Positions 1 through 64,000 of a stretch of 64,000 nucleotides of DNA are shown piece by piece (within the stretch, counting starts at the first letter, position 1; the number at the start of each line of letters is the position of its first letter). The translations under genes and the position numbers were made by a program. Under the pieces are notes generated by a model. It made no database searches and had not been told where the DNA came from. It was given only the letters and a program-made list of their open reading frames with translations. Where the stretch lies: the sequence record MT446416.1; one strand, 5' to 3'. This stretch comes from Escherichia virus TH47.

Positions 1-277
1 CTCCATAATCAAGTTTAACCAACTTACCACACAGATACCCAAAGTTTTCAGGCTTCGCATCTGAATAGAAGAAGTCAGTACTTAACTCTGAATTCAATGC
101 TAAAGCACACAACTCCACCCAAAATAAACCCCTATGTTGTACTGGCTTACAACGTTTCTGTACAGTTACTAGTCCAGTACATGATGACCACAAAGTAGGA
201 CAGATACCAGTATCACTACGCTTGGAGTACTGCATCCATCAGTCGATTACGAGTACGTAGTTTCATATAAGTTATCC

Positions 278-832
278 TTATTTCAAAGAATCATAGTAAG
301 CAGTGTCAAAGATTGGAGTCATAATAACATAGTCAATACGGTCAATGTAAGTTGAACTCCACATTTCTGGTTTGTCATAAAATTGACGCTCGCGTTCATT
401 CATACGAGTCAGTACTTCTTCCAATTTACTACGTGAAGCCATCAATGTATTACGCGATCCATAAGTGAAGTACTCAGTCCATTGATATTCATATTCAGTA
501 CTGATAGATTGAATAGTACCATCTTTGAAATGAGCTAAGGCATATCCTTTCTCTACAAAGTTATCAGGTGGAAGAACACCATCTGGATTAGTTTTCAATG
601 CTTTGGTTAACTTTTCTTTAATTTCAGTTAACGTGCATACTGAACGAATGTTCTTCAGGTTTGATACTTGAAAATCACTGTACTTTCCAAAGAAAAATAC
701 ACGCCAATCTTTAGGTTCATTATCAGATACGGTAATATTCGGATGATGGGCGAGTAAACGAAGAAGGCCAGCTTTGTGACCGTTAATGTAGATCTCATGG
801 ATGTGGTTAGCAGTTTTCTTAAAAGTAATCAT
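278..832 (-). CDS. hypothetical protein (184 aa)
   Basis: Long minus-strand ORF; GAGGAA Shine-Dalgarno about 6 nt upstream of ATG at 832; no recognised motif. Confidence 0.55.
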   Translation of the reverse strand: MITFKKTANHIHEIYINGHKAGLLRLLAHHPNITVSDNEPKDWRVFFFGKYSDFQVSNLKNIRSVCTLTEIKEKLTKALKTNPDGVLPPDNFVEKGYALAHFKDGTIQSISTEYEYQWTEYFTYGSRNTLMASRSKLEEVLTRMNERERQFYDKPEMWSSTYIDRIDYVIMTPIFDTAYYDSLK

Positions 833-879
833 GACAATTCCTCGATTGTGGGGATGAGAAGTTCATCCCCTTGATAAAC

Positions 880-907
880 ATTATACAGTACTGAATGAGT
901 TTGTCAA
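880..907 (-). promoter_or_regulatory. sigma70-type promoter (TTGACA-N16-TATAAT) with TTCAGTACTG in spacer
   Basis: Minus-strand reading gttgacaaactcattcagtactgtataat; -35 at 902-907, -10 at 880-885; upstream of gene 278..832. Confidence 0.55.
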
Positions 908-908
908 C

Positions 909-1289
909 TCAAAATAAATTCATTTCATGTGCGTATTGTGGTTCAAGATGCGATAAGTTTTTGAAGCTTTCTTTCAACTCAGCATCATCTACATACACCG
1001 TGCCTGGTACATTCCCCATAGTGAAACCTACCCACACAGTCATGTCACCAGTCCCTAAGCGTGGCATTGATAGCGAACCATCAGGTGAAACATCAAACGC
1101 TACACTGAAGTCATCAGTAACAACGTCATAACCATTTTCGAGAATAATACATCCACTATCTTTAAGCTTCTGAATGTGGATAGCAGCCTCTACAGCACGT
1201 TTGAAGTTATAGTAAGACTCTTTATCCTCAAACATTGATTGTTTAATCAGACGCTTGTTTAGCTCGGTTACTTTGTGCATTTGACGCAT
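909..1289 (-). CDS. hypothetical protein (126 aa)
   Basis: ORF tiles with neighbours on minus strand; start abuts stop of upstream gene. Confidence 0.5.
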   Translation of the reverse strand: MRQMHKVTELNKRLIKQSMFEDKESYYNFKRAVEAAIHIQKLKDSGCIILENGYDVVTDDFSVAFDVSPDGSLSMPRLGTGDMTVWVGFTMGNVPGTVYVDDAELKESFKNLSHLEPQYAHEMNLF

Positions 1290-1546
1290 TACTTATCCAT
1301 CTCCAACAGTTGTAGAATTTCATAAGAGCCTGGTGGTGCTGGATTCCTGATCTCAGGGAATTGAGTACTTTTAGGATTACCACCAGCATTAAATTCATCA
1401 AGTAATGATTCGAGTTCATTCCTATCATGAACAACAAACACGCAATATCCAGTACCTTCTTCAAGAACAGTAGTTGAACCCGCACAATCCCATACTGTAT
1501 CAATACATAATAATTCTTTAGTGTTTTTGTTACGCAATGCAAACAT
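1289..1546 (-). CDS. hypothetical protein (85 aa)
   Basis: Protein-like composition; preferred over overlapping 1243..1701 which is Cys/Trp/His-rich and junk-like. Confidence 0.45.
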   Translation of the reverse strand: MFALRNKNTKELLCIDTVWDCAGSTTVLEEGTGYCVFVVHDRNELESLLDEFNAGGNPKSTQFPEIRNPAPPGSYEILQLLEMDK

Positions 1547-1555
1547 ATATGTCTC

Positions 1556-1924
1556 CTATCGATTCGGCATATTCTTTCGTAGTCGCAAGAGAAATTCAAC
1601 CACTGACCATGTTGAAATGAAGGTAATATAAGTTGCCAAGAATCCGGTAAGAATAAATGCAACCAGCGTACTACCATTTGGTCCATCTGCTTTAATACCA
1701 ATTATACCATCAACTACAGTGAAACATGTAGCCATTAGCGTGTAGCAGACGTACAACACAAAGAAGAACTCATTCTCCATTGAAGGGTAGAAACGGTTAA
1801 ACACTTTATAAAATTTAAAGTACAGTAGGATTATACCAACAAAGACATAAAATGTAAACAGGGTTGTTATAATATATGAGATTAGGTTCAAATTATACAT
1901 ATTAACGCTCCGGTAAATTATCAC
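1556..1924 (-). CDS. small multi-pass membrane protein, tandem paralog 1 of 3
   Basis: Hydrophobic segments; C-terminus ...RLRKNMPNR resembles the ends of the next two ORFs; true start may be the internal Met at about 1900. Confidence 0.5.
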   Translation of the reverse strand: MIIYRSVNMYNLNLISYIITTLFTFYVFVGIILLYFKFYKVFNRFYPSMENEFFFVLYVCYTLMATCFTVVDGIIGIKADGPNGSTLVAFILTGFLATYITFISTWSVVEFLLRLRKNMPNR

Positions 1925-2249
1925 GTAAGGTTTTAATTCGATTATACAATTTCACTGAAACATTACCAAATATACCATATCCAAGTACTAAAATGTATGC
2001 AATAAGCATAGTAATAATTACTATAGTGCCAAAACTATAATGTACACTACTGATACCCAATGTAGTTTCAACGATTATTTGGGAAAGAGAAAGAATCAAA
2101 AGTACAACTACAATAGGATGATTTGGATACATCCTATTAAATAGTGTTTTGTACTTGAAGAAGCAAAGCACTCCACCAAATAAGAAGTAAACAATGTAAA
2201 TGCAAGCAACAGCATAGGCAAACACGTTAGTGTAATAAATCATTATCAA
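1902..2249 (-). CDS. small multi-pass membrane protein, tandem paralog 2 of 3
   Basis: Same size and topology as neighbours; C-terminus ...KTLRDNLPER. Confidence 0.5.
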   Translation of the reverse strand: MIMIYYTNVFAYAVACIYIVYFLFGGVLCFFKYKTLFNRMYPNHPIVVVLLILSLSQIIVETTLGISSVHYSFGTIVIITMLIAYILVLGYGIFGNVSVKLYNRIKTLRDNLPER

Positions 2250-2252
2250 TCC

Positions 2253-2591
2253 TTATTTTTCAGGGATATTAGAACGCCATACATCAAGGCGATGGATCAG
2301 CTCAAAAAACAACCATACTGGAAAGAAAGATATCATAACACCAAGTGATAACCCGGTCAATACCGATACCAGATTTAATTCATCAGTACTATATCCACAT
2401 ATCAGTACTTCTAATATTCCCCACGTACACGCACAGAATACCAAGAATGAAATCGGTGCATCATAATAGATACGTTCATATAAAGTAGTGTATCGGAAGA
2501 ATGCAATAATGTAGCAAAACATGAAATATACCCACATCAATGACACTACATAGAATGACACTTTATTAATTAATTCAAAATTTTGTTCCAT
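2253..2591 (-). CDS. small multi-pass membrane protein, tandem paralog 3 of 3
   Basis: Same size and topology; C-terminus ...DVWRSNIPEK. Confidence 0.5.
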   Translation of the reverse strand: MEQNFELINKVSFYVVSLMWVYFMFCYIIAFFRYTTLYERIYYDAPISFLVFCACTWGILEVLICGYSTDELNLVSVLTGLSLGVMISFFPVWLFFELIHRLDVWRSNIPEK

Positions 2592-2592
2592 T

Positions 2593-2901
2593 TTATACCT
2601 TCAAATATTCAGAAAATAATGCATGAGCTTCTTCTATATTCTTGAGATAATACATATGATATAGATTTGGTTGACCATTTTTATAACTTAAATCGAAGTA
2701 CTTTAAACTATGCACCTTCATGACAAAAACAAATAATGACTTAAAACCAATCTCACCGTACTTAATAAACAGTTCATCTAAATGAATGTAACTCTTAGTT
2801 TCAGATAATTCCTTCACATCAGCTTCAATTTCTTGTAAGCGAAGTTTACCGATTAAGTTTTCAAATGAACGCATGATGTTGTTCCTTATGCTGGTACACA
2901 A
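2593..2901 (-). CDS. hypothetical protein (102 aa)
   Basis: ORF in minus-strand gene series. Confidence 0.45.
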   Translation of the reverse strand: MCTSIRNNIMRSFENLIGKLRLQEIEADVKELSETKSYIHLDELFIKYGEIGFKSLFVFVMKVHSLKYFDLSYKNGQPNLYHMYYLKNIEEAHALFSEYLKV

Positions 2902-3299
2902 TTTTTTATAATGAATACACGTTTCATGAATGAACTTTCATATACGTACTTCAGTTTACCATTTTCACGCATACGATGAAACACATCTTTACCACTAGTA
3001 CTCCAGGTTGAACCAGTCTCTGTATCAACATTGTTCATAACACCAGATGTTACGTTCACCCCGTACTTGAAGCTAAAGGTACTACCTTCTTCTACCAGAG
3101 GGATTGGTGTACTACGTTCATGTTCCAGTACAAGTTTACTGCCGATGATGTTGTACGAAGTTAGATTGCATTTTAAAACACCCATCTCTTGTGCAGTTGG
3201 GTAATTCTTCTCAAACAAATCAGATACTTCATTTGCATAACAAACTGAACTAATCATCAGAAGTAATGAACTGATAGAACGGAAAATAACTTTTAACAT
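2886..3299 (-). CDS. secreted protein with N-terminal signal peptide (137 aa)
   Basis: N-terminus MLKVIFRSISSLLLMISSVCYANE is signal-peptide-like. Confidence 0.5.
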   Translation of the reverse strand: MLKVIFRSISSLLLMISSVCYANEVSDLFEKNYPTAQEMGVLKCNLTSYNIIGSKLVLEHERSTPIPLVEEGSTFSFKYGVNVTSGVMNNVDTETGSTWSTSGKDVFHRMRENGKLKYVYESSFMKRVFIIKNCVPA

Positions 3300-3333
3300 G
3301 TTTGCCTCCAGTAGTTGATGAAATGATTATAGC

Positions 3334-3366
3334 AAAAAGGGCCGACCGAAGTCAACCCTTTTTTTA
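3334..3366 (-). terminator. rho-independent terminator, conserved GGGUUGAC-UUCG-GUCGGCCC hairpin plus U-run
   Basis: Plus strand aaaaagggccgaccgaagtcaacccttttttt; on the minus transcript a stem with UUCG tetraloop followed by a U tract; lies just past the stop of 3364..3747. Confidence 0.55.
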
Positions 3367-3747
3367 TATTTTACATATTATGTCTGGTTTTGGCTTTTCA
3401 TTCTTTGGCTTTTCAAATGGATTTGGCTTAGGGGACTTTTTATCTTTGTCATCTTTAGCTTTCTTTTTGTTTTCTTTTTTATCCGATTTGTCAGCTTTGT
3501 CTTTCTTATCCTTGGAATCTTTGTCAGCTTTAGATTGTGGTTCCTCACATACAGCAGCTTTTGGCTCCGGCATATCACATGAGTTATCCACAGGTTTAAT
3601 GAACTCTTTACAGTTGTAGAAGTATAAACTTTCATTGGTAGTAAGATTGTGGAATCTAAAGGTATTTTCACCATTAGTATATACTTTCTTAGTACTCTCA
3701 ATATCATTACACATTGCAACCGTGTCACCGGAATTCATGCTCGACAC
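3364..3747 (-). CDS. hypothetical protein with Lys/Asp-rich C-terminal tail (127 aa)
   Basis: ORF; preferred over the overlapping 3378..3728 frame which is poly-Lys junk. Confidence 0.4.
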   Translation of the reverse strand: MSSMNSGDTVAMCNDIESTKKVYTNGENTFRFHNLTTNESLYFYNCKEFIKPVDNSCDMPEPKAAVCEEPQSKADKDSKDKKDKADKSDKKENKKKAKDDKDKKSPKPNPFEKPKNEKPKPDIICKI

Positions 3748-3976
3748 CTAGTACATCAGATTTACGTTCAGATAGTATTCCAGACGTATATCGATCTTTG
3801 TTATCAAATGCATTGAACCCTATAGTTTTATTATTGTCATGTACTAATCCTCTAGTGTAAGACTTAGTATAGAACTCACCGTTTCTAAACTCCTGTCTAG
3901 CAATGGAGCACTGGTATTCAGTACTATAAGCTATATCAGTAAACAATACAAGTGAAAATAAAACATATTTAAACAT
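3725..3976 (-). CDS. small secreted protein (83 aa)
   Basis: Hydrophobic N-terminus MFKYVLFSLVLFTDIAYS. Confidence 0.45.
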   Translation of the reverse strand: MFKYVLFSLVLFTDIAYSTEYQCSIARQEFRNGEFYTKSYTRGLVHDNNKTIGFNAFDNKDRYTSGILSERKSDVLGVEHEFR

Positions 3977-4013
3977 TGCATTACCTCTTATAAAAACCCT
4001 CTACAATATTTAC

Positions 4014-4046
4014 AAAAAAAAAGGTTGACCGAAGTCAACCTTTTAA
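4014..4046. terminator. rho-independent terminator, conserved GGUUGAC-UUCG-GUCAACC hairpin (A/T runs on both sides)
   Basis: aaaaaaaaggttgaccgaagtcaacctttt immediately past the stop of 4051..5580. Confidence 0.6.
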
Positions 4047-4050
4047 ATGT

Positions 4051-5580
4051 TTATTTTTGATACTTGCTCATGATATCTTTTTCCCAAGAAGTTACGTTAC
4101 CATTGTCGTAATCCTTGAATGAGTTATCAAGTGTAGTTAGTGCATACTCATATGCTTCTGGTGATTCGATGTCAACATCATCTGCACCATTGACTAAATC
4201 AGACCAAGCCTTTTGAAGTTTACGAGCATTATTACCAACATTATTTTTAATCCAACTAATGTTTCTGTTGATACTTTTACTATCAGCCCCGGCTTTTTTA
4301 CCAATCTCTGATATCCACATCATTAGCTTTTGAAGTTCATGAATTGAGTTATCGTTCATTTCACGATCTTTAGAAAGTTCTGCTTCCATACCATCGGAAC
4401 CAGTACTGTCAGATGAACCAACGTCAATTCCATTTTTAGCTAATAGTTTACCAAGTTCAAAGAATGCAGCTTCAGCAGGGAAGTCATAACCTTTCTCTTT
4501 GTAGTTATTCCATGCACTATCAAACTCGTCAACAAAACGGTTAGCATAATCTGGATTTTTAACTAATGCTTTATATACTGCCATTGCATGTTCAAAACCT
4601 TCTTTATCTGACCCAAACTCTTCCATCTCAGGACGATGAATGTATCCATCCATATCAACGGTATCAGGTAGTTCTTCTTGCTCAGGCTCAACATCTTTCT
4701 GTTCAACTGCACCTTCTTCATCTTTACGTAGTAGATATCCATCAGGTGTCACTTTCTCACCATGTTCTGCTTCATACTTTTTCATGGTATTGAATGCAGC
4801 ATCCATAGCTGTTACGAAGCGACTTTTCTCACCTTGTACATAAGATTTAAGTGCACTATTAACAGCGTCAGATACGAGCTTAACCTTATCGTCTTTACCT
4901 TCTAAACGGTTTTCAAGTTTAGCCAGTACATTCTTGACTTGCTGGGCATTAGCACGGTCTGCTTTACCAATACTATCAAAAGTTTTAAGAATACCATCAA
5001 GACTTGCTTCACCCTGTTCAGGTTCTTTGGAATCTTCTTTGTGTGTACCTTCAAGTGCACGCATGATAGTACTGAATACTTCAGTAGGTTCAGTGCTCTT
5101 ATTACCTTTCATTGCATCAAGTACAGCTTGTGCTTTACCTTTGAGTTCTTCTTTAGGAACTGCCTGTAGTGCTTTGACAATACCCTGAATCAACTGTGGT
5201 TTGTTAGCAAATATCTTACCTAAGTTATCAGAAAGTTCTTTGACAGGGTTAGATGCTTTTGATTGTGCAGGTGCTTCTGGTTCTACTTCTGGACGTTCTT
5301 GTGCATTATCCATTGCAGCTAGTTGTTCTTTTTGATGAGCATTAAGTAATCCCAAAGCATTCATGTATTTTAATTTTTCATGTGGATTCATTTTGGAAGT
5401 ATCTGTTACTTCACCTGGCTTTGCATTTTCTACACCTTGTGCACCAGTGCTTTGGTTACGACTCATTTTTCTACCACTATGATAGTTTCCAGCAGGGCGG
5501 TACTCCGACTTGCGTTTTGAATGTTGAACAATTGCACCATTTCTGTGCTTCATATCACCATTATTATAATCACTAGGCAT
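4051..5580 (-). CDS. hypothetical protein (509 aa), largely hydrophilic and helical-looking
   Basis: Long ORF; strong SD aaggaggg about 6 nt upstream of ATG at 5580. Confidence 0.65.
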   Translation of the reverse strand: MPSDYNNGDMKHRNGAIVQHSKRKSEYRPAGNYHSGRKMSRNQSTGAQGVENAKPGEVTDTSKMNPHEKLKYMNALGLLNAHQKEQLAAMDNAQERPEVEPEAPAQSKASNPVKELSDNLGKIFANKPQLIQGIVKALQAVPKEELKGKAQAVLDAMKGNKSTEPTEVFSTIMRALEGTHKEDSKEPEQGEASLDGILKTFDSIGKADRANAQQVKNVLAKLENRLEGKDDKVKLVSDAVNSALKSYVQGEKSRFVTAMDAAFNTMKKYEAEHGEKVTPDGYLLRKDEEGAVEQKDVEPEQEELPDTVDMDGYIHRPEMEEFGSDKEGFEHAMAVYKALVKNPDYANRFVDEFDSAWNNYKEKGYDFPAEAAFFELGKLLAKNGIDVGSSDSTGSDGMEAELSKDREMNDNSIHELQKLMMWISEIGKKAGADSKSINRNISWIKNNVGNNARKLQKAWSDLVNGADDVDIESPEAYEYALTTLDNSFKDYDNGNVTSWEKDIMSKYQK

Positions 5581-5623
5581 CGTGTGCCCTCCTTTAACAT
5601 AAAATATATTATTATTTATTATA

Positions 5624-6808
5624 CTACTTAATACTGTTCACATCAAGTTCTTGTACATTATATGATTCAATTATTTTTATTAATTTTTCATATTCCGATT
5701 CATTGATTGTTTCAGTATACCCGTCCAAATAATTTATTTTATCAATAACTTTTCTTTTTATGCCACTCATATGTTTAATAAAATATTCAAGTTCTTTGAT
5801 TAAAATACCATCAGCACTGTAATATGTTTTATATTTTTCAGTTCTAAATAAGTTTTTATTATATTGTTCAAATCTGTATATATAGTTGTTTGTTATACCA
5901 AATTTATAATATAACCTACCATTACCTAGTACTCGATGTATATAAAAATACCCAGGTTTACTTGGGTCATATCCACCTCGACTACAACTTGGACAACCTC
6001 TTTTCTTTTGAACAATATTTTGATATCGAGTTGTCCATTCAGGATGTTCACATTCTGAACATTTTAATGTAATTAATGTATGTACATTTTTATATATAAA
6101 TGGTTTATAAGTATATCCGTTAGATGTGCAAATTTCATTAAGTCTTTTAATTGATTCATCTTGTGAAAGACAAAGTTTTCTAGCTGTGGATTGATTTCCA
6201 CATTTTGCACATCCATTACCTTGATATACAAATTTATCATAACTTAAACTAAATTCATCATGGTCGGGATTGCAACATTTTAATGTAATTTTAGTTCTAT
6301 TATTTTTATATTCAAAAGGTTTATAAGTATATCCAGTAGTATTACATATGTTATTTACATTTAATTCTGCTTGTTGTTGGGTTAATTTTAACTTTCCACC
6401 ACATTCAATACATCCATTTTTCTTATTAACTAAAGAATTATAATTAGTTTCATGTGGTTTATGGGAGGCAACTCCACAATGAATTATTATTTTTGTTCCT
6501 ATAGCACCTTTAAAATCAAAGGGTTCATAAGTATATCCTTTTAATTCACATATTTCATGAACTTTAGTTCTTGCTGTTTTTTCTTTTAAAGAATTTCTTC
6601 CTTTACATTCTGGACACCCAGTTCTTTTATAAATGAATTTACTAAATTTACATTTCCATTCTTCATGTTTAAAGTTATCACATTTAAGTTCTAATATTGT
6701 TTTAGTGTTAATATAAGTGAAAGGTTTATATGTATAATTTTGTTCTAAACATCTGTTCGCTACTATTTTTTCAGCTTCTTCTTGTGTTAATCGTATCCCA
6801 CTAGCCAT
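5624..6808 (-). CDS. repeat-containing protein with putative C-terminal GIY-YIG nuclease domain (394 aa)
   Basis: Four tandem modules of about 65 aa each with GYTY[KE]PF...LKC...GC.[EK]C; C-terminal GYFYIHRVLGNGRLYYKFGIT resembles the GIY-x10-YIG motif. Confidence 0.45.
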   Translation of the reverse strand: MASGIRLTQEEAEKIVANRCLEQNYTYKPFTYINTKTILELKCDNFKHEEWKCKFSKFIYKRTGCPECKGRNSLKEKTARTKVHEICELKGYTYEPFDFKGAIGTKIIIHCGVASHKPHETNYNSLVNKKNGCIECGGKLKLTQQQAELNVNNICNTTGYTYKPFEYKNNRTKITLKCCNPDHDEFSLSYDKFVYQGNGCAKCGNQSTARKLCLSQDESIKRLNEICTSNGYTYKPFIYKNVHTLITLKCSECEHPEWTTRYQNIVQKKRGCPSCSRGGYDPSKPGYFYIHRVLGNGRLYYKFGITNNYIYRFEQYNKNLFRTEKYKTYYSADGILIKELEYFIKHMSGIKRKVIDKINYLDGYTETINESEYEKLIKIIESYNVQELDVNSIK

Positions 6809-6853
6809 GAAATATAATCCTTGAATCTTTGTTATTTCATATATTTACTATAT

Positions 6854-6886
6854 AAAAAAAAGGCTGACCGAAGTCAACCCCTTTTA
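6854..6886 (-). terminator. rho-independent terminator, conserved hairpin
   Basis: aaaaaaaaggctgaccgaagtcaacccctttt past the stop of 6888..7094. Confidence 0.55.
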
Positions 6887-6887
6887 A

Positions 6888-7094
6888 TTATTTTTTAAAC
6901 TTATGTTTTTCGCCGTCAATAGAGTTCACGATGACATCATGAATCTTGCGAAGGTTATGAGTTTTCTTTAGTGCTTCATGTAGTGCACGGAATGCTGCGT
7001 GTACTGTTGCCTTGAAGTGCTCTTTAGGAGTCACTTTAAGTTTCTCAATGATATCACGTACATAAATTGGATGATCTTCAAATACACGATTCAA
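6888..7094 (-). CDS. hypothetical protein (68 aa)
   Basis: Small ORF in gene series. Confidence 0.4.
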   Translation of the reverse strand: MNRVFEDHPIYVRDIIEKLKVTPKEHFKATVHAAFRALHEALKKTHNLRKIHDVIVNSIDGEKHKFKK

Positions 7095-7109
7095 TTCATG
7101 GCCTAGTGA

Positions 7110-7271
7110 TTATAAACTGAAAGCTTTTTCGCGTGAAGGACGATCATGTGCAAGACTTTGGTCAGGCTTTAGTAGACCTAGTGAATCAAGATACTTATGC
7201 TTATGTGCATTATCAATTCCAGAAATATCCACATCATGCGATGGATCTTTCTTATTCCATTTATCAACCAT
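7110..7271 (-). CDS. small hypothetical protein (53 aa), not in the supplied track
   Basis: Hand translation MVDKWNKKDPSHDVDISGIDNAHKHKYLDSLGLLKPDQSLAHDRPSRRKSFSL; aaggag SD 6 nt upstream; fills an otherwise empty gap. Confidence 0.4.
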   Translation of the reverse strand: MVDKWNKKDPSHDVDISGIDNAHKHKYLDSLGLLKPDQSLAHDRPSREKAFSL

Positions 7272-7382
7272 TTCACACTCCTTAAAGAGATAAATTACTT
7301 TAATATTTATACTTCATGTGCTGTTTATTTCCACAGACACTTAAGATTATATCACATATGAAATGGTTGTTCCAAAGTCAAA

Positions 7383-7859
7383 TCAGTACTGTTTAAGTTC
7401 TGAACTGAAGATAAAGGAATCCATATCTTCTAGTGTTAACTTCAAGTCCGGTGTGTACTTTAATATCACACATTCAGGTTTCTTAATGGCAGCTTGATAG
7501 GCAGCAATTGCCAACTGTTGAAGCTGCTCTGGTGTGTAGTTCATGCGTTCTGCATTGAATACGATGTTGTTAATATCACCACCTGGCAGCTTCTCAAACT
7601 CACGCATAACAGCAGCCATCACATCATCAGATGTATTCTTATAAGCCCAATGAGGTAGTTGCATAACATCATAAATCTCGCCATTGTCGTTCATAAGAGA
7701 GATCCATTTTTTACCGTCCGATGAACTAAACAGACGACCTTTAATAGCAATGTTCTCTACCAAATTAACAAAGGCAAATATGTCTTGCTCATTTAGTTCA
7801 ATGCTATTAACGTTAATCCAACCCATACTACATCTCCAGTTATAAATCACGAACGACAT
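7383..7859 (-). CDS. hypothetical protein (158 aa)
   Basis: ORF in gene series. Confidence 0.5.
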   Translation of the reverse strand: MSFVIYNWRCSMGWINVNSIELNEQDIFAFVNLVENIAIKGRLFSSSDGKKWISLMNDNGEIYDVMQLPHWAYKNTSDDVMAAVMREFEKLPGGDINNIVFNAERMNYTPEQLQQLAIAAYQAAIKKPECVILKYTPDLKLTLEDMDSFIFSSELKQY

Positions 7860-8412
7860 TCATTAAACACAATTTGGGCTTTATCGCATTCAAAACCCAT
7901 ATGCATTCTTTGTAAGTTGCTATTATAGCATCTAAATGCTCAGTTACAATGCTTTCTTGAAAATATTCTTCTTCATTGAGTTTTGCTAAATTAGTCACAT
8001 CACATGTAGGTACTATAGGTCTGGATTGTACACCCATTCCATTATTGATATTGGTAAAATGTAAAAAATTGTACTTCACCACACCGTTATCTACACTTAT
8101 GATGCATGTCAAATGTTCCAACTCAGTTAGTTCGGTATTACAAGTGACATGAATGAATCCAGCATTATAGGCTCTATAATCATCTACTAATATCTCAAAA
8201 TCATTACGTTCAAATATAAGTGAAATGAGTTTGTCTTGTGGTTTAACCTTCTGAAATTTTACCGAATTTACGTATGATACTTTAATCTTAGATGAAATTA
8301 TCTTTTTACTAAGTGCAGTTAATTCTTCTTTAGCCTTAAAAGTTAAAGTTATAGGTCTAAATCTAGAACTTTTGTTCTTCTTTGATACTTTGAACTTACC
8401 TTTTCTATTCAT
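7840..8412 (-). CDS. FQxS-motif paralog family member (190 aa)
   Basis: C-terminal EEEYFQESIVTEHL matches the family motif. Confidence 0.5.
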   Translation of the reverse strand: MNRKGKFKVSKKNKSSRFRPITLTFKAKEELTALSKKIISSKIKVSYVNSVKFQKVKPQDKLISLIFERNDFEILVDDYRAYNAGFIHVTCNTELTELEHLTCIISVDNGVVKYNFLHFTNINNGMGVQSRPIVPTCDVTNLAKLNEEEYFQESIVTEHLDAIIATYKECIWVLNAIKPKLCLMNVVRDL

Positions 8413-8466
8413 TAATTAAACCCCACATAAAGTAAAAGGGATGGCATATTACCAACCCTATATCTT

Positions 8467-8718
8467 TTATTTTTTAATAGATTCATAAAGCAGAAACAAC
8501 CAAATAAACATTGATGAACAAACTACTACTGGGATTAATGTAAATTCAGTAAAGAATAAAAGTATTCCATAAGTTAGTATGCAACATAAGTTTACGTACA
8601 TAATTGCTTCTGCATTTTTATTTTTCATTTTATATGCAATGAATGTTGGTGACCACATTACCAAAAATGCAAACAACGCACATATGATGATTACAGTTTC
8701 CATATTACACCTCCGCAA
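8467..8718 (-). CDS. small membrane protein (83 aa)
   Basis: Two hydrophobic segments; likely start at METVII. Confidence 0.45.
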   Translation of the reverse strand: MRRCNMETVIIICALFAFLVMWSPTFIAYKMKNKNAEAIMYVNLCCILTYGILLFFTEFTLIPVVVCSSMFIWLFLLYESIKK

Positions 8719-8774
8719 AATAATGTTCTGTACTGCTATTATTTACAGAGAATATCTAAAAAAATTGATCTAGA

Positions 8775-8999
8775 TCAATTTTTAGTCACTTTACAATTTG
8801 AATCTTTTTTGTACTGAACAATCACATTGTTCTTAAGGAAGATGATGGTCCCATAGGAACCTTGGGCTGCAACTTCAACAATATGGTTCTTATATGTTTC
8901 AGTATACCCTTCCATCTCGTTGATACACACTACATGATACTTTGGTTTAGCACATACAACAGTACTCAAGAATAGCAGTACTAGTACTAGATATTTCAT
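8775..8999 (-). CDS. small secreted protein (74 aa)
   Basis: Signal-like N-terminus MKYLVLVLLFLSTVVCA. Confidence 0.5.
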   Translation of the reverse strand: MKYLVLVLLFLSTVVCAKPKYHVVCINEMEGYTETYKNHIVEVAAQGSYGTIIFLKNNVIVQYKKDSNCKVTKN

Positions 9000-9015
9000 T
9001 TTATTACCTTATAAA

Positions 9016-9047
9016 CAAGAACAGGAATCCTTTTACGGATTCCTATA
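9016..9047 (-). terminator. putative terminator hairpin
   Basis: aggaatcc-ttttac-ggattcct inverted repeat just past the stop of 9050..9343. Confidence 0.35.
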
Positions 9048-9049
9048 AT

Positions 9050-9343
9050 TTAGTCCTTTAATGTACCATTGTGTAAACGATTATACACATCATTGCGACG
9101 CAACGCAACAATATCTTCAGCGTACTTCATTGTAAACGCCCATGCTTTTGGATGCACATTAAGCTTCATACGAATGCGATTCTTCATCAATTCACCGCTT
9201 AGGCGAACAAACTCATGAACACCACGACTTCCGTACTCTGAAATCAAATCATTGATGTACATGTTGCGAAGGGTTTCGTCTGTACATTCTTTAACCATTT
9301 CTACGTCTGCCACGATGCTTGCATTTACTGAAGTACTGATCAT
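9050..9343 (-). CDS. hypothetical protein (97 aa)
   Basis: ORF in gene series. Confidence 0.5.
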   Translation of the reverse strand: MISTSVNASIVADVEMVKECTDETLRNMYINDLISEYGSRGVHEFVRLSGELMKNRIRMKLNVHPKAWAFTMKYAEDIVALRRNDVYNRLHNGTLKD

Positions 9344-9355
9344 TTTTAAGTTACC

Positions 9356-9622
9356 TTATTTGAATTGGACTGTAATTTTATCACCTTCAACTACGAACTT
9401 ACAGTCGTAGCGACGGGCCATATCCATATACATATGCTCAGAATACCACGGAACATCAATATCAGGATGCTCTGCGTATTGTAGCACTTCACGGTCACCA
9501 ACAGTAGTGATGACGAAAGGAATGTTCATCTCTCGCAAAAACAACTCAGCACCTGGTGAACGATTGACAAACTCAGTGTCGTTACGCAAAGTAAAACCAT
9601 TGTATTGTAATTTAAGCTTCAT
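9356..9622 (-). CDS. hypothetical protein (88 aa)
   Basis: ORF in gene series. Confidence 0.5.
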   Translation of the reverse strand: MKLKLQYNGFTLRNDTEFVNRSPGAELFLREMNIPFVITTVGDREVLQYAEHPDIDVPWYSEHMYMDMARRYDCKFVVEGDKITVQFK

Positions 9623-9636
9623 GATTATCCTCTAAG

Positions 9637-9993
9637 TTAATACCATTCTTTTAAACCATCAAGTTCGGCTATGTGAGTAATTATAACACAGATCACACTG
9701 AGGTCAAGCATTATTTGCTCATAATTTAATTTTATTCTATCATCATTGTATGCTCTAAAAACAACATCAAAGTCGAAGTAGTTATCGTTTTCATCATTCA
9801 TTGGAATGATTCTATATCTACGCCTACCATCATCATTGAATACAGTTAAACACTGTTTAAATTTCTTCATTATCTGTGTATTCAATGCATTGTAATATGC
9901 AACATCATATTGTGTACAACGTGGGTCATTGGGTAGATAAAACGATACAAATTTTTTTAATTCTATTTGAGTCTTATCCATATACAGCCTCAT
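9637..9993 (-). CDS. hypothetical protein (118 aa)
   Basis: ORF in gene series. Confidence 0.5.
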   Translation of the reverse strand: MRLYMDKTQIELKKFVSFYLPNDPRCTQYDVAYYNALNTQIMKKFKQCLTVFNDDGRRRYRIIPMNDENDNYFDFDVVFRAYNDDRIKLNYEQIMLDLSVICVIITHIAELDGLKEWY

Positions 9994-10414
9994 GTATTAC
10001 TCTTTTACTTTGGCGGTACTCATCCTTTGCTTCTTTCACTGACATGATACGAACCAGTTTAGCACTACCACAATAGTACTGAACCTGACTACGACCAATG
10101 TCAACATGATTATCAGGAACTTCATATACTGATACAGCAAACCCTGCACGATGTAATTTACCCAAGTCCATAGTAAAGAACTTAAACAAATCATTCAAAC
10201 TCTGACAGCCAAATGCCCAGCCACGTTTGATTGAATAGATTCCATCTTCAGTTGGTTCTGGTTGGAATTGCGAAGGCGTGGTCATGCACAAACGGTCAAA
10301 TCCATTTTTAGTACTGTATCGTGAAGAGTACCGTGCGAACGGACCTACTGTTTTTGCTGGATCTAAGTTAGGTTCAATATAACTGAATTTAAGTTCAAAA
10401 CGATATACGTACAT
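9974..10414 (-). CDS. hypothetical protein (146 aa)
   Basis: ORF in gene series. Confidence 0.5.
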   Translation of the reverse strand: MYVYRFELKFSYIEPNLDPAKTVGPFARYSSRYSTKNGFDRLCMTTPSQFQPEPTEDGIYSIKRGWAFGCQSLNDLFKFFTMDLGKLHRAGFAVSVYEVPDNHVDIGRSQVQYYCGSAKLVRIMSVKEAKDEYRQSKRVIHEAVYG

Positions 10415-10451
10415 AATTAAAATCCCCAGTATTTGATGAAATAATTATAAC

Positions 10452-10484
10452 AAAAAAGGCTGACCGAAGTCAACCTTTATTTTG
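10452..10484 (-). terminator. rho-independent terminator, conserved hairpin overlapping the stop codon of 10470..10691
   Basis: caaaaaaggctgaccgaagtcaacctttatttt; the TGA stop of the upstream gene lies in the stem. Confidence 0.5.
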
Positions 10485-10691
10485 AAGTTCTTGAACTAAT
10501 TGTCGTACTTCTTTGATGTTATGACACTGCTTTACAGTGAAGTAATCATACTTACGACCATAGGTTCTTGGGTCATCACCTTCCATATACTGCTGCACAT
10601 CAAAGATTTGTAAGTAGGGATGCTGCATAACACGAATGTTATCACATTGATAAATCAACATATGTTTAGTCCTCATATTTACACAAGCCAC
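10470..10691 (-). CDS. hypothetical protein (73 aa)
   Basis: ORF ending ...LQNKG; stop inside terminator stem. Confidence 0.45.
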   Translation of the reverse strand: MACVNMRTKHMLIYQCDNIRVMQHPYLQIFDVQQYMEGDDPRTYGRKYDYFTVKQCHNIKEVRQLVQELQNKG

Positions 10692-11016
10692 CGAATGTTG
10701 CCTGTTTTGCTGCCTTACGCATCATCACAAGTTTAACATACTGTTCGCCATTACTTTCTTCATATACATCAACTTGAAGAAATGCAAGCATATTGGGATC
10801 AGTATCATTCGAGTACTGCGTAAAACTAATGTCACCTACAGTATGTTCTTTAACAAAATTATACACTTCACCGTCGATATAAACGATAGTATGGTCATCG
10901 CTATCACCTTGGTAAATGTGTTTAATATCACCTTCAGTACAGACTAGTCCAGGTAATGGTTCTGCATAAGACATACCACACACAATCATACAAACAAAAA
11001 ACAAAATTACTTTCAT
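10666..11016 (-). CDS. secreted protein (116 aa)
   Basis: Signal-like N-terminus MKVILFFVCMIVCGMSYAEP. Confidence 0.5.
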   Translation of the reverse strand: MKVILFFVCMIVCGMSYAEPLPGLVCTEGDIKHIYQGDSDDHTIVYIDGEVYNFVKEHTVGDISFTQYSNDTDPNMLAFLQVDVYEESNGEQYVKLVMMRKAAKQATFGGLCKYED

Positions 11017-11396
11017 GATTTGTTTCCTTTGGATAAAATTGATTTCTTCACTTTGTACTGCTTGTAGTTATTATACCAAACATCGGTTACATAAATCAAG
11101 TACCAAAGTGATGGATATAATGCTAGACCAATAAAAACTGAAAAAATACTTGTATTAATAAAATCAATACAGTACAGTGTAAATGCAAAGATTAGAATAC
11201 CAATGGTAATCATACTAGCTGTATATGGTACACTATCAGATGCAAACCATGAATCAATCTTACTAATTAAAGTATACTTTCCAGTACTAACAGCATAAAC
11301 AATTGCTACTATACCAAATAATGCCATTGAAATAGTTATTACTGAGTTAATAAGAATCGGAGTAATTAATACATAAAGCATTACATCGTTTATCAT
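11013..11396 (-). CDS. multi-pass membrane protein (127 aa)
   Basis: Several hydrophobic segments. Confidence 0.5.
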   Translation of the reverse strand: MINDVMLYVLITPILINSVITISMALFGIVAIVYAVSTGKYTLISKIDSWFASDSVPYTASMITIGILIFAFTLYCIDFINTSIFSVFIGLALYPSLWYLIYVTDVWYNNYKQYKVKKSILSKGNKS

Positions 11397-11406
11397 TTGT
11401 TATACC

Positions 11407-11772
11407 TTAAAGTTCACAATGAATATTCAATTTATCAATATCCTGATCGCGTTTGTTCGACGAATCTTGATAAATGTCTATGTAAATATCCCCATCCTTT
11501 GTCTTGGGGTCCACTATCAATATTACATTTGCTATTATACCAGCATCTGATTTATATGTCGATACCTTTTTATTCCCAATCAAACTCTCGGCCCTGAAAC
11601 GGTAAACCTCATTATCTACGACAATATTGTTTCCATTTTGTGGGTCATTAGAAAGTACATGCCATGTTCCATCGTTTCCCATACAATCAAGGGAAGCAGG
11701 TACGGCTGTACTGAACCTTGAATAAAGCATGAATACTACAAACACCATTATCATTCTTATATATTTTTTCAT
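11407..11772 (-). CDS. secreted protein (121 aa)
   Basis: Signal-like N-terminus MKKYIRMIMVFVVFMLYSRFSTA. Confidence 0.5.
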   Translation of the reverse strand: MKKYIRMIMVFVVFMLYSRFSTAVPASLDCMGNDGTWHVLSNDPQNGNNIVVDNEVYRFRAESLIGNKKVSTYKSDAGIIANVILIVDPKTKDGDIYIDIYQDSSNKRDQDIDKLNIHCEL

Positions 11773-11850
11773 TATAACCTCTAACGAGTAATACTTCTAT
11801 ACAAATAATATGTACAGAAGTATTTAATACTATTAGAGAATTTTTGAACG

Positions 11851-12177
11851 TTACTTCTTGCTAGTTAGTTTTTCTTTCAGGATATCAATCCAAATGGAAA
11901 CTTTACCAGCAAACAATGCATTAGCAAACCATACAATTCCAACAATGTTCTCAACTAAATTCATAATTGAAACAAAAGGTCCAATTGGGAATACAAAACT
12001 TACTAACCATGACAGTACTGAAATAAGTACTACAACAAAGAAGATTCGTGCAATAGGTGAGTCTAGCATAAACAACTCACGAAACTCATCACGCTCGGTT
12101 TCGTCTTTAATGAAGAATTCGAAAACCATAACCAATAACAGAATTAGAGCAGGAATTGAAATTAGAACTGATAACAT
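11851..12177 (-). CDS. membrane protein (108 aa)
   Basis: Hydrophobic segments; preferred over the overlapping plus-strand ORF. Confidence 0.5.
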   Translation of the reverse strand: MLSVLISIPALILLLVMVFEFFIKDETERDEFRELFMLDSPIARIFFVVVLISVLSWLVSFVFPIGPFVSIMNLVENIVGIVWFANALFAGKVSIWIDILKEKLTSKK

Positions 12178-12235
12178 GTTTTATATCCTCAAGTTTAAGT
12201 GTTAAGTTTCAGACTACAAGAACCATTATACAGTA

Positions 12236-12478
12236 CTACGAACGTTTGTCAACATTTGTTTCTTCAATAAGCATAAGATAACTTAACACGAAGAGTAATA
12301 CAGATACAATGTCAATAACGGTGAAGCTTACTGGAATGATAATAGACACTAGAACGAGTGCCACGTTTAGCAAGAATACAGTAGTGATATCTACCAGCTT
12401 TCGTTTAGTGGCTACTGCTACTAGTGTAGGGTAGAACATAAACAATAATGCAACTACAAAACTCAATACTAGATACAT
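12236..12478 (-). CDS. small membrane protein (80 aa)
   Basis: Two hydrophobic segments. Confidence 0.45.
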   Translation of the reverse strand: MYLVLSFVVALLFMFYPTLVAVATKRKLVDITTVFLLNVALVLVSIIIPVSFTVIDIVSVLLFVLSYLMLIEETNVDKRS

Positions 12479-13131
12479 TTCTTTTTCACCTTAAGAAAAT
12501 TATAACATAAAACAACCTCAACATCTGGCTCATCATACAAGTACTCAAAGCGTTCTTTACTACGCTTAGTACCGATGTACTCACCATTCTTATGCCAACG
12601 CCACCCACCACTCTCTGGTTGGTCAGACTTCAGTACTGGATGATAGCACATGACAATTTCTTCTGGACCTTCAATAAGGTTCTTGTACTTCGTCAAAATC
12701 TGTTCAAGCGTATCTGCTACACCATAAGATGGGTGCATAAGATAAGACTCAGGACGTGGACGACCACTTGGCAGAATGTCATCAGTACTATTAAAGATAG
12801 CACGGAAGTCTTCTGACGTGTATAAACTTCCATCTTCATGGATCATTGGATATTCATCCACTACATCATAATCAGTGAAGTGCTCGATGGCATGTTCAGG
12901 TCTGTAACCTGCGAGAATACCTGTATGTTTCGTCTGTACAATAGTCATAACAGATGTACTATTGTTTACATTAGGATCATGAATCTCAGCCCAAAAAGGA
13001 TGATGAGGATCAAATGTAGCATTAACTAAAGTACAATCACCAATGTAGTCGAAATTAGTTTCTTTAAAGTTCAAAGAAACACCACGCAATGCCCAATCAG
13101 GAGAAGTGATGAAATTAAGATTTACTAACAT
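12469..13131 (-). CDS. hypothetical protein (220 aa)
   Basis: Long ORF with globular composition. Confidence 0.55.
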   Translation of the reverse strand: MLVNLNFITSPDWALRGVSLNFKETNFDYIGDCTLVNATFDPHHPFWAEIHDPNVNNSTSVMTIVQTKHTGILAGYRPEHAIEHFTDYDVVDEYPMIHEDGSLYTSEDFRAIFNSTDDILPSGRPRPESYLMHPSYGVADTLEQILTKYKNLIEGPEEIVMCYHPVLKSDQPESGGWRWHKNGEYIGTKRSKERFEYLYDEPDVEVVLCYNFLKVKKKCI

Positions 13132-13164
13132 AGTATCCTCAGTTGCAGTTGTTTTTTGATGTAG

Positions 13165-13377
13165 TTATTGTATCAGAGACGTGTCAATTTGTACAACATT
13201 TATTGTAACTATTTCGTACATATATTCAATTGCATTGAACTCTGCATACCACTCTACAATCTCACAAGCAGCATCAACTTGGTTTTTCGCATTAACACGT
13301 CTGGCATAGGTGCTGCTCATTTTGAATCTACCATATTCATAGACATTGTAGACACCATGACACCACCACATCTTAGT
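13165..13377 (-). CDS. hypothetical protein (about 70 aa; start trimmed to internal Met)
   Basis: The ORF 13165..13488 overlaps 13373..13591 by 116 nt; internal ATG at 13377 gives a typical 1-nt stop/start overlap. Confidence 0.35.
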   Translation of the reverse strand, partial: TKMWWCHGVYNVYEYGRFKMSSTYARRVNAKNQVDAACEIVEWYAEFNAIEYMYEIVTINVVQIDTSLIQ

Positions 13378-13591
13378 CATTAATGCTAGGCCATACAGTG
13401 AATTGTAAGTCTTGGTATTCAAATTTACCAATATCATTCTTCTTACGGAATGATTCTTCAACCTGAATTTCTGCGTCGTACTGACCATCGGCCTTTACTA
13501 CGTACTTAAAATTTTCTACATGTGAAAAACGATACCCTTCTCCGTCTTGCTTGGATACTTGTACTGACCCTTCAACTAGATATAAATTCAT
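13373..13591 (-). CDS. hypothetical protein (72 aa)
   Basis: ORF in gene series. Confidence 0.45.
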   Translation of the reverse strand: MNLYLVEGSVQVSKQDGEGYRFSHVENFKYVVKADGQYDAEIQVEESFRKKNDIGKFEYQDLQFTVWPSIND

Positions 13592-13594
13592 TTG

Positions 13595-13816
13595 TCATTC
13601 TCCATCATATTCTGTGAGTATTACACTATGTACTGTTTCAACATAGCGTTGTGTTTTTGGTGTGTTGTACTTAGTTACTTCATCAAACAATTTAAATAGA
13701 GCATGTGTGGGGCTTAATGCACGAACAAATACATCAATCTTCTGAACTTCTTTCTTATAACCACGTACATTATTAAACTCAGATACATGCTCATAAACAA
13801 TGTAGTAACGATTCAT
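13595..13816 (-). CDS. hypothetical protein (73 aa)
   Basis: ORF in gene series. Confidence 0.45.
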   Translation of the reverse strand: MNRYYIVYEHVSEFNNVRGYKKEVQKIDVFVRALSPTHALFKLFDEVTKYNTPKTQRYVETVHSVILTEYDGE

Positions 13817-14328
13817 ATATTAAGTAGTTCCATAAATTCATCGATCAAGGAAGTTCTAATGCACATAACAAATTCAAAATCAACATCGATAGTATCGAGT
13901 AGTTTGAACAACTTTGGTACATTTGGATCATTCAACTGGAAGTTATGAATCAAGCTCTGTTGAAACACACTTTCTTCAGTACTGTAATCAATAACAAAAT
14001 ATTCAGCTACACCTGGTGGTGAATAAACATCATATAATATCTGACGTTTATTGTGTGTTTCTGAACCAGGACAATATATAAGTTCTATTTCATACGAACC
14101 TGCCGAGGATCTATCATAAAACACAATTTCAGTACTGATTATTTCACTACCATCACTACGTTCATAAAAACATACATCGGCATATCGTTTACCATTGGGC
14201 TTCAAAATCTCATGAGTTGTTTTACCATAACATTTATCAGTTTCAATGTGAATTTTGTCTTGATATTCAGAACGTCTTACATCATTTCCACGATTAAACA
14301 ATAAGATTAACAACTCATTAATATCCAT
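13813..14328 (-). CDS. FQxS-motif paralog family member (171 aa)
   Basis: Contains STEESVFQQSLIHNF near the C-terminus. Confidence 0.5.
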   Translation of the reverse strand: MDINELLILLFNRGNDVRRSEYQDKIHIETDKCYGKTTHEILKPNGKRYADVCFYERSDGSEIISTEIVFYDRSSAGSYEIELIYCPGSETHNKRQILYDVYSPPGVAEYFVIDYSTEESVFQQSLIHNFQLNDPNVPKLFKLLDTIDVDFEFVMCIRTSLIDEFMELLNI

Positions 14329-14582
14329 TATTTCGCCTCAATGACTTTAAGGTTAACGAAATCACCTTTTACTTTCATGCATTTGAATTCAGTGCGAGTT
14401 TCATCCCCACTATCGCGAGGCCAATGAGTAGCAGAGTAGCACTGGTCTGGTGTTTTATATACACCTTCACCAATAGTACGAGTGATTTCACCATTGGTGA
14501 GAACTACTGCGAGATATAAAGTAAACATGATATTCGCCTTAGAATAATTTATTAATAATAGCACCCACCGCAAGAACTGCAA
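14328..14582 (-). CDS. hypothetical protein with hydrophobic N-terminus (84 aa)
   Basis: ORF in gene series. Confidence 0.45.
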   Translation of the reverse strand: MQFLRWVLLLINYSKANIMFTLYLAVVLTNGEITRTIGEGVYKTPDQCYSATHWPRDSGDETRTEFKCMKVKGDFVNLKVIEAK

Positions 14583-14678
14583 TAATTACAGATACCCACA
14601 TTACTGCATTCACTGTACCAGTTAGTTCTTTATCAAACTCCCTGCACTTCTTACGGTACTCTTCCCACTCTTTGTTAT

Positions 14679-14894
14679 TCACACTGCCGCTCCTAATAGG
14701 TCGGTAGCTTTCTTCAGTACTACGTCAATGGTTTCCAGTACTGCACCTTTGTGTTCAATTGATACAATATTATTATAAGTATCAAGGTCCAAGTACTCCA
14801 TATATTCAGTTTTGAATACACGAACATCAGTACTGGTGATTTTAAGATCGCAACCTTTATCCCAGATGACCTGCATCATTTCATTGGTAGTCAT
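14679..14894 (-). CDS. hypothetical protein (71 aa)
   Basis: ORF in gene series. Confidence 0.45.
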   Translation of the reverse strand: MTTNEMMQVIWDKGCDLKITSTDVRVFKTEYMEYLDLDTYNNIVSIEHKGAVLETIDVVLKKATDLLGAAV

Positions 14895-15169
14895 TATTCA
14901 ACCTTATCATAAACAAGTTTGTGTGTACTTATTACTTTGTTGAGGTGTCCTGGACAATCATATACATACAGACGCTCCTGACGTTTTTCCCAACTCCCAC
15001 AAATACGTCCTGCTTGTGTACATATTTCATATTCGTTAATAAAAGACTTACCTGTGAATGTACAATCCTGACGAACTAAGTCTTTTGCACTAAACCTGCC
15101 GTCATCATTACATGCTGTAAGAAACATTGTACAGAATACAAAGACAACAGTCAATAGTTTTTTAATCAT
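14894..15169 (-). CDS. putative lipoprotein (91 aa)
   Basis: Lipobox-like LTAC followed by N-D (Asp at +3). Confidence 0.5.
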   Translation of the reverse strand: MIKKLLTVVFVFCTMFLTACNDDGRFSAKDLVRQDCTFTGKSFINEYEICTQAGRICGSWEKRQERLYVYDCPGHLNKVISTHKLVYDKVE

Positions 15170-15534
15170 TGAACATCACCCCAACGGAAGCCATTCATAT
15201 AATTTAAATTCACCTCAACGAGTTCATGTGTTTTTGTACACCAAATTGACAGAGTTTTTGTAAAATCACCTGGTGAACTTTCATATTTCACACAATATCC
15301 TTCGATACGGAGAACCGAATGAGTCCATAATTCCCACTCAATCCAAATTTCATTTGGGTGATATACAATATCTTCGTTTAACTTGTGATATTCATCCAGT
15401 GGAAGCTGTGTAGTGATATCAATATATTTTACATTTCGACTGAGTTTTTCAAGCTGATATCGTGTATTAGCTAGATATTCTTCGTCATTCAGACGAGTTA
15501 ATAAACCTGCTGCACGGGTTGTATCAAGACTCAT
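15166..15534 (-). CDS. hypothetical protein (122 aa)
   Basis: ORF in gene series. Confidence 0.5.
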   Translation of the reverse strand: MSLDTTRAAGLLTRLNDEEYLANTRYQLEKLSRNVKYIDITTQLPLDEYHKLNEDIVYHPNEIWIEWELWTHSVLRIEGYCVKYESSPGDFTKTLSIWCTKTHELVEVNLNYMNGFRWGDVQ

Positions 15535-15536
15535 TG

Positions 15537-15782
15537 TTATTCTCCATGAACCACAGATGTATCCACGCGAACTGTACCACTCATATAAGACGTAGTAGTG
15601 TTTGCATTAGGGCAATAAACTGTATACAAGGTTACGCCAGAACCATCCTTTTGCATACGATAAATCTTACATCCTGCTTCTTGTAATTCAATAGGGAGAA
15701 TAAAATCACTTGTGCGTTCTTTGGTTGAAGCGTCACATGCAGTGAGTAAAAATGCAACGAGTACTGCTACGATATATTTCAT
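15537..15782 (-). CDS. putative lipoprotein (81 aa)
   Basis: Lipobox-like LTAC followed by Asp at +2. Confidence 0.5.
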   Translation of the reverse strand: MKYIVAVLVAFLLTACDASTKERTSDFILPIELQEAGCKIYRMQKDGSGVTLYTVYCPNANTTTSYMSGTVRVDTSVVHGE

Positions 15783-16090
15783 TAACGAACCTCCACTTCT
15801 TGAGAAAGAGCATGAGTCAGTGCATTTGAATTCGAACCATTCATTTCATGCTGACATACAAACATAATGGCATCTTGTACTGAACCTGCGATTTCATACT
15901 CACGACCTTCAGGATCAGTTACCAGGTGTTCAACGATGCAACCACCACTAAGTACAGAAGCACCAGTACTTACACTAATTCTGTAACCTAAAAAATCAAA
16001 CTGCATACATGCGTCAGTAGGTTTCATCCAATAACCGCTGTTTTGATTCAAATCGATGATTACAAAACCTTGAGTGTTAGTTTGAAACAT
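15782..16090 (-). CDS. hypothetical protein (102 aa)
   Basis: Strong SD ggagg upstream of ATG at 16090. Confidence 0.5.
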   Translation of the reverse strand: MFQTNTQGFVIIDLNQNSGYWMKPTDACMQFDFLGYRISVSTGASVLSGGCIVEHLVTDPEGREYEIAGSVQDAIMFVCQHEMNGSNSNALTHALSQEVEVR

Positions 16091-16183
16091 AGTTAATTCC
16101 TCATTTAATTTAAAAGGGCGGGAACGCAGTGACGAGTACGATTATGCTGTCTTTCCTTTCACTGCATTCCCTTTGATATAAAC

Positions 16184-16211
16184 ATTATACAGTACTGATA
16201 TCTTATGTCAA
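16184..16211 (-). promoter_or_regulatory. sigma70-type promoter (TTGACA-N16-TATAAT) with CAGTACTG in spacer
   Basis: Minus-strand reading ttgacataagatatcagtactgtataat; followed by a long imperfect hairpin (16120..16171) in the leader. Confidence 0.5.
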
Positions 16212-16214
16212 GTA

Positions 16215-16298
16215 TTAATCACCAAAAATCATCAGATACCCAAACCAACCCACACAGACGACTAAGCTAACAATACCAAAGACAATCTCTAAAGTCAT
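16215..16298 (-). CDS. hydrophobic micro-ORF (27 aa), not in the supplied track
   Basis: Hand translation MTLEIVFGIVSLVVCVGWFGYLMIFGD; aaggatg SD-like sequence 5 nt upstream. Confidence 0.3.
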   Translation of the reverse strand: MTLEIVFGIVSLVVCVGWFGYLMIFGD

Positions 16299-16307
16299 GT
16301 TGCATCC

Positions 16308-16508
16308 TTAATCAAGGATTTTATATTCAATATGACCAAAGTATCCAGCCTCAAGGATGCGATTACCATCAGCATCTTCCAAATCCCACCCACGGGATGT
16401 TTCGGCAATAATAGTCATGATGTGACCTTTAGTGAAGGTTCCACTCATAGTGGATACATCCTCAAGTAATTGAACCTTCTTACCAACATTTGTATTTGAT
16501 TTAAACAT
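16308..16508 (-). CDS. hypothetical protein (66 aa)
   Basis: ORF in gene series. Confidence 0.45.
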   Translation of the reverse strand: MFKSNTNVGKKVQLLEDVSTMSGTFTKGHIMTIIAETSRGWDLEDADGNRILEAGYFGHIEYKILD

Positions 16509-16517
16509 ACTTTACCC

Positions 16518-16700
16518 TTATTCGTTGATTACGTCAAGTACTTTGTCCAGTTTCTTACCAATACTATCCTTTGGTTTCTCACCATTCTGGAATACATTAG
16601 TACTGCAATACTCAGGACGGGTATTAGGGAACTTCTCGTTCATCCAGGAGTGACCATATACACCAAGAATGATACCTACGATAAGAATGATGATTTGCAT
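16518..16700 (-). CDS. small membrane protein (60 aa)
   Basis: Hydrophobic N-terminus. Confidence 0.4.
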   Translation of the reverse strand: MQIIILIVGIILGVYGHSWMNEKFPNTRPEYCSTNVFQNGEKPKDSIGKKLDKVLDVINE

Positions 16701-16714
16701 GATATATCCTCTAA

Positions 16715-17509
16715 TTAAATTACATACGGTTTATAGTAATGAATCTCGTTTGCGATTGCAGTGAAGACTTTATTATTAAATCTTTCACCATAATCACGAA
16801 GTGATTCACCTTCTTCGCTTTCAATGAAGTAATTATATACTGGTAGACGTGCGTTGTCAACACCTATAAATGATTTCATGTAAATTTGTACTAAACGATT
16901 CATTCCTTCATTTAAGCATTGCACCTCAAAGTGCTTGATACCTTTGTCTAAATGTTTGAATGCATTAATGATACCACGTTTAAAATCACGCTGCATAGTA
17001 CTGAATAAATTCTCAGGGAACACGGTAATAGGTGACATTGATTTAAGAATGTATGTATCTTTGGCATTCTTAATGTACTCAATAAAGCAGTAGTTAACGT
17101 CCGGCTCAATTGAACGATCCGCGTTATGATACCAGTGTTTAAACTCACTGTACTCAGCAAACTTATGCTGGCGTAATGCGTTACAATCCTCACACAGTGC
17201 AGTTATGTTCTCTTTATCATTACCGCCCTGGAGACAGTCCAGTACATTATGGTCTAACGTCATGCGTACAAGGCGTTTACCTTTAAGTACATAAGGTCTG
17301 AATTTATAACGGTCTTTAGTACTGTGCTTATGTAAAGTGAATACCACATTGGATTCACCACAACAATCACATTTAAAGCCATCACGTGACATTACATGAA
17401 TGAGTTTTCGAGTATTTGGGCCGAACTCAGATTTAGTAATGTTGCCGACAATTTCTGATGGGTCGTAGTATTTTGAATTCCGGCGAATCAATTCATCTAT
17501 AGTGCTCAT
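16715..17509 (-). CDS. HNH endonuclease (264 aa)
   Basis: Cys cluster CDCCGE and HNH-like block DHNVLDCLQGGNDKENITALCEDCN. Confidence 0.6.
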   Translation of the reverse strand: MSTIDELIRRNSKYYDPSEIVGNITKSEFGPNTRKLIHVMSRDGFKCDCCGESNVVFTLHKHSTKDRYKFRPYVLKGKRLVRMTLDHNVLDCLQGGNDKENITALCEDCNALRQHKFAEYSEFKHWYHNADRSIEPDVNYCFIEYIKNAKDTYILKSMSPITVFPENLFSTMQRDFKRGIINAFKHLDKGIKHFEVQCLNEGMNRLVQIYMKSFIGVDNARLPVYNYFIESEEGESLRDYGERFNNKVFTAIANEIHYYKPYVI

Positions 17510-17510
17510 T

Positions 17511-17741
17511 TTACATTAATCCTTCTATGCTACAACCAATAAGTACTTTTTTCACTTCAATAACTCGTACCAAATAGAATCCATTTGAAAAGTTAAAACT
17601 ATACATTTGTACTAAGGCATCTGCTTCAGATTTCGCACGGATACATGATAGATATAGTTCTCGTATATCGCCATCCAACGATGCTTGTTTCTCGTCATTG
17701 ATAACAATAGAACGAATCTCAAAACGAACACCATAACTCAT
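17511..17741 (-). CDS. hypothetical protein (76 aa)
   Basis: ORF in gene series. Confidence 0.4.
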   Translation of the reverse strand: MSYGVRFEIRSIVINDEKQASLDGDIRELYLSCIRAKSEADALVQMYSFNFSNGFYLVRVIEVKKVLIGCSIEGLM

Positions 17742-17947
17742 TCTGTTTGTCCAACAATTAGTTTTTCTTTAGTATTACTATTGTAACACCACATTAATTC
17801 TTCACCAACTGTTCTAAGTGAAACGCTGTTTACTTGTTCATACGTACTGTCACGTACTGCAATGCATTGATTCATTGAATTCATTGGGGTGATTTGTACA
17901 CCAGATTGTGGTGAAAGAGCAATAATTAAAAAGATTACTGAATTCAT
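17738..17947 (-). CDS. hypothetical protein (69 aa)
   Basis: gaggaa SD upstream; preceded by promoter 18012..18040. Confidence 0.45.
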   Translation of the reverse strand: MNSVIFLIIALSPQSGVQITPMNSMNQCIAVRDSTYEQVNSVSLRTVGEELMWCYNSNTKEKLIVGQTE

Positions 17948-18011
17948 TAGATATTCCTCAATGGTTAATCATCCATCTCTTCGAGATGTCTGTTCGCTTC
18001 TAATACTACGT

Positions 18012-18040
18012 ATTCTACGCGAATGAATCATAACTGTCAA
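18012..18040 (-). promoter_or_regulatory. sigma70-type promoter (TTGACA-N17-TAGAAT)
   Basis: Minus-strand reading ttgacagttatgattcattcgcgtagaat upstream of gene 17738..17947. Confidence 0.45.
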
Positions 18041-18552
18041 GGACTTTTAATATTGACGGGATTTGTTGAGGACTTTTTCATCCCCCGCAGGGGAATGATG
18101 GTAAGAAAAAAGAGACAATTAAGTCTCTTCTTGACGCTGATGGCATCGGATTTTATTGTATCGTGAATTTAGGACGGATCTATATTGTAATAAATCAATC
18201 GCAAACGGAAGCGGGTTGCTCTGTTTCTCCCTATCACGGTCATATGCAACGGTCACTGGTCTTTTCATCCCAGCACTCACTTAAAACTCCATACAATCGA
18301 AGTTCAAGCTGTCTTATAATAAGACTCCCTTAGCAAATCTGGTAAGGTGCGATCCTTATATGTCTATCGAGGAACTCTCGGTATGCTTATCGGAGTTCTT
18401 TATACAGCCGCATTGCCGTGAGGGGTTCAAACTATGCCCACATCTAACGGGTTTCTTTTGCTGTTCGTTCTGTAGCACAACTCATCTGCCCTCTACATTT
18501 TCGAGTGGTTCAGGATTATTTTATTCTAAATGAGCTACAGGTTTTTTTTATT

Positions 18553-19197
18553 CTAAATTTTACTTAATGACAAAGTAATACGTCCATTAAGTAAATCATC
18601 GTTTAAAACATCAATTCTACGTTGTAAACCTTTTATTACACCATCTGACACACTATTATTATATTTTTTAATAATATCAGAAAGATGTTCTTTTTTGGCT
18701 AATTGCCATTTTGCATGAGCTTCTTCAGGTGTGGGAAATGCACCCAAATGATATTTTTTCTTATTTTTGTAAATTTGTGCATAATATGGATTTTTGTATT
18801 CAAAACTCATATTTTTTTTAGGTATATGATAACAAACACCAAGTGGTTGATTTTTATTATTTTTGTCAATGATACACATGTTTATTTCATTTGGTACAAA
18901 TGAACACGTTTCAGGAGAATACATTTTTTTATTACCGTCGATTAAATCTTTATCTAATTCATAACCATCTTTGTAATTTGATATATACCATTCTTTAAAT
19001 TTAGAGTATGTTTTCCATTCATCACATATAATAACTCCTATATATGTTTTATGAGTTTCTTGATACTTTTCAGAATAACATCGTTTTATCATATCTTTCC
19101 ATGTATAATAAACTTTACTATAAACACTTTTTTTTGTGGAATCACCTTTAACATCATTGATTCCAAAACCATATACCAATTTCATATTAAATTCCAA
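18553..19197 (-). CDS. free-standing homing-endonuclease-like protein (214 aa), degenerate HNH/AP2-like
   Basis: ELDKDLIDGNKKMYSPETCSFVP resembles an HNH core with the first His replaced; YHLGAFPTPEEAHAKWQLAK resembles an AP2-type DNA-binding segment. Confidence 0.4.
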   Translation of the reverse strand: MEFNMKLVYGFGINDVKGDSTKKSVYSKVYYTWKDMIKRCYSEKYQETHKTYIGVIICDEWKTYSKFKEWYISNYKDGYELDKDLIDGNKKMYSPETCSFVPNEINMCIIDKNNKNQPLGVCYHIPKKNMSFEYKNPYYAQIYKNKKKYHLGAFPTPEEAHAKWQLAKKEHLSDIIKKYNNSVSDGVIKGLQRRIDVLNDDLLNGRITLSLSKI

Positions 19198-19246
19198 TTA
19201 TGGTTATCATACTAACATTGTATCACACTTTCTAAATTTGTCCCAT

Positions 19247-19277
19247 AAAAAAAGGGCTGACAGAAGTCAACCCTTTA
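19247..19277 (-). terminator. rho-independent terminator, conserved hairpin variant
   Basis: aaaaaaagggctgacagaagtcaaccctttaat just past the sigma-factor gene stop. Confidence 0.55.
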
Positions 19278-19280
19278 ATC

Positions 19281-20246
19281 TTAAAAATCTTCGAACTCAT
19301 AACCTTTTGTCTTAACCATCTTACGCAGTCGTTCCATTGCTTCAGAGTACTTACGGTGCAATGAAGAACGAGCAGTCATGACCTTACCCTTCTCATCTTC
19401 AAAACCACTCTCAATGATTTCTCGTAGCGTTTCTGGTTCAGAATAAGAACCAATACCATGTACACGTTCAATCAATTCACGGTCTTTGGCAGATAGGTTA
19501 CTCATCATTTCTGCAATACTTTGTACCAGTGGGGTACTGACAGTTTCTACGCCTAAGTTGTAATCAGGTTCAACTGAAGTAACAATGTCAGATAATGTAC
19601 TTTCTGAATCATTACTCATTTTCATATTCAATGCTACATAAGTGTTATTGTAAGTTAGACAATTCTTAACGTGTTGAATCTCAATACCAGTCTCTTTTGA
19701 CACCATCTCAGGAGTTGGGTATTTACCATGTTTCCTTTGATACTCTTCAACACAACGTTTCACATAAATGTTATTAACACTCATATAACGTGGGAAATGC
19801 ACTAGATAATTAGCATCTGCACTTTCGTTATAGATTGTCATGTACACAGTTGTTGTTGCATATGTAATGAACTTAACATTTTTGGTAGTGTCGAACGTAT
19901 GAATTGCTCGCATTAAACCTTCAACACCATAAGAAATCTTATCTTCAAATGGGATAAAACATGTACATTTACGTGCAACACTTACTACCATTGGATAGTT
20001 GTAGCGAACCAAAAGGTCAATGTTCTTTTCAACGTCAATACCATCACGCACTGCTTGGATGAGCATTTCATTCGTTATACCTTTAGGGCGAGTTAAACTG
20101 ATACCTGTTTTTGGTTTCTCAAACTTGTGACCGTCATGTTCTTCTTCATCAACCGAATCTAGAGCCTCTAAGACGTTGACTTCTTCACTAGCAAAACACT
20201 CATCCAGTACTTCTTCAAAAATTGCATTTAAATCAAGCTTTTTCAC
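19281..20246 (-). CDS. sigma70-family RNA polymerase sigma factor (321 aa)
   Basis: Region 2-like LVRYNYPMVVSVARK...FITYATTTVYMTIYNE and region 4 HTH-like LSAKDRELIERVHGIGSYSEPETLREI...ERLRKM. Confidence 0.7.
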   Translation of the reverse strand: MKKLDLNAIFEEVLDECFASEEVNVLEALDSVDEEEHDGHKFEKPKTGISLTRPKGITNEMLIQAVRDGIDVEKNIDLLVRYNYPMVVSVARKCTCFIPFEDKISYGVEGLMRAIHTFDTTKNVKFITYATTTVYMTIYNESADANYLVHFPRYMSVNNIYVKRCVEEYQRKHGKYPTPEMVSKETGIEIQHVKNCLTYNNTYVALNMKMSNDSESTLSDIVTSVEPDYNLGVETVSTPLVQSIAEMMSNLSAKDRELIERVHGIGSYSEPETLREIIESGFEDEKGKVMTARSSLHRKYSEAMERLRKMVKTKGYEFEDF

Positions 20247-20268
20247 TTACTTCTCCTAATGAATGAAA

Positions 20269-20766
20269 TCAAAAACGGTATACATTAATATTATCATCGG
20301 TATAGATATCATGGTTATGAACATCCATGAAGGTATCAAATACCTTATCAAGAAGAGTATTATACTCTTCATGTAATGCTGCATCAAGCATGTATTCACC
20401 ACCACTACCCATAAAGAATGTATAATCATTATGGAGATAATCAATCTTCTTGGTAAACTTACCCTTATTAATGATTAAGTGAATGATGTAATCTTTTGAC
20501 ACAAGAACACAGTGACAACTCGCCTTGCGGTCTGGTATCACAGTCTCTTGTGAAATCAAGTATCTCAGTACTTTGTTAATTTCACTAACCTCACCGCAAG
20601 CACTAAACAGTCGGTCGTGTACATACAATGTTTTTTGTGAAACTACACCATAACTAAGTTTTGGCTTCAACGGGAATAGGTTCAAAAATGAACGCTGCTC
20701 AGTTGATGTCACTTTTGAATCAGTAAGTAATACTCCCAAGCGTTTATCAATATAAACAGTTGTCAT
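20269..20766 (-). CDS. hypothetical protein (165 aa)
   Basis: ORF; preferred over the overlapping 20256..20444 frame. Confidence 0.5.
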   Translation of the reverse strand: MTTVYIDKRLGVLLTDSKVTSTEQRSFLNLFPLKPKLSYGVVSQKTLYVHDRLFSACGEVSEINKVLRYLISQETVIPDRKASCHCVLVSKDYIIHLIINKGKFTKKIDYLHNDYTFFMGSGGEYMLDAALHEEYNTLLDKVFDTFMDVHNHDIYTDDNINVYRF

Positions 20767-20767
20767 A

Positions 20768-21187
20768 TTAAACCTTATCTAAAAATTTAGCATAGATATA
20801 AAATTCTTTATCGTTGAATACATTAATTCTAATATCGAAGCGTTGAAGTGTATTCATGTATAATGAACTTTTTAAATAAAAATACAATGCAACAAATTCA
20901 GATATATGCATATTCTTTTTATTATTACATAAATTCTTTAGCATTTTAATGCTATCAAAATCATCTTTATCATATCTGTACTGGAAAAAATTGTATCTAT
21001 TTGAACGGCACTCATAGATGAGAAGGGCCATTATATCAATACATGCTTGAGATTTACAGTACTTATTCAATACAGGGTAATCACCAGTACATAATGCTAC
21101 GAAGATTTTATGTGCAAGTGTTGCTTTGCCTTCAATCGTATAATAGCCAAAAAATTTAATGATTAAGTAATGTATAAATCTAAGCAT
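20768..21187 (-). CDS. hypothetical protein (139 aa)
   Basis: ORF in gene series. Confidence 0.5.
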   Translation of the reverse strand: MLRFIHYLIIKFFGYYTIEGKATLAHKIFVALCTGDYPVLNKYCKSQACIDIMALLIYECRSNRYNFFQYRYDKDDFDSIKMLKNLCNNKKNMHISEFVALYFYLKSSLYMNTLQRFDIRINVFNDKEFYIYAKFLDKV

Positions 21188-21192
21188 TGGAT

Positions 21193-21453
21193 TTAGAATT
21201 TCTCCGAAATTACAAGTGTATCATCATAGTCATCAGCAACGGAGTTCAGTACTTCCAAATTACTTTCACCAGAAATACTTTGTACTTCGTTCAAAAGATA
21301 GTTTAGATCAACAGTTGTTACTTTTTCTGAATCAAACACACAGAAAGTCAATTCAGCGTTTGGACAGATCTTCTTCAGATTATCAGCAACAACTTGTTTG
21401 AAGTTAAAAGATGGGGAAGCAACCAGGTTAACTGCAACGAGAATAGATTTCAT
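21193..21453 (-). CDS. hypothetical protein (86 aa)
   Basis: ORF in gene series. Confidence 0.45.
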   Translation of the reverse strand: MKSILVAVNLVASPSFNFKQVVADNLKKICPNAELTFCVFDSEKVTTVDLNYLLNEVQSISGESNLEVLNSVADDYDDTLVISEKF

Positions 21454-21527
21454 AATGTTTTCCTTTTTAGCTGATAATTAAATTAGGAGCACATTGTACT
21501 CCATGTTATTGGTTAAGTCAAATACTT

Positions 21528-21779
21528 TTAGATACCGAGTACTGAATTCAATTCTTTACGCTTGTTATATGAATCAGATTCAAACTTGCTTTTCTTATTG
21601 AAAAGGGATTCGATATCCTTATAGATAGCTTCGATGGATTTAGTTACAACCCATTCGGATTCCTGAAGCATAGCTTGAAGACGTGCGTACTCAACTTTGA
21701 TAGTACTGCGAAGTTCTTCACAAGCTTCTTCGTTCTTAATTAGTGCTTCACTAAGTTCTTTGACCTTATCGATGTTCAT
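21528..21779 (-). CDS. hypothetical coiled-coil-like protein (83 aa)
   Basis: ORF in gene series. Confidence 0.45.
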   Translation of the reverse strand: MNIDKVKELSEALIKNEEACEELRSTIKVEYARLQAMLQESEWVVTKSIEAIYKDIESLFNKKSKFESDSYNKRKELNSVLGI

Positions 21780-21838
21780 AAGTTCCTTACCATTTCCTAG
21801 TTTTGATGTAATAATTATATATCTCTCAATAACTCACG

Positions 21839-22270
21839 TCAACTGTTTTCCGTACCTTTCTCTGCCATTTTGGTGATGTGCCATTTGAGTACTGATTTGT
21901 GTACCATAAAAAATGTGAATGCAAAGACTGTAATGGCTGCTGAAGTAACACTATTAGATAAAGACCCAAGTTGGATGTTAGTACCTAAAATAACAATAAA
22001 TGGATACAACACAATAAATCTACTGTAAGGTTCGTCTCCAGTATCACGGATAAATACAAGCCTTTCATGATCAGTATCCATTGTGACAATTACAATTGGA
22101 AAGAACATAAGTGCAGACATAAGAGCAATACCAATTTGTGCTACATTGGAAATTGTAAACCACAAAGGATTTAAACCATATGAAATGTTATTTTCAGTAC
22201 AGTAATATCCGAATGTATTGAATGTACAAACTAAAAATACAAAAATGCAAATCTTATTGTATGCCCTCAT
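21839..22270 (-). CDS. multi-pass membrane protein (143 aa)
   Basis: Several hydrophobic segments. Confidence 0.5.
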   Translation of the reverse strand: MRAYNKICIFVFLVCTFNTFGYYCTENNISYGLNPLWFTISNVAQIGIALMSALMFFPIVIVTMDTDHERLVFIRDTGDEPYSRFIVLYPFIVILGTNIQLGSLSNSVTSAAITVFAFTFFMVHKSVLKWHITKMAEKGTENS

Positions 22271-22704
22271 TTGTTTAGCTCCGTTAATTTTCGTTTAACT
22301 TCAAGATCATAATACTCATCAGCATATGAGTTTTGAACAGTTCTTGTATATTCCAACATTACAAACATAGAACCACACACCCACAGATAAGTATAGTAAT
22401 CAAATACAAAAGCATAGATAATACATGGTATTAAAATAAATGTAAACACAAAACTATATCTCTTAGTACCGAATACTTTAACAAAAAGCAGACGGCGGTA
22501 ATCACGTGCAAATGTATGAATACATATAGAAAATATAATCAATGAATACCATGAAATGCCCTGGATTACACCTGAAACATTTACAAGTTTATGTCCGTCT
22601 GGAAACCCCAGTGCATTAAGCACTGGAGCCATAACCCAACCAATAATAGCAATAAGAAATAGATACTTTGCATTGCTAAGTGTGAACATTATTTCAGTCC
22701 CCAT
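22267..22704 (-). CDS. multi-pass membrane protein (145 aa)
   Basis: Several hydrophobic segments; 4-nt overlap with downstream gene. Confidence 0.5.
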   Translation of the reverse strand: MGTEIMFTLSNAKYLFLIAIIGWVMAPVLNALGFPDGHKLVNVSGVIQGISWYSLIIFSICIHTFARDYRRLLFVKVFGTKRYSFVFTFILIPCIIYAFVFDYYTYLWVCGSMFVMLEYTRTVQNSYADEYYDLEVKRKLTELNK

Positions 22705-23147
22705 GCCTTTTTAATAGCATCCACTGCGTTCTGGTCTACGACTTCCTGTTTAGTAGCACTGGCTTGTAGTTTATCAACTACATAGTTCTTAGCATCTTTT
22801 TCAATCATAAACTTACCATCAACTAAACACCCAAATACTTTAGAGTTACGTGCTGGGTATGTCCCGATTTCATCAAGAGTACGAACTTTCTTATCAACTA
22901 CAATTGCTTTGATGTAACCAGTTTCCAGTACTGTAGTAATGACAGTCATTTCGATTGCAATTGGTGACTCTTCCCAGAATGCAATCCACTTTGTGAAGCT
23001 GCGATCCGGTGAATCTTTTGTTGGCTTCAGTTTAATTGCACTGTTGAAAATGTACTGCTTGAATCCATCTTCAACCACTTCACTGATACTTAGGTAACCT
23101 TCACGTTCTTCTGCGTTGCGTTTGAATTGAGTAGCTAATACGTCCAT
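22689..23147 (-). CDS. hypothetical protein (152 aa)
   Basis: ORF in gene series. Confidence 0.5.
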   Translation of the reverse strand: MDVLATQFKRNAEEREGYLSISEVVEDGFKQYIFNSAIKLKPTKDSPDRSFTKWIAFWEESPIAIEMTVITTVLETGYIKAIVVDKKVRTLDEIGTYPARNSKVFGCLVDGKFMIEKDAKNYVVDKLQASATKQEVVDQNAVDAIKKAWGLK

Positions 23148-23200
23148 CGTTAAATCCTCTTGTCAGTTATTGCGGTACGAAGCTATTATACTACCATTTA

Positions 23201-23644
23201 CTATTTGGAGTCAACACATTTCAACAAGTATTTTTCTATGTATCTTATATGTGATGGTGGTAACAGTAAGTTTTCGTATCTAACCCTGTACACACTACAA
23301 TCTCCTAGATGAAAATGACTGGTAGGATACAAGTCAGTTCTAATACTAACACGTTTACGATTATCAGTAAAGTTAATTAATGATTTTGGATTGTTATTAG
23401 CATGAGTTCTTACAAAGTATTCAATTTCATTGAGTGCTTTTTCGTCGTATACATACTTGTCAAACACACCTAGTGTAAAGTACCTTGGATGGTACATATA
23501 TGAGAATAACAATGCAGGAATATACTTCTTTATCCCTTCGTGTTTTGCAATAGCTGAAGCATATGCAAAATGTGATGCATCAGAGAAGATGTTAAGAAAA
23601 ATGAAATATGACACTAATAAACCTAGAATCAGCAAAAGTGTCAT
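23201..23644 (-). CDS. membrane-anchored hypothetical protein (147 aa)
   Basis: N-terminal hydrophobic helix. Confidence 0.5.
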   Translation of the reverse strand: MTLLLILGLLVSYFIFLNIFSDASHFAYASAIAKHEGIKKYIPALLFSYMYHPRYFTLGVFDKYVYDEKALNEIEYFVRTHANNNPKSLINFTDNRKRVSIRTDLYPTSHFHLGDCSVYRVRYENLLLPPSHIRYIEKYLLKCVDSK

Positions 23645-24105
23645 TCAAAACCTCTGTATTTTTCATATACTTCAACACATTCCATGATCTTGTCATCATC
23701 AGTCATGTCATAACCCTGAAGAAATTCTTCTTTATCAACATTAGCAGCCATCATGTCATCATCCGAAATCCTTGAATCATAGAATGTGTACATATCTTTA
23801 TAGTACTGCTTGTTGTGCTGTTCATCCTTAACCTTAGCATACCCAGCACAAAACGATGGTGATTTAACTACATTCCATTTATGCTTTTTGATAGGCTTAT
23901 CATTAGCATGTTTTTCACGGTATTGCTGGCGGTAACGTTCACGCATCTCAGGCATGTATTCTTCCGCAGTACGTTTTGGTTGGGCTTTCCCTGTTCCAAT
24001 CGTCTTGATTGTTTGACGCTGGTCTTCCGCATGTACTGGTGCAACAAAGCAGGAAGTACTGAATACAACAGCAGTGATTACTAGAAAGTGTTTAAACATA
24101 ATCAA
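23641..24105 (-). CDS. secreted protein (154 aa)
   Basis: Signal peptide MFKHFLVITAVVFSTSCFVAPVHA followed by ED. Confidence 0.55.
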   Translation of the reverse strand: MIMFKHFLVITAVVFSTSCFVAPVHAEDQRQTIKTIGTGKAQPKRTAEEYMPEMRERYRQQYREKHANDKPIKKHKWNVVKSPSFCAGYAKVKDEQHNKQYYKDMYTFYDSRISDDDMMAANVDKEEFLQGYDMTDDDKIMECVEVYEKYRGFE

Positions 24106-24329
24106 ACCTCTTTTACAATAATGTCGATTTGCACAGGAATAGCAATCTCACTATTGCATGAATAAACATCTGCACAGTACTCAATATCTAGTACTTCATA
24201 GTATTTTTCAAAGCCACAGATTGTAAGATTCAACGTAGCACCAATAGCTGGCAATACGGGAAAGGATAAAAATGCAATTTTAGAATTAAATTCTTCATTA
24301 ATATCTTGATATACAGTGGCAGTAATCAT
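24102..24329 (-). CDS. hypothetical protein (75 aa)
   Basis: ORF in gene series. Confidence 0.45.
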   Translation of the reverse strand: MITATVYQDINEEFNSKIAFLSFPVLPAIGATLNLTICGFEKYYEVLDIEYCADVYSCNSEIAIPVQIDIIVKEV

Positions 24330-24910
24330 AATGGTAACTCCTGAAGTGGTTTAATAATACTCAGTACTGGGTGATTTTCAATCATCGGTCGCCCTGGTAC
24401 ACCTGTTAGCACAACTGGAATCGAACTAATGTCTTTTACATAGTTGAATCCCTCAAATGTGAATTCTTGCTTTTTCTCATTATACAATACCCACAGAATA
24501 ACGTCAGCTTTTTTCTGTATATTTTTTAACTGTCGAGTACTAACACATGGTCCAAAGTCTGTCCACGATTTGTACTTGATACCTTTCACTTCAATTCTTA
24601 AGTTGTTTACTTTGATATCACATTCACCATCACGACCATCACTTTGGAACGCTGGATCAATGTTAAGTGCAATACCTGAATAGTTTTCAATTTCATTAAA
24701 AAGTACAAATGATGCATGTTCACATACCATCCCTACAAAATGACTGTGAGCGTGATTAAATCCATACGGCGATTTACTTGCAGGTGCAAGAATCTTATAT
24801 CGTTCAGATTTCTCAATTGCTTTAGCCATAAAAGAATCAGCTTCATCTTTGTATAGCTTAACAGTCATTTTGCCATTTTTCAGTACTAAACGTTTTTCTA
24901 CAACACTCAT
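24326..24910 (-). CDS. hypothetical protein (194 aa)
   Basis: ORF in gene series. Confidence 0.55.
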   Translation of the reverse strand: MSVVEKRLVLKNGKMTVKLYKDEADSFMAKAIEKSERYKILAPASKSPYGFNHAHSHFVGMVCEHASFVLFNEIENYSGIALNIDPAFQSDGRDGECDIKVNNLRIEVKGIKYKSWTDFGPCVSTRQLKNIQKKADVILWVLYNEKKQEFTFEGFNYVKDISSIPVVLTGVPGRPMIENHPVLSIIKPLQELPL

Positions 24911-24974
24911 AAAATCCCCTTATTGATATTCCATTTAAGTATACGTCAAAAACACAACTCAGTCAAGGTGCTTT

Positions 24975-25004
24975 TTTACCTATCCAGAATAAATACGTTA
25001 TAAT
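24975..25004 (+). promoter_or_regulatory. putative plus-strand promoter (TTTACC-N18-TATAAT)
   Basis: tataat at 24999-25004 with a weak -35; ggaggg SD at 25017-25022 before ATG 25027. Confidence 0.35.
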
Positions 25005-25026
25005 AATTATACCAATGGAGGGATGA

Positions 25027-26184
25027 ATGTCAAGATCGATTGCTGCTGCTGGACGATATAAGTTCGGTGAATGTGGATATGTAGTCGATGGTGCAATTCT
25101 CAACGATGGGACTAAACTCAAAAATGTTCGAATCTATCGTCATAGAAGCCATAGATTATATGATTTACTTGATCCTGTAAGTAATGTAATTTATCGTAAA
25201 GTACAAATTACAACAAAGGATATACAAGGATATCAATTAAACTACAACAAAACTAATGATCAAATCCTAAGTGAAATAAGAAAGAACTCTTTTTTCGTAA
25301 GAGGATACTCAGATGCTAAACTTGAATCAGATCCTACTGGGTTTGTTTATAAGTTTCTTTTGCACAAAACAATTCTAGGTAGTTCACAAACACTATATAA
25401 TATGTACACCCCTGAATGCGGGATTATAGATAGAGATATAGACAACATCCTTATGTTCCCAACGTTCGTAGGTGATGATTTGGTAGGTGGTCGCCTATTC
25501 AACGCAGGTTCAGCCATTGATACAACTGGAATGCGTATTACCGTTATACTTCCTGACGGAACCGAGTACTTCACAACTGAAATAATTGATGATGTTTTTA
25601 GTATTCCAGTTGATCCAATTACTCAATCCGGTAAAGGAACCATCATACTCACTTCTGACATATATAATACCAAAACTATTGAATTTGATATACTAGAAAG
25701 CGGCGAAGATATTGACTTCGTTACTTCAGTACTTCTATCTCAGTTTGAGTACACGTCCGATGGTATGTACATGGCAACTGTACCAGCTACTGTGCATGAG
25801 CGTGGTGAGTATCTTGCTCTACAAGCATACAGTGGTGATTTATTCCAAATTGGAGTAGACCTCATTGTAGATCCTAGCGGTAATATTACTGTGTACCAAA
25901 CTGATGATGCTCCAATCTCATTGAGTATTATTGGTAAAACCTTACACACCACTCCATATCACAACACGTATACTGATAGTGATTGGGTAGTTGATGGTGA
26001 TTCTATGTACACACTGTCCATTCCTGCCAGTGAACATGGTAAAATCCTCCCACAAGTTCAAGTCTATGCTGAAGACAATCACGTTGTACTAAGTGAAGTT
26101 GAACTAGATGCCGATGATAATGTTGTATTAAAAGTTGTTGAACCATTTGGCTGTACTGTAGTCATTGTTGGTTATAACGCATAA
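25027..26184 (+). CDS. hypothetical protein (385 aa), the only long plus-strand gene; beta-rich, possibly structural or surface-binding
   Basis: Long ORF with strong SD ggaggg; followed by a bidirectional hairpin terminator; rich in T/V/D/G/Y. Confidence 0.6.
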   Translation: MSRSIAAAGRYKFGECGYVVDGAILNDGTKLKNVRIYRHRSHRLYDLLDPVSNVIYRKVQITTKDIQGYQLNYNKTNDQILSEIRKNSFFVRGYSDAKLESDPTGFVYKFLLHKTILGSSQTLYNMYTPECGIIDRDIDNILMFPTFVGDDLVGGRLFNAGSAIDTTGMRITVILPDGTEYFTTEIIDDVFSIPVDPITQSGKGTIILTSDIYNTKTIEFDILESGEDIDFVTSVLLSQFEYTSDGMYMATVPATVHERGEYLALQAYSGDLFQIGVDLIVDPSGNITVYQTDDAPISLSIIGKTLHTTPYHNTYTDSDWVVDGDSMYTLSIPASEHGKILPQVQVYAEDNHVVLSEVELDADDNVVLKVVEPFGCTVVIVGYNA

Positions 26185-26220
26185 CAAAAAAGCCACTACA
26201 ATGTAGTGGCTTTTCTTTTA
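26185..26220. terminator. bidirectional rho-independent terminator between convergent genes
   Basis: aaaaaagccactacaatgtagtggcttttctttt hairpin flanked by A-run and T-run. Confidence 0.6.
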
Positions 26221-26228
26221 TCTATATC

Positions 26229-27053
26229 TTATTTGAAGTTTTTACGTAGAACTTCTTCCAGTGTTTGTTCTGGATTAGCAATTGCAACAGTGTAAATCAA
26301 ATCTTTGAATGCCTGTACTGCTTGCTCAGTTGCTTCTTTACCGAAGTTAGCTGAAATACTGCTAAACATATTTTCAGCACGTTCAGAACTAATTAGTTCA
26401 TTAACAAAGGTATCAATCTCTTTTTTGAGTTGTCCAGTTGTCATGTCACCAATTAGCATTTCATCAACTTCTGGCTTTTCATCAGTACTAACACGTACAT
26501 TTGTAAAGCCAAATACATCATCCAGTGAACCAAAACTATGTTTAACTTTAGAAACAATAGATGGCTTGGTGCGTTCTACTGGTTCTACTGGTTCTTCTTG
26601 TTTCTCTTCAGAATCAGTACTTGATTCGTATGGCTTGGTGAACATATGAGTGAGAACGTCATCAATGTTTTTAATCATACCTTCAACACGTTCTTCAGTT
26701 TTCTTAGTAACTTCTTTGAATGCTTGCTCAAGTAGACGATCTTGAACTGTAGTACGTACATCACCAACAACACCACGTAATTTTTCATTACACTGGTCTA
26801 GAATTGATAATAGTTCACCACTTTTAATTTTGTCAACCAATAAATCAAGGTCAGATTTAACTTCAGGTTTCTTCTCAATACCATTTAGTAAGCTGTTAAG
26901 CTCTTGAGCACCCTCAATCGCTTCTTGATGACTGGTAAATTGAACAGGCACATCAACACCATCTAGAACGATATTGAGTACTTTACCATCTACATAAGCG
27001 TAAGAGTAATATTCTTTTTTGAAGGAAATGGTTTTGAAGAAAATGTTGCTCAT
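26229..27053 (-). CDS. hypothetical protein (274 aa)
   Basis: Long ORF, acidic and helical-looking. Confidence 0.55.
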   Translation of the reverse strand: MSNIFFKTISFKKEYYSYAYVDGKVLNIVLDGVDVPVQFTSHQEAIEGAQELNSLLNGIEKKPEVKSDLDLLVDKIKSGELLSILDQCNEKLRGVVGDVRTTVQDRLLEQAFKEVTKKTEERVEGMIKNIDDVLTHMFTKPYESSTDSEEKQEEPVEPVERTKPSIVSKVKHSFGSLDDVFGFTNVRVSTDEKPEVDEMLIGDMTTGQLKKEIDTFVNELISSERAENMFSSISANFGKEATEQAVQAFKDLIYTVAIANPEQTLEEVLRKNFK

Positions 27054-27064
27054 ATTGTTACTCC

Positions 27065-27406
27065 TTATTTCCCAGATGCTGGGTATGTTTTAAACATATA
27101 GTGACATTGTACTAAATCATTGAATTTCAATCCAAAATCTTTAGTACCCATCAGTGTGTGATAAAAATAATGTGAAATCTCATTGGTTTCTGCATCTTTA
27201 ATATAGATACCGAACTCGGTACAGCAGAACTGAACGACTTCATTATAACCTACTAATTTCGAAACAACAAGTACTTGATCATAAGAATTTGCATCAAAAC
27301 GAATGATATACATATCTTCAGTTTCAGGATGCACAATCATACCACCACGTGAAATGATTTTGACAAAATTCTCGCTCAAGTACTGAATTGTTGAACTCAT
27401 GTCCAT
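27065..27406 (-). CDS. hypothetical protein (113 aa)
   Basis: ORF in gene series. Confidence 0.5.
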   Translation of the reverse strand: MDMSSTIQYLSENFVKIISRGGMIVHPETEDMYIIRFDANSYDQVLVVSKLVGYNEVVQFCCTEFGIYIKDAETNEISHYFYHTLMGTKDFGLKFNDLVQCHYMFKTYPASGK

Positions 27407-27616
27407 CTACGACTCCTTGCGTATAACACGTCCTGTTAAGTGCTCATCTGCACAGAACTTCATTATAAATGCCTTAAGATAGAAGTTGTCTAAGATGCGG
27501 TATGCTTGCTTCTTCATAACAACTTCCTTCTTTTCTACATCTACAATTATATCATGTTCTTCATGAAGTTCCTGGATCATTTTGTAAGTTTGGAAATTTA
27601 GTACGCTCATAACCAC
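27407..27616 (-). CDS. hypothetical protein (69 aa)
   Basis: Small ORF; start uncertain. Confidence 0.35.
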   Translation of the reverse strand: MVMSVLNFQTYKMIQELHEEHDIIVDVEKKEVVMKKQAYRILDNFYLKAFIMKFCADEHLTGRVIRKES

Positions 27617-27926
27617 CTATATCCTCCATTTCCCATAAAATTCCAATCGCAACTGAAAGATCATGGTGAATTTGAAAATAGCCATGTGCAGCAGTGTAGA
27701 TATAACCATGCTTGGTTATTGCATAACCCCACTTCTTACTCTCCGAATGCATCGCACGCTTCAATGCATATGGTGATCGGGGTAGCTTCTCTGGCTCTGG
27801 CTCACGGTTTTCGTTGTAAATCTCTTGTTCGATTCTCAACGCTTTATGATATGAGTATACATGAATTAGACGACAAAGTACAATAGTAATGCAACAAATA
27901 ATTGTAAAATATATCAGATTAATCAT
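27561..27926 (-). CDS. membrane-anchored hypothetical protein (121 aa)
   Basis: N-terminal hydrophobic helix. Confidence 0.45.
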   Translation of the reverse strand: MINLIYFTIICCITIVLCRLIHVYSYHKALRIEQEIYNENREPEPEKLPRSPYALKRAMHSESKKWGYAITKHGYIYTAAHGYFQIHHDLSVAIGILWEMEDIGGYERTKFPNLQNDPGTS

Positions 27927-28342
27927 TTCAACCTCTGCATAGAAACGTACTCGTTGATTGCATCAACTAAATCATATCCAGACATCACCGTATCATTGAT
28001 GGTCACATTGTACTTTTTACGAACTTGTGTACCATCTGTTTTACTGTATAGTGATCCATCTGGTTGAATTGTTAAAGTATTGTTTAGAATAAAATCAAAC
28101 ATTTCTTCTTTTGATAGATTTACAGTACGTGTGTCAATATGATCAGTACTTACCAATTCACGAGTATGTTTGACACCGTACTCGGTGTGTTCACCTACAC
28201 TACGATGCAATACCTTTAACTGCTCGGCTGCTGTCTCTTCATCATAGACATGAATAGTTTCAGTACTGTATACAATATCTTGAATATTACCAGTACTTAC
28301 TTCTGTCCATGTATCTTTGAAATGTGTTTTGATTGTTTTCAT
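27923..28342 (-). CDS. hypothetical protein (139 aa)
   Basis: ORF in gene series. Confidence 0.5.
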   Translation of the reverse strand: MKTIKTHFKDTWTEVSTGNIQDIVYSTETIHVYDEETAAEQLKVLHRSVGEHTEYGVKHTRELVSTDHIDTRTVNLSKEEMFDFILNNTLTIQPDGSLYSKTDGTQVRKKYNVTINDTVMSGYDLVDAINEYVSMQRLK

Positions 28343-28353
28343 AGTAGTTCGTA

Positions 28354-28803
28354 TTAGTTATATGAAGTGAATAAATCAATATTTGCATCATCTACACTGA
28401 TTAATTTACCAGTTGAACTAACAAACACAATATTACCACCAGGGGTGAGTTGAACACGCTGGTTTACTGAATATTGATCACTAAGGTTATAATTAGCCCA
28501 TTCAACTACATAACGCTGTTCAACACCATTAGTATCATAAAGATAAACGTGTGTAACATCACGCATTTTTAAACGTTCTAGTAGTGTTGAGTTATCCATG
28601 AAATCAGATGGTGTGTCACTACGTAATGCGATACCGAACTCACCAATACCAGTACGAATAGTTAGACCGTTGGAAAAACGACTACAAAGAGTTTTCTCGT
28701 CAGCAATATGCATCCATAAAACATTCTTTACTTCAATCTCAATGAACTCACAATTTTCAAAAACTAAACCTACTTTAGAAACCTTACCATTAAATTGCAT
28801 CAT
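28354..28803 (-). CDS. hypothetical protein (149 aa)
   Basis: ORF in gene series. Confidence 0.5.
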   Translation of the reverse strand: MMQFNGKVSKVGLVFENCEFIEIEVKNVLWMHIADEKTLCSRFSNGLTIRTGIGEFGIALRSDTPSDFMDNSTLLERLKMRDVTHVYLYDTNGVEQRYVVEWANYNLSDQYSVNQRVQLTPGGNIVFVSSTGKLISVDDANIDLFTSYN

Positions 28804-29260
28804 AAACTCCTGTTTTTTTGTATTTTAAAATAAAATCTCTTGCTGCTTTCATAAGTTTAAATGGAATAGCTAATTCTTTAACAGTACTATCCATGAAATG
28901 TTCTTCTTCTGTATCATAGAATGTTGACATGTAATGGTCACAATCGTCAATTCTATCCCAGAAATCGGATGTACTTGGCTTGTTAGCGATGACAGTTATT
29001 TGTTTATCAGTTTTAGTATAGGAGGCATGTATCGTTAATCCAACATCACCCTTTTCAACACGAATTATAAACGAATTATTAGATGTATAACTCAGCCAAC
29101 AATCTTCACCGAAGTATACAGTACTGTGTTTCTTCTCAAATGTATTACTGTTTTCAAGTACATCAATGACAATATCAACCGCATTGTCACTTAAAATTTT
29201 GACCATATCATCTTCCTCGTAGGTTTCTGGCAATTTCAAAGATACCATTAATGTTGTCAA
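28790..29260 (-). CDS. FQxS-motif paralog family member (156 aa; Met variant of the motif)
   Basis: C-terminal TEEEHFMDSTVKEL. Confidence 0.5.
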   Translation of the reverse strand: MTTLMVSLKLPETYEEDDMVKILSDNAVDIVIDVLENSNTFEKKHSTVYFGEDCWLSYTSNNSFIIRVEKGDVGLTIHASYTKTDKQITVIANKPSTSDFWDRIDDCDHYMSTFYDTEEEHFMDSTVKELAIPFKLMKAARDFILKYKKTGVYDAI

Positions 29261-29612
29261 CTGTCAATCCACACATATCGTATACAGTAGATAGCTGAAA
29301 GAACATATCTTCATCTATAGTAACATGTTCAATCTGCATTTGCAAGAGCACTTCACCAAGAAAATGATCGTATGTTTGTATCTTAAAAGAATCATAATAT
29401 ATATCAATGAAGAATTTTGGCACACCATAGAACGAAACGACAAGTACAATGTTGTCAGAAGCTTCACATGGAACACTCAATGTATTTTTAAATGAACGGT
29501 ATTCAAATGTGTACGGGTCCACGTCACATGTATAGAATGAACTACACCCTTCAGAAAATATTACACCATTTTCAATTAGCATAGATAGTGCATGTGGTGG
29601 AATTTTCAACAT
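29208..29612 (-). CDS. FQxS-motif paralog family member (134 aa)
   Basis: C-terminal DEDMFFQLSTVYDM. Confidence 0.5.
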   Translation of the reverse strand: MLKIPPHALSMLIENGVIFSEGCSSFYTCDVDPYTFEYRSFKNTLSVPCEASDNIVLVVSFYGVPKFFIDIYYDSFKIQTYDHFLGEVLLQMQIEHVTIDEDMFFQLSTVYDMCGLTVDNINGIFEIARNLRGR

Positions 29613-29620
29613 TTCAATGT

Positions 29621-30097
29621 TTATCCTTTATTTTGTTGTACGTTATTATGTAGTACACCACAAATATAAAATAATTTACTTAGATTAGAATAACTTATGT
29701 TAGTTAGATCGTATACGAAATTTAGTTGCATATACATATCTTCAGTTAAATCATACAATGATTCGTCCACATCAATTACAATTTTCTTTGTAGTGTCAAT
29801 CTCTACTTTATTAGGCCATACATCAATAACATAATCATCACCATGTTTTTCAGATATGGAAATGAAAACATTATCGCTTTGTTCTAAAAACTCCATGTAT
29901 CCGTTAAGAAATGATCCAGTTATTATCTCATATTCACCAGAATGATACGTTGTTCTGGACTCAAATTCATTTAAAAATATCAAACGATATGTTTGGTTGA
30001 TATACTCATCAATTAAACTAATAACTTCTTTATTCATTACATTAATCCCCACAAGAAAAAAGGCCGATTCATAATGAATCAGCCTTAAGTATAACAC
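29621..30097 (-). CDS. FQxS-motif paralog family member (158 aa; true start probably internal Met near 30039)
   Basis: C-terminal TEDMYMQLNFVYDL; a terminator-like hairpin at 30062..30084 lies inside the annotated 5' end. Confidence 0.45.
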   Translation of the reverse strand: MLYLRLIHYESAFFLVGINVMNKEVISLIDEYINQTYRLIFLNEFESRTTYHSGEYEIITGSFLNGYMEFLEQSDNVFISISEKHGDDYVIDVWPNKVEIDTTKKIVIDVDESLYDLTEDMYMQLNFVYDLTNISYSNLSKLFYICGVLHNNVQQNKG

Positions 30098-30277
30098 AGT
30101 AGAAGTAAAAATGTCAACTTCTAAAATACAGTATCAAAGAGGAATAAAAAAGATACTGTTAGAGGGTAACGAATATAATGAACCATGAGGGTGATATCAT
30201 TATACTTTAAAAGAGTGATAGCTTCTAGACAAAAGGAGGAATTCAGTACCGACTAGAAGCTATCCGGTTAAACGATT

Positions 30278-30562
30278 TCAGTACTGAATGTTTAGTTTAG
30301 GATGAGTATGTCCATCTTCGATTTGCTTTAGAATCGAGTCGCGGATCTCCACTGCACCCTGATAACTGTATTTATCGTTCGGAACTACCCATGTATATTC
30401 ACCATCAGTGGTTTTAAAATCAATACATGGATTGTCTCTGTATTCAGATGCAATGATTGATATAACATGCAATGAATTCAATGAATGATTTGTATAAGGA
30501 TAATTGTTATTGTCTCGGAACGTGAATGTTTTTAGTTCATCAGGTGCAACAATAAATTCCAT
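30278..30562 (-). CDS. hypothetical protein (94 aa)
   Basis: ORF in gene series. Confidence 0.5.
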   Translation of the reverse strand: MEFIVAPDELKTFTFRDNNNYPYTNHSLNSLHVISIIASEYRDNPCIDFKTTDGEYTWVVPNDKYSYQGAVEIRDSILKQIEDGHTHPKLNIQY

Positions 30563-30753
30563 TATTCATCCTCGTACTTCTTGAATGGTGGAACATCTAC
30601 CTTGAAGTCTTTGCACATCTTAGTTGCACGAACTTCAGTATTGTTGTGGTAATTTTTATTAAATTCATAAGAAACATAATTACGAATACCAGGTGTATGA
30701 ATAATAGCAAGAACCAATGTACGACCAAATAAGCATAACAAATTCAAAAACAT
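30562..30753 (-). CDS. hypothetical protein (63 aa)
   Basis: Small ORF. Confidence 0.4.
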   Translation of the reverse strand: MFLNLLCLFGRTLVLAIIHTPGIRNYVSYEFNKNYHNNTEVRATKMCKDFKVDVPPFKKYEDE

Positions 30754-30766
30754 ATTAAGCTCCGAG

Positions 30767-31126
30767 TTATGGATTAATCAAACGACACATACCAACTATA
30801 ACATTTATCTCTTCTAATGTCAAGTCACCAATGTCATTTATCATTGAGTACTGGAATAATGACTCTTCTGTGTACTCAAAATCACGTACTGCTATAAAAA
30901 TTGGCTCCTTAGAAACATCTAATGTTATCTTAGCCATTGTACTATATAAATCAAATTGATACAAAATATTAGGAGAAGTATATGCTATGTATATATTATT
31001 ACATTCTGATGGATGTACCAGTGTGAATCCATCATAACATAATATTTTTATGTTAGGATCATCAAAATTACCAGTATAAAGATTCTTACGAACATCTTGC
31101 ATTATACAAGTTATTAAACTAGTCAT
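30767..31126 (-). CDS. FQxS-motif paralog family member (119 aa)
   Basis: C-terminal TEESLFQYSMINDIGDL. Confidence 0.5.
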   Translation of the reverse strand: MTSLITCIMQDVRKNLYTGNFDDPNIKILCYDGFTLVHPSECNNIYIAYTSPNILYQFDLYSTMAKITLDVSKEPIFIAVRDFEYTEESLFQYSMINDIGDLTLEEINVIVGMCRLINP

Positions 31127-31535
31127 TAAACGGATTTAGAACCTCTTCTGGAATTAATCTTTGAACTTTAAGTATAGCATTAATGTCCTCAAATGTCAAT
31201 CCATTTAGATCGTTTACGAGACAGTACTGAAAGAATTTTTCTTCAGTATCTATATCGTCAAAATTCAATTCAATTCTAGTGTCAATATAATCACTATTTA
31301 CATTAGCAATTCTGATTTTAACTCGTTCAAAATACACATCAAATGAATAAAAATGATCATTGATTTCATAACCAAGAAAAATATTAAAACATTTACTCAA
31401 ATCAGTGGTTTCGTTCAAATCGCCATCATAGCAAAAAACTCTAACTTCACCAATATCTTCTAATTGTACATCATGCAGTGACCATGCGTTGTTTTTTAAT
31501 ACGTAGTTCACCATTTTAACAATGTTGTATTTCAT
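31119..31535 (-). CDS. FQxS-motif paralog family member (138 aa)
   Basis: C-terminal TEEKFFQYCLVNDLNGL. Confidence 0.5.
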   Translation of the reverse strand: MKYNIVKMVNYVLKNNAWSLHDVQLEDIGEVRVFCYDGDLNETTDLSKCFNIFLGYEINDHFYSFDVYFERVKIRIANVNSDYIDTRIELNFDDIDTEEKFFQYCLVNDLNGLTFEDINAILKVQRLIPEEVLNPFND

Positions 31536-31552
31536 AGTGTACCTTAAAAAAT

Positions 31553-31960
31553 TTATTTACGATTCCTTGCGGAGTTCTTGTTCCTCGCTCTGAATGTTGG
31601 TGTCATCGAATGACAATTAGGGCAAAGGATTTTTAAATTCGGTAGGTCATTATTTGTAGCATCACCATCAATGTGCTCAACTTCTGTCAGTACTGCACCA
31701 TCAACTGGGTGACGTTTATCCCATCCACATTCTTCACATGCAGTTCCGCGTGTTTCATGTAGATATCTTCTCACAAATGGGCATAACTGTATGGTAATAC
31801 CTTTATATCCAGGATGTTCACCGTTAAGCCATTTATCAACTTTCTGTTGATATTGTAGCTCTTGTTGACATGCAACACTACAATATTTTGTTTGGCCCTT
31901 TCGAACCAATTCAATTTTACAACATGTACAATAACGTTTTTCTTTCATATAGTTCTCCAT
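31553..31960 (-). CDS. HNH homing endonuclease (135 aa)
   Basis: Zn-ribbon CTCC...CSVAC and HNH core VEHIDGDATNNDLPNLKILCPNCHSM. Confidence 0.7.
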   Translation of the reverse strand: MENYMKEKRYCTCCKIELVRKGQTKYCSVACQQELQYQQKVDKWLNGEHPGYKGITIQLCPFVRRYLHETRGTACEECGWDKRHPVDGAVLTEVEHIDGDATNNDLPNLKILCPNCHSMTPTFRARNKNSARNRK

Positions 31961-32076
31961 ATATTATGGAGTATTTATATGTAAGAAAAATATCATTTTT
32001 GAGGTCAATATCAGAATTGCACTGATTATTCAGACTTACAAGGTCCGTGTTATACTCTTTTAACTAATCGACCTGA

Positions 32077-32169
<93 letters not shown>

Positions 32170-32170
32170 T

Positions 32171-32209
<39 letters not shown>

Positions 32210-32214
32210 AGCAC

Positions 32215-32583
<369 letters not shown>

Positions 32584-32627
32584 AATTGCTTTATAAGCTA
32601 CTGAATCGGGAATCACAACCTCCCCAT

Positions 32628-33145
<518 letters not shown>

Positions 33146-33154
33146 ATTTGTTTC

Positions 33155-33340
33155 CTATGAAATGAATGTAGCGTTAATTCCCATTATAAATGCAAATATA
33201 CCAAACAATATCAGACCGATTGGTACAAAGATCATAGATCTATTTCCATGTTTCGATAAAAATCGTTCAAGTATAATTAAACGTATTGATATAGGAACCA
33301 TTATAATAATATACAATATTGAAAGAATTAAAAGTTGCAT
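33155..33340 (-). CDS. small membrane protein (61 aa)
   Basis: Two hydrophobic segments. Confidence 0.45.
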   Translation of the reverse strand: MQLLILSILYIIIMVPISIRLIILERFLSKHGNRSMIFVPIGLILFGIFAFIMGINATFIS

Positions 33341-33366
33341 TTTAATTTCCTATTATCATTTCGTTT

Positions 33367-33439
33367 TGCGACTCTGGAGGAACTCGAATCCCCAACCAAT
33401 TAATTAACAGTTAATCGCACCACCAATTGTGCTACAGAG
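33367..33439 (-). tRNA. tRNA-Asn (anticodon GTT)
   Basis: Manual cloverleaf: acceptor GACTCTG/CAGAGTC, D-stem GCAC/GTGC, anticodon stem ATTAA/TTAAT with loop CTGTTAA, T-arm GGGGA-TTCGAGT-TCCTC, discriminator G. Confidence 0.7.
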
Positions 33440-33449
33440 TCATAATTAT

Positions 33450-34154
33450 TTACAAGCCATGTCTTTTCAAAAATCTAGCAAACACATTTTTGGAAGCACC
33501 ATAGCTTTCATATATACTAACTTTTTTCTCACCATTAGTCAAACGTTTTTTTATATCTTCTATGTTATCTTCTAAACGTTTTACGTTTGCAAATTTCTTA
33601 GATGGTATGTTATTTTTGGTTCTATAATTCAGTACTGAACCTGAACTGATATTCATTATTTTAGCAATTTCAGTATCTAACAAACCTTGGTTAATATATT
33701 CTTTTACCTTTTCATAATCAACTGATGTTTCACCACCCTTTGTATTTGACGGAGGCTTGACCATTTTTTGTGAACACTCAACACTACAATATTTTGTATA
33801 TGATTTCACTTTAGTATGTCTACGGGAAAATTCCGTATTACAACAAGCACATACAAATGAATCATATCGTGCTTGTACTCCATTCTTATGTGTTTTATAA
33901 CGATGTTCATCAACATGAAGTATTTGTAAATTAGACAAATCATCATTTGTGAAATCATTATCAATGTGGTCTGCTTCTTCAGACTCAGTTAAATATCTAC
34001 CTTCTTGTACTGCTAATAGATATCTGGCATATTGAGTACTGCTTCTATCAGTTGGAGAATTATAAAGTATTACAGTTCTTCTACCTTCAGGGTTTATCTG
34101 TATATACCCATTCTTCCAATCATTACTATATGGATATTCTAATTTTATTTTCAT
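33450..34154 (-). CDS. HNH homing endonuclease with C-terminal HTH-like domain (234 aa)
   Basis: HNH core EEADHIDNDFTNDDLSNLQILHVDEHRYKTH; Cys cluster CACCNTEF...CSVEC. Confidence 0.7.
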   Translation of the reverse strand: MKIKLEYPYSNDWKNGYIQINPEGRRTVILYNSPTDRSSTQYARYLLAVQEGRYLTESEEADHIDNDFTNDDLSNLQILHVDEHRYKTHKNGVQARYDSFVCACCNTEFSRRHTKVKSYTKYCSVECSQKMVKPPSNTKGGETSVDYEKVKEYINQGLLDTEIAKIMNISSGSVLNYRTKNNIPSKKFANVKRLEDNIEDIKKRLTNGEKKVSIYESYGASKNVFARFLKRHGL

Positions 34155-34507
34155 TATTTTATTTCAAAGTTTGTGAGCCATCTGTGAGTCGAACACAGTA
34201 CCTAACGATTCGTATAATCTATAGTTTTCACTATAGTACGGACTATATCATCATCCCATAGGGATGCCGGACGCTAATGATGTATTACACAGTAAGATCG
34301 TACTGTACCATCTAGTCTCTGCACCTTCCCAATACGCTTATTGGGCTTGGCTCAGGATTGTCATCACCATTACGTGTTAAGATTTCCCTGAATTCATCCA
34401 GTTTTTCAATCACCATTACTGATGAAAGTCACCATTGTCGATGAGTCGTTTGCTCTAACCACCGTGAGCTAATGGCCCGATTTGGGTGTTCCTAGTGTTT
34501 CATTATT

Positions 34508-34721
<214 letters not shown>

Positions 34722-34733
34722 AAATTAATTATA

Positions 34734-35126
<393 letters not shown>

Positions 35127-35219
35127 ATCACCAACTTTAATTAAAAAAATGGATGGTTACGCTTTTAAACGCCGCTGTTAATTCAGCTTTATAACCACCC
35201 GTTTTAACTTGCCTTTCGG

Positions 35220-35414
35220 CTACCTTGACGTGGGGGCGTACAGGCTACTAAAAGCAACTTCTGTAAACATATTTCCACACCTTACCCTTTTAAATAAAAG
35301 TCCATCCGGTTTTCCAGTTTGGTGAAGGACTGTCACCTCTAGTTTAAACCTGCTAGTCAAGTAATAATTGCCTATCGTCCAATTATCAAACCCGTCTAGG
35401 TTAACATTCACCAC
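35220..35414 (-). CDS. uncertain small ORF (64 aa) within a GC-richer ORF-poor stretch
   Basis: ggaag SD-like sequence upstream; could instead be part of a non-coding RNA. Confidence 0.3.
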   Translation of the reverse strand: MVNVNLDGFDNWTIGNYYLTSRFKLEVTVLHQTGKPDGLLFKRVRCGNMFTEVAFSSLYAPTSR

Positions 35415-35489
35415 TTCCTAGAGTGCCAGAGATCTTGTTCTGGATTTCATCGACGTAACTTACACCATATACGTCTGATTGTGGAATTC

Positions 35490-35514
35490 ATTATATCAGT
35501 ACTGAACTATTTAG

Positions 35515-35518
<4 letters not shown>
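35490..35518 (-). promoter_or_regulatory. sigma70-type promoter (TTGACT-N17-TATAAT) with TCAGTACTG in spacer
   Basis: Minus-strand reading ttgactaaatagttcagtactgatataat; near-identical to the promoter at 35903..35930. Confidence 0.5.
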
Positions 35519-35893
<375 letters not shown>

Positions 35894-35898
35894 TATAC

Positions 35899-36101
<203 letters not shown>

Positions 36102-36105
<4 letters not shown>

Positions 36106-36266
36106 ATTCGTACCAGTAGTTCAATTAAGTACATTTCATATGCTGGATCGTTGATAAGTTTATCATACAGATGTGACTCTGAAATGAATTCCCAATGATA
36201 TTTTCGCCATTTACCAAAACCTGCATATCTAAAATTAATGTCATTCATCCATTCTTCATGTGTCAT
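36102..36266 (-). CDS. small protein, MTHEEW tandem paralog 2 (54 aa), not in track
   Basis: Begins MTHEEWMNDINFRY...; 165-nt unit identical in length to its neighbours; ATGA overlaps. Confidence 0.4.
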
Positions 36267-36427
36267 AATCGTACCATTATTTCAATAAAGAACCACGGAT
36301 ATACTTCATGGTTTATAAGTTTATCGTATTCTGCTGGGTCTGATATAATTTCCCAATGATATTTTCGCCAACTACCTATACCCGAATATCTAACATTAAT
36401 GTCATCCATCCATTCTTCATGTGTCAT
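36263..36427 (-). CDS. small protein, MTHEEW tandem paralog 1 (54 aa), not in track
   Basis: Hand translation MTHEEWMDDINVRYSGIGSWRKYHWEIISDPAEYDKLINHEVYPWFFIEIMVRL. Confidence 0.4.
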   Translation of the reverse strand: MTHEEWMDDINVRYSGIGSWRKYHWEIISDPAEYDKLINHEVYPWFFIEIMVRL

Positions 36428-36465
36428 GGTTTTTAACCTTTAATTAAAATTGTCAAAAATGTATT

Positions 36466-37004
<539 letters not shown>

Positions 37005-37024
37005 ATCCTTAATATTATATTTTA

Positions 37025-37096
37025 TAAAGGGCCGGAGAATCGAACTCCGATTGGATTCTTAGAAGGAATCTGTTTTATCCATTAAACTAGCCCCTC
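37025..37096 (-). tRNA. tRNA-Arg (anticodon TCT)
   Basis: Manual fold: D-stem GTTT/AAAC, anticodon stem GATTC/GAATC with loop CTTCTAA, T-arm CGGAG-TTCGATT-CTCCG; acceptor GAGGGGC/GCCCTTT needs two G-U pairs including 1:72. Confidence 0.5.
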
Positions 37097-37156
37097 AGTA
37101 CTAATAATTATATCACATCTTTGTGGTCTGTCCCAGAAATTGTGATATAAAAGTTG

Positions 37157-37375
37157 TTATTCTTGTGGTTTAGTTACACCAACACCAATAATGCTTTTAA
37201 TATCAATATGGATATTAGCAAGTTCATTACTGTCAAACGGGTTAGTTTCAGTTACAACAACAGTGGCATCATTAACTAAAACTACTGAACCTTTTACGCG
37301 GTATCCCTGAAGGAGTACTTGAACATTGTCACCAGCGTTTAATGAGTTAATAACTTCTAATAGGGTAGATTCCAT
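37157..37375 (-). CDS. hypothetical protein (72 aa)
   Basis: ORF in gene series. Confidence 0.45.
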   Translation of the reverse strand: MESTLLEVINSLNAGDNVQVLLQGYRVKGSVVLVNDATVVVTETNPFDSNELANIHIDIKSIIGVGVTKPQE

Positions 37376-37391
37376 TTTATATTCCTTACGG

Positions 37392-37583
37392 TTAACTATT
37401 TTTACGTTTTTCTGATTCTGGTACAGTTTTCATTTCACCAATACATAGTTCCATGATGAGTACACCTTTATCATTATAACGTACTACATCTTCAATGTCA
37501 AAATGTCTCGCACTATGAACAACTTCAATACATGCATCATCGGGATATGATTCCAATAATGCTACAAGTTCTGCTTTTGTCAT
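37392..37583 (-). CDS. hypothetical protein (63 aa)
   Basis: Small ORF. Confidence 0.45.
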   Translation of the reverse strand: MTKAELVALLESYPDDACIEVVHSARHFDIEDVVRYNDKGVLIMELCIGEMKTVPESEKRKNS

Positions 37584-37712
37584 TTGCCATCTCTCTGTTA
37601 TTTATCTTTAGTAATTATAGCATAAAAACACATCATGTCAAATGTTTTATCTTTATTTTAAGTGATACACAGTACTGAAAATATAATAAAGAAAAATTTC
37701 CAGTACTGAGTT

Positions 37713-38687
37713 TTATTTAACGTGTTTCCATGATACACCTCTAATAGCTCTACTTATTTGCATTCTATGAACGCCAAACTTTTTTGCTAATGCGTCATAA
37801 CCAAATTCTTTATGTTTTGGTACAAATACTTTTCTACAGTATCTAACTATATCTTCAGTTAATTTGGAATTTGGTTGTTCATCACCTTTAAGATGATAAT
37901 CAGGGTTATTTATTTCTTTATATTCTGTACTTTCTTTTGCAGTCGCCCACATAAGATTGTCTAAATCATTATGTTCTTTATTACCATCTTTATGTATTAC
38001 GTATGGTTTGTTTTCGGGATTTGGTATAAAAGCCATTGCCATTACACGACTTATTTTAAATCCTATATGTTTGAATTCATCACCAACTTTTATTTTTGTT
38101 GCATGATATGGATTTCCATTACTTAGAGTCTGCTTTAATATTTTTCCAGTGCGTTTGCTGAATAAATTTCCATTATCACTAATAGAAAAATCATCCTCAA
38201 ATCCAATTACATCTTTAAATATTTCAGTTTCATTTTCTGGTGGTTCAAATGGTATTCGGTTTTTATAGTAATATGTATTTTTACAAGAAGTTCCGCAAAA
38301 TCCTTTTGACCTACTATCAGAAATTATTATTCTATTAGTACAGTTGATACATTTTGTTTCATATGGTACAAAGGGTTTATAATTTTCGTATTTTATATTA
38401 CTTCTTTCTAACATATGAATTCTAGCATGTTCAGATGCTGACAATATTTCAAGATTTTCTGGGGAATTATTTAATATATTTTCATCTATATGATGTACAT
38501 GTTCATCGGATGATAACCATCTACCTGCTGCAACTGCTGCAACATGTCTGTGATAATATACTCTCCCAGTTTTATGACACATGGGGTGTTCTTTATCCAT
38601 AAAATAAAGATAACCCTTATTAGTGCCGTGTAATTTTAATTGGTTTATTATACATACCAAAGTTCTCCGTAAGTTGTTGTTTCGCAT
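37713..38687 (-). CDS. two-module HNH homing endonuclease (324 aa)
   Basis: N-terminal HNH VHHIDENILNNSPENLEILSASEHARIH; second module FKDVIGFEDDFSISDNGNLFS plus VIHKDGNKEHNDLDNLMWAT. Confidence 0.7.
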   Translation of the reverse strand: MRNNNLRRTLVCIINQLKLHGTNKGYLYFMDKEHPMCHKTGRVYYHRHVAAVAAGRWLSSDEHVHHIDENILNNSPENLEILSASEHARIHMLERSNIKYENYKPFVPYETKCINCTNRIIISDSRSKGFCGTSCKNTYYYKNRIPFEPPENETEIFKDVIGFEDDFSISDNGNLFSKRTGKILKQTLSNGNPYHATKIKVGDEFKHIGFKISRVMAMAFIPNPENKPYVIHKDGNKEHNDLDNLMWATAKESTEYKEINNPDYHLKGDEQPNSKLTEDIVRYCRKVFVPKHKEFGYDALAKKFGVHRMQISRAIRGVSWKHVK

Positions 38688-38829
38688 AGAGATATCGGGG
38701 AGTCGAACCCCGCCTTAGAAAATCGGAAGTCTCCAGGAAAACCACTATATACCTCAATATGTGCATTTCATCTTTCAATAACTGCATTATATCACAGTTT
38801 TTTGATTTGTCTCAGGTTTATTTATCTTG

Positions 38830-39006
38830 TTATTTTTTATCTCTAATAGCAAGCTCGTAGATGAACCAGTGGTTAGAATCTTCGTCCAAAACCAATGATT
38901 CGAACGTTTTTTTATCGTTCAAAACATCATAATGGCCTTGGCGTATACCAAAACCAAAAGGATTATGTTTGAATTTTAGTTCATCTAACCATTCTTTGTG
39001 TGTCAT
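38830..39006 (-). CDS. small protein, fourth MTH[EK]EW paralog (58 aa), not in track
   Basis: Hand translation MTHKEWLDELKFKHNPFGFGIRQGHYDVLNDKKTFESLVLDEDSNHWFIYELAIRDKK; ATGA overlap with 39003..39188. Confidence 0.4.
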   Translation of the reverse strand: MTHKEWLDELKFKHNPFGFGIRQGHYDVLNDKKTFESLVLDEDSNHWFIYELAIRDKK

Positions 39007-39188
39007 CTTATTTTATCCATAACTGCTATACTAAAATATTTACCAAAATCATCACAATTGATAATGTTGTTATAGTACTCAATTGGGTTACGCAATGATA
39101 TATACAATTCAAGCTTAAAATAGTATATATCTGCTGCATTTATATTATAGTGTAGATTAAACCACTCATCAAATGTCTTAGGCTGCAT
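39003..39188 (-). CDS. hypothetical protein (61 aa)
   Basis: Small ORF. Confidence 0.4.
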   Translation of the reverse strand: MQPKTFDEWFNLHYNINAADIYYFKLELYISLRNPIEYYNNIINCDDFGKYFSIAVMDKIR

Positions 39189-39582
39189 TATATTTATCTT
39201 TATAAAAATCCATGATTTTAGTCAACAGTACTGCAATCGTATAATCTAAATCAGGATAAAGTAAATTGTACTGAAATTCTTCCTCTACACTATAGTTTGT
39301 GGTGCAGTACTGATAGTCTTTATAACCAATGGAAAAATGGTTAGGATACAATGTACAACGAAATCGATATGCTTCATCTGTCATATAATCATTGTATTCA
39401 ACACAGAAGTATAGTGATTTGGCATTTAATTCAATAAGCTCGACAAAACCATCAGGTAATGAATGGTTATAAATGACTGAATCTTCATTAAACCATTCAT
39501 AGTATTTTTCCAAAAAATCACTAATAGATACATCCAGACTTTGTATAGGTGGAGTAATGATAATTTGAACTTCGTTATTCAT
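39178..39582 (-). CDS. FQxS-motif paralog family member (134 aa)
   Basis: C-terminal SVEEEFQYNLLYPDL. Confidence 0.5.
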   Translation of the reverse strand: MNNEVQIIITPPIQSLDVSISDFLEKYYEWFNEDSVIYNHSLPDGFVELIELNAKSLYFCVEYNDYMTDEAYRFRCTLYPNHFSIGYKDYQYCTTNYSVEEEFQYNLLYPDLDYTIAVLLTKIMDFYKDKYNAA

Positions 39583-40127
39583 TTCGACCCCTTACTATAT
39601 TTCACGTATGGGCTATCATACAGATCATAACTTTTTTGTGCACGTTCTTTTCTACGTTCATACATGATTCTATCATACTCCTTGGCTTTCGCATTTGCTT
39701 CATTATACAATTTTAAAATTAGCAAAAATGTATCAAGGTCAGGATAGTTTGCTGGATTGATAGTACTCAGCATAAATCGTTCTTCTTCAGTTCTAGCTAA
39801 GTCAAACTCGTACTTAATAGTTTTATACCCACTCCATTTATATGTATGTGTTACTTTATTAGTAAGTACATTGTATCCAACGAAGTCAGTACTACCATCA
39901 AGTACACGAGTAATCATAATAGATGTACCAATGACAATCTGCACAGAACTCATTTCTGTAGTTTTAAAGTAATATATATTACCACGTCGCAGATTAACTT
40001 CTCGTGTCCCAACATGAACATGCTTAAGAACTTCACTTAATGGTTCTGGTACACCACGAATAGGCATATTAATGCTCCTTTTTAATTCTATACATTTTAA
40101 CAGCACTGGTTTCCCAAAAGTCACCAT
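39579..40127 (-). CDS. FQxS-like paralog with C-terminal extension (182 aa; Met variant)
   Basis: TEEERFMLSTINPANY. Confidence 0.45.
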   Translation of the reverse strand: MVTFGKPVLLKCIELKRSINMPIRGVPEPLSEVLKHVHVGTREVNLRRGNIYYFKTTEMSSVQIVIGTSIMITRVLDGSTDFVGYNVLTNKVTHTYKWSGYKTIKYEFDLARTEEERFMLSTINPANYPDLDTFLLILKLYNEANAKAKEYDRIMYERRKERAQKSYDLYDSPYVKYSKGSK

Positions 40128-40305
40128 CTAAGTTGCTGAATTTATATATAGTTTCGAGATTTTCACCATCAAACGAAAACAATACAACATCTTCTTGTAC
40201 AGTACCGTTATGTAACATGATATCATAAACTTCATTTCTTACAAATAATTCTTTGGCCTTAGAAATATCAAAATTAATAAATTTCATATATCCTCCTATT
40301 ATCAT
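40069..40305 (-). CDS. hypothetical protein (78 aa)
   Basis: Small ORF. Confidence 0.4.
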   Translation of the reverse strand: MIIGGYMKFINFDISKAKELFVRNEVYDIMLHNGTVQEDVVLFSFDGENLETIYKFSNLDGDFWETSAVKMYRIKKEH

Positions 40306-40335
40306 TATTTGTATTATATCAGAGTTTCATTGCAC

Positions 40336-40728
40336 TTACCAGCATGTTTTCATAACTTCTGTGATGTAAATCATTTTATCTTTTAGTTCATAAGGGATGC
40401 AAATTTCACCTGGGCTTAACGTTGTGTTCTTTTGAAACTCATCCTCTTCGGAATCAGCCAGGTAAAATGGGTGCGTCACAAAGTTATCATCAACTGGACG
40501 ATTATGTGGTTTCATTAATGCATCATGATTGACAAAATAATAAGCATCAATATCAGGACGGAAATACAAACAATCAACCTTAATGCACGGGTGTAACCAT
40601 AAGGACAAAGAATATGTTATTTGGTTACCAATTTGTCTTGGACCAGATGCAATTGTATTGATGTTATTTTTATCTTGTACCATTTCATAAATGAAATCTA
40701 TCATTTCACGTAGTTCAGATTCAGTCAT
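40336..40728 (-). CDS. FQxS-motif paralog family member (130 aa)
   Basis: C-terminal SEEDEFQKNTTLSPG. Confidence 0.5.
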   Translation of the reverse strand: MTESELREMIDFIYEMVQDKNNINTIASGPRQIGNQITYSLSLWLHPCIKVDCLYFRPDIDAYYFVNHDALMKPHNRPVDDNFVTHPFYLADSEEDEFQKNTTLSPGEICIPYELKDKMIYITEVMKTCW

Positions 40729-40779
40729 TTTATTTCCTTAAAAAAAATACCCAGTACTAGACTGGGTATAAAGTAATGT

Positions 40780-40929
40780 TCAATCAGATTTCTTTTCGTA
40801 ATCTGCAAAAACAGTCAGGATTGTTGCACCCAGTGAATCAACTGCTGCTGCACGTTTTTCATCAAGGGATTTCGCTAGTTCTTGAATCTCTTGAAGTTTT
40901 ACTACTAAGTCAATTTTTTGATTACTCAT
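40780..40929 (-). CDS. small hypothetical protein (about 49 aa; start trimmed to internal Met)
   Basis: Internal start MSNQKIDLVV... is preceded by aggagaag SD; avoids 71-nt overlap with upstream gene. Confidence 0.4.
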   Translation of the reverse strand: MSNQKIDLVVKLQEIQELAKSLDEKRAAAVDSLGATILTVFADYEKKSD

Positions 40930-40951
40930 TACTTCTCCTATTGAATGTATT

Positions 40952-41257
40952 TTAGATGTTAATTTTGATACCAGATAGATCCAGTACTTTACGTATAGTA
41001 GGTTCTGGTTCAGGCTGAACAACCTCTTCAGGCTCTTGTACTGGAATCTTTGTGTTAATATTTAGACCATCTTGAAGAATTTCAGGGATAATTCCATGCT
41101 GCACATCATTGTACATAGACACAACAGTTTCTGCACAAGATAACATTTCACGAACTTTAAACTGATATCCTTGTGGTAAATCTTTGATGATTTCCATAAC
41201 ATCTAATAACTTCGTTTGTACATCAATAAGAATACTGTTTGATTTATCTGCGTCCAT
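40952..41257 (-). CDS. hypothetical protein (101 aa)
   Basis: ORF in gene series. Confidence 0.5.
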   Translation of the reverse strand: MDADKSNSILIDVQTKLLDVMEIIKDLPQGYQFKVREMLSCAETVVSMYNDVQHGIIPEILQDGLNINTKIPVQEPEEVVQPEPEPTIRKVLDLSGIKINI

Positions 41258-41763
41258 TAATCCAACTCCACTACGTTATTTTTTTTCTTTGTATTTACTA
41301 CAGTGGGTGAATCATTTTTTGTCACATCACCTCGTAATTTCTTTTCTAGTGCGATGATACGCTTTAATGTCTTAATTGACGGTCGTTTCTTTGTTAGCTC
41401 GGCTTTTGCTTCAGTATAATACTTTCGGATATATCCATATGCATAATACTTAGAACCAATAAAAATTTCAGCAACGGCTGGCTGGTAACTCATTTCGGCC
41501 CCATCAAGATCCACTGGTGATGCATAAAATACAATATTTGTATTACACGAAGAAATTTTAGCAACCAGTAAGTTAGCTTCAAGTTTATTCAAAATCAACG
41601 TAGTGGTTTCTTCTGCCTCGTCACTGTACTGCATTGCTGACATTAGAAGTTGAAATGACTTGAAGTAATTACTACCACTGATTACCGTATTGAAGATTAA
41701 GCCCAATGTAATCAGTACTAGTGTACCAAGACATATAAACAAAAACCAATATTCAACACTCAT
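41257..41763 (-). CDS. membrane-anchored hypothetical protein (168 aa)
   Basis: N-terminal hydrophobic helix. Confidence 0.5.
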   Translation of the reverse strand: MSVEYWFLFICLGTLVLITLGLIFNTVISGSNYFKSFQLLMSAMQYSDEAEETTTLILNKLEANLLVAKISSCNTNIVFYASPVDLDGAEMSYQPAVAEIFIGSKYYAYGYIRKYYTEAKAELTKKRPSIKTLKRIIALEKKLRGDVTKNDSPTVVNTKKKNNVVELD

Positions 41764-41790
41764 TAATATATCCTCAGTTTGTATTTTATT

Positions 41791-41823
41791 AAAAAAGCCC
41801 CATCAACATTGATGAGGCGGGAA
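41791..41823 (-). terminator. rho-independent terminator
   Basis: aaaaaagccccatcaacattgatgaggcggg; stem plus U-run on the minus transcript. Confidence 0.45.
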
Positions 41824-41828
41824 ATCAA

Positions 41829-42038
41829 TTACTTACGGTTTGCTTTACGCAGTTCAGAAAGTTCTTCTTGTAGACTTTTCTTCCATGCAATTAGATGAGC
41901 AAAACGGATTGGCCTTGCACCAGTACCGTGGAATACTGCGAGAGCTTCTTCAGCTTGATGAATCTGGAACTGAATGTAGTTCACAGTGCGGTCGAAGTCG
42001 GTGATATCTAGTACTTGTGCCTTAGTTTCTTTAGCCAT
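41829..42038 (-). CDS. hypothetical protein (69 aa)
   Basis: ORF in gene series. Confidence 0.5.
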   Translation of the reverse strand: MAKETKAQVLDITDFDRTVNYIQFQIHQAEEALAVFHGTGARPIRFAHLIAWKKSLQEELSELRKANRK

Positions 42039-42155
42039 TTTAATACCCTTTTATTTCTTTTTTATGAAAAACCCTCATCATTGAGGAATGGTTTGCATTT
42101 TTACATCTGCCGATAATATACATTATATCATGCTTTTCAGCGTTGTCCCAAAAAA

Positions 42156-42515
42156 TTAATTATTTTTTAGAACAAATTTCACAACTGGTAACTCTGTTTC
42201 GTTTGATTCGGATTCATTATATCCGTTCTTCGTGAGAACGTCAATAACTTTTTTAGAATCGATTGTAAATTTATCAAGTTCAGTATAACGATAATAATCA
42301 ATGGTCTGACTGAACTCATACTCACCTGGACGCTGACGGCAACATGTTTGTGTTTCTGACATAATTGCATTGATTAGATAATAAGATTCAGTACTATCAT
42401 TGTTTGGTACATAAATCTTACCATCAAAATGAATCACTTCATGCTTATTCATACAGTGAGTTAATCTCCGATTGAAGAATTGAAATAATTTCCTTTTGAA
42501 GACCTGTAATTTCAC
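42156..42515 (-). CDS. hypothetical protein (119 aa; start possibly internal Met near 42452)
   Basis: ORF; preferred over the overlapping 42179..42370 frame. Confidence 0.45.
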   Translation of the reverse strand: MKLQVFKRKLFQFFNRRLTHCMNKHEVIHFDGKIYVPNNDSTESYYLINAIMSETQTCCRQRPGEYEFSQTIDYYRYTELDKFTIDSKKVIDVLTKNGYNESESNETELPVVKFVLKNN

Positions 42516-42714
42516 TGTTCAGTGAGGATAAACGTTTGGTCAATGCCATAAACTGTTTAGCGTCTTCTTTGGAACGGTCGTTACGAACTTTATCGGAACT
42601 CCAGTTAGCATATGATTGCTCATCTTTTTTGTTAAGAATGTCCCAGTCCAAACGGACTAGTTTTCGTTCTTTCTTAAGTTCGCTTAGGCGAGATTTCATT
42701 TCTTCTTTAGTCAT
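42445..42714 (-). CDS. hypothetical coiled-coil-like protein (89 aa)
   Basis: ORF in gene series. Confidence 0.5.
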   Translation of the reverse strand: MTKEEMKSRLSELKKERKLVRLDWDILNKKDEQSYANWSSDKVRNDRSKEDAKQFMALTKRLSSLNSEITGLQKEIISILQSEINSLYE

Positions 42715-43004
42715 TACAAGGTTCCTTTCATAAAGTCAGGGATAACGATTACGATAGAAGGATTATACTCCACATATCCATTCTTTGTCAATAGACTTTT
42801 GATATCAGAAATAACATTATCATGTTGTTCCATATCTTTATCGCAGTGAATTTCCAATTCTTTTAGGAAAGGTTGTTTAACTGAAATTGATTGGGTCAGT
42901 GTTTGAATACGCTGCATCATATCAATTGGATCAGGACTGAACTCATTACCAACATAAAGAGTGCCAGATGCATCCTTTTCAAGTAAGACTTCTAAAATTT
43001 TCAT
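42714..43004 (-). CDS. hypothetical protein (96 aa)
   Basis: ORF in gene series. Confidence 0.5.
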   Translation of the reverse strand: MKILEVLLEKDASGTLYVGNEFSPDPIDMMQRIQTLTQSISVKQPFLKELEIHCDKDMEQHDNVISDIKSLLTKNGYVEYNPSIVIVIPDFMKGTL

Positions 43005-43831
43005 TTTGTACCCTTTAATGTACCAAAATTACGTAGTGTAAATCCAGGAACTGGAAAATATACATCACAGTCAATGTCAGGATTCATTGTCACTACCTCA
43101 TTACACATTATATCACGAATTCCACTTCCGTCTACGATTTTTTGCATTAAATCGTTCCATTCTTTTCGTTCAATAACATATGTGTTAATCAAACACAAGT
43201 CATGACCACGTTTCGAAATATAACCAAGTACTACATCATTGTGGACAACACGCATAGTAACTTTTCCAATTCGAATTCCTCGTACTGCATTAGTACTAGT
43301 ATCGTCGTAAATCAGTTCTATTCTAAGTGAACCATTAGATATAAGAGTTGTGGTATATTTTGAAACCATATTCTCAATTTCTTGAGTTAAATCGTCTCGG
43401 TTAAGGTACTCAAACACCGAATATGTCAACTCATTTGCATCCAAACATTGGACTGTTGGAAGCTGGGCAACCATATCCAAAGATACAGGTTCTATGTATA
43501 TTTTTTCAATATCAGATGTTTTGACGAATAGATACCCTTCTAGCGTCATTGAACTAACAATTTCTGCATAATAAGAGTACAGATAAAAAACATTCGTCTC
43601 ATTCGAATCAGTTTCTACCCAAACCTCTGCCTGTTTCATCTCATATTGTTGTAGAATTCGTTGTGTAAACCCAATGTAAAATCCAAGATTAACATCGGAT
43701 TGAGTTTCAAACGGTTTAAACATCAAATATGGATATTTGTCAAGATACTCATTGAACTTACGCTGGGTATCTCTATCACAATCAATGATGTACTTTCGGA
43801 ATTCAGAAATGATTACTTTTTCCAATGACAT
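43001..43831 (-). CDS. hypothetical protein (276 aa)
   Basis: Long ORF. Confidence 0.55.
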   Translation of the reverse strand: MSLEKVIISEFRKYIIDCDRDTQRKFNEYLDKYPYLMFKPFETQSDVNLGFYIGFTQRILQQYEMKQAEVWVETDSNETNVFYLYSYYAEIVSSMTLEGYLFVKTSDIEKIYIEPVSLDMVAQLPTVQCLDANELTYSVFEYLNRDDLTQEIENMVSKYTTTLISNGSLRIELIYDDTSTNAVRGIRIGKVTMRVVHNDVVLGYISKRGHDLCLINTYVIERKEWNDLMQKIVDGSGIRDIMCNEVVTMNPDIDCDVYFPVPGFTLRNFGTLKGTK

Positions 43832-43833
43832 AA

Positions 43834-44031
43834 TTATTCCTCACGATGCATAAAGTACATAAACATCGCCAACCATATACAGAATCCAACGCAACGAAGA
43901 AACATATCAACTGTTGGATCAGTGCCACCAGTAACTTGGTAAACGATTACTGGAATTAAAGCAATAGCAATAGACACTGTACATAAGATGAATGCAACAA
44001 ACACCTCAAACATAAACTTAATCGTTTCCAT
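43834..44031 (-). CDS. small membrane protein (65 aa)
   Basis: Two hydrophobic segments. Confidence 0.45.
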   Translation of the reverse strand: METIKFMFEVFVAFILCTVSIAIALIPVIVYQVTGGTDPTVDMFLRCVGFCIWLAMFMYFMHREE

Positions 44032-44605
44032 TATTATCCTTCAATGTGTAGTGTAGTACATCTAAAAAGTTATACATTGATTCATTACGCATAACCTTGA
44101 TTGTTAAATTACCACAACCCAACATACGTTTGAGGCGACGCTTCACCGCAGTTAAATCATGAGAACTATTTGTGTACAGACCATTAACCTGACCCGGAAC
44201 AGTAGGAACATGAAGAATGTAATCATAATTCATTAGTAAGCGTTGATTATATTTCTTTAATGCTTGCTTGTATTCTGAAATATTTTCAAAGAATGTACAA
44301 TAACGGTCGTAACGATTCATTTTATTCAAAATTGAAATACGAAAAGCGTTACCACTATTCCAATCATCTTCAGTTGGGTTTGGGTTGATATGTGCCATGT
44401 TAGCTGTACTGTACCCACCACTTGTGAAAACTTCAGAATATCCATTCTCAAAAACATACAATGTTGCTTTGTGGCCTCGGAATTCTTTACGGTACTTTGA
44501 CAGTACTTGAATGTGATTACGCTTGGACTTGTACATCTCGTAACCTTCATAATCGCCACTGAATTCACAAATTTTATCAACACCAGCCATTTCGTATATC
44601 CTCAT
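44018..44605 (-). CDS. hypothetical protein (195 aa)
   Basis: ORF; preferred over the overlapping 44326..44583 frame. Confidence 0.55.
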   Translation of the reverse strand: MRIYEMAGVDKICEFSGDYEGYEMYKSKRNHIQVLSKYRKEFRGHKATLYVFENGYSEVFTSGGYSTANMAHINPNPTEDDWNSGNAFRISILNKMNRYDRYCTFFENISEYKQALKKYNQRLLMNYDYILHVPTVPGQVNGLYTNSSHDLTAVKRRLKRMLGCGNLTIKVMRNESMYNFLDVLHYTLKDNNGND

Positions 44606-44647
44606 TTGATTAATATAGGAGTATTATACATACTCCATTTTCATGTG

Positions 44648-44791
44648 TCAAGCTTTATAATACGGAAGACTTTTCACTAAAGATTCGGACGTATTATTTT
44701 TAACCCATGTACTACCGTTGTCATTGGATACATATCCAGTACCATTAACAAACTTACGCATAATACCAGTAAAAATGTTCGTATACACCAT
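44648..44791 (-). CDS. small hypothetical protein (47 aa), not in track
   Basis: Hand translation MVYTNIFTGIMRKFVNGTGYVSNDNGSTWVKNNTSESLVKSLPYYKA. Confidence 0.35.
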   Translation of the reverse strand: MVYTNIFTGIMRKFVNGTGYVSNDNGSTWVKNNTSESLVKSLPYYKA

Positions 44792-44961
44792 TATTCAGTA
44801 TCCTTCGGTTTAGAATGTAAACCATACTTTTCATCATAACGGTCATAAGTAGTACCATTCGTACTAGCTTTGATGCTTTCGGTACGATTGATTTGTTCAA
44901 TCTTCACACCACGATAACCAATCTCTTCTTTAAATTGTTCCCATGATTCACGTAGACTCAT
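44791..44961 (-). CDS. small hypothetical protein (56 aa), not in track
   Basis: Hand translation MSLRESWEQFKEEIGYRGVKIEQINRTESIKASTNGTTYDRYDEKYGLHSKPKDTE; aaagggga SD upstream. Confidence 0.4.
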   Translation of the reverse strand: MSLRESWEQFKEEIGYRGVKIEQINRTESIKASTNGTTYDRYDEKYGLHSKPKDTE

Positions 44962-44976
44962 TTTAGTCCCCTTTTG

Positions 44977-45120
44977 TTATTTCATACACTCACGTAGAAC
45001 AATCTTTTCAACTGAACCACCGAGTACTAGATAGTGAAAATTAGAATCTTTGTTTGCCATATTCAAAAGATCTGCTTTCTGTTGAAGCGTAAAGCGTGAA
45101 GTACTGTTACGTACTGGCAT
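44977..45120 (-). CDS. small hypothetical protein (47 aa), not in track
   Basis: Hand translation MPVRNSTSRFTLQQKADLLNMANKDSNFHYLVLGGSVEKIVLRECMK; aaggag SD upstream. Confidence 0.4.
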   Translation of the reverse strand: MPVRNSTSRFTLQQKADLLNMANKDSNFHYLVLGGSVEKIVLRECMK

Positions 45121-45122
45121 AG

Positions 45123-45566
45123 TTACTCCTTAAAGTAGATATCACGAATTTGCTTAATCATCTCTAACTCTTGAAGTCCTATCATACCGAAGTTTTCTTG
45201 CACTGTCAACTGTTGGAAGTACATTTCCTCTAAATTATTATAAGGAATATCCACTAATGATAAAGGAACACTTTCACCACGGTATAGCAGATCTTCAACG
45301 AAAAGTTTTAAAATCATGATAGAAAATGAATCTTTTTGGATATGAAATTTGTAAAATGTTTGGTTAGTGCTGAGCATTGTATTTGATGGATTGAACCCCA
45401 TTTCAACAAATACTGTATCTTTATCATTATGTTTGAAATATGTACATCTTGAATTCGCAAGAACTTTAGATTTTGGGAAATAAAAATCACCCATCATCTT
45501 CTGTCGTTTCCAGTCCTCATATACAACTGGATGCTTTACCTTCTTCAATTGGTGCAGTACTGTCAT
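45123..45566 (-). CDS. FQxS-motif paralog family member (147 aa)
   Basis: C-terminal NLEEMYFQQLTVQEN. Confidence 0.5.
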   Translation of the reverse strand: MTVLHQLKKVKHPVVYEDWKRQKMMGDFYFPKSKVLANSRCTYFKHNDKDTVFVEMGFNPSNTMLSTNQTFYKFHIQKDSFSIMILKLFVEDLLYRGESVPLSLVDIPYNNLEEMYFQQLTVQENFGMIGLQELEMIKQIRDIYFKE

Positions 45567-45946
45567 AGTTTTTTCCAGTCCAATGAATCGAAATCGATTT
45601 GTTCAGGATTATCAACAGCGACAACTCGTGCATTATGAAGAGTTTCAAAGTAGCCGTTCCACGGTGTTCGTAATGGAACAGTCACATCGCCAACTTTAAC
45701 CAAGAATGAATATTCTGGTGATATTGGGTCAAACCACTCTTTTTGTTTAGCATTTTCTATGATAGTTTCGTGTTCATTTGTATAGCAATTAGATTGCTTC
45801 ATATAAAACACCCAATGCTCTTTTAAGCACTGTAAAGCAGCCACTGCTTCCTCTTTAGAAGACCATTGAATATCAATTGTATTAAGAACGTCATAATAAT
45901 TTTCAGTATCACCTGTAGTGTAATGTACTTCAATGCAGTATTTCAT
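45563..45946 (-). CDS. hypothetical protein (127 aa)
   Basis: ORF in gene series. Confidence 0.5.
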   Translation of the reverse strand: MKYCIEVHYTTGDTENYYDVLNTIDIQWSSKEEAVAALQCLKEHWVFYMKQSNCYTNEHETIIENAKQKEWFDPISPEYSFLVKVGDVTVPLRTPWNGYFETLHNARVVAVDNPEQIDFDSLDWKKL

Positions 45947-46401
45947 TATTCATCACCTTTTAGTAATTTACAAATTTCAATCATATGATAATAACATGTA
46001 TTCCAAAATTGCCCATTAGTACTACCAACATCATGCACAGTACTTTGTTGGAAAACATATTCATCATTGAACAACTTTTTAATATCATCAATGTAAAATT
46101 CTGGTTTTGAATCATTATTGTATTCAATACTCGTTTCACCATCTGGATCAAGTGAAATTGATGATATATCGTGAATGCCTATCGGATTTGTTGGATAAAT
46201 TCTCAACGTAAGAGGATAGAAGTCTGGATCGGTTTCATATGTATATTCGATTATGTAATTACCATCTCCAGTAATTGATTGATATTTAAATGTAGTTTCA
46301 ATTGAATTTGAGATGTTAAATCCCAGTCTCTTTATCTCATGTAGATGTAATAATATTTTATGTAAAGTTCCTAAAACATGAATCAAATTATCAATTTTCA
46401 T
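45946..46401 (-). CDS. FQxS-motif paralog family member (151 aa)
   Basis: C-terminal NDEYVFQQSTVHDV. Confidence 0.5.
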   Translation of the reverse strand: MKIDNLIHVLGTLHKILLHLHEIKRLGFNISNSIETTFKYQSITGDGNYIIEYTYETDPDFYPLTLRIYPTNPIGIHDISSISLDPDGETSIEYNNDSKPEFYIDDIKKLFNDEYVFQQSTVHDVGSTNGQFWNTCYYHMIEICKLLKGDE

Positions 46402-46940
46402 TTACGGTCCTTTGAAAAGTTCAGTTTAAAAGTTTTACCAAATTCCATTGTAGCTTTACCCAGATTGTTAATATTTTCTTTCAACATTTCTTGCATCTTC
46501 CTAATACTTTCATTCCAGGCTTCTTCTTCTTTGCGGAGGATTGGTCGCAATCGTTCCTGAATATCGTTAAAACGTGTATTGAGTTCAACCAATGATTCAT
46601 ATGTGAAATCTTTCATATCGATGATAGTACTACGTTGAAAGAATTCTTCTTCGGATAAATTACTCAAAATGATTTTATCACTACCAATAGATAATGTCAA
46701 TTCATCATCTTGATTTTTTTTAATTACAATACGTACAGGTGATTTTATAGTAATGTGAACATCATGATTATTAAAAGTTTCAGTTTTGTTTGACGTTCTG
46801 AATTGTAGTCTTCCGGTTAGTGCGTGTACTGGCATTGGTTTCTTTTTACCAGTAATAACATCTTCCCACGAATCAAGGATATTATTAATAATTTTAACAT
46901 AAGGAACTGTCATATATGCACCTATGAAAAATCCACGCAT
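46398..46940 (-). CDS. FQxS-motif paralog with C-terminal extension (180 aa)
   Basis: SEEEFFQRSTIIDM. Confidence 0.5.
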   Translation of the reverse strand: MRGFFIGAYMTVPYVKIINNILDSWEDVITGKKKPMPVHALTGRLQFRTSNKTETFNNHDVHITIKSPVRIVIKKNQDDELTLSIGSDKIILSNLSEEEFFQRSTIIDMKDFTYESLVELNTRFNDIQERLRPILRKEEEAWNESIRKMQEMLKENINNLGKATMEFGKTFKLNFSKDRK

Positions 46941-46955
46941 AGCGTGGATCTGTAA

Positions 46956-47486
46956 TTAATCGAGTATAGTAACTTCAATCAAACGAATTTCGATGAATTC
47001 GTTTTCAGTTTCCCATGATGAACCTAATTTCTTATTAAGTTCAGTTTTAACATCACTTTTAAATTTTCCCATAGTATTAGGAATAATTTGTTTGGTTAGT
47101 TTGTCATAACCACAATAAAACATAGGTTTCTCCCTTCGAGATATTAGAACAACAAAATCCTTTGGATATGCAGGTATATTATGCATCACTTCATGAATGC
47201 ACTCAGTACTTGAATCTTGTACTTTGTACATTACATTAAGTTTACCTTTGAAAGTGCTAATCATATCAACAATAATACCTTTACCAGATTTAAGTAAAGT
47301 TCCATTCTTTGTATGAGAACAATAGAATACCTCATCACCAATATTAGGATAGTACAAATTAAATTCTAATTCTTCCTTTGATGACTGACGTTGAAATTTC
47401 ATTACACGTTCAGTATAGGTGGGGTAGTTCTTCATGTTCAAAAGAATATCTCTCGTAGTAAGTGTGATATAACTGGCATAGTCCAT
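46956..47486 (-). CDS. hypothetical protein (176 aa as listed; start probably internal Met near 47435)
   Basis: Annotated start overlaps the methyltransferase gene by 49 nt. Confidence 0.5.
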   Translation of the reverse strand: MDYASYITLTTRDILLNMKNYPTYTERVMKFQRQSSKEELEFNLYYPNIGDEVFYCSHTKNGTLLKSGKGIIVDMISTFKGKLNVMYKVQDSSTECIHEVMHNIPAYPKDFVVLISRREKPMFYCGYDKLTKQIIPNTMGKFKSDVKTELNKKLGSSWETENEFIEIRLIEVTILD

Positions 47487-49327
47487 CCATTCCCAAGCAT
47501 TTTATATGCTTGTGTCTTACTAGACACTTTAAAGAAATCTTCAGGAACGCCCTGTAATTTACAACATTCTACTACACTTAAGTGTCTATAGTCAATATTT
47601 CTTTTACCATTCTCTAATAGATATTGACGATTAATCATTGGGTCACGAAACACCAATTGTCGTCTTGATTTATTAAAGTACTGGTTGCAATCACCACCCT
47701 TAAAATAGTTAGCATCTATACAGTACGAAGCGGTCCTGTCAGTGTACCAACCATCTTCAATGATATCTTGAAGTTTAGGGGCATTTGATAATGCAGGTGG
47801 TATAAAAAGCTTATCAGTACTGCACCAGTAGTATCTCTGCCTGAAGTGAGGCGTATAATGCTGGGAATTTATCAGTACTGGTGTCATCTCAAGAACACTA
47901 TTAATATATTGCTTGAAATCTTCTTTCATTTTAACATTCTCGAACAGTACTTTCAAGTCTGGATTGAGACTTTTTATGTGCTCATAAATGTCAACCATTG
48001 TATGAAACAACATTCCACGCGGATCATTTATTCCACCCTGTTTACCTGCAACAGACCAAGATTGACAATTGTGCACAACTATGTTATTTGCGGTATATGT
48101 ATTGTCAACGGCAACTTCAAAATTATATACGGTTTTCCATTCACCTGTCGAAATACTTGTTTTTATACCTTTAACCCATGAATAATTTTCGTCATAAAAA
48201 GCTTCCTCTTTTTTGGGTTTGTCTTTTTTATATGATAAAACATAATACGGTTTTTGGTTTACAATTCGTCCCTCAATAACTTTAGTTTTTTCTGGTTCGG
48301 TAAGGCTTATGTTGGAATGTCTTCCGTAAACGTTCATTATTAATTGTTGGACACCTAATACACAGTCTATTGATGTTGTAGTGAATTTATAACAATTACT
48401 ATCAATATGACCATCTGCATCAAAATATCCATCAAGGAATGCTTTTTGGTTCTGTACACATTCATTGAATAAATCGGGATGAACTTTCTTATTAGATGCA
48501 CCTTTACCCATTTGTTCACAGAATTCAACGAGTTCTTTTGAACATATATAAAATTTATATGATGTTCTTTCTTTGACATAATTATATTTCATGTTCATAC
48601 CTTCAAAACACGAAATCAATTCATCAAATTCATCATGTGCACAACAGATGAAAACTCTATACTGGTAACTATTCTTTCTATTATTACGCTTTACTTTATA
48701 AGTCCATCCGTCACCCATAAAGCGTCCCATAAAATACCAGAATTTTTCATCTTTTGATGATTTACTAGATTCAATTGATTTAACATTACAAAGAAAATGT
48801 TCAGATGTTAATTCGTGTGCCTCAACCCATTCAGGTTCAGTGAAGGATCGTTCAGATTGTCTAATTCTGTTATTCCAGCTAGACGACATTTTTCTAGCAT
48901 AAAATGGATGATTATCAGTGCATTCAATTGGGATATGACCTTGACCAGTTATAATACGGGTTGGTGCTTTTTTAACACCTGTACTCAATACTGGATGATA
49001 TTGTCCAGTATGTGTTAGTACCATGTCACCAACTTGAATGTCTTTAATGTCTTTATGACCTTTATCGGTCATTATCATTGTTCCTTCCGTGAAGCACGGG
49101 AACCCTCCCATGAGAAGGTCAATTTTATCCCACTCAATATCCCATTCTCTCCATTTAGTTACATCACCCAATTGGGTGATATCAGGAAAGTTAGCTTGAG
49201 ATTCAGCTATTGCGTACTTGTCAATTTCGGATGAATAATATTTTTCAACAGGGATACCAGCATCTTTTAATGCCATGTATCCCACACTCATCCCATTAAA
49301 AAGAGATAGTACTCGGATAGGTTTCAT
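47438..49327 (-). CDS. C5-cytosine DNA methyltransferase precursor containing an intein (629 aa)
   Basis: MTase motifs LSLFNGMSVG (I), GGFP-[intein]-CQSWSVAGK (PCQ, IV), LFENV (VI), RQRYY, MLGNGW (X); the extein sequence is contiguous only after removing residues 78-420. Confidence 0.75.
   Translation of the reverse strand: MKPIRVLSLFNGMSVGYMALKDAGIPVEKYYSSEIDKYAIAESQANFPDITQLGDVTKWREWDIEWDKIDLLMGGFPCFTEGTMIMTDKGHKDIKDIQVGDMVLTHTGQYHPVLSTGVKKAPTRIITGQGHIPIECTDNHPFYARKMSSSWNNRIRQSERSFTEPEWVEAHELTSEHFLCNVKSIESSKSSKDEKFWYFMGRFMGDGWTYKVKRNNRKNSYQYRVFICCAHDEFDELISCFEGMNMKYNYVKERTSYKFYICSKELVEFCEQMGKGASNKKVHPDLFNECVQNQKAFLDGYFDADGHIDSNCYKFTTTSIDCVLGVQQLIMNVYGRHSNISLTEPEKTKVIEGRIVNQKPYYVLSYKKDKPKKEEAFYDENYSWVKGIKTSISTGEWKTVYNFEVAVDNTYTANNIVVHNCQSWSVAGKQGGINDPRGMLFHTMVDIYEHIKSLNPDLKVLFENVKMKEDFKQYINSVLEMTPVLINSQHYTPHFRQRYYWCSTDKLFIPPALSNAPKLQDIIEDGWYTDRTASYCIDANYFKGGDCNQYFNKSRRQLVFRDPMINRQYLLENGKRNIDYRHLSVVECCKLQGVPEDFFKVSSKTQAYKMLGNGWTMPVISHLLREIFF
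48068..49096 (-). mobile_element. LAGLIDADG homing-endonuclease intein (about 343 aa) inserted at the catalytic Cys of the methyltransferase
   Basis: Insert begins CFTEGTMIM, ends NIVVHN followed by Cys; LAGLIDADG-like blocks FMGRFMGDGW and FLDGYFDADGHI. Confidence 0.7.
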
Positions 49328-49379
49328 ATAAAATCCTTTTTATATTGTTAAGGTACTATAATATATTATAGCATCTTAT

Positions 49380-49670
49380 TTAGAAATCTCCCAAACTTTT
49401 TTCATCACACCATCGTGATGTGCAGATGATTGCAGATGCCAAAATTGAAGCACTTGCTCGGCCTCCACCGAGTAAGTACTGGCTAATGACACCAATCATA
49501 TTGAAGACTTTATCATACTCAGCAAGGAGTTCGAAATCCTTCTTCCAACATTGATATTCTTCTTCAGTAACATTAAACTCATCACCAAGTTCATTTAAAA
49601 TCTTTTTTAGTACTGCACGATGTTCACTCATCGGATTCCCCATATCGTTCGTCGTAAAAATCATCATCAC
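49380..49670 (-). CDS. hypothetical protein (96 aa)
   Basis: ORF in gene series. Confidence 0.5.
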   Translation of the reverse strand: MMMIFTTNDMGNPMSEHRAVLKKILNELGDEFNVTEEEYQCWKKDFELLAEYDKVFNMIGVISQYLLGGGRASASILASAIICTSRWCDEKSLGDF

Positions 49671-49709
49671 GGTCCAACGGTTCTTTTGGTTTTTCTGTCA
49701 TATATTTCC

Positions 49710-49970
49710 TCACATGGTAAATGTATTATCACCATCCATATCTTCATCTGTAGCTTCAGCTAAGGTCTTAATCGTCAATAATTCACGCTTCACGTACAAC
49801 ATGAAGACCTTTTCATAATTACCAAACATCATCTCAGGTGACATGTAATTCTCCGTTACAATGACGATTGGGCGGCCCTGTGACAGCATACGAAACATAG
49901 TACGGTATTTGTCAAAGGTGCGAAATTCATCCATGTTCATCATGTGGCGTTTACGAACTACTTTAGTCAT
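49710..49970 (-). CDS. hypothetical protein (86 aa)
   Basis: ORF in gene series. Confidence 0.45.
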   Translation of the reverse strand: MTKVVRKRHMMNMDEFRTFDKYRTMFRMLSQGRPIVIVTENYMSPEMMFGNYEKVFMLYVKRELLTIKTLAEATDEDMDGDNTFTM

Positions 49971-49984
49971 TTTGATACCTTTAG

Positions 49985-50440
49985 TTAATTGAACTCGATT
50001 TCTGGATAATGATTATAGAACATCTCACGTACTGCGTCAAGCTGTTCTTTAAATTTCTCAATGTCATCAAGAGTTAGTACAGTATCACTAACAGTACTCA
50101 ACTGAAAAAGTGTCTCTTCAGTACTGTTTTCTGATAAATCAAATGTACATGATGAATCATCTGATATAATATTATCACATATTTCAAATGTGTCAATATG
50201 AACATCATTGAGTAGATCACCACTATAATCATTATATATGAACACAAAAATGTATGATGGTTTTTTTATCTCAGTTTCTGACTCATAGGCTACCAAATCA
50301 TATGTAACGTAACATTTAAAGTCAGGTGAATCGTATTCCATAGATACAATTCCTATATCACGATATTGATTCGTTTCACTGATTAAATCCGGTATAGGTG
50401 TAATACCAAGTAAATGAAAAAACTGTCCTGGATTTAGCAT
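49985..50440 (-). CDS. FQxS-motif paralog family member (151 aa)
   Basis: C-terminal STEETLFQLSTVSDT. Confidence 0.5.
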   Translation of the reverse strand: MLNPGQFFHLLGITPIPDLISETNQYRDIGIVSMEYDSPDFKCYVTYDLVAYESETEIKKPSYIFVFIYNDYSGDLLNDVHIDTFEICDNIISDDSSCTFDLSENSTEETLFQLSTVSDTVLTLDDIEKFKEQLDAVREMFYNHYPEIEFN

Positions 50441-50889
50441 TTGATTACCTTCGGGTTTTGCTCTGTGATATCAAACATAGATAGAACGAAATCATTTAGC
50501 TTTTCAACACAATTGATTATAGTGCTTAAATCAGAATAACTAACTGTTAAATTTTTAACAAGAGATTCCTGAAAGTATCCTTCTTCAGTTGAGCAATAAC
50601 TCACATTTGAGATAGTCTCATAATGTATATCTTTGCTTGTTTTACATGTTATAATTTCTATTATATCCGATGTTGTGTTATATAATAATATAAATGTTGT
50701 TGTTCGTGAATTCTTATTGTAAAATGCGAGTTCTGTGCTGTCATATGTTTTCTCAATAAGAACATTGTACTCTTCCGAAAATGATGTGGAAATTCTAATT
50801 ATCTCTTCTGGATCAGGAACATAAGAGCCATCAAATTTACAAGACAATGCAATTTCAAAATGATTTTTTATTTCATCAATTTTCATCAT
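50434..50889 (-). CDS. FQxS-motif paralog family member (151 aa)
   Basis: C-terminal STEEGYFQESLVKNL. Confidence 0.5.
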   Translation of the reverse strand: MMKIDEIKNHFEIALSCKFDGSYVPDPEEIIRISTSFSEEYNVLIEKTYDSTELAFYNKNSRTTTFILLYNTTSDIIEIITCKTSKDIHYETISNVSYCSTEEGYFQESLVKNLTVSYSDLSTIINCVEKLNDFVLSMFDITEQNPKVIKC

Positions 50890-51281
50890 AGCTCACCATT
50901 TAATTTGCTATTTACATATTCTAATGCTTTTTTAGCAATGCCAATTTCGGTAACTCCTATTACATTTTTCTCGATTAACGACAATTGAAATAGTTCATCT
51001 TCATCAATATCAATACTATGGGTTCTTGACCAATAATAATTGAAGTCATATGCATATCGTATTGTATTTTCTTTAATATCAAGTACCAATATGACCATAC
51101 CATCGTGTAGGTATGTCAGTGTTTTTCCGTATATATTAAAAATTAACCTATCTGGTGTACCCAATGGAAGATGAATTATATTTTGTGTAGTTCCAACAAT
51201 AACAAAATCATTATCTATATTTTTATTCAAGTCACCTAGAATGTCATATATAGTAGTCATGTTAATCTTGACCCTCAGCAT
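50886..51281 (-). CDS. FQxS-motif paralog family member (131 aa)
   Basis: C-terminal DEDELFQLSLIEKN. Confidence 0.5.
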   Translation of the reverse strand: MLRVKINMTTIYDILGDLNKNIDNDFVIVGTTQNIIHLPLGTPDRLIFNIYGKTLTYLHDGMVILVLDIKENTIRYAYDFNYYWSRTHSIDIDEDELFQLSLIEKNVIGVTEIGIAKKALEYVNSKLNGEL

Positions 51282-51666
51282 TTCTGATGATTCGCATTAC
51301 TTCTCTGGATAGGTCGAATACTTTTTTATAGTACTCAAATGTAACTGAACCAAAATCATTAACAGTACTATCCATGAAGAACGATTCTTCGGTGCAATAC
51401 ACACCTGTAATTGAAACATGCTCTTGATGGAATTTAGCATCTTTCCAGTAACGGAATTCGAAAATAAATTGCCCGTCATGACCAACCCTACAACACTCGG
51501 CACGGTCACTGTCTACACAGCTAATCACAATATCCCTCTCGGAGTCATACCAGATATTTCCAATATTTGTTTCAATAACTGCATAATCAATTTTTGTAGA
51601 ATTGGGAATTAAACCTTTTTTTACCAGTACTAGACTGGTATTATCAATATCCAGAAAACTTACCAT
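51262..51666 (-). CDS. FQxS-motif paralog family member (134 aa; Met variant)
   Basis: C-terminal TEESFFMDSTVNDF. Confidence 0.5.
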   Translation of the reverse strand: MVSFLDIDNTSLVLVKKGLIPNSTKIDYAVIETNIGNIWYDSERDIVISCVDSDRAECCRVGHDGQFIFEFRYWKDAKFHQEHVSITGVYCTEESFFMDSTVNDFGSVTFEYYKKVFDLSREVMRIIRNAEGQD

Positions 51667-51667
51667 A

Positions 51668-52078
51668 TCAACTCCCCACTATTACTGTGTTTTTAATTTC
51701 TAACAATTCACTATACATCTTCTTCAATTGTACAATATCTTCATATAAAATACCACCCATATCATCAATCAAAGAACGTTGAAATAGTGATTCATCTGAC
51801 TGTATTGTGTCCAAATCAGAAATTTTCAAAACTGTATCTGGGTTTAGTGTGTTTACAATAAGTTTGTTTGTGTATGGTACGTATGTGATCTTGATATTCA
51901 TTTCTGAATCAAGGGCATACAACCTCAAAACTGACAAATCACCACAAAGTTGGATTTTTGGTTCATCAAACTCATCAGACCACCACATAGTACTAGTCAT
52001 ATAATTGACGTGTTGGTTCAAATGTGATATATCCAAATCGAAATAATATTTTAGTTCATTGTGTAAATCTAAACTCAT
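51668..52078 (-). CDS. FQxS-motif paralog family member (136 aa)
   Basis: C-terminal SDESLFQRSLIDDM. Confidence 0.5.
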   Translation of the reverse strand: MSLDLHNELKYYFDLDISHLNQHVNYMTSTMWWSDEFDEPKIQLCGDLSVLRLYALDSEMNIKITYVPYTNKLIVNTLNPDTVLKISDLDTIQSDESLFQRSLIDDMGGILYEDIVQLKKMYSELLEIKNTVIVGS

Positions 52079-52133
52079 AAATTTATCCTCTATGCATCAT
52101 TATCTTACATTGTAGGATAAACCCACGATAATG

Positions 52134-52529
52134 TCAAGATGTGAATTGCTTATACCAGTGATACAATTCTTTTAATTCTTCAGTACTGAATAGAACATCT
52201 TCAATCGTTGTTTGTTGGAAGTGGTAATCTTCGTTTAAGTACATTGAAATATTTTTATATACTTTTCGATTACATTTTCCAAGAAACGATGTTCTTTTGG
52301 ATGTGTATTCAATAAATGTTAACTTATCTAATTCTATATCCAATGACAATTTAGTACAGTATTCAGTATCATCTACGTACATAAGTTTATTTGAATAACA
52401 ATCAACTGTGATATATTCTTTATGTGAGAATTGATATATACCATTAAATTTTTTACCATTTGTACTTCTGAATTTTTCAAGGTAATAAGATAGTGGTTTA
52501 GATATTGTACTACCAATAGTATTATTCAT
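52134..52529 (-). CDS. FQxS-motif paralog family member (131 aa)
   Basis: C-terminal NEDYHFQQTTIEDV. Confidence 0.5.
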   Translation of the reverse strand: MNNTIGSTISKPLSYYLEKFRSTNGKKFNGIYQFSHKEYITVDCYSNKLMYVDDTEYCTKLSLDIELDKLTFIEYTSKRTSFLGKCNRKVYKNISMYLNEDYHFQQTTIEDVLFSTEELKELYHWYKQFTS

Positions 52530-52691
52530 AGAACCTCAAAATTTAGACAAGAAAAATGCCCCGAAGATCGGGGCAGTACGAAAAAGATTTTGTACAAAAA
52601 AGGGGAATAATACAATCAAATAAAATGATAACGTATCATTATTATGTAAGGGAGGAAAGTAACATGATAATGTTAACCATTGCTGGTATAA

Positions 52692-53243
52692 TTATTTATC
52701 ATTTAATTCTTTTAATTGAGCTTGTATATCACCAGAAAGTTTGCGGATTTTCTTGAAACAGTACACGCTATCATCAAGTTCAAGTTCTAGACCGTGAGTG
52801 ATTGCATAAAGCATTTCAGCAAGCACTAGATCCTGACGCATCCAGTTACCATTCTTATAGGTTGTCATTACACAATACGGACAGTGGCTGTTTCCGGTTT
52901 GTTTACCCAGGAATACAGATTGGATTGTATCATGCTTGAAACCTACAAAAGATTGGTTGATCTTATTGATTTCAGCTACAACGTCCATTTGTGCACCAGT
53001 GTTAATTGCAAACACTTCATCACCGTTCTCGGTTTTGTTGATGTTTAGTTCAATATCACTACCAAGTTTACGAACAGCCAATGTATAAAGTAGGATTTCA
53101 TACATATCATAATTAGTTGTTTCGCCATTTGGTGCAGTTACATCGAGACTAACACCATGCATTTTTACTTCAGTACTGAATCCATCTTTATCTGCTAGAA
53201 AATCAGTGATTTGTTCAGTTAGGATTTTAATTTGGTCAATCAT
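52692..53243 (-). CDS. hypothetical protein (183 aa)
   Basis: ORF in gene series; contains HCPYC. Confidence 0.55.
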   Translation of the reverse strand: MIDQIKILTEQITDFLADKDGFSTEVKMHGVSLDVTAPNGETTNYDMYEILLYTLAVRKLGSDIELNINKTENGDEVFAINTGAQMDVVAEINKINQSFVGFKHDTIQSVFLGKQTGNSHCPYCVMTTYKNGNWMRQDLVLAEMLYAITHGLELELDDSVYCFKKIRKLSGDIQAQLKELNDK

Positions 53244-53261
53244 TATTCATATCCTTATGTT

Positions 53262-53291
53262 GGAAAAGCCCCCATTACGGAGGCTTTTTAA
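53262..53291 (-). terminator. rho-independent terminator
   Basis: aaaagcccccattacggaggcttttta hairpin past the stop of 53297..53725. Confidence 0.45.
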
Positions 53292-53296
53292 TCTAA

Positions 53297-53725
53297 TTAT
53301 AGGGAAGCTTCGTATTCAGCTACAATGTCAACCATCTCATTGACAAAGTTGATGTGGTCATGAGTTACTGTGCGGAAATCATAAACCAGTGATTGTTGGA
53401 AGAATACGTCTTCAGCCAGATTACCTTCAAAGTTCAGGTCGATGTTTTCTTCATCGTTGGTCGGAGCAACTTTGATATTTAGTTGATTTTCATCAACAAC
53501 CAATTTCACAACACAACCCAATGCAATCGCCAGTACATAAGCAGGTTTCTTCGCCGCTTCAGAACGGAATGGAGCACGTAGAGCACAAATGGTGCTGCTA
53601 ATCTCATCATTCTGTTCTTTATATTTAACGTTAATCATCAGTTCTTCAATTTTGACGCTCTCGATTACACGACCAGTTTCAGCAGCGAAGAAAGAGTGGT
53701 TACGGATAGTTTGTTCGATATTCAT
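53297..53725 (-). CDS. FQxS-motif paralog family member (142 aa)
   Basis: C-terminal AEDVFFQQSLVYDF. Confidence 0.5.
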   Translation of the reverse strand: MNIEQTIRNHSFFAAETGRVIESVKIEELMINVKYKEQNDEISSTICALRAPFRSEAAKKPAYVLAIALGCVVKLVVDENQLNIKVAPTNDEENIDLNFEGNLAEDVFFQQSLVYDFRTVTHDHINFVNEMVDIVAEYEASL

Positions 53726-53728
53726 GTG

Positions 53729-53923
53729 TTATTCCTTATATAGATTGCTAAAGTTACGAAGATTACGGTTTGCTTTAAACTGTTTTAAATCACCAAATCT
53801 ATCATCAACGATAAAAGTGGCAGCCTGTTTTGATTGGCATATTGTACAAATCAACATACCCTGTATTGTATACTCGGTTGAACAATTTGTACAGTACTTT
53901 TTTTCATAAAGTTCAGTACTCAT
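53729..53923 (-). CDS. small zinc-ribbon protein (64 aa)
   Basis: CTNC...CTIC cysteine pairs. Confidence 0.45.
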   Translation of the reverse strand: MSTELYEKKYCTNCSTEYTIQGMLICTICQSKQAATFIVDDRFGDLKQFKANRNLRNFSNLYKE

Positions 53924-54255
53924 AAAACCTTCACATCACTACGTTTATCTCTTTCTTCTTTCTTTACCTCATCGGAGCGGGTATCTTCTAATTGTAACAC
54001 AACTTCTTTCAGAATGTCAACATCAATCATTGCTTCTTTGTATTGAAAGTCGTTTACGCCGAAAATATACTTCAATGCAACCCATACACGTTTGTACCAT
54101 TTTAAGAAAGGATTCAAACGCATACTCACCAGACATTGACCAAGTTTATCATCTCCATGTTCTTGTGTCAAGTCAAATTGTGAAATGTGAACACAATGTT
54201 CCGTATTATCGCCACAACTACAACGTACTATAAATTCTTTGCTGTCTTTGCTCAT
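53920..54255 (-). CDS. hypothetical Cys/His-containing protein (111 aa)
   Basis: RCSCGDNTEHCVH near the N-terminus. Confidence 0.5.
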   Translation of the reverse strand: MSKDSKEFIVRCSCGDNTEHCVHISQFDLTQEHGDDKLGQCLVSMRLNPFLKWYKRVWVALKYIFGVNDFQYKEAMIDVDILKEVVLQLEDTRSDEVKKEERDKRSDVKVL

Positions 54256-54674
54256 ACTGGATAAGCCTTCATAAATTGTTTTAGAACTCCAAACTTAGAA
54301 GCACTGTAATCATACTGATAACTTAGCTCACGTTTATCATTCATTCGATAAACCATATGATTGTTTGGATAACCAATTCTAACAGGTTTGATAGGATTTG
54401 CAAGCAAAATTGCCCATTCTTTTACAGGAAAAACGTTTTCAGATAACATCTTCACATCTTTACTGTAATACTTCATTGCTTGGGTACAGTGCTTGTAATC
54501 TTCTGCACTCAGTTCTTCACACACAACACTGTGCGTTTCAGTACTGGATACCCATGTCTCTTCTTCATAATATAAGTCAATTACATCTTCTACGGTATAG
54601 CTATCAGGTAGATCATAATATACCCAATTACTAAAACCAGAGCTTACACCAACTCGAATTCGATAGTACTTCAT
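54252..54674 (-). CDS. hypothetical protein (140 aa)
   Basis: ORF in gene series. Confidence 0.5.
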   Translation of the reverse strand: MKYYRIRVGVSSGFSNWVYYDLPDSYTVEDVIDLYYEEETWVSSTETHSVVCEELSAEDYKHCTQAMKYYSKDVKMLSENVFPVKEWAILLANPIKPVRIGYPNNHMVYRMNDKRELSYQYDYSASKFGVLKQFMKAYPV

Positions 54675-54838
54675 ATTTTTTTATCATCCGATTTTACGTA
54701 ATAGTAACATACAATGCAGTGAATTACAAGAAGAATAATTTCTAATACATTCAGTGCCACGACATGCCCTTGTGGGACCGTAAGTGCCAATAACAACATT
54801 ATAGTAGGTATTACGAATATTGTCCATGTTTTTTTCAT
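54671..54838 (-). CDS. small membrane protein (55 aa), not in track
   Basis: Hand translation MKKTWTIFVIPTIMLLLALTVPQGHVVALNVLEIILLVIHCIVCYYYVKSDDKKI; aaggaaa SD upstream; ATGA-type overlap with the next gene. Confidence 0.4.
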   Translation of the reverse strand: MKKTWTIFVIPTIMLLLALTVPQGHVVALNVLEIILLVIHCIVCYYYVKSDDKKI

Positions 54839-55071
54839 TTTATTTCCTTAATGTAGGCAAATGGTAAAAATACAACCTCTACACCAGGGAATGTTGTTGC
54901 AAGTGCATCAACTATAGACTTGTTTTTGTTACATTGCCAAACTTTTGTAACTTTGTGCTGAAATACTTTACCATCTTTTACTAGCCAATACATTTGCATC
55001 TTAACAGTACAGTTATCAGATGGTATTAGTAAATCCTCTATATCATATGAATTAAAGATTCTCTCGTTCAT
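54835..55071 (-). CDS. hypothetical protein (78 aa)
   Basis: Small ORF. Confidence 0.45.
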   Translation of the reverse strand: MNERIFNSYDIEDLLIPSDNCTVKMQMYWLVKDGKVFQHKVTKVWQCNKNKSIVDALATTFPGVEVVFLPFAYIKEIK

Positions 55072-55330
55072 ACAATCTCCTAGTGAAAAAAGCCAGATTC
55101 TTTCTTATATACTCGGCGACACAATCAGTAGTCTGTGTATTTGTGAATGCAACAACTTCATTCGATACACCATTCCCATTACACAATGGACAAATCCCCA
55201 TATACTTAGGTGTTGGAACTGTATCTAGTTTATATTTCCCTGAAGATATCATGTATTGTTGTGGTAATACATCCAAAGAAATAATATAATCATCATCGAA
55301 TTGCTTACAACATACCCAACATTTACTCAT
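55052..55330 (-). CDS. zinc-ribbon protein (92 aa)
   Basis: CWVCC...CPLC cysteine pairs. Confidence 0.45.
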   Translation of the reverse strand: MSKCWVCCKQFDDDYIISLDVLPQQYMISSGKYKLDTVPTPKYMGICPLCNGNGVSNEVVAFTNTQTTDCVAEYIRKNLAFFTRRLYERENL

Positions 55331-55814
55331 TGTGGTTCTCCTTCAAAACAATTCTTATATCTTCGAATGTTTGAACAAACCAGTCATGCTCATCAGATAC
55401 ATCAACCACCTTCCCACCATAAACATAGTAATGATAGAAGGGTAACTTACTTTTCCTCAATCGTTCAGCAAGTTCTGGGTTTTGAAATATCTTAGCACAT
55501 ATTGCATCCTGGATACAAGAAATGCATTCGGGTGTCATTTCAATACGGTCGTGCATATACTTGTTCGCCGCTGCTTTTGCAGCAGCACCCGACACTTTTC
55601 TAAGATCATCATGTTTCTGGCCTGTTAAAAACCAAAAATAAAAAGTTTCTACCGATGGGAACCAACCGTATGGTTCTAAGGTAAAACTATGTGACGAAAA
55701 GTTAGATAGATCCCTACCTAACTTAGTTTTAGCTTTACTATAGATATTAATGTGTCTGTATCCGTCATCAGTAGGGTCAATATAGTTAAATGACTCTTCA
55801 GGAAATTCAAACAT
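55323..55814 (-). CDS. NADAR (YbiA/DUF1768)-like protein, tentative (163 aa)
   Basis: LSNFSSHSFTLEPYGWFPSVETFYFWFLTGQK and AKIFQNPELAERLRKS resemble the NADAR core as recalled from memory; no alignment run. Confidence 0.35.
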   Translation of the reverse strand: MFEFPEESFNYIDPTDDGYRHINIYSKAKTKLGRDLSNFSSHSFTLEPYGWFPSVETFYFWFLTGQKHDDLRKVSGAAAKAAANKYMHDRIEMTPECISCIQDAICAKIFQNPELAERLRKSKLPFYHYYVYGGKVVDVSDEHDWFVQTFEDIRIVLKENHNE

Positions 55815-55816
55815 AA

Positions 55817-56170
55817 TTACTCTTCTTCACCAGATGGTGTACCACGCAGTTTATCAAAATCAACCCAAATACCATGCTGGTTTTTGAAGCGACATTTCTC
55901 ATAGTACCAGCTATAGTCGGTTTCAACACCCTGAGAAATTGAACGAACACTACAGTCATACATATTGTATAAATGTGTACGTACAATGAATGTTCCTATA
56001 AGAAGAACAAACACAACAATCCCAGTACAGATCTTTGGATGATCCATAATTAGGTCCAACACAGAACTGGTTTCAGTACTATCAATTTTACTACGACCGA
56101 TAGCAACAACTTTCAGTACTGCTAATGATACCAGTAATGAAATAACAAGAACACTCAAATAAATTAGCAT
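55817..56170 (-). CDS. membrane protein (117 aa)
   Basis: Two hydrophobic helices. Confidence 0.5.
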   Translation of the reverse strand: MLIYLSVLVISLLVSLAVLKVVAIGRSKIDSTETSSVLDLIMDHPKICTGIVVFVLLIGTFIVRTHLYNMYDCSVRSISQGVETDYSWYYEKCRFKNQHGIWVDFDKLRGTPSGEEE

Positions 56171-56172
56171 AT

Positions 56173-56757
56173 TTAGACTCCTACCCCAAAACGTAAAAGG
56201 ATGTTATTAACAAACACAAAATCAAATGGAGACTTTGGTTCAGATACCGAGTACTGAAAAGTTTCAGTGGCAAAATTTTCCCTATTATGCCATGTTGATG
56301 AATCGATTAGTAATTGTTTATCACCAATTGACGTTGAATGTAATGGGACGTGTGCTGATGAATTTATAGAATACGCATTTAGTTTTCCTTGTTCATCAAA
56401 TGTAACACAAAGGTAATATCTCTTCTTAACATCAGGATAACGCTCTTTAATATACGAATATATTGATTCATTCAAATCATCATCATCCCTTGTCTTAGCA
56501 CCGAGAACTTGAGCAAAAGACAAACTACGTTTCGGTTGGATCGTTCCTGGTCTTTTTAGAATGAATTCTTTTGTTAAGTAAAAGTTATTGTGTTTTACCT
56601 CAATATTAACAGTTTTAAAGTTTGTGATTTTATCATATACGTTCCTAAAAACTGTTATATCCCATGAACTAATTTCTTGCATCGTTACCGTAACTAGTTC
56701 TTCTAGTTCTTGGATAAATGGCAAATCGTCTTGATCAAATCTAATCACAGTTTTCAT
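56173..56757 (-). CDS. hypothetical protein (194 aa)
   Basis: ORF in gene series. Confidence 0.5.
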   Translation of the reverse strand: MKTVIRFDQDDLPFIQELEELVTVTMQEISSWDITVFRNVYDKITNFKTVNIEVKHNNFYLTKEFILKRPGTIQPKRSLSFAQVLGAKTRDDDDLNESIYSYIKERYPDVKKRYYLCVTFDEQGKLNAYSINSSAHVPLHSTSIGDKQLLIDSSTWHNRENFATETFQYSVSEPKSPFDFVFVNNILLRFGVGV

Positions 56758-57328
56758 ATACCTTTTTTAAATTCATAATTTCAAGAAGACTATATTCTTT
56801 TTCACTAATCAAATCTTCAGTGAGTGCTTCTGGTTCGGTGTTACAATACAACTTCCCATTAATGATAACATAACCATTGCTAAGATACAACGCACTCATT
56901 ATCTGTTGTCCTTCTTTTGCATTGACTGCTATACCAGCATTTGTTACAACAAGCCCATTGTTTGCAAATGCTGATGTTAGTTCTGACCATTCAACTGATA
57001 TTAAATCACGATAGTCTTTTGATACTTTTATATTAACAATACAAGCAACTCTTGTAATAGATGGAGTACTAATCGTATACATCTGTGGGTGTTGGTAGTT
57101 TGAGTTATATGTTTGTGGTGTATTAACAGCAGTTCCTGAATTCGGAGTTGTTGGCATAATTACTTGATCCATATTTGGAACAGCCGTTCTTAGTGATGCA
57201 ATACGCCCAGTTTCATCCAATTTCAAAACTAAACGATGAGTTTTATCCTCAGAGTGATACGGGAATAGACCACCGGAATTCATATTTTGAAGCATTTTAA
57301 TTAATTCATAAGTATTTTTTAAAAACAT
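56741..57328 (-). CDS. hypothetical protein (195 aa)
   Basis: ORF in gene series. Confidence 0.5.
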   Translation of the reverse strand: MFLKNTYELIKMLQNMNSGGLFPYHSEDKTHRLVLKLDETGRIASLRTAVPNMDQVIMPTTPNSGTAVNTPQTYNSNYQHPQMYTISTPSITRVACIVNIKVSKDYRDLISVEWSELTSAFANNGLVVTNAGIAVNAKEGQQIMSALYLSNGYVIINGKLYCNTEPEALTEDLISEKEYSLLEIMNLKKVYENCD

Positions 57329-57375
57329 AATAAATCCTATAGAAAATGAGAGTACAATGTACTCCCAGATTTAGA

Positions 57376-57930
57376 TTATAGTTTAATTACTTCTTGGATA
57401 CCAGTATCCATTGCTTTCTTAGTGCGTGTATCAGAAACTACTGTACATAAATGTTCAATATTTTCACTTGGGAATGTGTTAGTATCAAGAATTTTGGAGT
57501 TCCAGAAACCTTTACGGAACTTAGCATAATCAGTACACTGGTCAATTTTCATTTTCTGAAGATTGTTGAACTGTGTACGTCCTGACTCGATAGTTACCAT
57601 AAGTTCTTGATAAATCTTAGGATCGAGATTAGGAACCTGTTGTTGAATCTGTGACATCACAAACTTCTGGTCAACACCTTCACGACCTTTAAAGTATGTT
57701 TCGATGGTTTCTTTCAATGCATCCTTATACTTATCAGAAACTTGTACTTTTTCTTGAATGACAAGAGTGTATTTACTTAGTTGGCTTTCTGATGCATCAT
57801 AGTACTTTTTAATATTACCTTCAAATTCAACAGCACGGTCATGTGCATCTACATACATACTAACTGAACCAATTGCCATAAGACCGAATACAACAACAAC
57901 ACCAATCAATGCAATAATTTTACCATTCAT
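57376..57930 (-). CDS. LemA-family-like membrane-anchored protein, tentative (184 aa)
   Basis: N-terminal TM helix; C-terminal QELMVTIESGRTQFNNLQKMKIDQCTDYAKFRKGFWN resembles the LemA C-terminal consensus as recalled. Confidence 0.4.
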   Translation of the reverse strand: MNGKIIALIGVVVVFGLMAIGSVSMYVDAHDRAVEFEGNIKKYYDASESQLSKYTLVIQEKVQVSDKYKDALKETIETYFKGREGVDQKFVMSQIQQQVPNLDPKIYQELMVTIESGRTQFNNLQKMKIDQCTDYAKFRKGFWNSKILDTNTFPSENIEHLCTVVSDTRTKKAMDTGIQEVIKL

Positions 57931-59021
57931 AACTTGTTATCCCTCATATAAAGGCCAATGAAAATAGATACAATCAGTAACAAAATAGAAGCACCGATGA
58001 GAACATCTTTACGTGGTTCCATTTTTACAGACAAGTACTCGAACTCTTTGTTAGAGAGTCTTTCAAACTTTGTGTCAATATTATGCACTTCTTTGGTCAG
58101 TAAGTCAAGAGTTAATTTTTCATTTAATGCATCCATTCGCATCTTAGCATGTAGTTCTTCATTCTTCATACCTTGTGCAAATGATGTGCTATCAAATTTA
58201 ACGATCTTCCCATCAGCATCAATACCAAAGAACATGATAACATCATTCTTCTTACCACCACGCCACGATGCGAGTGTTGCTTCCACAAAATCTACGTTTT
58301 TATAATCATAAACCAAAACTTGGATGTTTACTTGTTTACGTGCACCCATAGTTTTTAGTTCTTCACGCAGATACTCATCATAACCATCTACATTATAATT
58401 AGTAGTGTTGATTACATGGTGTGTTTTATAATAGTCTACCACACTTGGGTATTCTGGTAAAGTACTAAGATATTTCTCATCATACATTTCATGTAATTCA
58501 CCAGGACTAAACAATGAGTTTTTATCAGCGAACAGATAGTTAATATAAGAACTTTCTGCGGCGGCATAATCCCCAATGTTAACCTGTTGCCAGCGGGGAG
58601 GGGTCATTGTACCCTGGCGGTTTACTCGCTCAATCTCAAACTTCCCTACAGTACTTTTTACATACCAGTCAACTTCGTATGAATAATCAAATACCTTATA
58701 GGACTCACATTCACGATGGGATTTCCCCTTACTATCATAACGAGTTCTGCATTTCTCGTGCCACGTGTAATGCTTACATGAGCTTGATTGTGTACAAAAC
58801 TCCTTGTGATTATATTTGGATGTTACCTGCCCATTTAGAATCTCTACATCGTACAATTGGCTGTAGTTGATTGCATATGAGATACCAAGCACAAGAGCAG
58901 CACCAACTATACAACAACCAATATGAATCAACAGTTCTTTAGTACTGATATGCTTATCATACATGTATTTCATAACAAATACAACGATAAGTGAAGGAAT
59001 CAACAGAATAATAAAATTCAT
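57927..59021 (-). CDS. membrane protein with N- and C-terminal TM helices (364 aa)
   Basis: Hydrophobic termini with a Cys-rich segment; 4-nt overlap with the LemA-like gene. Confidence 0.55.
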   Translation of the reverse strand: MNFIILLIPSLIVVFVMKYMYDKHISTKELLIHIGCCIVGAALVLGISYAINYSQLYDVEILNGQVTSKYNHKEFCTQSSSCKHYTWHEKCRTRYDSKGKSHRECESYKVFDYSYEVDWYVKSTVGKFEIERVNRQGTMTPPRWQQVNIGDYAAAESSYINYLFADKNSLFSPGELHEMYDEKYLSTLPEYPSVVDYYKTHHVINTTNYNVDGYDEYLREELKTMGARKQVNIQVLVYDYKNVDFVEATLASWRGGKKNDVIMFFGIDADGKIVKFDSTSFAQGMKNEELHAKMRMDALNEKLTLDLLTKEVHNIDTKFERLSNKEFEYLSVKMEPRKDVLIGASILLLIVSIFIGLYMRDNKL

Positions 59022-59024
59022 GTA

Positions 59025-59714
59025 TTAGTCCAGTTTAAGTTTATTGAGACAATAGGAGATTTGGATAGCTTCACGTGCTGCATCATACAGAGGGTGATGT
59101 AATTCCAAACCATTAATACCACATTTTTCTACATACTTCACGAATTTAGCTAACTGCACTGACACAATCTCATCCATTTCGGTGCGAGCTTCTTCATTCA
59201 ATAAACGCTTCAGGGTTCGTGCGTTTTCAGGAGCATCATATTTCCACAAATCACCAACATTCAATAGTTTTAAGTGATTAGCTTGTAAAATACTACAGTC
59301 GAAGTTGCAGCCATTTCCCCAAATTGAATGTTCAACCTCTTTACCATAACAATCAAAACGGATATCTTTCCAGAAATCGACAATAGCATTAGAAGTAAAG
59401 ATTTGTTTGGATTTACCATTAGGACCGTACAATTCTGGTGCAACAAGTGCCATAGTACTGGCAACTTCAGCATATGCATTAGGATATTCCTTCTGACATG
59501 TATTCATCCAGAAATCCATTGCACCTGCATCTGATTTCAGCCCAGCGTTGACTTGTGCTTGGTATGGTAACTTAACATATACAAATTGTCTGATATCATG
59601 TTCAGGTTTACTTGGAACAACTACTGCTGCATAATTTGGAATAATAATATCATAACCAGAGTTTTCAGGAGTACCGAGAGCTTCGATATCAACACTAACA
59701 TGACGGCGTTTCAT
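59025..59714 (-). CDS. DEDDh-type (DnaQ-like) 3'-5' exonuclease (229 aa)
   Basis: Exo I VSVDIEALGT, Exo II GNGCNFDCSIL, Exo III HHPLYDAAREA. Confidence 0.6.
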   Translation of the reverse strand: MKRRHVSVDIEALGTPENSGYDIIIPNYAAVVVPSKPEHDIRQFVYVKLPYQAQVNAGLKSDAGAMDFWMNTCQKEYPNAYAEVASTMALVAPELYGPNGKSKQIFTSNAIVDFWKDIRFDCYGKEVEHSIWGNGCNFDCSILQANHLKLLNVGDLWKYDAPENARTLKRLLNEEARTEMDEIVSVQLAKFVKYVEKCGINGLELHHPLYDAAREAIQISYCLNKLKLD

Positions 59715-59795
59715 ATTTCGTTCCTTATCTGTATATTAAAAAAGAGTGCGTTTCAATAAGAACATTATATTGAAAACGCACTCTTGTGTCAACTA

Positions 59796-61013
59796 TTACT
59801 TGTTAGCTTTTTCAGCAATTTCACGAAGAGTATCTTCGAGTTCATGAGAGAGTTTTGCGATTTCAATCTTAGCACGCTCACGCTCTTCTTTACCTTTCTT
59901 CTCTTCAATCAGTACTGCTTCGATACTATCGATCATTGTTTTATGTACATTACGCAATGTTTTAATATCCACGATACCACGATTATTTGCTTTAGCAGCA
60001 TCCAACATGTTAGTTGCTACCATTTTAGAGTTTACTTCGAGTAAACGGTTAGTTTCATTGTCAATCAGATTACCCAACTCATTGTCTTTACGTTGACGTT
60101 CGGAAATCAACTGTTCAGCCAATTGTGATTTCCATGCTGGAATAACAACTGATTTCAAATCCTCAAACTTAGAAACAGTGTTGAGGTTTACTTTCTTCAT
60201 ACTCATCAGGCGAGGACCACTCAGTTCACACATCATGATAAGACGACGAATCTTATCTTCCTGCTTAGAAAGAGCTTCACAAATCATCTTTTGCTCCTGG
60301 ATTGCAAAAGAATCAACGTCAGGGTTCGCTTGCATTGCTACCAATTCAGCATCTTGTGCTTTGGTAACTTCTTCCAACTCAACTAACGTATCACGCAGTT
60401 CAAAGAGATAGTTTTTGTTTTCGTTGTAAGCAGTGTCTAGCCATGCACATTCCCCATGCTGGCGGTTAATACCAACCTGAAGAGTGTTCATGATTTCATC
60501 AATTTGTTCTTTACTGTTTTTGTACTGATCGCCAACTTTCTGTTTAGCATTAACAAAGAGTTTTTTGACCCAGCCTACGATTGATTTATCATCCTGTAGA
60601 CTATCAATATCAACTGCACGTGTCAATGTCAAGATAGTAGTAATAGACTTACCGAATTCGGTATTATCATCAGTGACGTTAACTTTTGACATGATTTCAT
60701 CAGCCAAACGTCCTACACCTGCCCCAGCAGTGGTTCCGATGGTATTAATATTCTGCACAGTTAAAGCCATACTGTTACCTTTGGTATCTTTCAGTACTGG
60801 AAGTGACTTGGACTGTTGTTCGAAGATATCAGTTGCGTCAATTGTGTGTGCTGCTGTTTTGGTAGTACGTTTGGCAGTTTTGGTTGCTTTGGCTTGTTTA
60901 ACTGTTGCTTTTTTCGGATTGATTTCTTTCTCGGACATTGTGTATTCCTCAGTTAATTTAAGATAGTGTTGCTCAGTGATAAACATTCTACAGGCAACAC
61001 TCAGTACTGTCAA
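59796..61013 (-). CDS. TelA-like (toxic anion resistance family) protein, tentative (405 aa; start may be MSEKEI at about 60938)
   Basis: About 380-aa helical protein with Lys-rich N-terminus; family assignment from overall resemblance only. Confidence 0.35.
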   Translation of the reverse strand: MTVLSVACRMFITEQHYLKLTEEYTMSEKEINPKKATVKQAKATKTAKRTTKTAAHTIDATDIFEQQSKSLPVLKDTKGNSMALTVQNINTIGTTAGAGVGRLADEIMSKVNVTDDNTEFGKSITTILTLTRAVDIDSLQDDKSIVGWVKKLFVNAKQKVGDQYKNSKEQIDEIMNTLQVGINRQHGECAWLDTAYNENKNYLFELRDTLVELEEVTKAQDAELVAMQANPDVDSFAIQEQKMICEALSKQEDKIRRLIMMCELSGPRLMSMKKVNLNTVSKFEDLKSVVIPAWKSQLAEQLISERQRKDNELGNLIDNETNRLLEVNSKMVATNMLDAAKANNRGIVDIKTLRNVHKTMIDSIEAVLIEEKKGKEERERAKIEIAKLSHELEDTLREIAEKANK

Positions 61014-61020
61014 CTACTTT

Positions 61021-62148
61021 TTACTCTTTATTTCCATACGCCAGGTTACGAATGATATTGGCAGTATCTTCATCAACTGCTTTACCAGTTTGAGCTTGCA
61101 AACGGCCTATGATCAATGGGATAGTGATAGTTTGAATATCAATCATTCGGCTCATATCAATCTGATACTGCTTACTAACACCAACAATACTAGTTTCAGT
61201 CATTGCTGTTGAAATCCCCATTTTCATAATACGTTCAAGCGTCAGTTCATATTCAAATGGATCTTCCAAACGACGAATTGCATATTCACACCCAATCTTA
61301 CCATACTCAAGTTCATTTTTGATTTCACGAACTTCATCACGAATTTCAGTGAATAAAGTCGTAATACCACTAAACTTATTCGTATCGTACTTCACTGCTT
61401 CATTCAATGCTTTCATTACTTTTGGTAAATCAGTTGGCTGTACTTTGATATCAGCTTTCCCAAACAACTTCTGTGTAAATGTAGGCTTCAAAGGGAATAA
61501 CTTTTCCAGTGCTGTTGTAAGGTTACCCATTAATAAACGGATATAATCACTATGCTGCTGTAATGCTGCGTTTAAATCCAACTGACGCTCGGAGATCTTC
61601 TGAATCTTCACACCAACTTCTTGTGCACATACTGGTAGGTTTACATACCAATCCAGAACCTTCACCGGATCTTTTTTAATTGTATCTGGAAAATCCATCC
61701 AACGTTCAATGTCAGCAACCATATCACATTCAGGGTCGATAGGTTTCTTCTTAAGAACAATCGGAGCCGGAACTTCTGGTGAAGTAGCTACTGCTGCCAT
61801 GTTTGGACGAAGTTTACCTTCCTTCCAGTCTCGGTACTCCTTCTCTAACGGAGGAATTGGGAGATCTGGAACGATTCTCACATTTGAGAAATGAATTTTA
61901 TCTTTCATTAAATCCATTACCTTCAAACGGCGATTATCAAAATAGATCTCGTCAAGTGAAAGTGAACGTGTGTCGAAATGTGGATTTCCCAGTGAATCGT
62001 ATGTTCTGTCCACAACAATGGTATACATATATTTTCGATTCGATGAACGGTCATACTGTTTTAACAGTGAGTTAAGAACGTAGTTGAAGTTAAATTCTTT
62101 GATTTCGACTTCTTTACCGTTGTCAATGAAAAAATATTTTCCTTTCAT
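61021..62148 (-). CDS. hypothetical protein (375 aa)
   Basis: Long ORF adjacent to the TelA-like gene. Confidence 0.55.
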   Translation of the reverse strand: MKGKYFFIDNGKEVEIKEFNFNYVLNSLLKQYDRSSNRKYMYTIVVDRTYDSLGNPHFDTRSLSLDEIYFDNRRLKVMDLMKDKIHFSNVRIVPDLPIPPLEKEYRDWKEGKLRPNMAAVATSPEVPAPIVLKKKPIDPECDMVADIERWMDFPDTIKKDPVKVLDWYVNLPVCAQEVGVKIQKISERQLDLNAALQQHSDYIRLLMGNLTTALEKLFPLKPTFTQKLFGKADIKVQPTDLPKVMKALNEAVKYDTNKFSGITTLFTEIRDEVREIKNELEYGKIGCEYAIRRLEDPFEYELTLERIMKMGISTAMTETSIVGVSKQYQIDMSRMIDIQTITIPLIIGRLQAQTGKAVDEDTANIIRNLAYGNKE

Positions 62149-62231
62149 TACTGACCTCTTAATTAATTAAAATTGATACGATACGTACATTCTACATACA
62201 CACGATGTATTTGTCAAACCATTTTTTAAAA

Positions 62232-62264
62232 GAAAAAAGGACGCACCTTAGTGCATCCTTTTGT
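62232..62264. terminator. rho-independent terminator
   Basis: aaaaaaggacgcaccttagtgcatccttttg hairpin between 62248..63066 and 61021..62148. Confidence 0.45.
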
Positions 62265-63066
62265 TACTCTTGTCCTTGTACCACACAAATGTTTTTACTG
62301 GTGGGTACTTTTCATTCTTCGGTGGCTCCGGCATATCATACACAGTTGCATTTCTGAATTTCAAAATGTATGAATCCATTAAACGAATTATACAATAGTT
62401 CATGCACTTTTGTGCACGTTCTTTCCAAAAATGTTTATATGGTTCTGGACACCCAAGATAATCCAATTTGTACATACCCATAGCAGCTTGCATAAAGCGT
62501 TGGGCAGAGAACTTACGCTTGTCTACCTTACTAGCTCGATGCTGGTCACATGTCCAACTAGAGATACCAGGGAGATGACAGAATAAATCAAAACTCACCA
62601 TACTATCAAAGTACTTGTTATGACCGTTCAACTCTCCATAAAATACCGCTTCGGAAACAGTTTCATATAGTGAGTAATTTGTATGTATATGTTCATTGTC
62701 AAATATAGCTTTTAGATCTTTGTAAGTTTCTGGTACTGGTGGCTCTGGTAAAACTTCACCGAACGTCTCTAAGCACCAAATCTTCCACAAGCCTTTCGTA
62801 AATTTTACTTCAAGTTCTTTATCGCTGTCAATATAAAAAGTTTTCTCATTGATAAAAACTTTTCGTGCCATGTATGCTTTGAATACCGCATCAGGGTCGA
62901 TATCTTCACGTTTGATATCGTCCCATCCTTTACCGATTCGAGAAATTTCGAATCGTCTCATATACATCCTACATGCCAAATCTTTAGTTGTACTACGATG
63001 ATACTTGTCGTCTTGATGAAGTTTGGTAGTCTCATGGAGAGATTTAAGCATGTTTAAAATTCTCAT
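62248..63066 (-). CDS. hypothetical protein (272 aa)
   Basis: Long ORF. Confidence 0.55.
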   Translation of the reverse strand: MRILNMLKSLHETTKLHQDDKYHRSTTKDLACRMYMRRFEISRIGKGWDDIKREDIDPDAVFKAYMARKVFINEKTFYIDSDKELEVKFTKGLWKIWCLETFGEVLPEPPVPETYKDLKAIFDNEHIHTNYSLYETVSEAVFYGELNGHNKYFDSMVSFDLFCHLPGISSWTCDQHRASKVDKRKFSAQRFMQAAMGMYKLDYLGCPEPYKHFWKERAQKCMNYCIIRLMDSYILKFRNATVYDMPEPPKNEKYPPVKTFVWYKDKSNKRMH

Positions 63067-63743
63067 CGTAACACCAAATACTTCCCATCTTTACCTACTA
63101 CATACTGATTACCGCTACGTAGGACGCTATAACTTTCACCTAGTACCGAACTTAAGCGAGATGTATCTACCTGCGTATCGTTCGATAGAAGCTGTTTTAC
63201 GTATGCTTCTGACACAAATCCACTACCAGTACTGTAATGTAGTTTACCATATGCAGTGTTTAGTGCAAGCATGTGACCTTCTTTAACAACAGATACACCA
63301 GCAAAGTCTAAAAATTCACTGATGGATTTAGGAATACCCAAATCGATACGTTGTTGAATTTCATCAAAATCAACATCAATCGGATCATTCACACCATAAA
63401 GCTGAATCTTCCAGCCAGGATTTGGGCAAATGTTTTCAATAGTTTTGATAAGACGAAGTAGGTTTTCTGGAAATTCCGCATCACGTTCCATTTCAACGAA
63501 TACCTGATAACGACCATCCAGGTTAGGTGTTTCAGCAGCTTCAGTATCAACTGCATCAATTGGAGACTTCTCAATAAAAGATGACAGGTCATATGCAGCA
63601 TCAAAGTTGTTTAGTACTTGAAACATAACAACGATATTACTATCTTCAATCTTAGGAGTATATTCATCTACACTAATAATAGGATGAATCAAATCCTTTA
63701 GTACTTGTGGACGTAAACCTTGTTCATTTAGTTTCTTTTTCAT
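63063..63743 (-). CDS. hypothetical protein (226 aa)
   Basis: Long ORF; 4-nt overlap with the downstream gene. Confidence 0.55.
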   Translation of the reverse strand: MKKKLNEQGLRPQVLKDLIHPIISVDEYTPKIEDSNIVVMFQVLNNFDAAYDLSSFIEKSPIDAVDTEAAETPNLDGRYQVFVEMERDAEFPENLLRLIKTIENICPNPGWKIQLYGVNDPIDVDFDEIQQRIDLGIPKSISEFLDFAGVSVVKEGHMLALNTAYGKLHYSTGSGFVSEAYVKQLLSNDTQVDTSRLSSVLGESYSVLRSGNQYVVGKDGKYLVLR

Positions 63744-63994
63744 TGCATACCACCTTGTTGTACATCATCAGATACTTCTACATCTAAATCAACATCTTCA
63801 CCAGTAATTGGATCATCTGATGGTTCTTGTGCATTCATAGGATTACTATTGAATTCTGAAGCCATTAGTTTGTATTCATCAAAACTTTCAGGGTTAATTA
63901 AGTTTCTGGGAATTTGTACACGAACCAATAGAACTGGAATTCGTTCATTTTTTGGAATGCGAACAGAACCAGATTGCGTAGCCACACTCTTCAT
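63740..63994 (-). CDS. hypothetical acidic protein (84 aa as listed; start at the window edge is uncertain)
   Basis: ORF at the window end. Confidence 0.4.
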   Translation of the reverse strand: MKSVATQSGSVRIPKNERIPVLLVRVQIPRNLINPESFDEYKLMASEFNSNPMNAQEPSDDPITGEDVDLDVEVSDDVQQGGMQ

Positions 63995-64000
63995 ATCAGC

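Follow-up and report, generated by a model that had tools for sequence, protein, structure and literature searches.

Introduction

Cyanobacterial HIP1 (GCGATCGC) is a short palindrome that is enriched many-fold both within and outside coding sequence, in every reading frame, at about one copy per gene or denser. Its sites are conserved between genomes beyond expectation and are thus held by selection (PMC5861425), and work on HIP1 and its methylases described nested enrichment of inner words with deviations falling mainly at the outer positions (PMC4390886). The role of HIP1 has been debated for 30 years, and it was recently linked to natural transformation (bioRxiv 10.1101/2024.09.10.611283). 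Other short words enriched throughout a genome, genes included, are Chi, KOPS and DNA-uptake sequences; they are read by a machine that tracks along or binds DNA, can mark self, and are asymmetric and skewed by strand or orientation. Repressor sites can be dispersed over a phage genome, as with the "stoperators" of mycobacteriophages and the C1 operators of phage P1. There, the sites of one regulator occur genome-wide and also in early promoters, but they number in the tens and are asymmetric, mostly intergenic and orientation-biased. Finally, phages that avoid restriction sites show DNA-level selection on short palindromes, which is visible in codon choice.

Here we analyse a window of 64,000 nucleotides (the whole stretch under study, MT446416.1) from Escherichia virus TH47, a Rak2-like jumbo coliphage of the genus Asteriusvirus. 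AGTACT is a highly iterated palindrome that DNA-level selection keeps throughout the genomes of Rak2-like jumbo phages, and HIP1 is its closest analogue. Unlike HIP1, AGTACT occurs in a lytic phage rather than a cellular chromosome, has a different and AT-richer sequence with a hexamer as its unit, occurs alongside near-complete avoidance of other palindromes, reaches its highest density in terminal repeats, and forms part of early promoters. No cognate methylase was found for it, and nothing in a phage obviously corresponds to the transformation link. Being palindromic, AGTACT cannot be skewed in the manner of Chi, except in a one-strand variant described below, and its roughly 900 copies, 90% of them intragenic, set it apart from dispersed repressor operators.

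A selected 7-fold excess of a palindrome is unexpected in a phage purged of nearly all other restriction-type palindromes. Full-text searches of the literature on these phages returned no mention of it. The word opens a direct route to an unknown function in these phages, a large and poorly understood clade with no known function for more than 80% of its genes; genome marking, coating, priming and early-promoter control are candidates. It also offers a tractable viral counterpart to HIP1. Digestion with ScaI, RsaI and TatI and methylome sequencing become informative assays for these phages, and recoding or synthetic-genome work on them as therapeutic candidates should keep the AGTACT sites.

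Results

The window (1..64000) contains 156 copies of AGTACT, or one per 410 bp, compared to 17.7 ± 3.8 in shuffled sequence and 21.9 under a zero-order model (7.1-fold). The octamer CAGTACTG is present exactly 40 times, against 0.75 ± 0.94 (maximum 4) in dinucleotide shuffles of the 64-kb window. In an all-word census, AGTACT ranked first among hexamers (z = 46, 30 and 18 at Markov orders 1, 2 and 3) and CAGTACTG first among octamers (z = 61, 38 and 23). An earlier note on this DNA, made by reading the letters, had proposed that the octamer is over-represented, and the census bears this out and shows the claim to have been understated. Its count of more than 40 hexamers captured a real excess but was far too low, and its statement that most of them take the form CAGTACTG was wrong, as the octamer makes up only 26%. 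The positions it listed were nearly all right to within ~15 nt, although at ~14700 and ~21540 AGTACT is present without the C..G flanks.

Enrichment of AGTACT is nested, because a maximal-order Markov model reduces the signal stepwise to GTAC, AGTAC and finally AGTACT. GTAC is enriched 2.3-fold, AGTACT 7-fold and CAGTACTG 55-62-fold. Among one-letter variants of AGTACT, enrichment is confined to those that keep the GTAC core (1.2-3.3-fold for NGTACN), and inner variants lie at approximately 1 (roughly 0.2 to 2). The half-word CAGTA without a following C is not enriched (62 versus 55), and the flanks of GTAC show a positive association with each other (odds ratio 2.5). GTACT outside the palindrome is also enriched ~2-fold, similarly on the two strands (100 antisense versus 80 sense in the window). 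AGTACT therefore shares with HIP1 a many-fold excess over both composition and Markov expectation, as well as enriched inner words with deviations at the outer positions.

The sites follow the layout of the genome. Of the 156, 140 are coding and 16 touch intergenic DNA, which matches the 10.3% intergenic share of the window; about 90% lie within genes, the same share as coding DNA, and no concentration in regulatory or intergenic DNA was found in the window. All three reading frames are used (58/31/51), again as in HIP1, and peptide content and codon usage do not account for the sites. Gaps between sites have a coefficient of variation of 0.92, and the largest spans 1804 bp compared to 2278 ± 494 under random placement. 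In a signal-peptide coding stretch at 8961..8988, three sites fall within 28 bp, where Leu-Val-Leu-Val-Leu is spelled CTAGTACTAGTACTG; this shows codon choice bent towards AGTACT. The longest intergenic form is the 16-bp perfect palindrome TATTCAGTACTGAATA at 32509..32524, and a second extended intergenic palindrome, ATTCAGTACTGAAT, lies 121 bp from it at 32631..32644. An intergenic pair of CAGTACTG copies, 31 bp apart, occupies 37671..37707.

We used a synonymous-codon shuffle, which holds proteins and codon usage constant, to ask what coding constraints alone would produce. The shuffle yielded 33.3 ± 5.6 coding copies of AGTACT compared to the 140 observed (z = 19), and 2.0 copies of CAGTACTG compared to 30, so codon usage is not supported as the cause. 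About half of Ser-Thr dipeptides (59/115) are spelled AGT-ACT when 15.9 would be expected, and in the other two frames 28/71 and 50/124 opportunities are used. Occupancy of opportunities ranged from 23% to 64% across early, middle and structural regions and all four genera carrying the trait, versus 0-7% in PA5oct, T4 and T5. Even the proteins are affected: the dipeptides ST, VL and QY are enriched 1.5-fold while the reversed dipeptides are not.

Comparison with the related phage 121Q shows that purifying selection at the DNA level keeps the sites. The window and 121Q have 80 of 118 sites in common (68%), versus 42% for all hexamers, and turnover is balanced (38 versus 35). Within sites, synonymous third positions are identical in 129 of 148 cases (87%), compared to 71% for the same codons outside (p = 7e-6). 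AGTACT sites are thus conserved between relatives beyond background, as are those of HIP1. The same DNA is extreme in its avoidance of other palindromes, with GCGC at 0 copies versus 55 expected and 29 of the 64 hexamer palindromes without any copy in the window. AGTACT has the opposite sign: the depletion that marks restriction avoidance was sought in the window and the word was 7-fold enriched instead. The excess goes far beyond compositional expectation and is held by selection, and it runs counter to the phage's own habit of avoiding palindromes.

The trait tracks phage lineage, not host. Whole 121Q contains 903 copies (7.6-fold enriched), and observed-to-expected ratios (O/E) are 5-10 in Asterius-, Alcyoneus-, Mimas- and Eneladusvirus, across five or six host genera and including a Mimasvirus reported on Xanthomonas; the trait goes together with a complete lack of GCGC. 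In contrast, AGTACT is depleted in PA5oct, T4 and T5 (O/E 0.1-0.35). The comparison with related phages that the earlier note had called for thus reveals a clade-wide property in which the hexamer is the conserved unit; the C..G extension is lineage-specific, and extension to CAGTACTG is a feature of Asterius- and Alcyoneusvirus. Density is highest in terminal repeats, at about one site per 150 bp versus about one per 400 bp genome-wide. Gaps above 2 kb are almost absent, and local spacing is more even than random.

A subset of sites holds a fixed position in early promoters. Among 37 strong sigma-70-like promoters in the window, 7 carry AGTACT in the spacer, 6 of them directly against the -10 box. 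On the minus strand at 880..907, a sigma-70-like early promoter (TTGACA-N16-TATAAT) has cAGTACTg ending one base before the -10 box (site 887-892). The same class, also on the minus strand, recurs at 12225..12252 (site 12232-12237), at 16184..16211 (site 16191-16196) and, as TGGACA-N17-TATAAT just upstream of tRNA-Ser, at 34728..34756 (site 34736-34741). The minus-strand promoters TTGACTaaatagttcAGTACTgaTATAAT (35490..35518, site 35498-35503) and TTGACTaaatagttcAGTACTgTATAAT (35903..35930, site 35910-35915) are paralogues, and at 60985..61013, again on the minus strand and upstream of a TelA-like gene, AGTACT is fused to the -35 box (TTGACAGTACTG). In the terminal-repeat-like early region of 121Q, 22 of 28 promoters carry AGTACT. 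Of the 34 promoter-associated sites in 121Q, 23 precede the -10 box by 1-2 bp, and 7 of 15 promoters in the terminal repeat of CBB have the site so placed. The idea of a promoter element is thus partly supported, for a conserved early sigma-70 class in which the site abuts the -10 box. It cannot be the main explanation for the excess given that 90% of sites lie within genes, the same share as coding DNA.

Related genomes contain a stretch in which one strand is without any ACT, over 7,511 bp in 121Q and 8,293 bp in fEgEco12. These runs are 144-160 times the mean spacing of the trinucleotide, compared to 25 times for the runner-up trinucleotide-free run. AGTACA (TGTACT on the opposite strand) takes the place of every AGTACT in the stretch. 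This nearest permitted variant is kept (41 copies versus 13.3 ± 3.2), and the word is about twice as dense as usual (5.4 versus 2.6 per kb). The stretch is conserved in Sharanji, PBECO4 and a subgroup with proteins only ~56% identical; it was found only in Asteriusvirus and not in the CBB regions examined. ACU is missing from the sense strand of ~18 consecutive early genes. Both ends of the stretch lie inside genes, and several promoters and a terminator fall within it, which fits a regional property of the DNA better than a property of mRNA.

Discussion

Since the palindrome is kept by selection across related phages, we infer that some phage factor must read it genome-wide. The use of about half of synonymous opportunities, together with the shift in dipeptide content, implies that the reader is important to the phage. 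Of the readings considered, the most likely, which we put forward tentatively, is that AGTACT is the recognition word of a two-fold-symmetric, sequence-specific DNA reader encoded by the phage lineage. The behavior of CAGTA, the association between flanks and the dependence on the GTAC core all argue for two-fold symmetry. The kind of reader, its encoding by the phage and the purpose of dense coverage are inferences: the candidates are a DNA-binding protein that acts as a dimer and, as has been suggested for HIP1, an orphan DNA methyltransferase. Such a reader would need coverage as dense as one site per ~400 bp overall and one per ~150 bp in terminal repeats, possibly to mark or coat the DNA of the phage itself or to time early promoters. 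In the conserved immediate-early sigma-70 promoters, binding or methylation at the spacer site by the -10 box would gate early transcription.

The proteins of the window match only 14 Pfam families, with no classical operator-binding fold among them. These phages encode a DNMT3-like C5 methylase, a Dam-type methylase (PF05869) and, in Mimas- and Eneladusvirus only, an N4-cytosine-type methylase; an HTH_37 regulator is confined to Mimasvirus. The only methylase common to Asterius- and Mimasvirus is the Dam-type enzyme, which belongs to a very widespread phage family, and a phage outside the clade with one of its closest homologues (43% identity) shows no AGTACT enrichment. Counting against a symmetric reader, the need for ~900 sites per genome is not accounted for, and the doubled one-strand form in the ACT-free stretch is more simply explained by counting words on each strand than by a dimer on duplex DNA.

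The ACT-free stretches of 7.5-8.3 kb on one strand make a strand-wise reader of (A/T)GTACT a serious rival. Most plausibly, this would be the clade's DnaG-type primase with separate zinc ribbon, with the word as its preferred start site on each strand, and we regard it as possible. Known primases require only a trinucleotide, read on a single-stranded template with a cryptic 3' base and with extended context defining the primer (5'-GTC in T7, 5'-GTT/GCT in T4 and 5'-CTG in E. coli), and T4-type primases make 5-nt primers. Under this model, 5'-ACT-3' with T as the cryptic 3' base would be the least that is recognized. Copying of the template AGTACT would yield pppGUACU, a primer of 5 nt that matches the T4-type length, and the palindrome would be the cheapest way of giving each strand a site. 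In group 2.2 jumbo phages, DnaG-like primases have been reported whose zinc ribbon stands alone (PMC7824862).

A strand-wise reader is favored by the conserved stretch itself, with TGTACT at about twice the usual density opposite the ACT-free strand, both ends inside genes, and several promoters and a terminator within. It also fits the enrichment of non-palindromic GTACT on both strands, the locally even gaps with almost none above 2 kb, and a trait that is clade-specific and independent of host. However, the model has no need of a palindrome, yet the flanks of GTAC are positively associated, and it leaves the conserved placement against the -10 box unexplained. The ban on ACT may be unrelated and merely force AGTACT to change, and a further difficulty is that the ACT-free stretch was found in Asteriusvirus only, the CBB regions examined being without it. 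No genome is known to be enriched for primase sites and no known primase site is palindromic; the evidence for priming here is indirect, namely the strand-specific stretch.

A broader version is slightly less likely. It holds that the lineage wrote a dense, strand-by-strand "reading code" in which (A/T)GTACT marks where a phage machine, most plausibly the primase, engages, AGTACT is the two-strand form, and the ACT-free early region enforces engagement of one strand. Engagement of one strand could mean, for example, that replication runs in one direction, or that a long displaced strand stays unprimed just within the terminal repeat. If true, this would be the first case of a replication enzyme whose sequence preference has shaped the whole of its own genome, proteins included.

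It is improbable that the abundance of AGTACT is a by-product of mutation or repair, in which methylation-dependent short-patch mismatch repair converts near-matches to the word. Nested words and outer-position deviations are the pattern behind Elhai's model of this kind for HIP1 (PMC4390886), and these phages encode several methylases. Precursors should then be depleted, but AGTATT and AATACT have O/E of 0.8-1.2 and no one-substitution neighbor shows the depletion seen for CTWGG in E. coli, so biased mismatch repair of the VSP type is not supported. No substitution dominates among differences from relatives, and a drive towards AGTACT cannot yield the selected AGTACA of the ACT-free stretch. 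The conservation of synonymous positions within sites also argues against a drive, though a strong one could mimic it.

A signal in RNA is very unlikely. Sequence-specific RNases with sites of 3-5 nt exist, such as MazF and T4 RegB, and AGUACU or GUACU could be a site of processing or decay, with the ACU-free messages of ~18 early genes immune to an ACU-cutting RNase. Nevertheless, GTACT is no rarer antisense than sense, the motif remains selected on the non-transcribed strand within the ACT-free stretch, that stretch begins and ends inside genes, and RNA has no need of a palindrome.

We give still less credence to a host factor that reads the site, such as the nucleoid-occlusion protein SlmA (consensus GTGAGTACTCAC), whereby site-loaded phage DNA would block host division. 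AGTACT is the core of the SlmA-binding sequence (PMC3020112), which is likewise palindromic and scattered over its genome. Hosts of the clade are nearly all Enterobacterales, and cells infected by Sharanji filament, with no division inhibitor known for that phage (PMC11895373). SlmA requires G1, T2, a purine at position 3, A4 and G5 (PMC3020112), whereas flanks in the phage are T/A, T and C, with a purine in 30% at position 3 and G in 12% at position 1. The required flanks are thus absent or even disfavored, the sites do not form the 12-bp palindrome with G1, T2, R3, A4 and G5 in both halves, and GTRAGYRCTYAC has 0 matches in the window, 121Q, RaK2 and GAP32. Moreover, the trait persists in the clade member reported on Xanthomonas, and AGTACT is scarcer than expected in T4 and T5, two unrelated coliphages.

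The earlier note's other candidates, in which the intein-containing methylase or homing endonucleases would target AGTACT, are not supported and are the least likely of all. The window does encode two HNH_3/NUMOD4 genes and a C5 methylase with a Hint/LAGLIDADG intein (47438-49327), but a set of ~900 sites in each genome, with conservation across four genera and no link to mobile genes, does not fit homing, the intein insertion (48067-49095) contains no AGTACT, and AGTACT lacks CpG. The C5 enzyme, with the catalytic domains of DNMT3A/B/C as its best solved relatives, instead fits the CpG methylation reported for RaK2 DNA (PMC3622015).

AGTACT is a highly iterated palindrome of Rak2-like phages

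The octamer CAGTACTG, which is AGTACT with C..G flanks, occurred 40 times in the window against 0.75 copies expected from dinucleotide shuffles. The AGTACT hexamer itself occurred 156 times against 17.7 (shuffles) or 21.9 (zero-order model) expected. An earlier note, made from the sequence alone, had claimed over-representation of this palindrome, and these counts show that it was understated. When all words were ranked under Markov models of orders 1-3, AGTACT was the top hexamer and CAGTACTG the top octamer. A maximal-order model assigned the excess stepwise to GTAC, then AGTAC, then AGTACT, and the signal is therefore nested, with fold enrichments in the window of 2.3 for GTAC, 7 for AGTACT, and about 60 for CAGTACTG. 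Neighbours of AGTACT that differ by one substitution and keep GTAC were 1.2-3.3-fold enriched.

Most hexamers had been described as having the octamer form, yet only 26% of those in the window carried both the C and the G flank. The flank preference was weak in Mimasvirus and Eneladusvirus, where the octamer made up 9/112, 3/57, and 1/44 sites. The hexamer is thus the conserved unit, and the octamer is a refinement found in Asteriusvirus and Alcyoneusvirus. Information in the flanks was restricted to the -1 and +1 positions, and a few intergenic sites were perfect palindromes of 14-16 bp.

Enrichment was clade-wide, and related phages gave observed/expected (O/E) ratios for AGTACT of 5.1-9.7. 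Ecwhy_1 scored 7.4 and three 121Q regions 7.6, 9.7, and 5.2; the Klebsiella phage RaK2 scored 5.1, GAP32 of Cronobacter 8.2, CBB of Pectobacterium 6.7, Serratia phage BF 6.5, and XbC2, a Mimasvirus whose reported host is Xanthomonas, 7.2. In contrast, the ratio was far below 1 in PA5oct, a more distant relative infecting Pseudomonas (0.12), and in T4 (0.35) and T5 (0.15). The trait therefore tracks the phage lineage rather than the host. Acinetobacter phage ME3 was discarded as a comparator, its sampled stretch being one giant repetitive gene and uninformative. Full-text searches for AGTACT with phage, for over-represented phage palindromes, and of papers on 121Q, PBECO4, RaK2, CBB, Sharanji, and fEgEco12 returned no earlier description of the enrichment.

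Palindrome avoidance in the trait-bearing genomes exceeded that of every comparator examined, and AGTACT alone escaped it. Between 23 and 31 of the 64 hexamer palindromes, mainly GC-rich ones, had zero copies in these genomes. GCGC was absent from every one of them (the window and Rak2-like loci L001-L007, L010, L012, and L014-L023), with 0 copies where 55 were expected for the window and 295 for whole 121Q. Neither this absence nor the loss of palindromes was seen in PA5oct, T4, or T5. So complete a lack of GCGC suggests that even one site is lethal, for instance through a phage- or host-encoded GCGC nuclease. CCGG, GGCC, and CGCG were depleted only in part in Rak2-like loci. Across pooled clade loci (289 kb), GATC, CATG, and CTTA/TAAG were strongly depleted, and TAAATA/TATTTA was depleted two-fold (191 against 385 expected). 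ATAAATA, a T4-like late-promoter motif reported in CBB and GAP32, has TAAATA as its core, and the depletion of this core presumably reflects avoidance of stray late promoters.

Selection acts on AGTACT at the DNA level

Window sites were divided between coding and intergenic DNA according to length share and fell in all three reading frames. Coding sequences held 140 copies against 33 after synonymous codons were shuffled. Ser-Thr dipeptides were written AGT-ACT in 51% of cases against 14% expected, and in the other two frames the site filled about 40% of the possible places. Occupancy was alike across early, middle, and structural regions and across four genera. The dipeptides able to host the site (ST, VL, and QY) were 1.5-fold enriched and their reversed forms were not, which indicates that protein sequences have been shaped as well. 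Shuffles, dipeptide counts, and the Markov census ruled out codon usage, peptide motifs, and dinucleotide composition as the cause.

Comparison with 121Q (~80% identity) showed 68% of sites in common with the window versus 42% for all hexamers. Turnover was balanced, with 38 gains and 35 losses, and no single substitution dominated the differences. Synonymous third positions inside sites were identical in 129/148 cases versus 71% for the same codons elsewhere (matched test, p = 7e-6). The signal lies in the DNA itself and is under selection. AGTACT in this phage is a genuine highly iterated palindrome, strong, shared across the clade, and maintained by selection.

Sites are densest in terminal repeats and built into early promoters

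Whole 121Q contained 903 AGTACT and 194 CAGTACTG. Within stretches of 40-64 kb, sites were spaced a little more evenly than at random (gap CV 0.79-0.97 versus 0.99), and the largest gaps fell under random expectation in 5/6 loci. Density was uneven at genome scale (CV 1.18), peaking at about 6.5 sites per kb in the direct terminal repeats versus about 2.6-3 elsewhere. These repeats span L021:1-20993 in fEgEco12 (21 kb, 138 sites), L022:27525-49980 in CBB (22.5 kb, 143 sites), and about 134-155 kb in 121Q. Site spacings revealed no regular or helical arrays, and the small excess at 20-21 bp came with homologous loci counted twice. Ends of homology blocks were no nearer to sites than random (medians of 181 bp against Ecwhy_1 and 128 bp against 121Q versus about 145 bp), a comparison of low power that speaks against recombination hot spots.

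Tiny genes stand in arrays in the terminal repeats, and each has a near-consensus sigma-70 promoter to itself. AGTACT stood 1-2 bp before the -10 hexamer in 22/28 promoters of 121Q (134-155 kb) and 7/15 in the CBB repeat. The window, an early-gene region of 34% G+C, contained 137 predicted ORFs, mostly small, with 131 encoded by the minus strand. All 37 of its strong near-consensus sigma-70-like promoters were on the minus strand and 0 on the plus strand; six of the 37 had the site at the same position, and one more had it fused to the -35 box. Promoter-site flanks varied by genus (cAGTACTg versus gAGTACTt) and the position was constant, which speaks for the hexamer having a role there. AGTACT is built into early promoters. 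The suggestion that it is a promoter element was partly borne out by this fixed spot, but it does not extend to the sites at large, which spread through coding and intergenic DNA by length share.

In 121Q, a non-coding 2-kb stretch at 135,200-137,200 (L016:200-2200) contained about 25 AGTACT, mostly as AGTACTGAAT, along with a run of TAGACGGCT-like iterons, and is probably the physical genome end or an origin. Right after the terminal repeat came a site-free array of 4-5 kb (121Q 155,502-159,569; fEgEco12 L021:21000-26300) of tightly packed ORFs of ~70 aa, with 0 AGTACT and GTAC at the neutral level only. This array is either exempt from the genome-wide pressure or a recent acquisition. Elsewhere in 121Q, 14 RCC1-like paralogues annotated with DNA condensation formed a tandem array at 117,000-131,300 (L015:18099-32265) on the strand opposite to their neighbours.

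Candidate readers of the duplex site

Two-fold symmetry, nested enrichment, and an operator-like promoter position point to a reader of duplex DNA, either a DNA-binding protein that works as a dimer or a methyltransferase, following the logic of the highly iterated palindrome of cyanobacteria (HIP1). The inner words of HIP1 are methylase sites (PMC4390886), and selection maintains its sites (PMC5861425), which when methylated stimulate recombination or uptake (bioRxiv 10.1101/2024.09.10.611283). We would class the AGTACT trait as a viral variant of the HIP-type phenomenon, and a duplex reader with two-fold symmetry is the explanation that we tentatively favour.

Individual proteins fared poorly as the reader. 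The earlier note had raised the intein-bearing C5 methylase (window 47438-49327) as a possibility, but this enzyme is DNMT3-like; its nearest solved relatives were the catalytic domains of mammalian DNMT3A/B/C (E = 3e-23, full length). CpG methylation reported for RaK2 DNA fits such a methylase (PMC3622015), and ten common enzymes cut fEgEco12 DNA as predicted (PMC13070987). The N4C-type methylase GAP32_152 was restricted to Mimasvirus and Eneladusvirus, and its homologues name no specificity. The PF05869 Dam-type methylase (121Q gp417, CBB_72) was present in both Asteriusvirus and Mimasvirus. Its family is very widespread, however, with 2,125 phage records, and one of its closest homologues outside the clade (43% identity) came from a genome with 2 AGTACT against 2.9 expected. 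An HTH_37 regulator beside the phage sigma factor was found only in Mimasvirus. Pfam and NCBIfam scans of 134 window ORFs and 10 proteins of a stretch lacking ACT in related genomes yielded no DNA-binding candidate.

Related genomes contain a stretch without ACT on one strand

The sense strand of 121Q lacked ACT for 7,511 bp (161,804-169,313; L016:26804-34313), and that of fEgEco12 for 8,293 bp (L021:29020-37311). These lengths are 144-160 times the mean spacing, as ACT occurs on average every 52 bp in 121Q, where runs free of other trinucleotides were far shorter. The stretch comprises about 18 small early genes whose proteins had no Pfam match. Both ends lay within genes, several promoters and one terminator were spanned, and a promoter and terminator scan placed neither end at such an element. 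In fEgEco12, for which experiments have fixed the genome ends (PMC13070987), this stretch was 8 kb inside the left terminal repeat and preceded by a 5-kb segment without AGTACT.

Threonine codons in the 121Q stretch included 75 ACA and 0 ACT. AGTACA stood in place of AGTACT, with 41 copies against 13.3 +/- 3.2 after synonymous shuffling, in all three frames and with C..G flanks kept; its complement TGTACT had 0 copies on the sense strand. Sharanji (L019) and PBECO4 (L020) conserved 34-35/41 of these sites, and fEgEco12 shared the pattern even though its proteins there are only ~56% identical. The pattern was thus conserved in four Asteriusviruses and was absent from the CBB regions examined and from the window. 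We conclude that these phages have some process that reads ACT on a single strand.

The main alternative explanation of AGTACT is a strand-wise reader, most naturally a primase, which we hold to be less probable than a duplex reader. Density of GTACT summed over both strands was near constant (5.4 per kb in the stretch versus 5.2 elsewhere). Under this model, AGTACT would define a primer of 5 nt and one further, cryptic base; all well-studied primases, to our knowledge, use a trinucleotide plus a cryptic 3' base. In group 2.2 jumbo phages, the primase is of the DnaG type and its zinc ribbon stands alone (PMC7824862). In 121Q, gp19 is the DnaG-like primase and gp20 the helicase. There is a smaller chance that the explanation lies outside those considered here.

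A drive by repair of the short-patch mismatch (VSP) type is unlikely, because its signature was absent: no one-substitution neighbour was depleted and no substitution dominated. AGTACA is kept where AGTACT is forbidden, so selection for the motif persists in the ACT-free stretch, which is hard to square with repair. We consider an RNA-level signal very improbable. A host factor is more doubtful still. The nucleoid-occlusion protein SlmA has a consensus with AGTACT at its centre (PMC3020112) and Sharanji-infected cells form filaments (PMC11895373), yet the flanks that SlmA requires were missing and 0 sites matched the consensus. The remaining candidates of the earlier note, which had named homing targets, merit next to no credence.

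Genes of the window

A 12-kb piece of the window matched jumbo coliphages of the genus Asteriusvirus, with 96% identity to Ecwhy_1 and about 88-90% to 121Q and PBECO4. Pfam matches were few: two HNH/NUMOD4 endonucleases, TelA, a sigma-70-family factor (19281-20066), an exoribonuclease, and the C5 methylase, which is interrupted by a Hint and LAGLIDADG intein (48067-49095). This intein was missing in Ecwhy_1 and 121Q and contained 0 AGTACT. Four tRNA genes (Thr, Asn, Ser, and Arg) lay at 32001-37097. An intergenic stretch of ~270 bp without a convincing ORF (32390-32663), upstream of a strong promoter and tRNA-Thr, held two extended palindromes, each preceded by TAGACG, and may be a degenerate tRNA-like or regulatory element.

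Follow-up and report, generated by a model that had tools for sequence, protein, structure and literature searches.

Several known systems bear comparison with the family described below. Bacillus phage G carries a family of about 35 zinc-ribbon proteins and phage 121Q an array of '>30 very similar genes'; both consist of small paralogous genes of unassigned function arranged in tandem in a jumbo phage. Large eukaryotic DNA viruses have terminal multigene families, namely MGF110/360/505 in ASFV and the ankyrin/PRANC and BTB-kelch families in poxviruses, with roles in immune evasion and host range. These families are non-structural and comprise dozens of diverged paralogs near both ends of the linear genome, each with a conserved module and variable surfaces. 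Ocr, Arn, Ugi and the anti-CRISPRs are small, acidic, early, cytoplasmic proteins that act by binding a host protein. Finally, p32/gC1qBP/Mam33 and kinetoplastid p22 (MAM33 family, Pfam PF02330) are counted among the closest known systems.

The stretch analyzed here (64,000 nucleotides, hereafter the window) belongs to a jumbo coliphage of the 121Q/PBECO4 type (Asteriusvirus) and is 96.6% identical to phage BF17. Twenty-two of its ORFs are diverged paralogs of one single-domain family of RaK2-like jumbo phages, which was previously undescribed; no published account of it was found in the literature. Compared with the expansions of phage G and 121Q, this is another protein family with another fold, has about twice as many copies (72) and is common to several phage genera, and in contrast to their 'very similar' copies its members are of ancient origin and have diverged strongly (10-35% identity). 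Immediately upstream of the larger block of the family there is an array of the 121Q type, which encodes 'LGTNYQE' proteins of ~70 aa. Although the layout recalls the ASFV and poxvirus families, folds and hosts are unrelated, and a similar role of the phage family is a hypothesis for which the analogy is not evidence. The family members would likewise resemble Ocr, Arn, Ugi and the anti-CRISPRs if, as we infer, they are early binders; however, those are single genes as opposed to a 70-member family, and none of them gave a significant sequence or structural match.

Spread, arrangement and selection

In the close relative fEgEco12 the family reaches 72 copies, ~12% of the genes (roughly 1/8), in two arrays that each adjoin a terminal repeat: block A with 45 copies, and block B, the main array, which corresponds to 28.8-53.7 kb of the window. 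The true family is therefore about three times as large as the window shows, a scale that the earlier note understated. At least 40 copies are present in RaK2, at least 4 in CBB and 16 within a 20-kb stretch of a RaK2-like contig from a metagenome; among 1.84 billion representatives in public data, 155 clusters match at E<=1e-3. The family is common to RaK2-, CBB- and Erwinia-type jumbo phages, and its expansion is ancient, predating the split between Asteriusvirus and Alcyoneusvirus. Between 121Q and the window, 20 of 20 copies are one-to-one orthologs in the same order, with protein identities of 45-95%, which indicates that the arrays are stable and do not turn over rapidly. Such stability is not the classic signature of an arms race.

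The median dN/dS of the copies is 0.24, and 19 of 20 lie below 0.7. Purifying selection thus acts on the family genes in a relaxed form, while positive selection is not demonstrable. The copies might be inert filler, that is, duplicates kept only through a head-full packaging 'ratchet' that tolerates extra DNA. Tandem duplication has been proposed as a path to jumbo genome size (Hua et al., 2017; PMC5646251), and dN/dS does exceed that of the neighboring genes (0.24 versus 0.11, p=0.002). However, the ORFs are intact and the motif is kept in all copies, dN/dS is well below 1 across genera, the one-to-one orthology persists despite the protein divergence, and the family is retained in RaK2, CBB and uncultured relatives, so that we regard this explanation as very unlikely.

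One family of diverged paralogs

The earlier note had reported an expanded family of about 22 paralogs from a short motif near the C-terminus, and this was borne out. All 21 motif strings that it quoted were located in the respective minus-strand ORFs, and a 22nd copy, at 29621-30097, was recovered by the family HMM. A regular expression for the motif matched 22 of 162 minus-strand ORFs (21 members and one unrelated N-terminal match at 24326-24910) and none of the 96 plus-strand ORFs of the window, while 500 residue shuffles gave 0.77 motif ORFs on average and never more than 4; a chance origin of the motif set is excluded. Since its Ser, Phe and Gln are encoded by alternative codons (AGY and TCN, TTT and TTC, CAA and CAG), the motif is conserved at the protein level. 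Its family-wide form is [ST]-E-E-x-x-F-Q-x-S-[LT]-[VI]-x-D; as first noticed, Gln is sometimes replaced by Met (3 copies), and Phe is Met in one. The proposed distance of 20-45 residues from the C-terminus holds for 19 of the 22 copies, but the true span from F-Q is 28-80 residues (median 35.5). Copy lengths of 118-190 aa are correct as longest-ORF calls, four of which (28790-29260, 29621-30097, 39579-40127 and 46398-46940) probably have over-extended starts, judging from PHROG and GenBank starts.

With profiles built without the tested copy (leave-one-out), 20 of the 22 members rank first, and a profile from 67 non-orthologous copies only ranks the 22 members ahead of all others among the 258 ORFs, and its alignments cover most of each protein. 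When the 11-residue motif was removed, N-terminal profiles recovered 0/22 and C-terminal profiles 5/22 members, so that the case for a shared fold rests on the larger alignment and the predicted structures. The N-terminal parts are indeed strongly diverged, as had been stated, but one fold is still common to them, and the 72-sequence alignment contains further conserved columns (Tyr, [YF][ILV]x[YF], [DN] and Asp). This is one protein family, more than a common peptide. Searches of Pfam, NCBIfam, PADLOC and PDB sequences returned no match, in agreement with the initial impression that no named domain is present.

All members lie on the minus strand; E-values below are from leave-one-out profiles unless attributed to the block-A HMM, an independent profile of non-orthologous copies outside the window. 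The copy at 7840..8412 (190 aa, NEEEYFQESIV; block-A HMM E=1e-5) has a basic, Lys-rich N-terminal extension, a pI of 9.1 and its own PHROG, 33518, without assigned function, and 13813..14328 (171 aa, TEESVFQQSLI) ranks first with E=1.7e-5 (block-A HMM 3.6e-7). At 28790..29260 (TEEEHFMDSTV, Q to M; E=1.9e-6) the start is probably near 29206; its block-A HMM score is the weakest of all members (E=0.32), yet it still ranks 22nd, and it shares 66% identity with its 121Q ortholog at a dN/dS of 0.30. The following copy, 29208..29612 (134 aa, DEDMFFQLSTV; E=9.7e-9), is linked by BLASTP to 29621-30097 and 31119-31535; it is missing in fEgEco12 and kept in 121Q (ortholog 57% identical). The 22nd copy, 29621..30097 (TEDMYMQLNFV, F to M), scores E=3.7e-5 with an HMM outside whose training set it lies and 7.3e-5 with the block-A HMM, and probably starts near 30037, shortly 3' of a sigma-70 promoter matching 11/12 consensus positions (30117-30088). 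A further 11/12 promoter stands 45 nt upstream of 30767..31126 (119 aa, TEESLFQYSMI; E=5.7e-10), which is 35% identical over 99 aa (E=1e-13) to the modeled copy 31119..31535 (138 aa, TEEKFFQYCLV).

The motif is divergent in 34734..35126 (130 aa, DEEDEFQKRTV; E=5.7e-5, block-A HMM 3e-4). The copy at 35515..35871 (118 aa, TEEEYFQMSTV; E=5.9e-8), with an 11/12 promoter 32 nt upstream, is the only one with a dN/dS near 1 (1.16, at low dS). Two ORFs are probable members: 39178..39582 (134 aa), with the weakest motif (SVEEEFQYNLL), fails in the window (E=2.5) and is found by the 72-sequence HMM (6.7e-8) and the block-A HMM (7.3e-4, rank 17), and 40336..40728 (130 aa, SEEDEFQKNTT; dN/dS 0.26) is weak (E=0.41), with a block-A HMM E of 9.9e-4 (rank 18). 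Between them, 39579..40127 (TEEERFMLSTI; E=2.3e-5) has a basic C-terminal extension and probably starts 60 nt further downstream, its PHROG match spanning residues 21-182. Next come 45123..45566 (147 aa, LEEMYFQQLTV; E=2.6e-5), 45946..46401 (151 aa, NDEYVFQQSTV), which has the top block-A HMM score of all (3.8e-8), and 46398..46940 (SEEEFFQRSTI; 2.8e-7 with either profile), with a charged, helical C-terminal extension of 50 aa. The most acidic copy is 49985..50440 (151 aa, TEETLFQLSTV; net charge -24). It is followed by 50434..50889 (151 aa, TEEGYFQESLV), aligned to the block-A HMM over residues 15-133 (2e-7) and just 49% identical to its 121Q ortholog, 50886..51281 (131 aa, DEDELFQLSLI; E=7.1e-4, block-A HMM 1.3e-3) and 51262..51666 (134 aa, TEESFFMDSTV, Q to M; E=1.2e-8). 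The last three are 51668..52078 (136 aa, SDESLFQRSLI), with an 11/12 promoter 30 nt upstream, 52134..52529 (131 aa, NEDYHFQQTTI; E=1.2e-6) and 53297..53725 (142 aa, AEDVFFQQSLV; E=2.7e-5, block-A HMM 9.5e-5).

Predicted fold and place of the motif

In the AlphaFold (AF2) model of 31119-31535 (pLDDT 81.9, pTM 0.78), a helix is predicted at residues 5-14, followed by seven strands in an antiparallel sheet (23-91) and helices at 98-107 and 115-125; a first AF2 model, of 51668..52078 (pLDDT 58.8), shows the same order of elements. The family domain is predicted to comprise ~110-130 aa, with one helix at the N-terminus, two at the C-terminus and, between them, an antiparallel beta-meander of seven strands. 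The 31119-31535 model is matched by independent BFVD models of paralogs (from Asteriusvirus, RaK2, GAP32, CBB and an Erwinia phage), the seven most significant with E <= 6.7e-3, 13-21% identity and TM 0.51-0.65, and the other named matches with TM 0.36-0.48 and 12-18% identity.

The motif corresponds to helix 98-107, the first C-terminal helix, in sequence blocks with a mean pLDDT of 94-95, and is predicted to form its N-cap and buried face. Conserved columns fall on core and capping positions of the model, and F, L/T and V/I of the motif point to the predicted core. The earlier note had held a shared fold or binding motif to be at least as likely as a cleavage site, and the placement in a helix that is predicted with confidence and mostly buried agrees with this and argues against a protease site. 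Processing after F-Q at a 3C/TEV-like site (ExxYxQ|S-like) would draw on a superficial resemblance, with Glu at P6, an aromatic residue at P2 and Gln at P1, but an extended accessible linker is not what the model predicts; moreover, no constraint is seen at P1' (E, Q, D, L, Y, K, M, R), Ser being conserved at P2' instead, and P1 itself is Met in the three copies mentioned. No chymotrypsin-like cysteine protease was seen among the annotated proteases of fEgEco12, which are ClpP-like or S77 prohead proteases, and the 'peptidase' of the window has an Rv2179c-like exonuclease fold. We therefore consider cleavage extremely improbable.

Among orthologs of one paralog, entropy peaks in the hairpins and is lowest in the motif helix; of all elements this helix is under the strongest constraint, and the beta-hairpins can vary freely. 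This arrangement of a variable body and an invariant helix pair would also suit adaptors for a phage protease, in which the body holds a host target and the helix pair docks on the phage Clp ATPase/ClpP, leading to degradation. Indeed, fEgEco12 has genes for a ClpP (CLP_protease of Pfam, 1.3e-41), for another, ClpP-like protein and for a double-AAA ATPase of the ClpA/B type (762 aa). A 2026 paper in Nucleic Acids Research (PMC12802967) deals with the binding of Mrx6 to Pim1, a Lon protease, and refers to Mam33 frequently, though not in its abstract; it counts as a lead, not as evidence. Adaptor function nevertheless appears quite unlikely, given that the Clp genes of fEgEco12 (~80 kb and ~168 kb) lie far from the arrays, the hydrophobic motif residues are predicted to be buried and not exposed as a docking peptide, and no similarity of the family to ClpS, MecA or SspB was found.

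The nearest solved fold is that of p32/MAM33, an acidic multi-ligand binder, and weak neighbors include AcrF1 and an Rhs immunity protein (TriTu). The copies could be p32/MAM33-like acidic chaperones or nucleic-acid mimics serving the phage itself, for instance its basic DNA-binding or condensation proteins. However, the structural similarity is weak and the Pfam search of the family gave no MAM33 signal, ~70 diverged copies are hard to reconcile with a housekeeping chaperone, and the copies sit among probably early, host-promoter-driven accessory genes and not in replication or structural modules, a location that points away from a phage-internal role. On balance, such a role is unlikely.

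Expression, virion proteome and proposed role

The pI is 4.05-4.9 in 17 of the 22 copies and three members are basic; membrane-spanning segments were found in none of the 22. Sigma-70 promoters that match 11 or all of the 12 consensus positions number 37 on the coding strand and 0 on the opposite one (2.2 expected), several standing right upstream of family members, whereas depletion is seen for TATAAATA, the late-promoter motif of T4. The promoter consensus suggests that the copies are probably transcribed early by the host sigma-70 RNA polymerase. The depletion of the late-promoter motif also speaks against the possibility that the copies are virion-internal or ejected proteins like the internal proteins of T4, as numerous small charged proteins in a T4-related phage might suggest; a few small ORFs neighboring the copies carry virion-protein annotation. 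Yet the phAPEC6 virion proteome, in its table up to gp277c, has no entry from gp078c to gp149c, the interval of the window-equivalent members, and lacks the 19 main-array copies (gp083c-gp134c), a comparison that covers block B. Likewise, none of the 14 members in the syntenic block of RaK2 is labeled structural, and on this coverage of block B and the RaK2 block we consider virion proteins highly unlikely.

We propose that the family consists of diversified early host-binding proteins, a role inferred with a probability of roughly 0.55. The copies would be soluble, mostly acidic, non-virion proteins, and the variable sheet and loop surface of each would bind a separate host protein, which may thereby be sequestered, inhibited or redirected. 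The targets are likely to be basic or nucleic-acid-binding host proteins, for example factors of defense or housekeeping, and the array as a whole would serve as a diversified repertoire for host takeover and counter-defense.

The copies are interspersed, as had been observed, with tRNAs (four at 32.0-37.1 kb) and homing elements, the latter being two HNH/NUMOD4 ORFs and a Hint/LAGLIDADG intein that sits within the Dcm gene of the window.

Motif, membership and family unity

All motif strings that the earlier note had quoted for the FQ family, a set of small proteins with a C-terminal EE-x-x-F-Q-x-S-[TL]-[VI] motif, were found in minus-strand ORFs at the places given there, and an additional member was identified at 29621-30097 (TEDMYMQLNFV; E = 3.7e-5 with a family HMM from whose training set this sequence was left out). 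The motif expression matched 22 of the 162 minus-strand ORFs, namely 21 members and the unrelated ORF 24326-24910, and none of the 96 plus-strand ORFs. A chance origin of the motif was ruled out by 500 residue shuffles, which gave a mean of 0.77 and a maximum of 4 matching ORFs. The codons at conserved motif positions vary synonymously (Ser AGY/TCN, Phe TTT/TTC, Gln CAA/CAG), and since this variation includes both Ser codon blocks, a DNA-level element such as a repeat or a regulatory site within the genes was ruled out as well; conservation thus acts on the protein. The distance from F-Q to the C-terminus is 28-80 residues (median 35.5). Starts were assigned by the longest-ORF rule, which probably makes four of the ORFs too long.

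From the 22 window sequences alone, support for a family beyond the motif is thin. Leave-one-out profiles recovered 20/22 members at rank 1; with the 11-residue motif masked, the N-terminal parts recovered 0/22 and the C-terminal parts 5/22, and BLASTP linked some member pairs only (for instance 30767-31126 and 31119-31535, 35% over 99 aa, E = 1e-13). It was the discovery of many further copies that settled the question. An alignment of 72 sequences revealed a conserved Tyr, [YF][ILV]x[YF], [DN] and Asp upstream of the motif, together with amphipathic patterns in the N-terminal helix and the second C-terminal helix. An independent profile was built from 67 copies that lie in a different block of the genomes of RaK2 and the closely related phage fEgEco12, none of them orthologous to window genes. 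With this profile the window members were the top 22 of 258 ORFs, 21 of them at E < 0.01, the alignments covered most of each member, and the weakest two, 39178-39582 and 40336-40728, were both recovered, which bears out the paralogous family proposed in the earlier note. The N-terminal regions, described there as strongly diverged, still have the shared columns that emerge in the 72-sequence alignment. As masked profiles from 22 sequences carry no signal, the larger family was needed for a shared fold to show.

The suspicion that this is not a named domain was likewise upheld. No match above the gathering score was obtained for the family in Pfam, NCBIfam or PADLOC, PDB sequence searches with family profiles gave nothing meaningful, and each of the 10 members scanned against PHROGs falls in its own family of unknown function. 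Weak single matches (HobA, gasdermin and others) are not common to the members and were rejected. The literature on 121Q, PBECO4, RaK2, CBB, phAPEC6 and Sharanji and the jumbo-phage reviews contain generic remarks on paralogy only; the RaK2 paper states that ~10% of gene products are paralogues and nothing further on the matter, while a survey that calls a ~35-copy expansion in phage G "unprecedented" does not mention the FQ family (Iyer et al., 2021; PMC7824862). No description of the family was found in the databases and literature searched.

Copy number, distribution and selection

The window comes from a jumbo coliphage of the 121Q/PBECO4 type, which belongs to Asteriusvirus within the RaK2-like group; its GC content is 31-39%, nearly every gene lies on the minus strand, and over positions 45000-54000 the identity is 96.6% to Escherichia phage BF17 and 87% to 121Q. 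The genome of fEgEco12 (PP777464, 374.7 kb) was scanned except for 5 kb within a tail-fibre gene, and an iterated profile at E < 1e-3, on which the copy counts rest, found 72 members. Of these, 45 form block A (27.3-55.8 kb), 19 form block B (275-297 kb, the equivalent of window 28.8-53.7 kb) and 8 are scattered; none lies in the structural modules, the replication modules or the terminal repeat, and since the genome is linear with a terminal repeat at either end, each block sits next to one of these repeats. The copies comprise 11,076 codons, corresponding to ~9% of the unique genome and ~12% of genes.

In 121Q, all 20 genes of the window's block have one-to-one orthologs (20/20) in the same order, with 45-95% protein identity. 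In the parts scanned of Klebsiella phage RaK2 (Alcyoneusvirus), 14 members lie downstream of TelA, where synteny holds, and 26 in a second block; for Pectobacterium phage CBB (Mimasvirus), the one region scanned yielded at least 4. The comparison of copy number among related phages that the earlier note had suggested thus yields 22 in the window, 72 in fEgEco12, at least 40 in RaK2 and at least 4 in CBB, and fold matches in BFVD extend the family to GAP32 and Erwinia phage pEa_SNUABM_47. The RaK2 and CBB relatives were detectable only by profile scans of syntenic DNA; tblastn with single members or the family consensus gave matches in Asteriusvirus only, and a homologous-protein search with alignments returned orthologs of 8 paralogs only. 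When 1.84 billion cluster representatives were searched exhaustively with HMMER, 155 clusters were obtained at E <= 1e-3, all of 62-249 aa. Among the 141 new representatives, 112 are <40% identical to any collected copy, and nearly all carry [TS]EExxFQxS[TL][VI]. Those traced stem from metagenome assemblies with contigs of up to 366 kb, and in a 113-kb contig the 20 kb surrounding a Dcm gene with an intein contain 16 members, an arrangement that corresponds to RaK2-like synteny.

In a phage of 350 kb, a single family with no database name and no publication that we found thus makes up about one-eighth of the genes. Its copy number is about twice that of the ~35-copy expansion in phage G (PMC7824862) and it is common to several jumbo-phage genera. 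The family explains a sizeable share of the "dark matter" that makes RaK2-like genomes jumbo, and at least 155 sequence clusters can now be recognised by a single profile, fold and motif.

Between the window and 121Q, dN/dS was <0.7 in 19 of 20 family genes with a median of 0.24, compared with a lower median of 0.11 for 42 non-family neighbours (Mann-Whitney p = 0.002), and no gene-wide positive selection was seen. The family genes are therefore under purifying selection with relaxed constraint. That the copies are inert filler is disfavoured because of this selection and their retention across genera. With numerous paralogs that share a fold and stand in tandem arrays (22 copies in the window; 72 in fEgEco12, in two blocks plus scattered copies) and with copies kept by selection (as seen in the median dN/dS and the complete set of 121Q orthologs), the FQ family resembles viral lineage-specific multigene families.

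Two other paralog arrays were observed in fEgEco12. A tandem "LGTNYQE-Y" family, unrelated to the FQ family, comprises ~30 consecutive genes of 65-94 aa (21091-27280 of stretch L005) and adjoins block A on its upstream side; the published 121Q array of ">30 very similar genes" fits this adjacent array of ~70-aa proteins and not the FQ family. On the opposite strand, ~16 paralogous genes of ~370 aa are annotated as chromosome condensation regulator or DNA condensation protein (27157-45491 of stretch L002), and a 216-aa FQ-family member lies among them (28359-29009 of the same stretch). Several phAPEC6 counterparts of the ~370-aa genes occur in the available part of the virion proteome.

Predicted fold and the protease-site question

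An AlphaFold2 model of one paralog, 31119-31535, was computed on 107 aligned paralogs and orthologs and reached a pLDDT of 81.9 and a pTM of 0.78; a first model based on the 22 paralogs only was poor (pLDDT 58.8) and was not used in fold searching. The model contains helices at residues 5-14, 98-107 and 115-125 and strands at residues 23-25, 29-37, 42-44, 51-58, 61-68, 71-78 and 84-91. The motif, T97-E-E-K-F-F-Q-Y-C-L-V107, caps the N-terminal end of the first long C-terminal helix and makes up its body, and it sits in the sequence blocks of highest confidence (mean pLDDT 94-95). Conserved columns fall on core positions of helices and strands, a hairpin turn (D60) and helix caps, and among 40 orthologs of 31119-31535 the hairpins (38-40, 55-61, 70-86) are most variable and the motif helix least. 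The predicted structure thus shows a conserved helical core with variable beta hairpins. Independent paralog models in BFVD gave TM scores of 0.51-0.65 for the seven most significant matches (E <= 6.7e-3, 13-21% identity); other named matches were weaker (0.36-0.48).

In the p32 fold, an N-terminal helix is followed by seven antiparallel strands and a pair of C-terminal helices, and the protein assembles into an acidic, doughnut-shaped homotrimer. The predicted model of 31119-31535 matches this MAM33/p32 (PF02330) topology, and the high acidity is shared, with a pI of 4.05-4.9 for 17 of 22 window members and a median pI of 4.8 for the 72 members versus 6.4 for neighbouring ORFs. However, not one of the 22 was matched by the MAM33 sequence profile at a cut-off as lenient as E <= 0.1, family profiles did not retrieve p32 from PDB sequences, and p22 and p32, the top Foldseek matches among solved structures, were non-significant (E 0.04-0.5). 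Homology to p32 is not claimed because of this lack of sequence signal and the low structural scores. A role as p32-like chaperones for basic phage proteins is a rival reading of the family.

If the motif, given its superficial resemblance to 3C/TEV-type sites, were a cleavage site, the proteins would be protease substrates. In such substrates, the P1 Gln is invariant and P1' is small (Gly/Ser), whereas 3 copies of the FQ family have Met in place of Gln, the P1' position is taken by E, Q, D, L, Y, K, M or R, and the conserved Ser is at P2'. Furthermore, 3C/TEV sites are exposed and extended, while the motif is predicted to be a partly buried helix with conserved hydrophobic positions. Neither the scan of window ORFs nor the annotated fEgEco12 proteases, which are ClpP-like or S77, yielded a chymotrypsin-like cysteine protease. 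For these reasons cleavage is disfavoured, in line with the view of the earlier note that a shared fold or binding motif is at least as likely. Two candidate cognate proteases were not supported: 20269-20766 (minus strand, beside the sigma factor), whose orthologs are annotated as HslV protease subunit, gave no Pfam or PDB sequence match, and 59025-59714 (minus strand), with orthologs annotated as peptidase/metallopeptidase, matches an Rv2179c-like 3'-5' exoribonuclease domain (3.4e-9).

Expression, possible role and window landmarks

Across positions 1-64000, 37 sigma-70 promoters with at least 11/12 consensus positions were found, where shuffles predict 2.2. All of them are on the coding strand, and ten of the 37 match at 12/12 positions. 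Near-perfect examples on the minus strand are 44651-44623, 42791-42762, 37641-37614 and 25033-25006, and promoters lie 30-45 nt upstream of several members (29621-30097, 30767-31126, 35515-35871, 51668-52078). The T4 late-promoter motif TATAAATA is rarer in the window than expected by chance (2 versus 10.9). By analogy with T4 early genes, this pattern suggests transcription by unmodified host RNA polymerase, and the whole window looks like an early region. The family is located in such promoter-dense accessory regions toward both genome ends.

On another rival reading, the copies would be internal virion proteins. In the phAPEC6 virion proteome, whose table was available up to gp277c, no protein was detected from gp078c to gp149c, an interval that contains all window-equivalent members, and none of the 14 syntenic-block members carries a virion structural label in the RaK2 record. 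This reading is therefore disfavoured, and the family proteins are probably non-virion, the phAPEC6 evidence covering the window-equivalent members. No membrane-spanning segment was found in any window member. Taken together, the family is huge, ancient and diverged and consists of small soluble, mostly acidic proteins.

We propose, with a probability of about 0.4-0.5, that the variable surface of each copy serves to bind a different host protein and that the copies together would act as a diversified early repertoire for host takeover or counter-defence. If so, many new inhibitors of bacterial defence or housekeeping proteins could be drawn from the family, which would also be a natural experiment in viral scaffold diversification. 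Alternatively, the proteins may be adaptors serving the phage's own Clp system, as fEgEco12 encodes a ClpP (Pfam 1.3e-41; 30543-31238 of stretch L006), a second protein with weak likeness to ClpP, which is annotated as head maturation protease (34170-34778 of the same stretch), and a ClpA/B-type double-AAA ATPase of 762 aa (12806-15094 of stretch L011), which could together form a phage-owned protein-degradation machine. A more specific form of the host-binding proposal, in which ~40-70 acidic binders of a p32-like kind have diversified in RaK2-like jumbo phages, so that each targets its own host defence or nucleic-acid-binding protein and may feed it to the phage ClpP/Clp-ATPase, appears unlikely. 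If true, phages would for the first time be seen to have an equivalent of the terminal multigene families that determine host range in ASFV and poxviruses, and the FQ family would be the largest paralog expansion known in any phage.

Further genes of the window include a sigma-70-like factor (19281-20246), TelA (59796-61013), four tRNAs (32.0-37.1 kb) and, among the tRNA genes, two HNH_3/NUMOD4 homing endonuclease ORFs (36466-36990 and 37713-38687, minus strand), which are recent mobile insertions since the matching stretch of fEgEco12 and 121Q contains no such genes. The Dcm-type cytosine methyltransferase gene (47438-49327, minus strand) is split by an intein (Hint_2 and LAGLIDADG_3). The gene also has an intein in JNE01, A4, UE-S1, ph0011 and a metagenomic RaK2-like contig (5950-7842 of stretch L013), whereas it lacks one and measures 861 nt in fEgEco12, 121Q and phAPEC6. 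Three small minus-strand ORFs interspersed in the family arrays (45563-45946, 46956-47486, 52692-53243) have no motif and no match to the family profile and are kept in 121Q with a dN/dS of 0.06-0.33. The sole long plus-strand gene, 25027-26184, is a late structural gene inside the early region in opposite orientation; the annotation of the 121Q ortholog, gp155, is that of a structural protein with an Ig domain, and 10 peptides of the phAPEC6 ortholog, gp077, were found in virions in the part of the proteome available. No family match was obtained for 4051-5580 (509 aa), although the annotation of its counterpart in fEgEco12 reads virion structural protein. The neighbouring 5624-6808 (minus strand, 394 aa) combines a treble-clef zinc finger (DUF4379) with a CapR-homology domain (4.9e-16).

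Follow-up and report, generated by a model that had tools for sequence, protein, structure and literature searches.

Organization of the locus

The window, that is, the whole stretch of 64,000 nucleotides from Escherichia virus TH47 (sequence record MT446416.1) that was analysed, contains a gap at positions 17948-18552 that is surrounded by genes lying on the minus strand without exception. The closest records to the window are those of Asteriusvirus phages, such as ph0011, EC.P1, 121Q and PBECO4, of the Rak2-like jumbo myovirus group. A first-pass annotation of the letters had described the gap as a GC-rich stretch free of open reading frames of 60 amino acids or more and had proposed it as a candidate structured RNA. 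Both descriptive points were borne out, as the longest reading frames on either strand amounted to 57, 56 and 53 amino acids, and the GC content was 0.41-0.45 between 18100 and 18500, compared to 0.25-0.28 in ORF 18553-19197 and 0.34-0.37 on the other flank. The two hairpins that had been named were found as well, ccccgcagggg at 18083-18093, inside a 19-nt hairpin at 18079-18097, and gagacaattaagtctc at 18112-18127. On the minus strand gagacaattaagtctc is followed by six U residues (18111-18106) and is therefore an intrinsic terminator. In agreement with the earlier failure to fold a tRNA in the gap, ARAGORN detected neither tRNA nor tmRNA there, and the four tRNAs that it located in the window all lie outside 17948-18552. 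The promoter TTGACA-N17-TAGAAT, read on the minus strand from 18040 to 18012, was recovered by a promoter scan with 11 of 12 matches and is the top promoter-like site of the region; it is kept in the orthologues of the window copy (copy A, see below) and adjoins the RNA gene described here without being a part of it. The annotation has to be corrected with regard to extent, as the conserved unit runs past the terminator, to 18053. In the direction of transcription, the features of the window copy are as follows.

19276 to 19251, minus strand: terminator of the sigma-factor gene, with the promoter of the RNA family just beyond
19217-19244, minus strand: promoter of the RNA family, GGGACA-N16-TG-TACAAT, with an extended -10 element (promoter scan; alignment with ph0011, EC.P1 and 121Q copy A)
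18553-19197, minus strand: inserted HNH-family homing-endonuclease-like ORF of 214 amino acids (absent from ph0011 and EC.P1; insertion point by alignment)
18515-18546, minus strand: degenerate remnant of the RNA 5' leader and 5' hairpin (alignment; the nhmmer match begins at 18546)
18106-18514, minus strand: conserved structured-RNA body, from CCUGAACC to the U-run of the terminator (alignment, RNAalifold, covariation counts, folding z-score)
18130-18258, minus strand: 3' core domain, GACCGUUGC...GAUAGGGAGAAACAGAGCAACCCGCUUCCG...UCACG...box 1 (covariance model R1)
18130-18143, minus strand: box 1, CCAUCAGCGUCAAG, which forms the 3' strand of the small GAUGC/GCGUC hairpin and recurs in sequence as box 2
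18106-18127, minus strand: intrinsic terminator, stem GAGAC-UUAAUU-GUCUC (18127 to 18112) and U6 (18111 to 18106)
18079-18097, minus strand: C-run/G-run hairpin, CAUUCCCC-UGC-GGGGGAUG, downstream of the terminator (helix 14; G-run invariant)
18053-18065, minus strand: box 2, CAAAUCCCGUCAA, repeating box 1 in direct orientation (the motif has no second exact match in the window)
18012-18040, minus strand: sigma-70-type promoter TTGACA-N17-TAGAAT for the small ORFs downstream, from 17947 onward (11 of 12 matches)

The 214-amino acid ORF had been called homing-endonuclease-like, and it was assigned to the HNH family, as it matched phrog_953 ('HNH endonuclease') with E = 3.5e-74. This match covers only positions 194-403 of the 420 positions of the profile, that is, the C-terminal half, and a Pfam search with the ORF was blank, so that we regard it as a homing-endonuclease-family gene, possibly truncated, which captured the promoter of the RNA. 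What the annotation had missed is that the ORF is a recent insertion, absent from relatives. In ph0011 and EC.P1, the phage sigma-factor gene is followed directly by an unannotated gap of 660-680 bp in which the ORF is lacking, and therefore the gap is the conserved element and the ORF an insertion in TH47. Its insertion point lies precisely at the junction of the -10 element with the RNA unit, so that the family promoter is intact, and the end of its coding sequence reaches into the former RNA leader (ATTAAGTAAAAT resembling ATTATGTACAAT, with divergence beyond). The 5' hairpin, which is variable among relatives, was lost in the window copy. Given the position of the ORF between promoter and RNA body, the window RNA would either form the 3' part of the ORF transcript or start at a weak internal promoter, and in both cases it would still stop at its own terminator. 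Having lost the 5' hairpin and the direct contact with its promoter, the window copy may be impaired.

Covariation and folding of the minus-strand transcript

Comparison with homologous phage regions, a check that the first-pass annotation had proposed, was carried out and proved decisive. For 32 full-length copies, RNAalifold predicted 69 pairs in 14 helices, and 41 of these pairs were changed on both sides. Paired cells amounted to 97.4%, compared to 80.9 ± 0.5% in shuffles, and the covariation score was 0.449 versus 0.153 in shuffles, with none of 500 shuffles reaching 0.449. When the 3' partners were slid by 1-3 columns, pairing fell to 39-45% and the score to 0.06-0.09. At least one double-sided change occurred in 11 of the 14 helices, and in the terminator stem (helix 13) all five pairs had changes on both sides. 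After variable alignment segments had been re-gapped by hand, an extra covarying helix was obtained (GUGCUGG...CCAGU in the window), for at least 15 helices in total. The long-range triple 138-140/697-699 is without any variation and hence without support. Also, a long-range helix GAUGAG/CUCGUC, connecting the 5' region to box 2, was considered and rejected, as its columns are either invariant or vary without compensation.

Helix cells contained 197 G·U but only 16 A·C combinations, and this excess identifies the minus strand of the window as the one that folds. The minus-strand RNA from 18530 to 18100 folds at -108.3 kcal/mol with z = -2.8, and none of 100 dinucleotide shuffles folded as well. 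R1, a covariance model built on the 3' core, matched the window with 101 bits (E = 3.9e-24) as the sole match in 64 kb and recovered all family members at 72-112 bits, including the RaK2 copy, the bacterial copies and a divergent subfamily. A stable conserved structure, on which the earlier proposal depended, is thus present by folding z-score as well as by covariation score. The candidate structured RNA is strongly supported by its conservation and compensatory changes, by G·U pairs that are specific to one strand and by a promoter and an intrinsic terminator of its own, and we have little doubt that the window element is a real structured RNA gene.

Distribution in jumbo phages and in bacterial islands

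When the minus strand of the gap was used in blastn searches, 280 places were found in 69 phage records, at 4-6 per genome and over about 480 nt, with identities down to 64%. The hosts of these phages belong to Escherichia, Salmonella, Klebsiella, Erwinia, Yersinia, Xanthomonas, Pectobacterium, Cronobacter and Serratia. Phage 121Q carries four full-length copies (A to D) at about 90.6, 193.0, 247.8 and 326.9 kb. The four occupy the same strand, their gene contexts are unrelated, and no neighbor is shared among the paralogues. At copy B of 121Q, both flanking genes are located on the opposite strand, which indicates that the RNA unit is autonomous of its neighbors. In RaK2, one diverged full-length copy was detected (nhmmer E = 2e-40; 88.7 bits with the covariance model), directly downstream of the sigma-factor gene and hence at the same site as the window copy. 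Within the 64-kb window there is a single copy only. Over about 480 nt, the window copy A is nearer to copy B of other phages, a sign of exchange between paralogues. In one record, a copy is annotated as 'repeat_region'. A scan with the core pattern returned 38 loci from IMG/VR (4 of them spurious and GC-rich), 43 metagenome loci and 3 loci in bacterial genomes, and about 59 distinct 3' halves were recovered.

Full-length copies also occur singly in bacterial chromosomes, where they reside in small integrative islands. In Serratia fonticola, the copy has the host genes rof-rof-tilS on one side and, on the other, a block in which a large serine recombinase is accompanied by two ParB/RepB-like genes, whereas in Serratia sp. 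2723 it lies right after a large serine recombinase, at the junction with host genes. The copy in an Enterobacteriaceae MAG is found between the host genes thiM/thiD and a CI-like repressor. Among 5,426 complete E. coli genomes, two carry a copy, in the middle of an island of about 10 kb beside ffs that also harbors an IS3 element, recombinase genes and the candidate defence system PDC-M45. The resemblance of the islands to the phages is confined to the RNA part, and no conserved protein partner is common to the four bacterial islands, the window or the contexts of the 121Q paralogues. In the 72,556 plasmids of PLSDB, no copy was detected by blastn at word-11 sensitivity.

Conserved anatomy of the RNA family and its 3' module

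Nearly every full-length copy is preceded by the family promoter tGgrACr-N15/16-TGnTATAAT, whose extended -10 element is near-invariant. The promoter is followed, in this order, by the variable 5' hairpin, a body of about 400 nt, box 1, the terminator, the C/G hairpin and box 2. Since promoter and intrinsic terminator accompany the RNA on the same strand, the unit has the layout of an independent noncoding-RNA gene of the bacterial type; in TH47, the inserted ORF has separated this promoter from the RNA. The -35-like element of the family resembles that of a TGAAACG/-10 promoter class which, in the CBB genome, is concentrated upstream of a region with DNA-synthesis genes (PMC5259590). The RNA would measure about 410-480 nt in relatives and a predicted 410-440 nt in the window. 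The earlier suggestion of a phage sRNA was therefore roughly right in kind, but the molecule is a large multi-helix RNA and not a small one.

In the body, invariant single-stranded blocks alternate with variable stems, and these blocks include GAAAAUGUAGA, CAGAUGAG, GAAACCCGUUAG, CACGGCAAUGCGGC, AUAAAG, GAUAGACAUAUAAGG, GCUAAGGGAG, GACCGUUGC and GAUAGAGAGAAACAGAGCAACCCGCUUUCG. The 3' core is the most conserved part and is common to RaK2, the copies in bacterial islands and the divergent subfamily (subfamily 2; loci L061, L064, L077, L079, L080 and L083), which differs in its 5' domain but has the same layout and retains both the 3' core and the C/G hairpin. A hairpin with U6 terminates the unit in 24 of 32 aligned copies, and the remaining 8 are devoid of the terminator hairpin. 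The C-run/G-run hairpin is found in RaK2, subfamily 2 and the bacterial copies also, and box 2 has the family consensus CAAAUCYCGUCAR.

Box 1 and box 2 change together from copy to copy (TCGTCAG/TCGTCAG, CGTCAAG/CGTCAAG, CGACAA/CGACAA, ACGAAG/ACGAAG, ACGCCGA/ACGCCGA, CTTCAAG/CTTCAAG), and the triplet that precedes each box (AUC, ACC or ACG) also agrees between the two. As different box variants coexist in one genome, a co-evolving protein that acts in trans on them is unlikely. The 5' strand of the box 1 hairpin covaries with box 1 (GAUGC/GCGUC, GACGA/UCGUC, UCGAU/AUCGA, UUUCG/CGAAG, CGUUG/CAACG), and therefore box 2 could compete for the same strand when the terminator is read through. The identity of the boxes reaches beyond the paired bases. 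A common complementary partner of the boxes was searched for by an alignment-wide helix search and within ± 1 kb of each copy, and none was consistent; this search yielded only a weak GGGAU/AUCYC option without covariation. That box 2 might be a general phage promoter motif was also considered and rejected, as there is one exact occurrence in the window and near-matches are at chance level.

The strongest conservation is in part located downstream of the terminator, in the C/G hairpin and box 2, which suggests a read-through isoform or a role at the DNA level. Alternative pairings among box 1, the C/G hairpin and box 2 are probable and would constitute a 3' switch that depends on read-through.

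Comparison with known RNA families and protein-coding genes

The first-pass annotation had suggested an Infernal/Rfam scan with group I intron, tmRNA and sRNA models. Among the 4,227 families of Rfam 15, which include RNase P, 6S, SRP, tmRNA, GOLLD, ROOL, OLE, HEARO, raiA, RNAI, riboswitches and self-cleaving ribozymes, not a single match was obtained for 17800-18700 and the gap within it, even at E ≤ 10. As a positive control, the same library detected a true group I intron at 34219-34532 (100.5 bits) and three tRNAs elsewhere in the window. For seven loci from relatives, searched at E ≤ 1, nothing was found inside the element, and the four matches at chance level were all outside of it. The core loop ACAGAGCAACCCGC resembles what we take to be a conserved segment of bacterial RNase P RNA, a family for which the Rfam scan was negative.

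A small-protein gene was not found either, as the longest stop-free stretch shifts in strand, frame and position among copies. The ORFs annotated over the element, such as RaK2 ORF245 and 121Q gene 516, are not conserved, and a conserved peptide starting from an AUG after the G-run was rejected, since indels between copies break the frame. Several deposited genomes thus hold spurious 'hypothetical protein' CDSs over the RNA element, and their annotation should be corrected.

The distantly related jumbo phage PA5oct encodes ncRNA001-004, which were defined by RNA-seq, are ORF-free and 236-619 nt long, and two of which are very abundant (PMC7318152). The RNAs described here resemble them in occupying ORF-free regions in phages of one broad clade. 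However, they are not homologous, as nhmmer, a motif search and covariance model R1 were all blank in the four ncRNA regions of PA5oct, in which the motifs of the family are absent, and this lead was therefore closed. The element is undescribed in the papers on CBB, UE-S1, fEgEco12 and PA5oct and in the literature on large phage RNAs that was searched. In summary, all tests applied show the element to be a large structured RNA of a new family.

Discussion

Precedents exist for large phage-borne RNAs as a kind, but there is none for this RNA family and its 3' module. GOLLD (RF01998) and ROOL (RF03087) belong to the large 'ornate' RNAs that occur in bacteria as well as in phages (Weinberg et al., 2017; PMC5737381), and for both of them cryo-EM structures have been determined (PMC12286853). 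Like these, the present family exceeds 400 nt, is composed of multiple helices, possesses many invariant unpaired nucleotides, is borne by phages or prophages and was discovered by comparative genomics. In contrast to GOLLD and ROOL, with which it shares no match in sequence or structure, it is carried by Gram-negative jumbo myoviruses at 4-6 copies per genome, it is not located beside tRNA genes in the window and it possesses a conserved post-terminator module with direct repeats that evolve in concert.

The explanation that we favor, with a probability of roughly 55%, is that the family encodes a stable structured RNA that acts in trans. Such an RNA would work as a folded scaffold, either in a particle that binds protein or RNA or in a ribozyme-like manner, with a complexity like that of GOLLD and ROOL. 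The 4-6 gene copies and their strong promoters would provide it at high dosage, and its 3' end would exist in two forms. As the RNA occurs in islands that share no protein gene, its partner would probably be common to the cells of Enterobacterales and Xanthomonas or to mobile elements generally. No ligand, partner or catalytic motif of the RNA was identified. The conservation beyond the terminator is hard to square with a simple terminated RNA acting in trans.

A broader proposal, which we advance only tentatively and regard as possible though more doubtful, is that of a new 'ornate' RNA class which is common to giant lytic phages and small islands without a dedicated protein gene, and in which the 3' boxes either switch the form of the RNA or allow it to re-anneal at box 2 to start replication.

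The RNA might also be the primer of a replication origin, a possibility that we consider unlikely but rank as the main rival, and with which the replication or packaging element listed in the first-pass annotation stays in consideration. According to this explanation, a structured pre-primer would form an R-loop or prime DNA synthesis at the G-run and box 2, ahead of an AT-rich stretch. A genome of 350 kb would then possess several origins, one at each of the 4-6 dispersed copies, and the islands would be satellites that borrow the origin. The dispersal of the 121Q copies, all on one strand, the independence from the orientation of flanking genes and the conservation that continues past the terminator into the C-run/G-run hairpin and box 2, just before AT-rich DNA, are as such an origin would have them. 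The islands, which carry integrases, ParB-like genes or a CI-like repressor and no common proteins, would fit as well. G-rich RNA segments favor R-loops, as at ColE1 and mitochondrial origins, and the G-rich segment of the RNA at the C/G hairpin would favor them too; as box 1 of the RNA equals box 2 of the DNA, annealing to the template strand at box 2 would be possible. A ColE1-type primer has to run through the origin, and such an uninterrupted primer was not encountered, since 24 of 32 copies have a strong terminator ahead of the putative start site (the other 8 lack it). To ColE1 RNA II the family is similar in its predicted structured transcript of about 0.5 kb, its strong promoter for the host polymerase, the conserved G-rich/C-rich DNA that follows and a function that would not depend on adjacent genes. 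It differs from ColE1 in that the terminator precedes the conserved DNA in most copies and in that neither an antisense RNA I nor homology nor plasmid copies were detected, with zero copies in the 72,556 plasmids and no match to RNAI or ColE1-related families of Rfam. Also, about 15 conserved helices and many invariant unpaired nucleotides exceed the needs of known primer RNAs, and GC skew displays no local switch at the window copy.

The origins oriF and oriG of T4 are composed of a middle-mode promoter and a downstream unwinding element, and several origins are present per genome; to our knowledge, T4 origins have no conserved sequence or RNA structure in common. The copies of the RNA family are likewise dispersed over a large T4-related genome, are followed by an AT-rich stretch and have a promoter resembling the class that is tied to the region of DNA-synthesis genes (PMC5259590), a further point in favor of an origin, whereas about 450 nt of structure conserved across genera set them apart from T4 origins.

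That the RNA is a cis-acting leader, such as a processive antitermination element like HK022 put or an attenuator, with the boxes as alternative partners that decide on read-through, is improbable. Promoter, structured RNA and terminator are indeed followed by downstream genes in the window as well as at copies A, C and D of 121Q, and box 1, which resides in a covarying hairpin and is repeated by box 2, would allow competition for one 5' strand. However, in copy B of 121Q, UE-S1 and Munch and in a Serratia locus (L047) the downstream gene is not co-oriented but convergent, and for this reason an antitermination leader acting in cis is unlikely. Furthermore, the ORFs downstream in the window have a separate sigma-70 promoter, downstream genes are unrelated among copies and the RNA far exceeds known antitermination RNAs in size.

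We attach very little weight to a dispersed repeat that would function as DNA and not as RNA, for example as a miniature mobile element or a signal for recombination or packaging. Its multiple dispersed copies, one of them recorded as 'repeat_region', the short internal direct repeats that flank hairpins and the signs of exchange between paralogues would be in line with a repeat of this kind. However, compensatory changes uphold about 15 helices, the asymmetry of 197 G·U versus 16 A·C is strand-specific and is not what a function of duplex DNA predicts, the unit is flanked by a conserved promoter and a conserved terminator, and neither terminal inverted repeats nor target duplications were seen at the ends of the element in the alignments.

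Finally, a group I intron remnant, one of the options of the first-pass annotation, which would formerly have carried the neighboring homing-endonuclease gene, can be dismissed: the element adjoins an HNH-family ORF and a genuine group I intron exists elsewhere in the window, but a P3-P9 core with its G-binding site, for which RF00028 sets a gathering score of at least 50 bits, was not matched even at E ≤ 10, the RNA is kept in relatives without the endonuclease ORF, and in all genomes the element is intergenic, between the sigma-gene terminator and small ORFs, with its own promoter and terminator and no flanking exons.

The RNA family joins a small set, as very few large RNAs of bacteria or phages that lack an assigned function match its covariation support. 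GOLLD, ROOL, OLE and raiA led to unexpected structural biology. The RNA family is found in culturable jumbo phages of E. coli, Salmonella, Klebsiella and Erwinia and is therefore directly testable. If the RNA were a replication primer after all, no earlier origin module described for T4-related jumbo phages would have been conserved, RNA-primed and dependent on structure in this way, and in the islands one would have candidates for satellites exploiting this module. Its multi-copy state, its promoter class, the conservation beyond the terminator and its presence in islands that bear integrases or defence genes make the family a candidate for either of two questions, namely how replication is started in T4-related jumbo phages and which protein-independent RNA functions are swapped by mobile elements.

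Direct repeats and variant architectures of the RNA family

Box 1 (18130-18143) and box 2 (18053-18065), both on the minus strand in the 3' part of the conserved unit, are direct repeats that flank the terminator and the C/G hairpin and occur in at least six sequence variants across the family. The two boxes co-vary, and box 1 is identical to box 2 within every copy of all family members. A complementary partner common to box 1 and box 2 was sought among family members and was not found. A divergent RNA subfamily on metagenome contigs (L061, L064, L077, L079, L080, and L083) shares the 3' core, the C/G hairpin and the box layout with the main family; its 5' domain differs and its box sequences (ACGAAG, ACGCCGA) are unlike those of the main family. 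The contigs of this subfamily also encode a Thg1-like enzyme as well as DUF6267 and BNR-repeat proteins.

At most non-Asteriusvirus copies (loci L005, L007, L009, L014, and others), an additional conserved module, UGAAUUGAG...GUAC...AACGAAAAUUCUUUGACAUUCGAAGAAUGGCAAAU, is located about 40-110 nt 3' of box 2. Since it contains TTGACA within an inverted repeat (ATTCTT...AAGAAT), this module may function as a regulated promoter that moves together with the RNA gene. In GAP32-like phages, the copies of one paralogue group (L008, L011, L022, and L025) carry an additional hairpin and a T-run between TATAAT and the RNA 5' end and lack the 3' terminator hairpin, and therefore transcript boundaries in this group may differ from those of the other copies.

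Exchange between paralogues

In a comparison over about 480 nt, the copy B of most relatives, which is non-syntenic, resembled the window's copy, which adjoins the sigma factor gene, more closely than did their copy A, which is syntenic. The 121Q regions compared were 326672-327150 and 90332-91130. Also, the window copy possesses a terminator, whereas copy A of 121Q and of EC.P1 does not. Together, these sequence comparisons suggest recombination or gene conversion among the RNA-gene paralogues.

Protein-coding annotations at the RNA gene and mobile elements of the window

Short hypothetical CDSs have been annotated over the RNA element in relatives:

RaK2 (L092), 1989-2195, ORF245
121Q (L093), 3339-3494, gene 516

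Several further 'hypothetical protein' features overlap the element in deposited genomes among the relatives matched. The ORFs of these short CDSs are not conserved from copy to copy, and the annotations are probably spurious.

Genes of the HNH endonuclease family are encountered close to the RNA gene and its promoter:

19217-19244, minus strand, promoter of the RNA gene
18553-19197, minus strand, HNH-family homing-endonuclease-like ORF
16715-17509, minus strand, another free-standing gene for an HNH endonuclease (phrog_35175, E=2.7e-149)

The ORF at 18553-19197 is inserted exactly between the promoter -10 and the RNA body, downstream of the promoter, which has thus been captured by the ORF. 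As phrog_953 is matched in the C-terminal half of the profile only, this ORF may encode a truncated endonuclease. About 0.5 kb separates the second HNH gene from box 2, where the conserved unit of the RNA gene ends; this HNH gene has a counterpart in ph0011 and EC.P1.

Judged from its match to Rfam Intron_gpI (100.5 bits, E=7.5e-25), a genuine group I intron is located within the tRNA gene cluster region of the window:

32001-32073, minus strand, tRNA-Thr
33368-33441, minus strand, tRNA-Asn
34219-34532, minus strand, group I intron
34632-34721, minus strand, tRNA-Ser
37024-37097, minus strand, tRNA-Arg

Copies in bacterial islands

The RNA gene also occurs in bacterial chromosomes, as one full-length copy in each of the following small integrative islands:

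L047, Serratia fonticola NZ_CP183218.1
L046, Serratia sp. 2723
L045, Enterobacteriaceae MAG
L097, 20001-20540, E. coli LR-29-1 NZ_AP027515.1

Next to these copies lie genes for large serine recombinases, for ParB-like proteins or for a CI-like repressor. The E. coli copy resides inside an island of about 10 kb that adjoins ffs and encodes the candidate defence system PDC-M45. The RNA-gene-bearing islands may represent satellites or defence islands connected with jumbo-phage infection.
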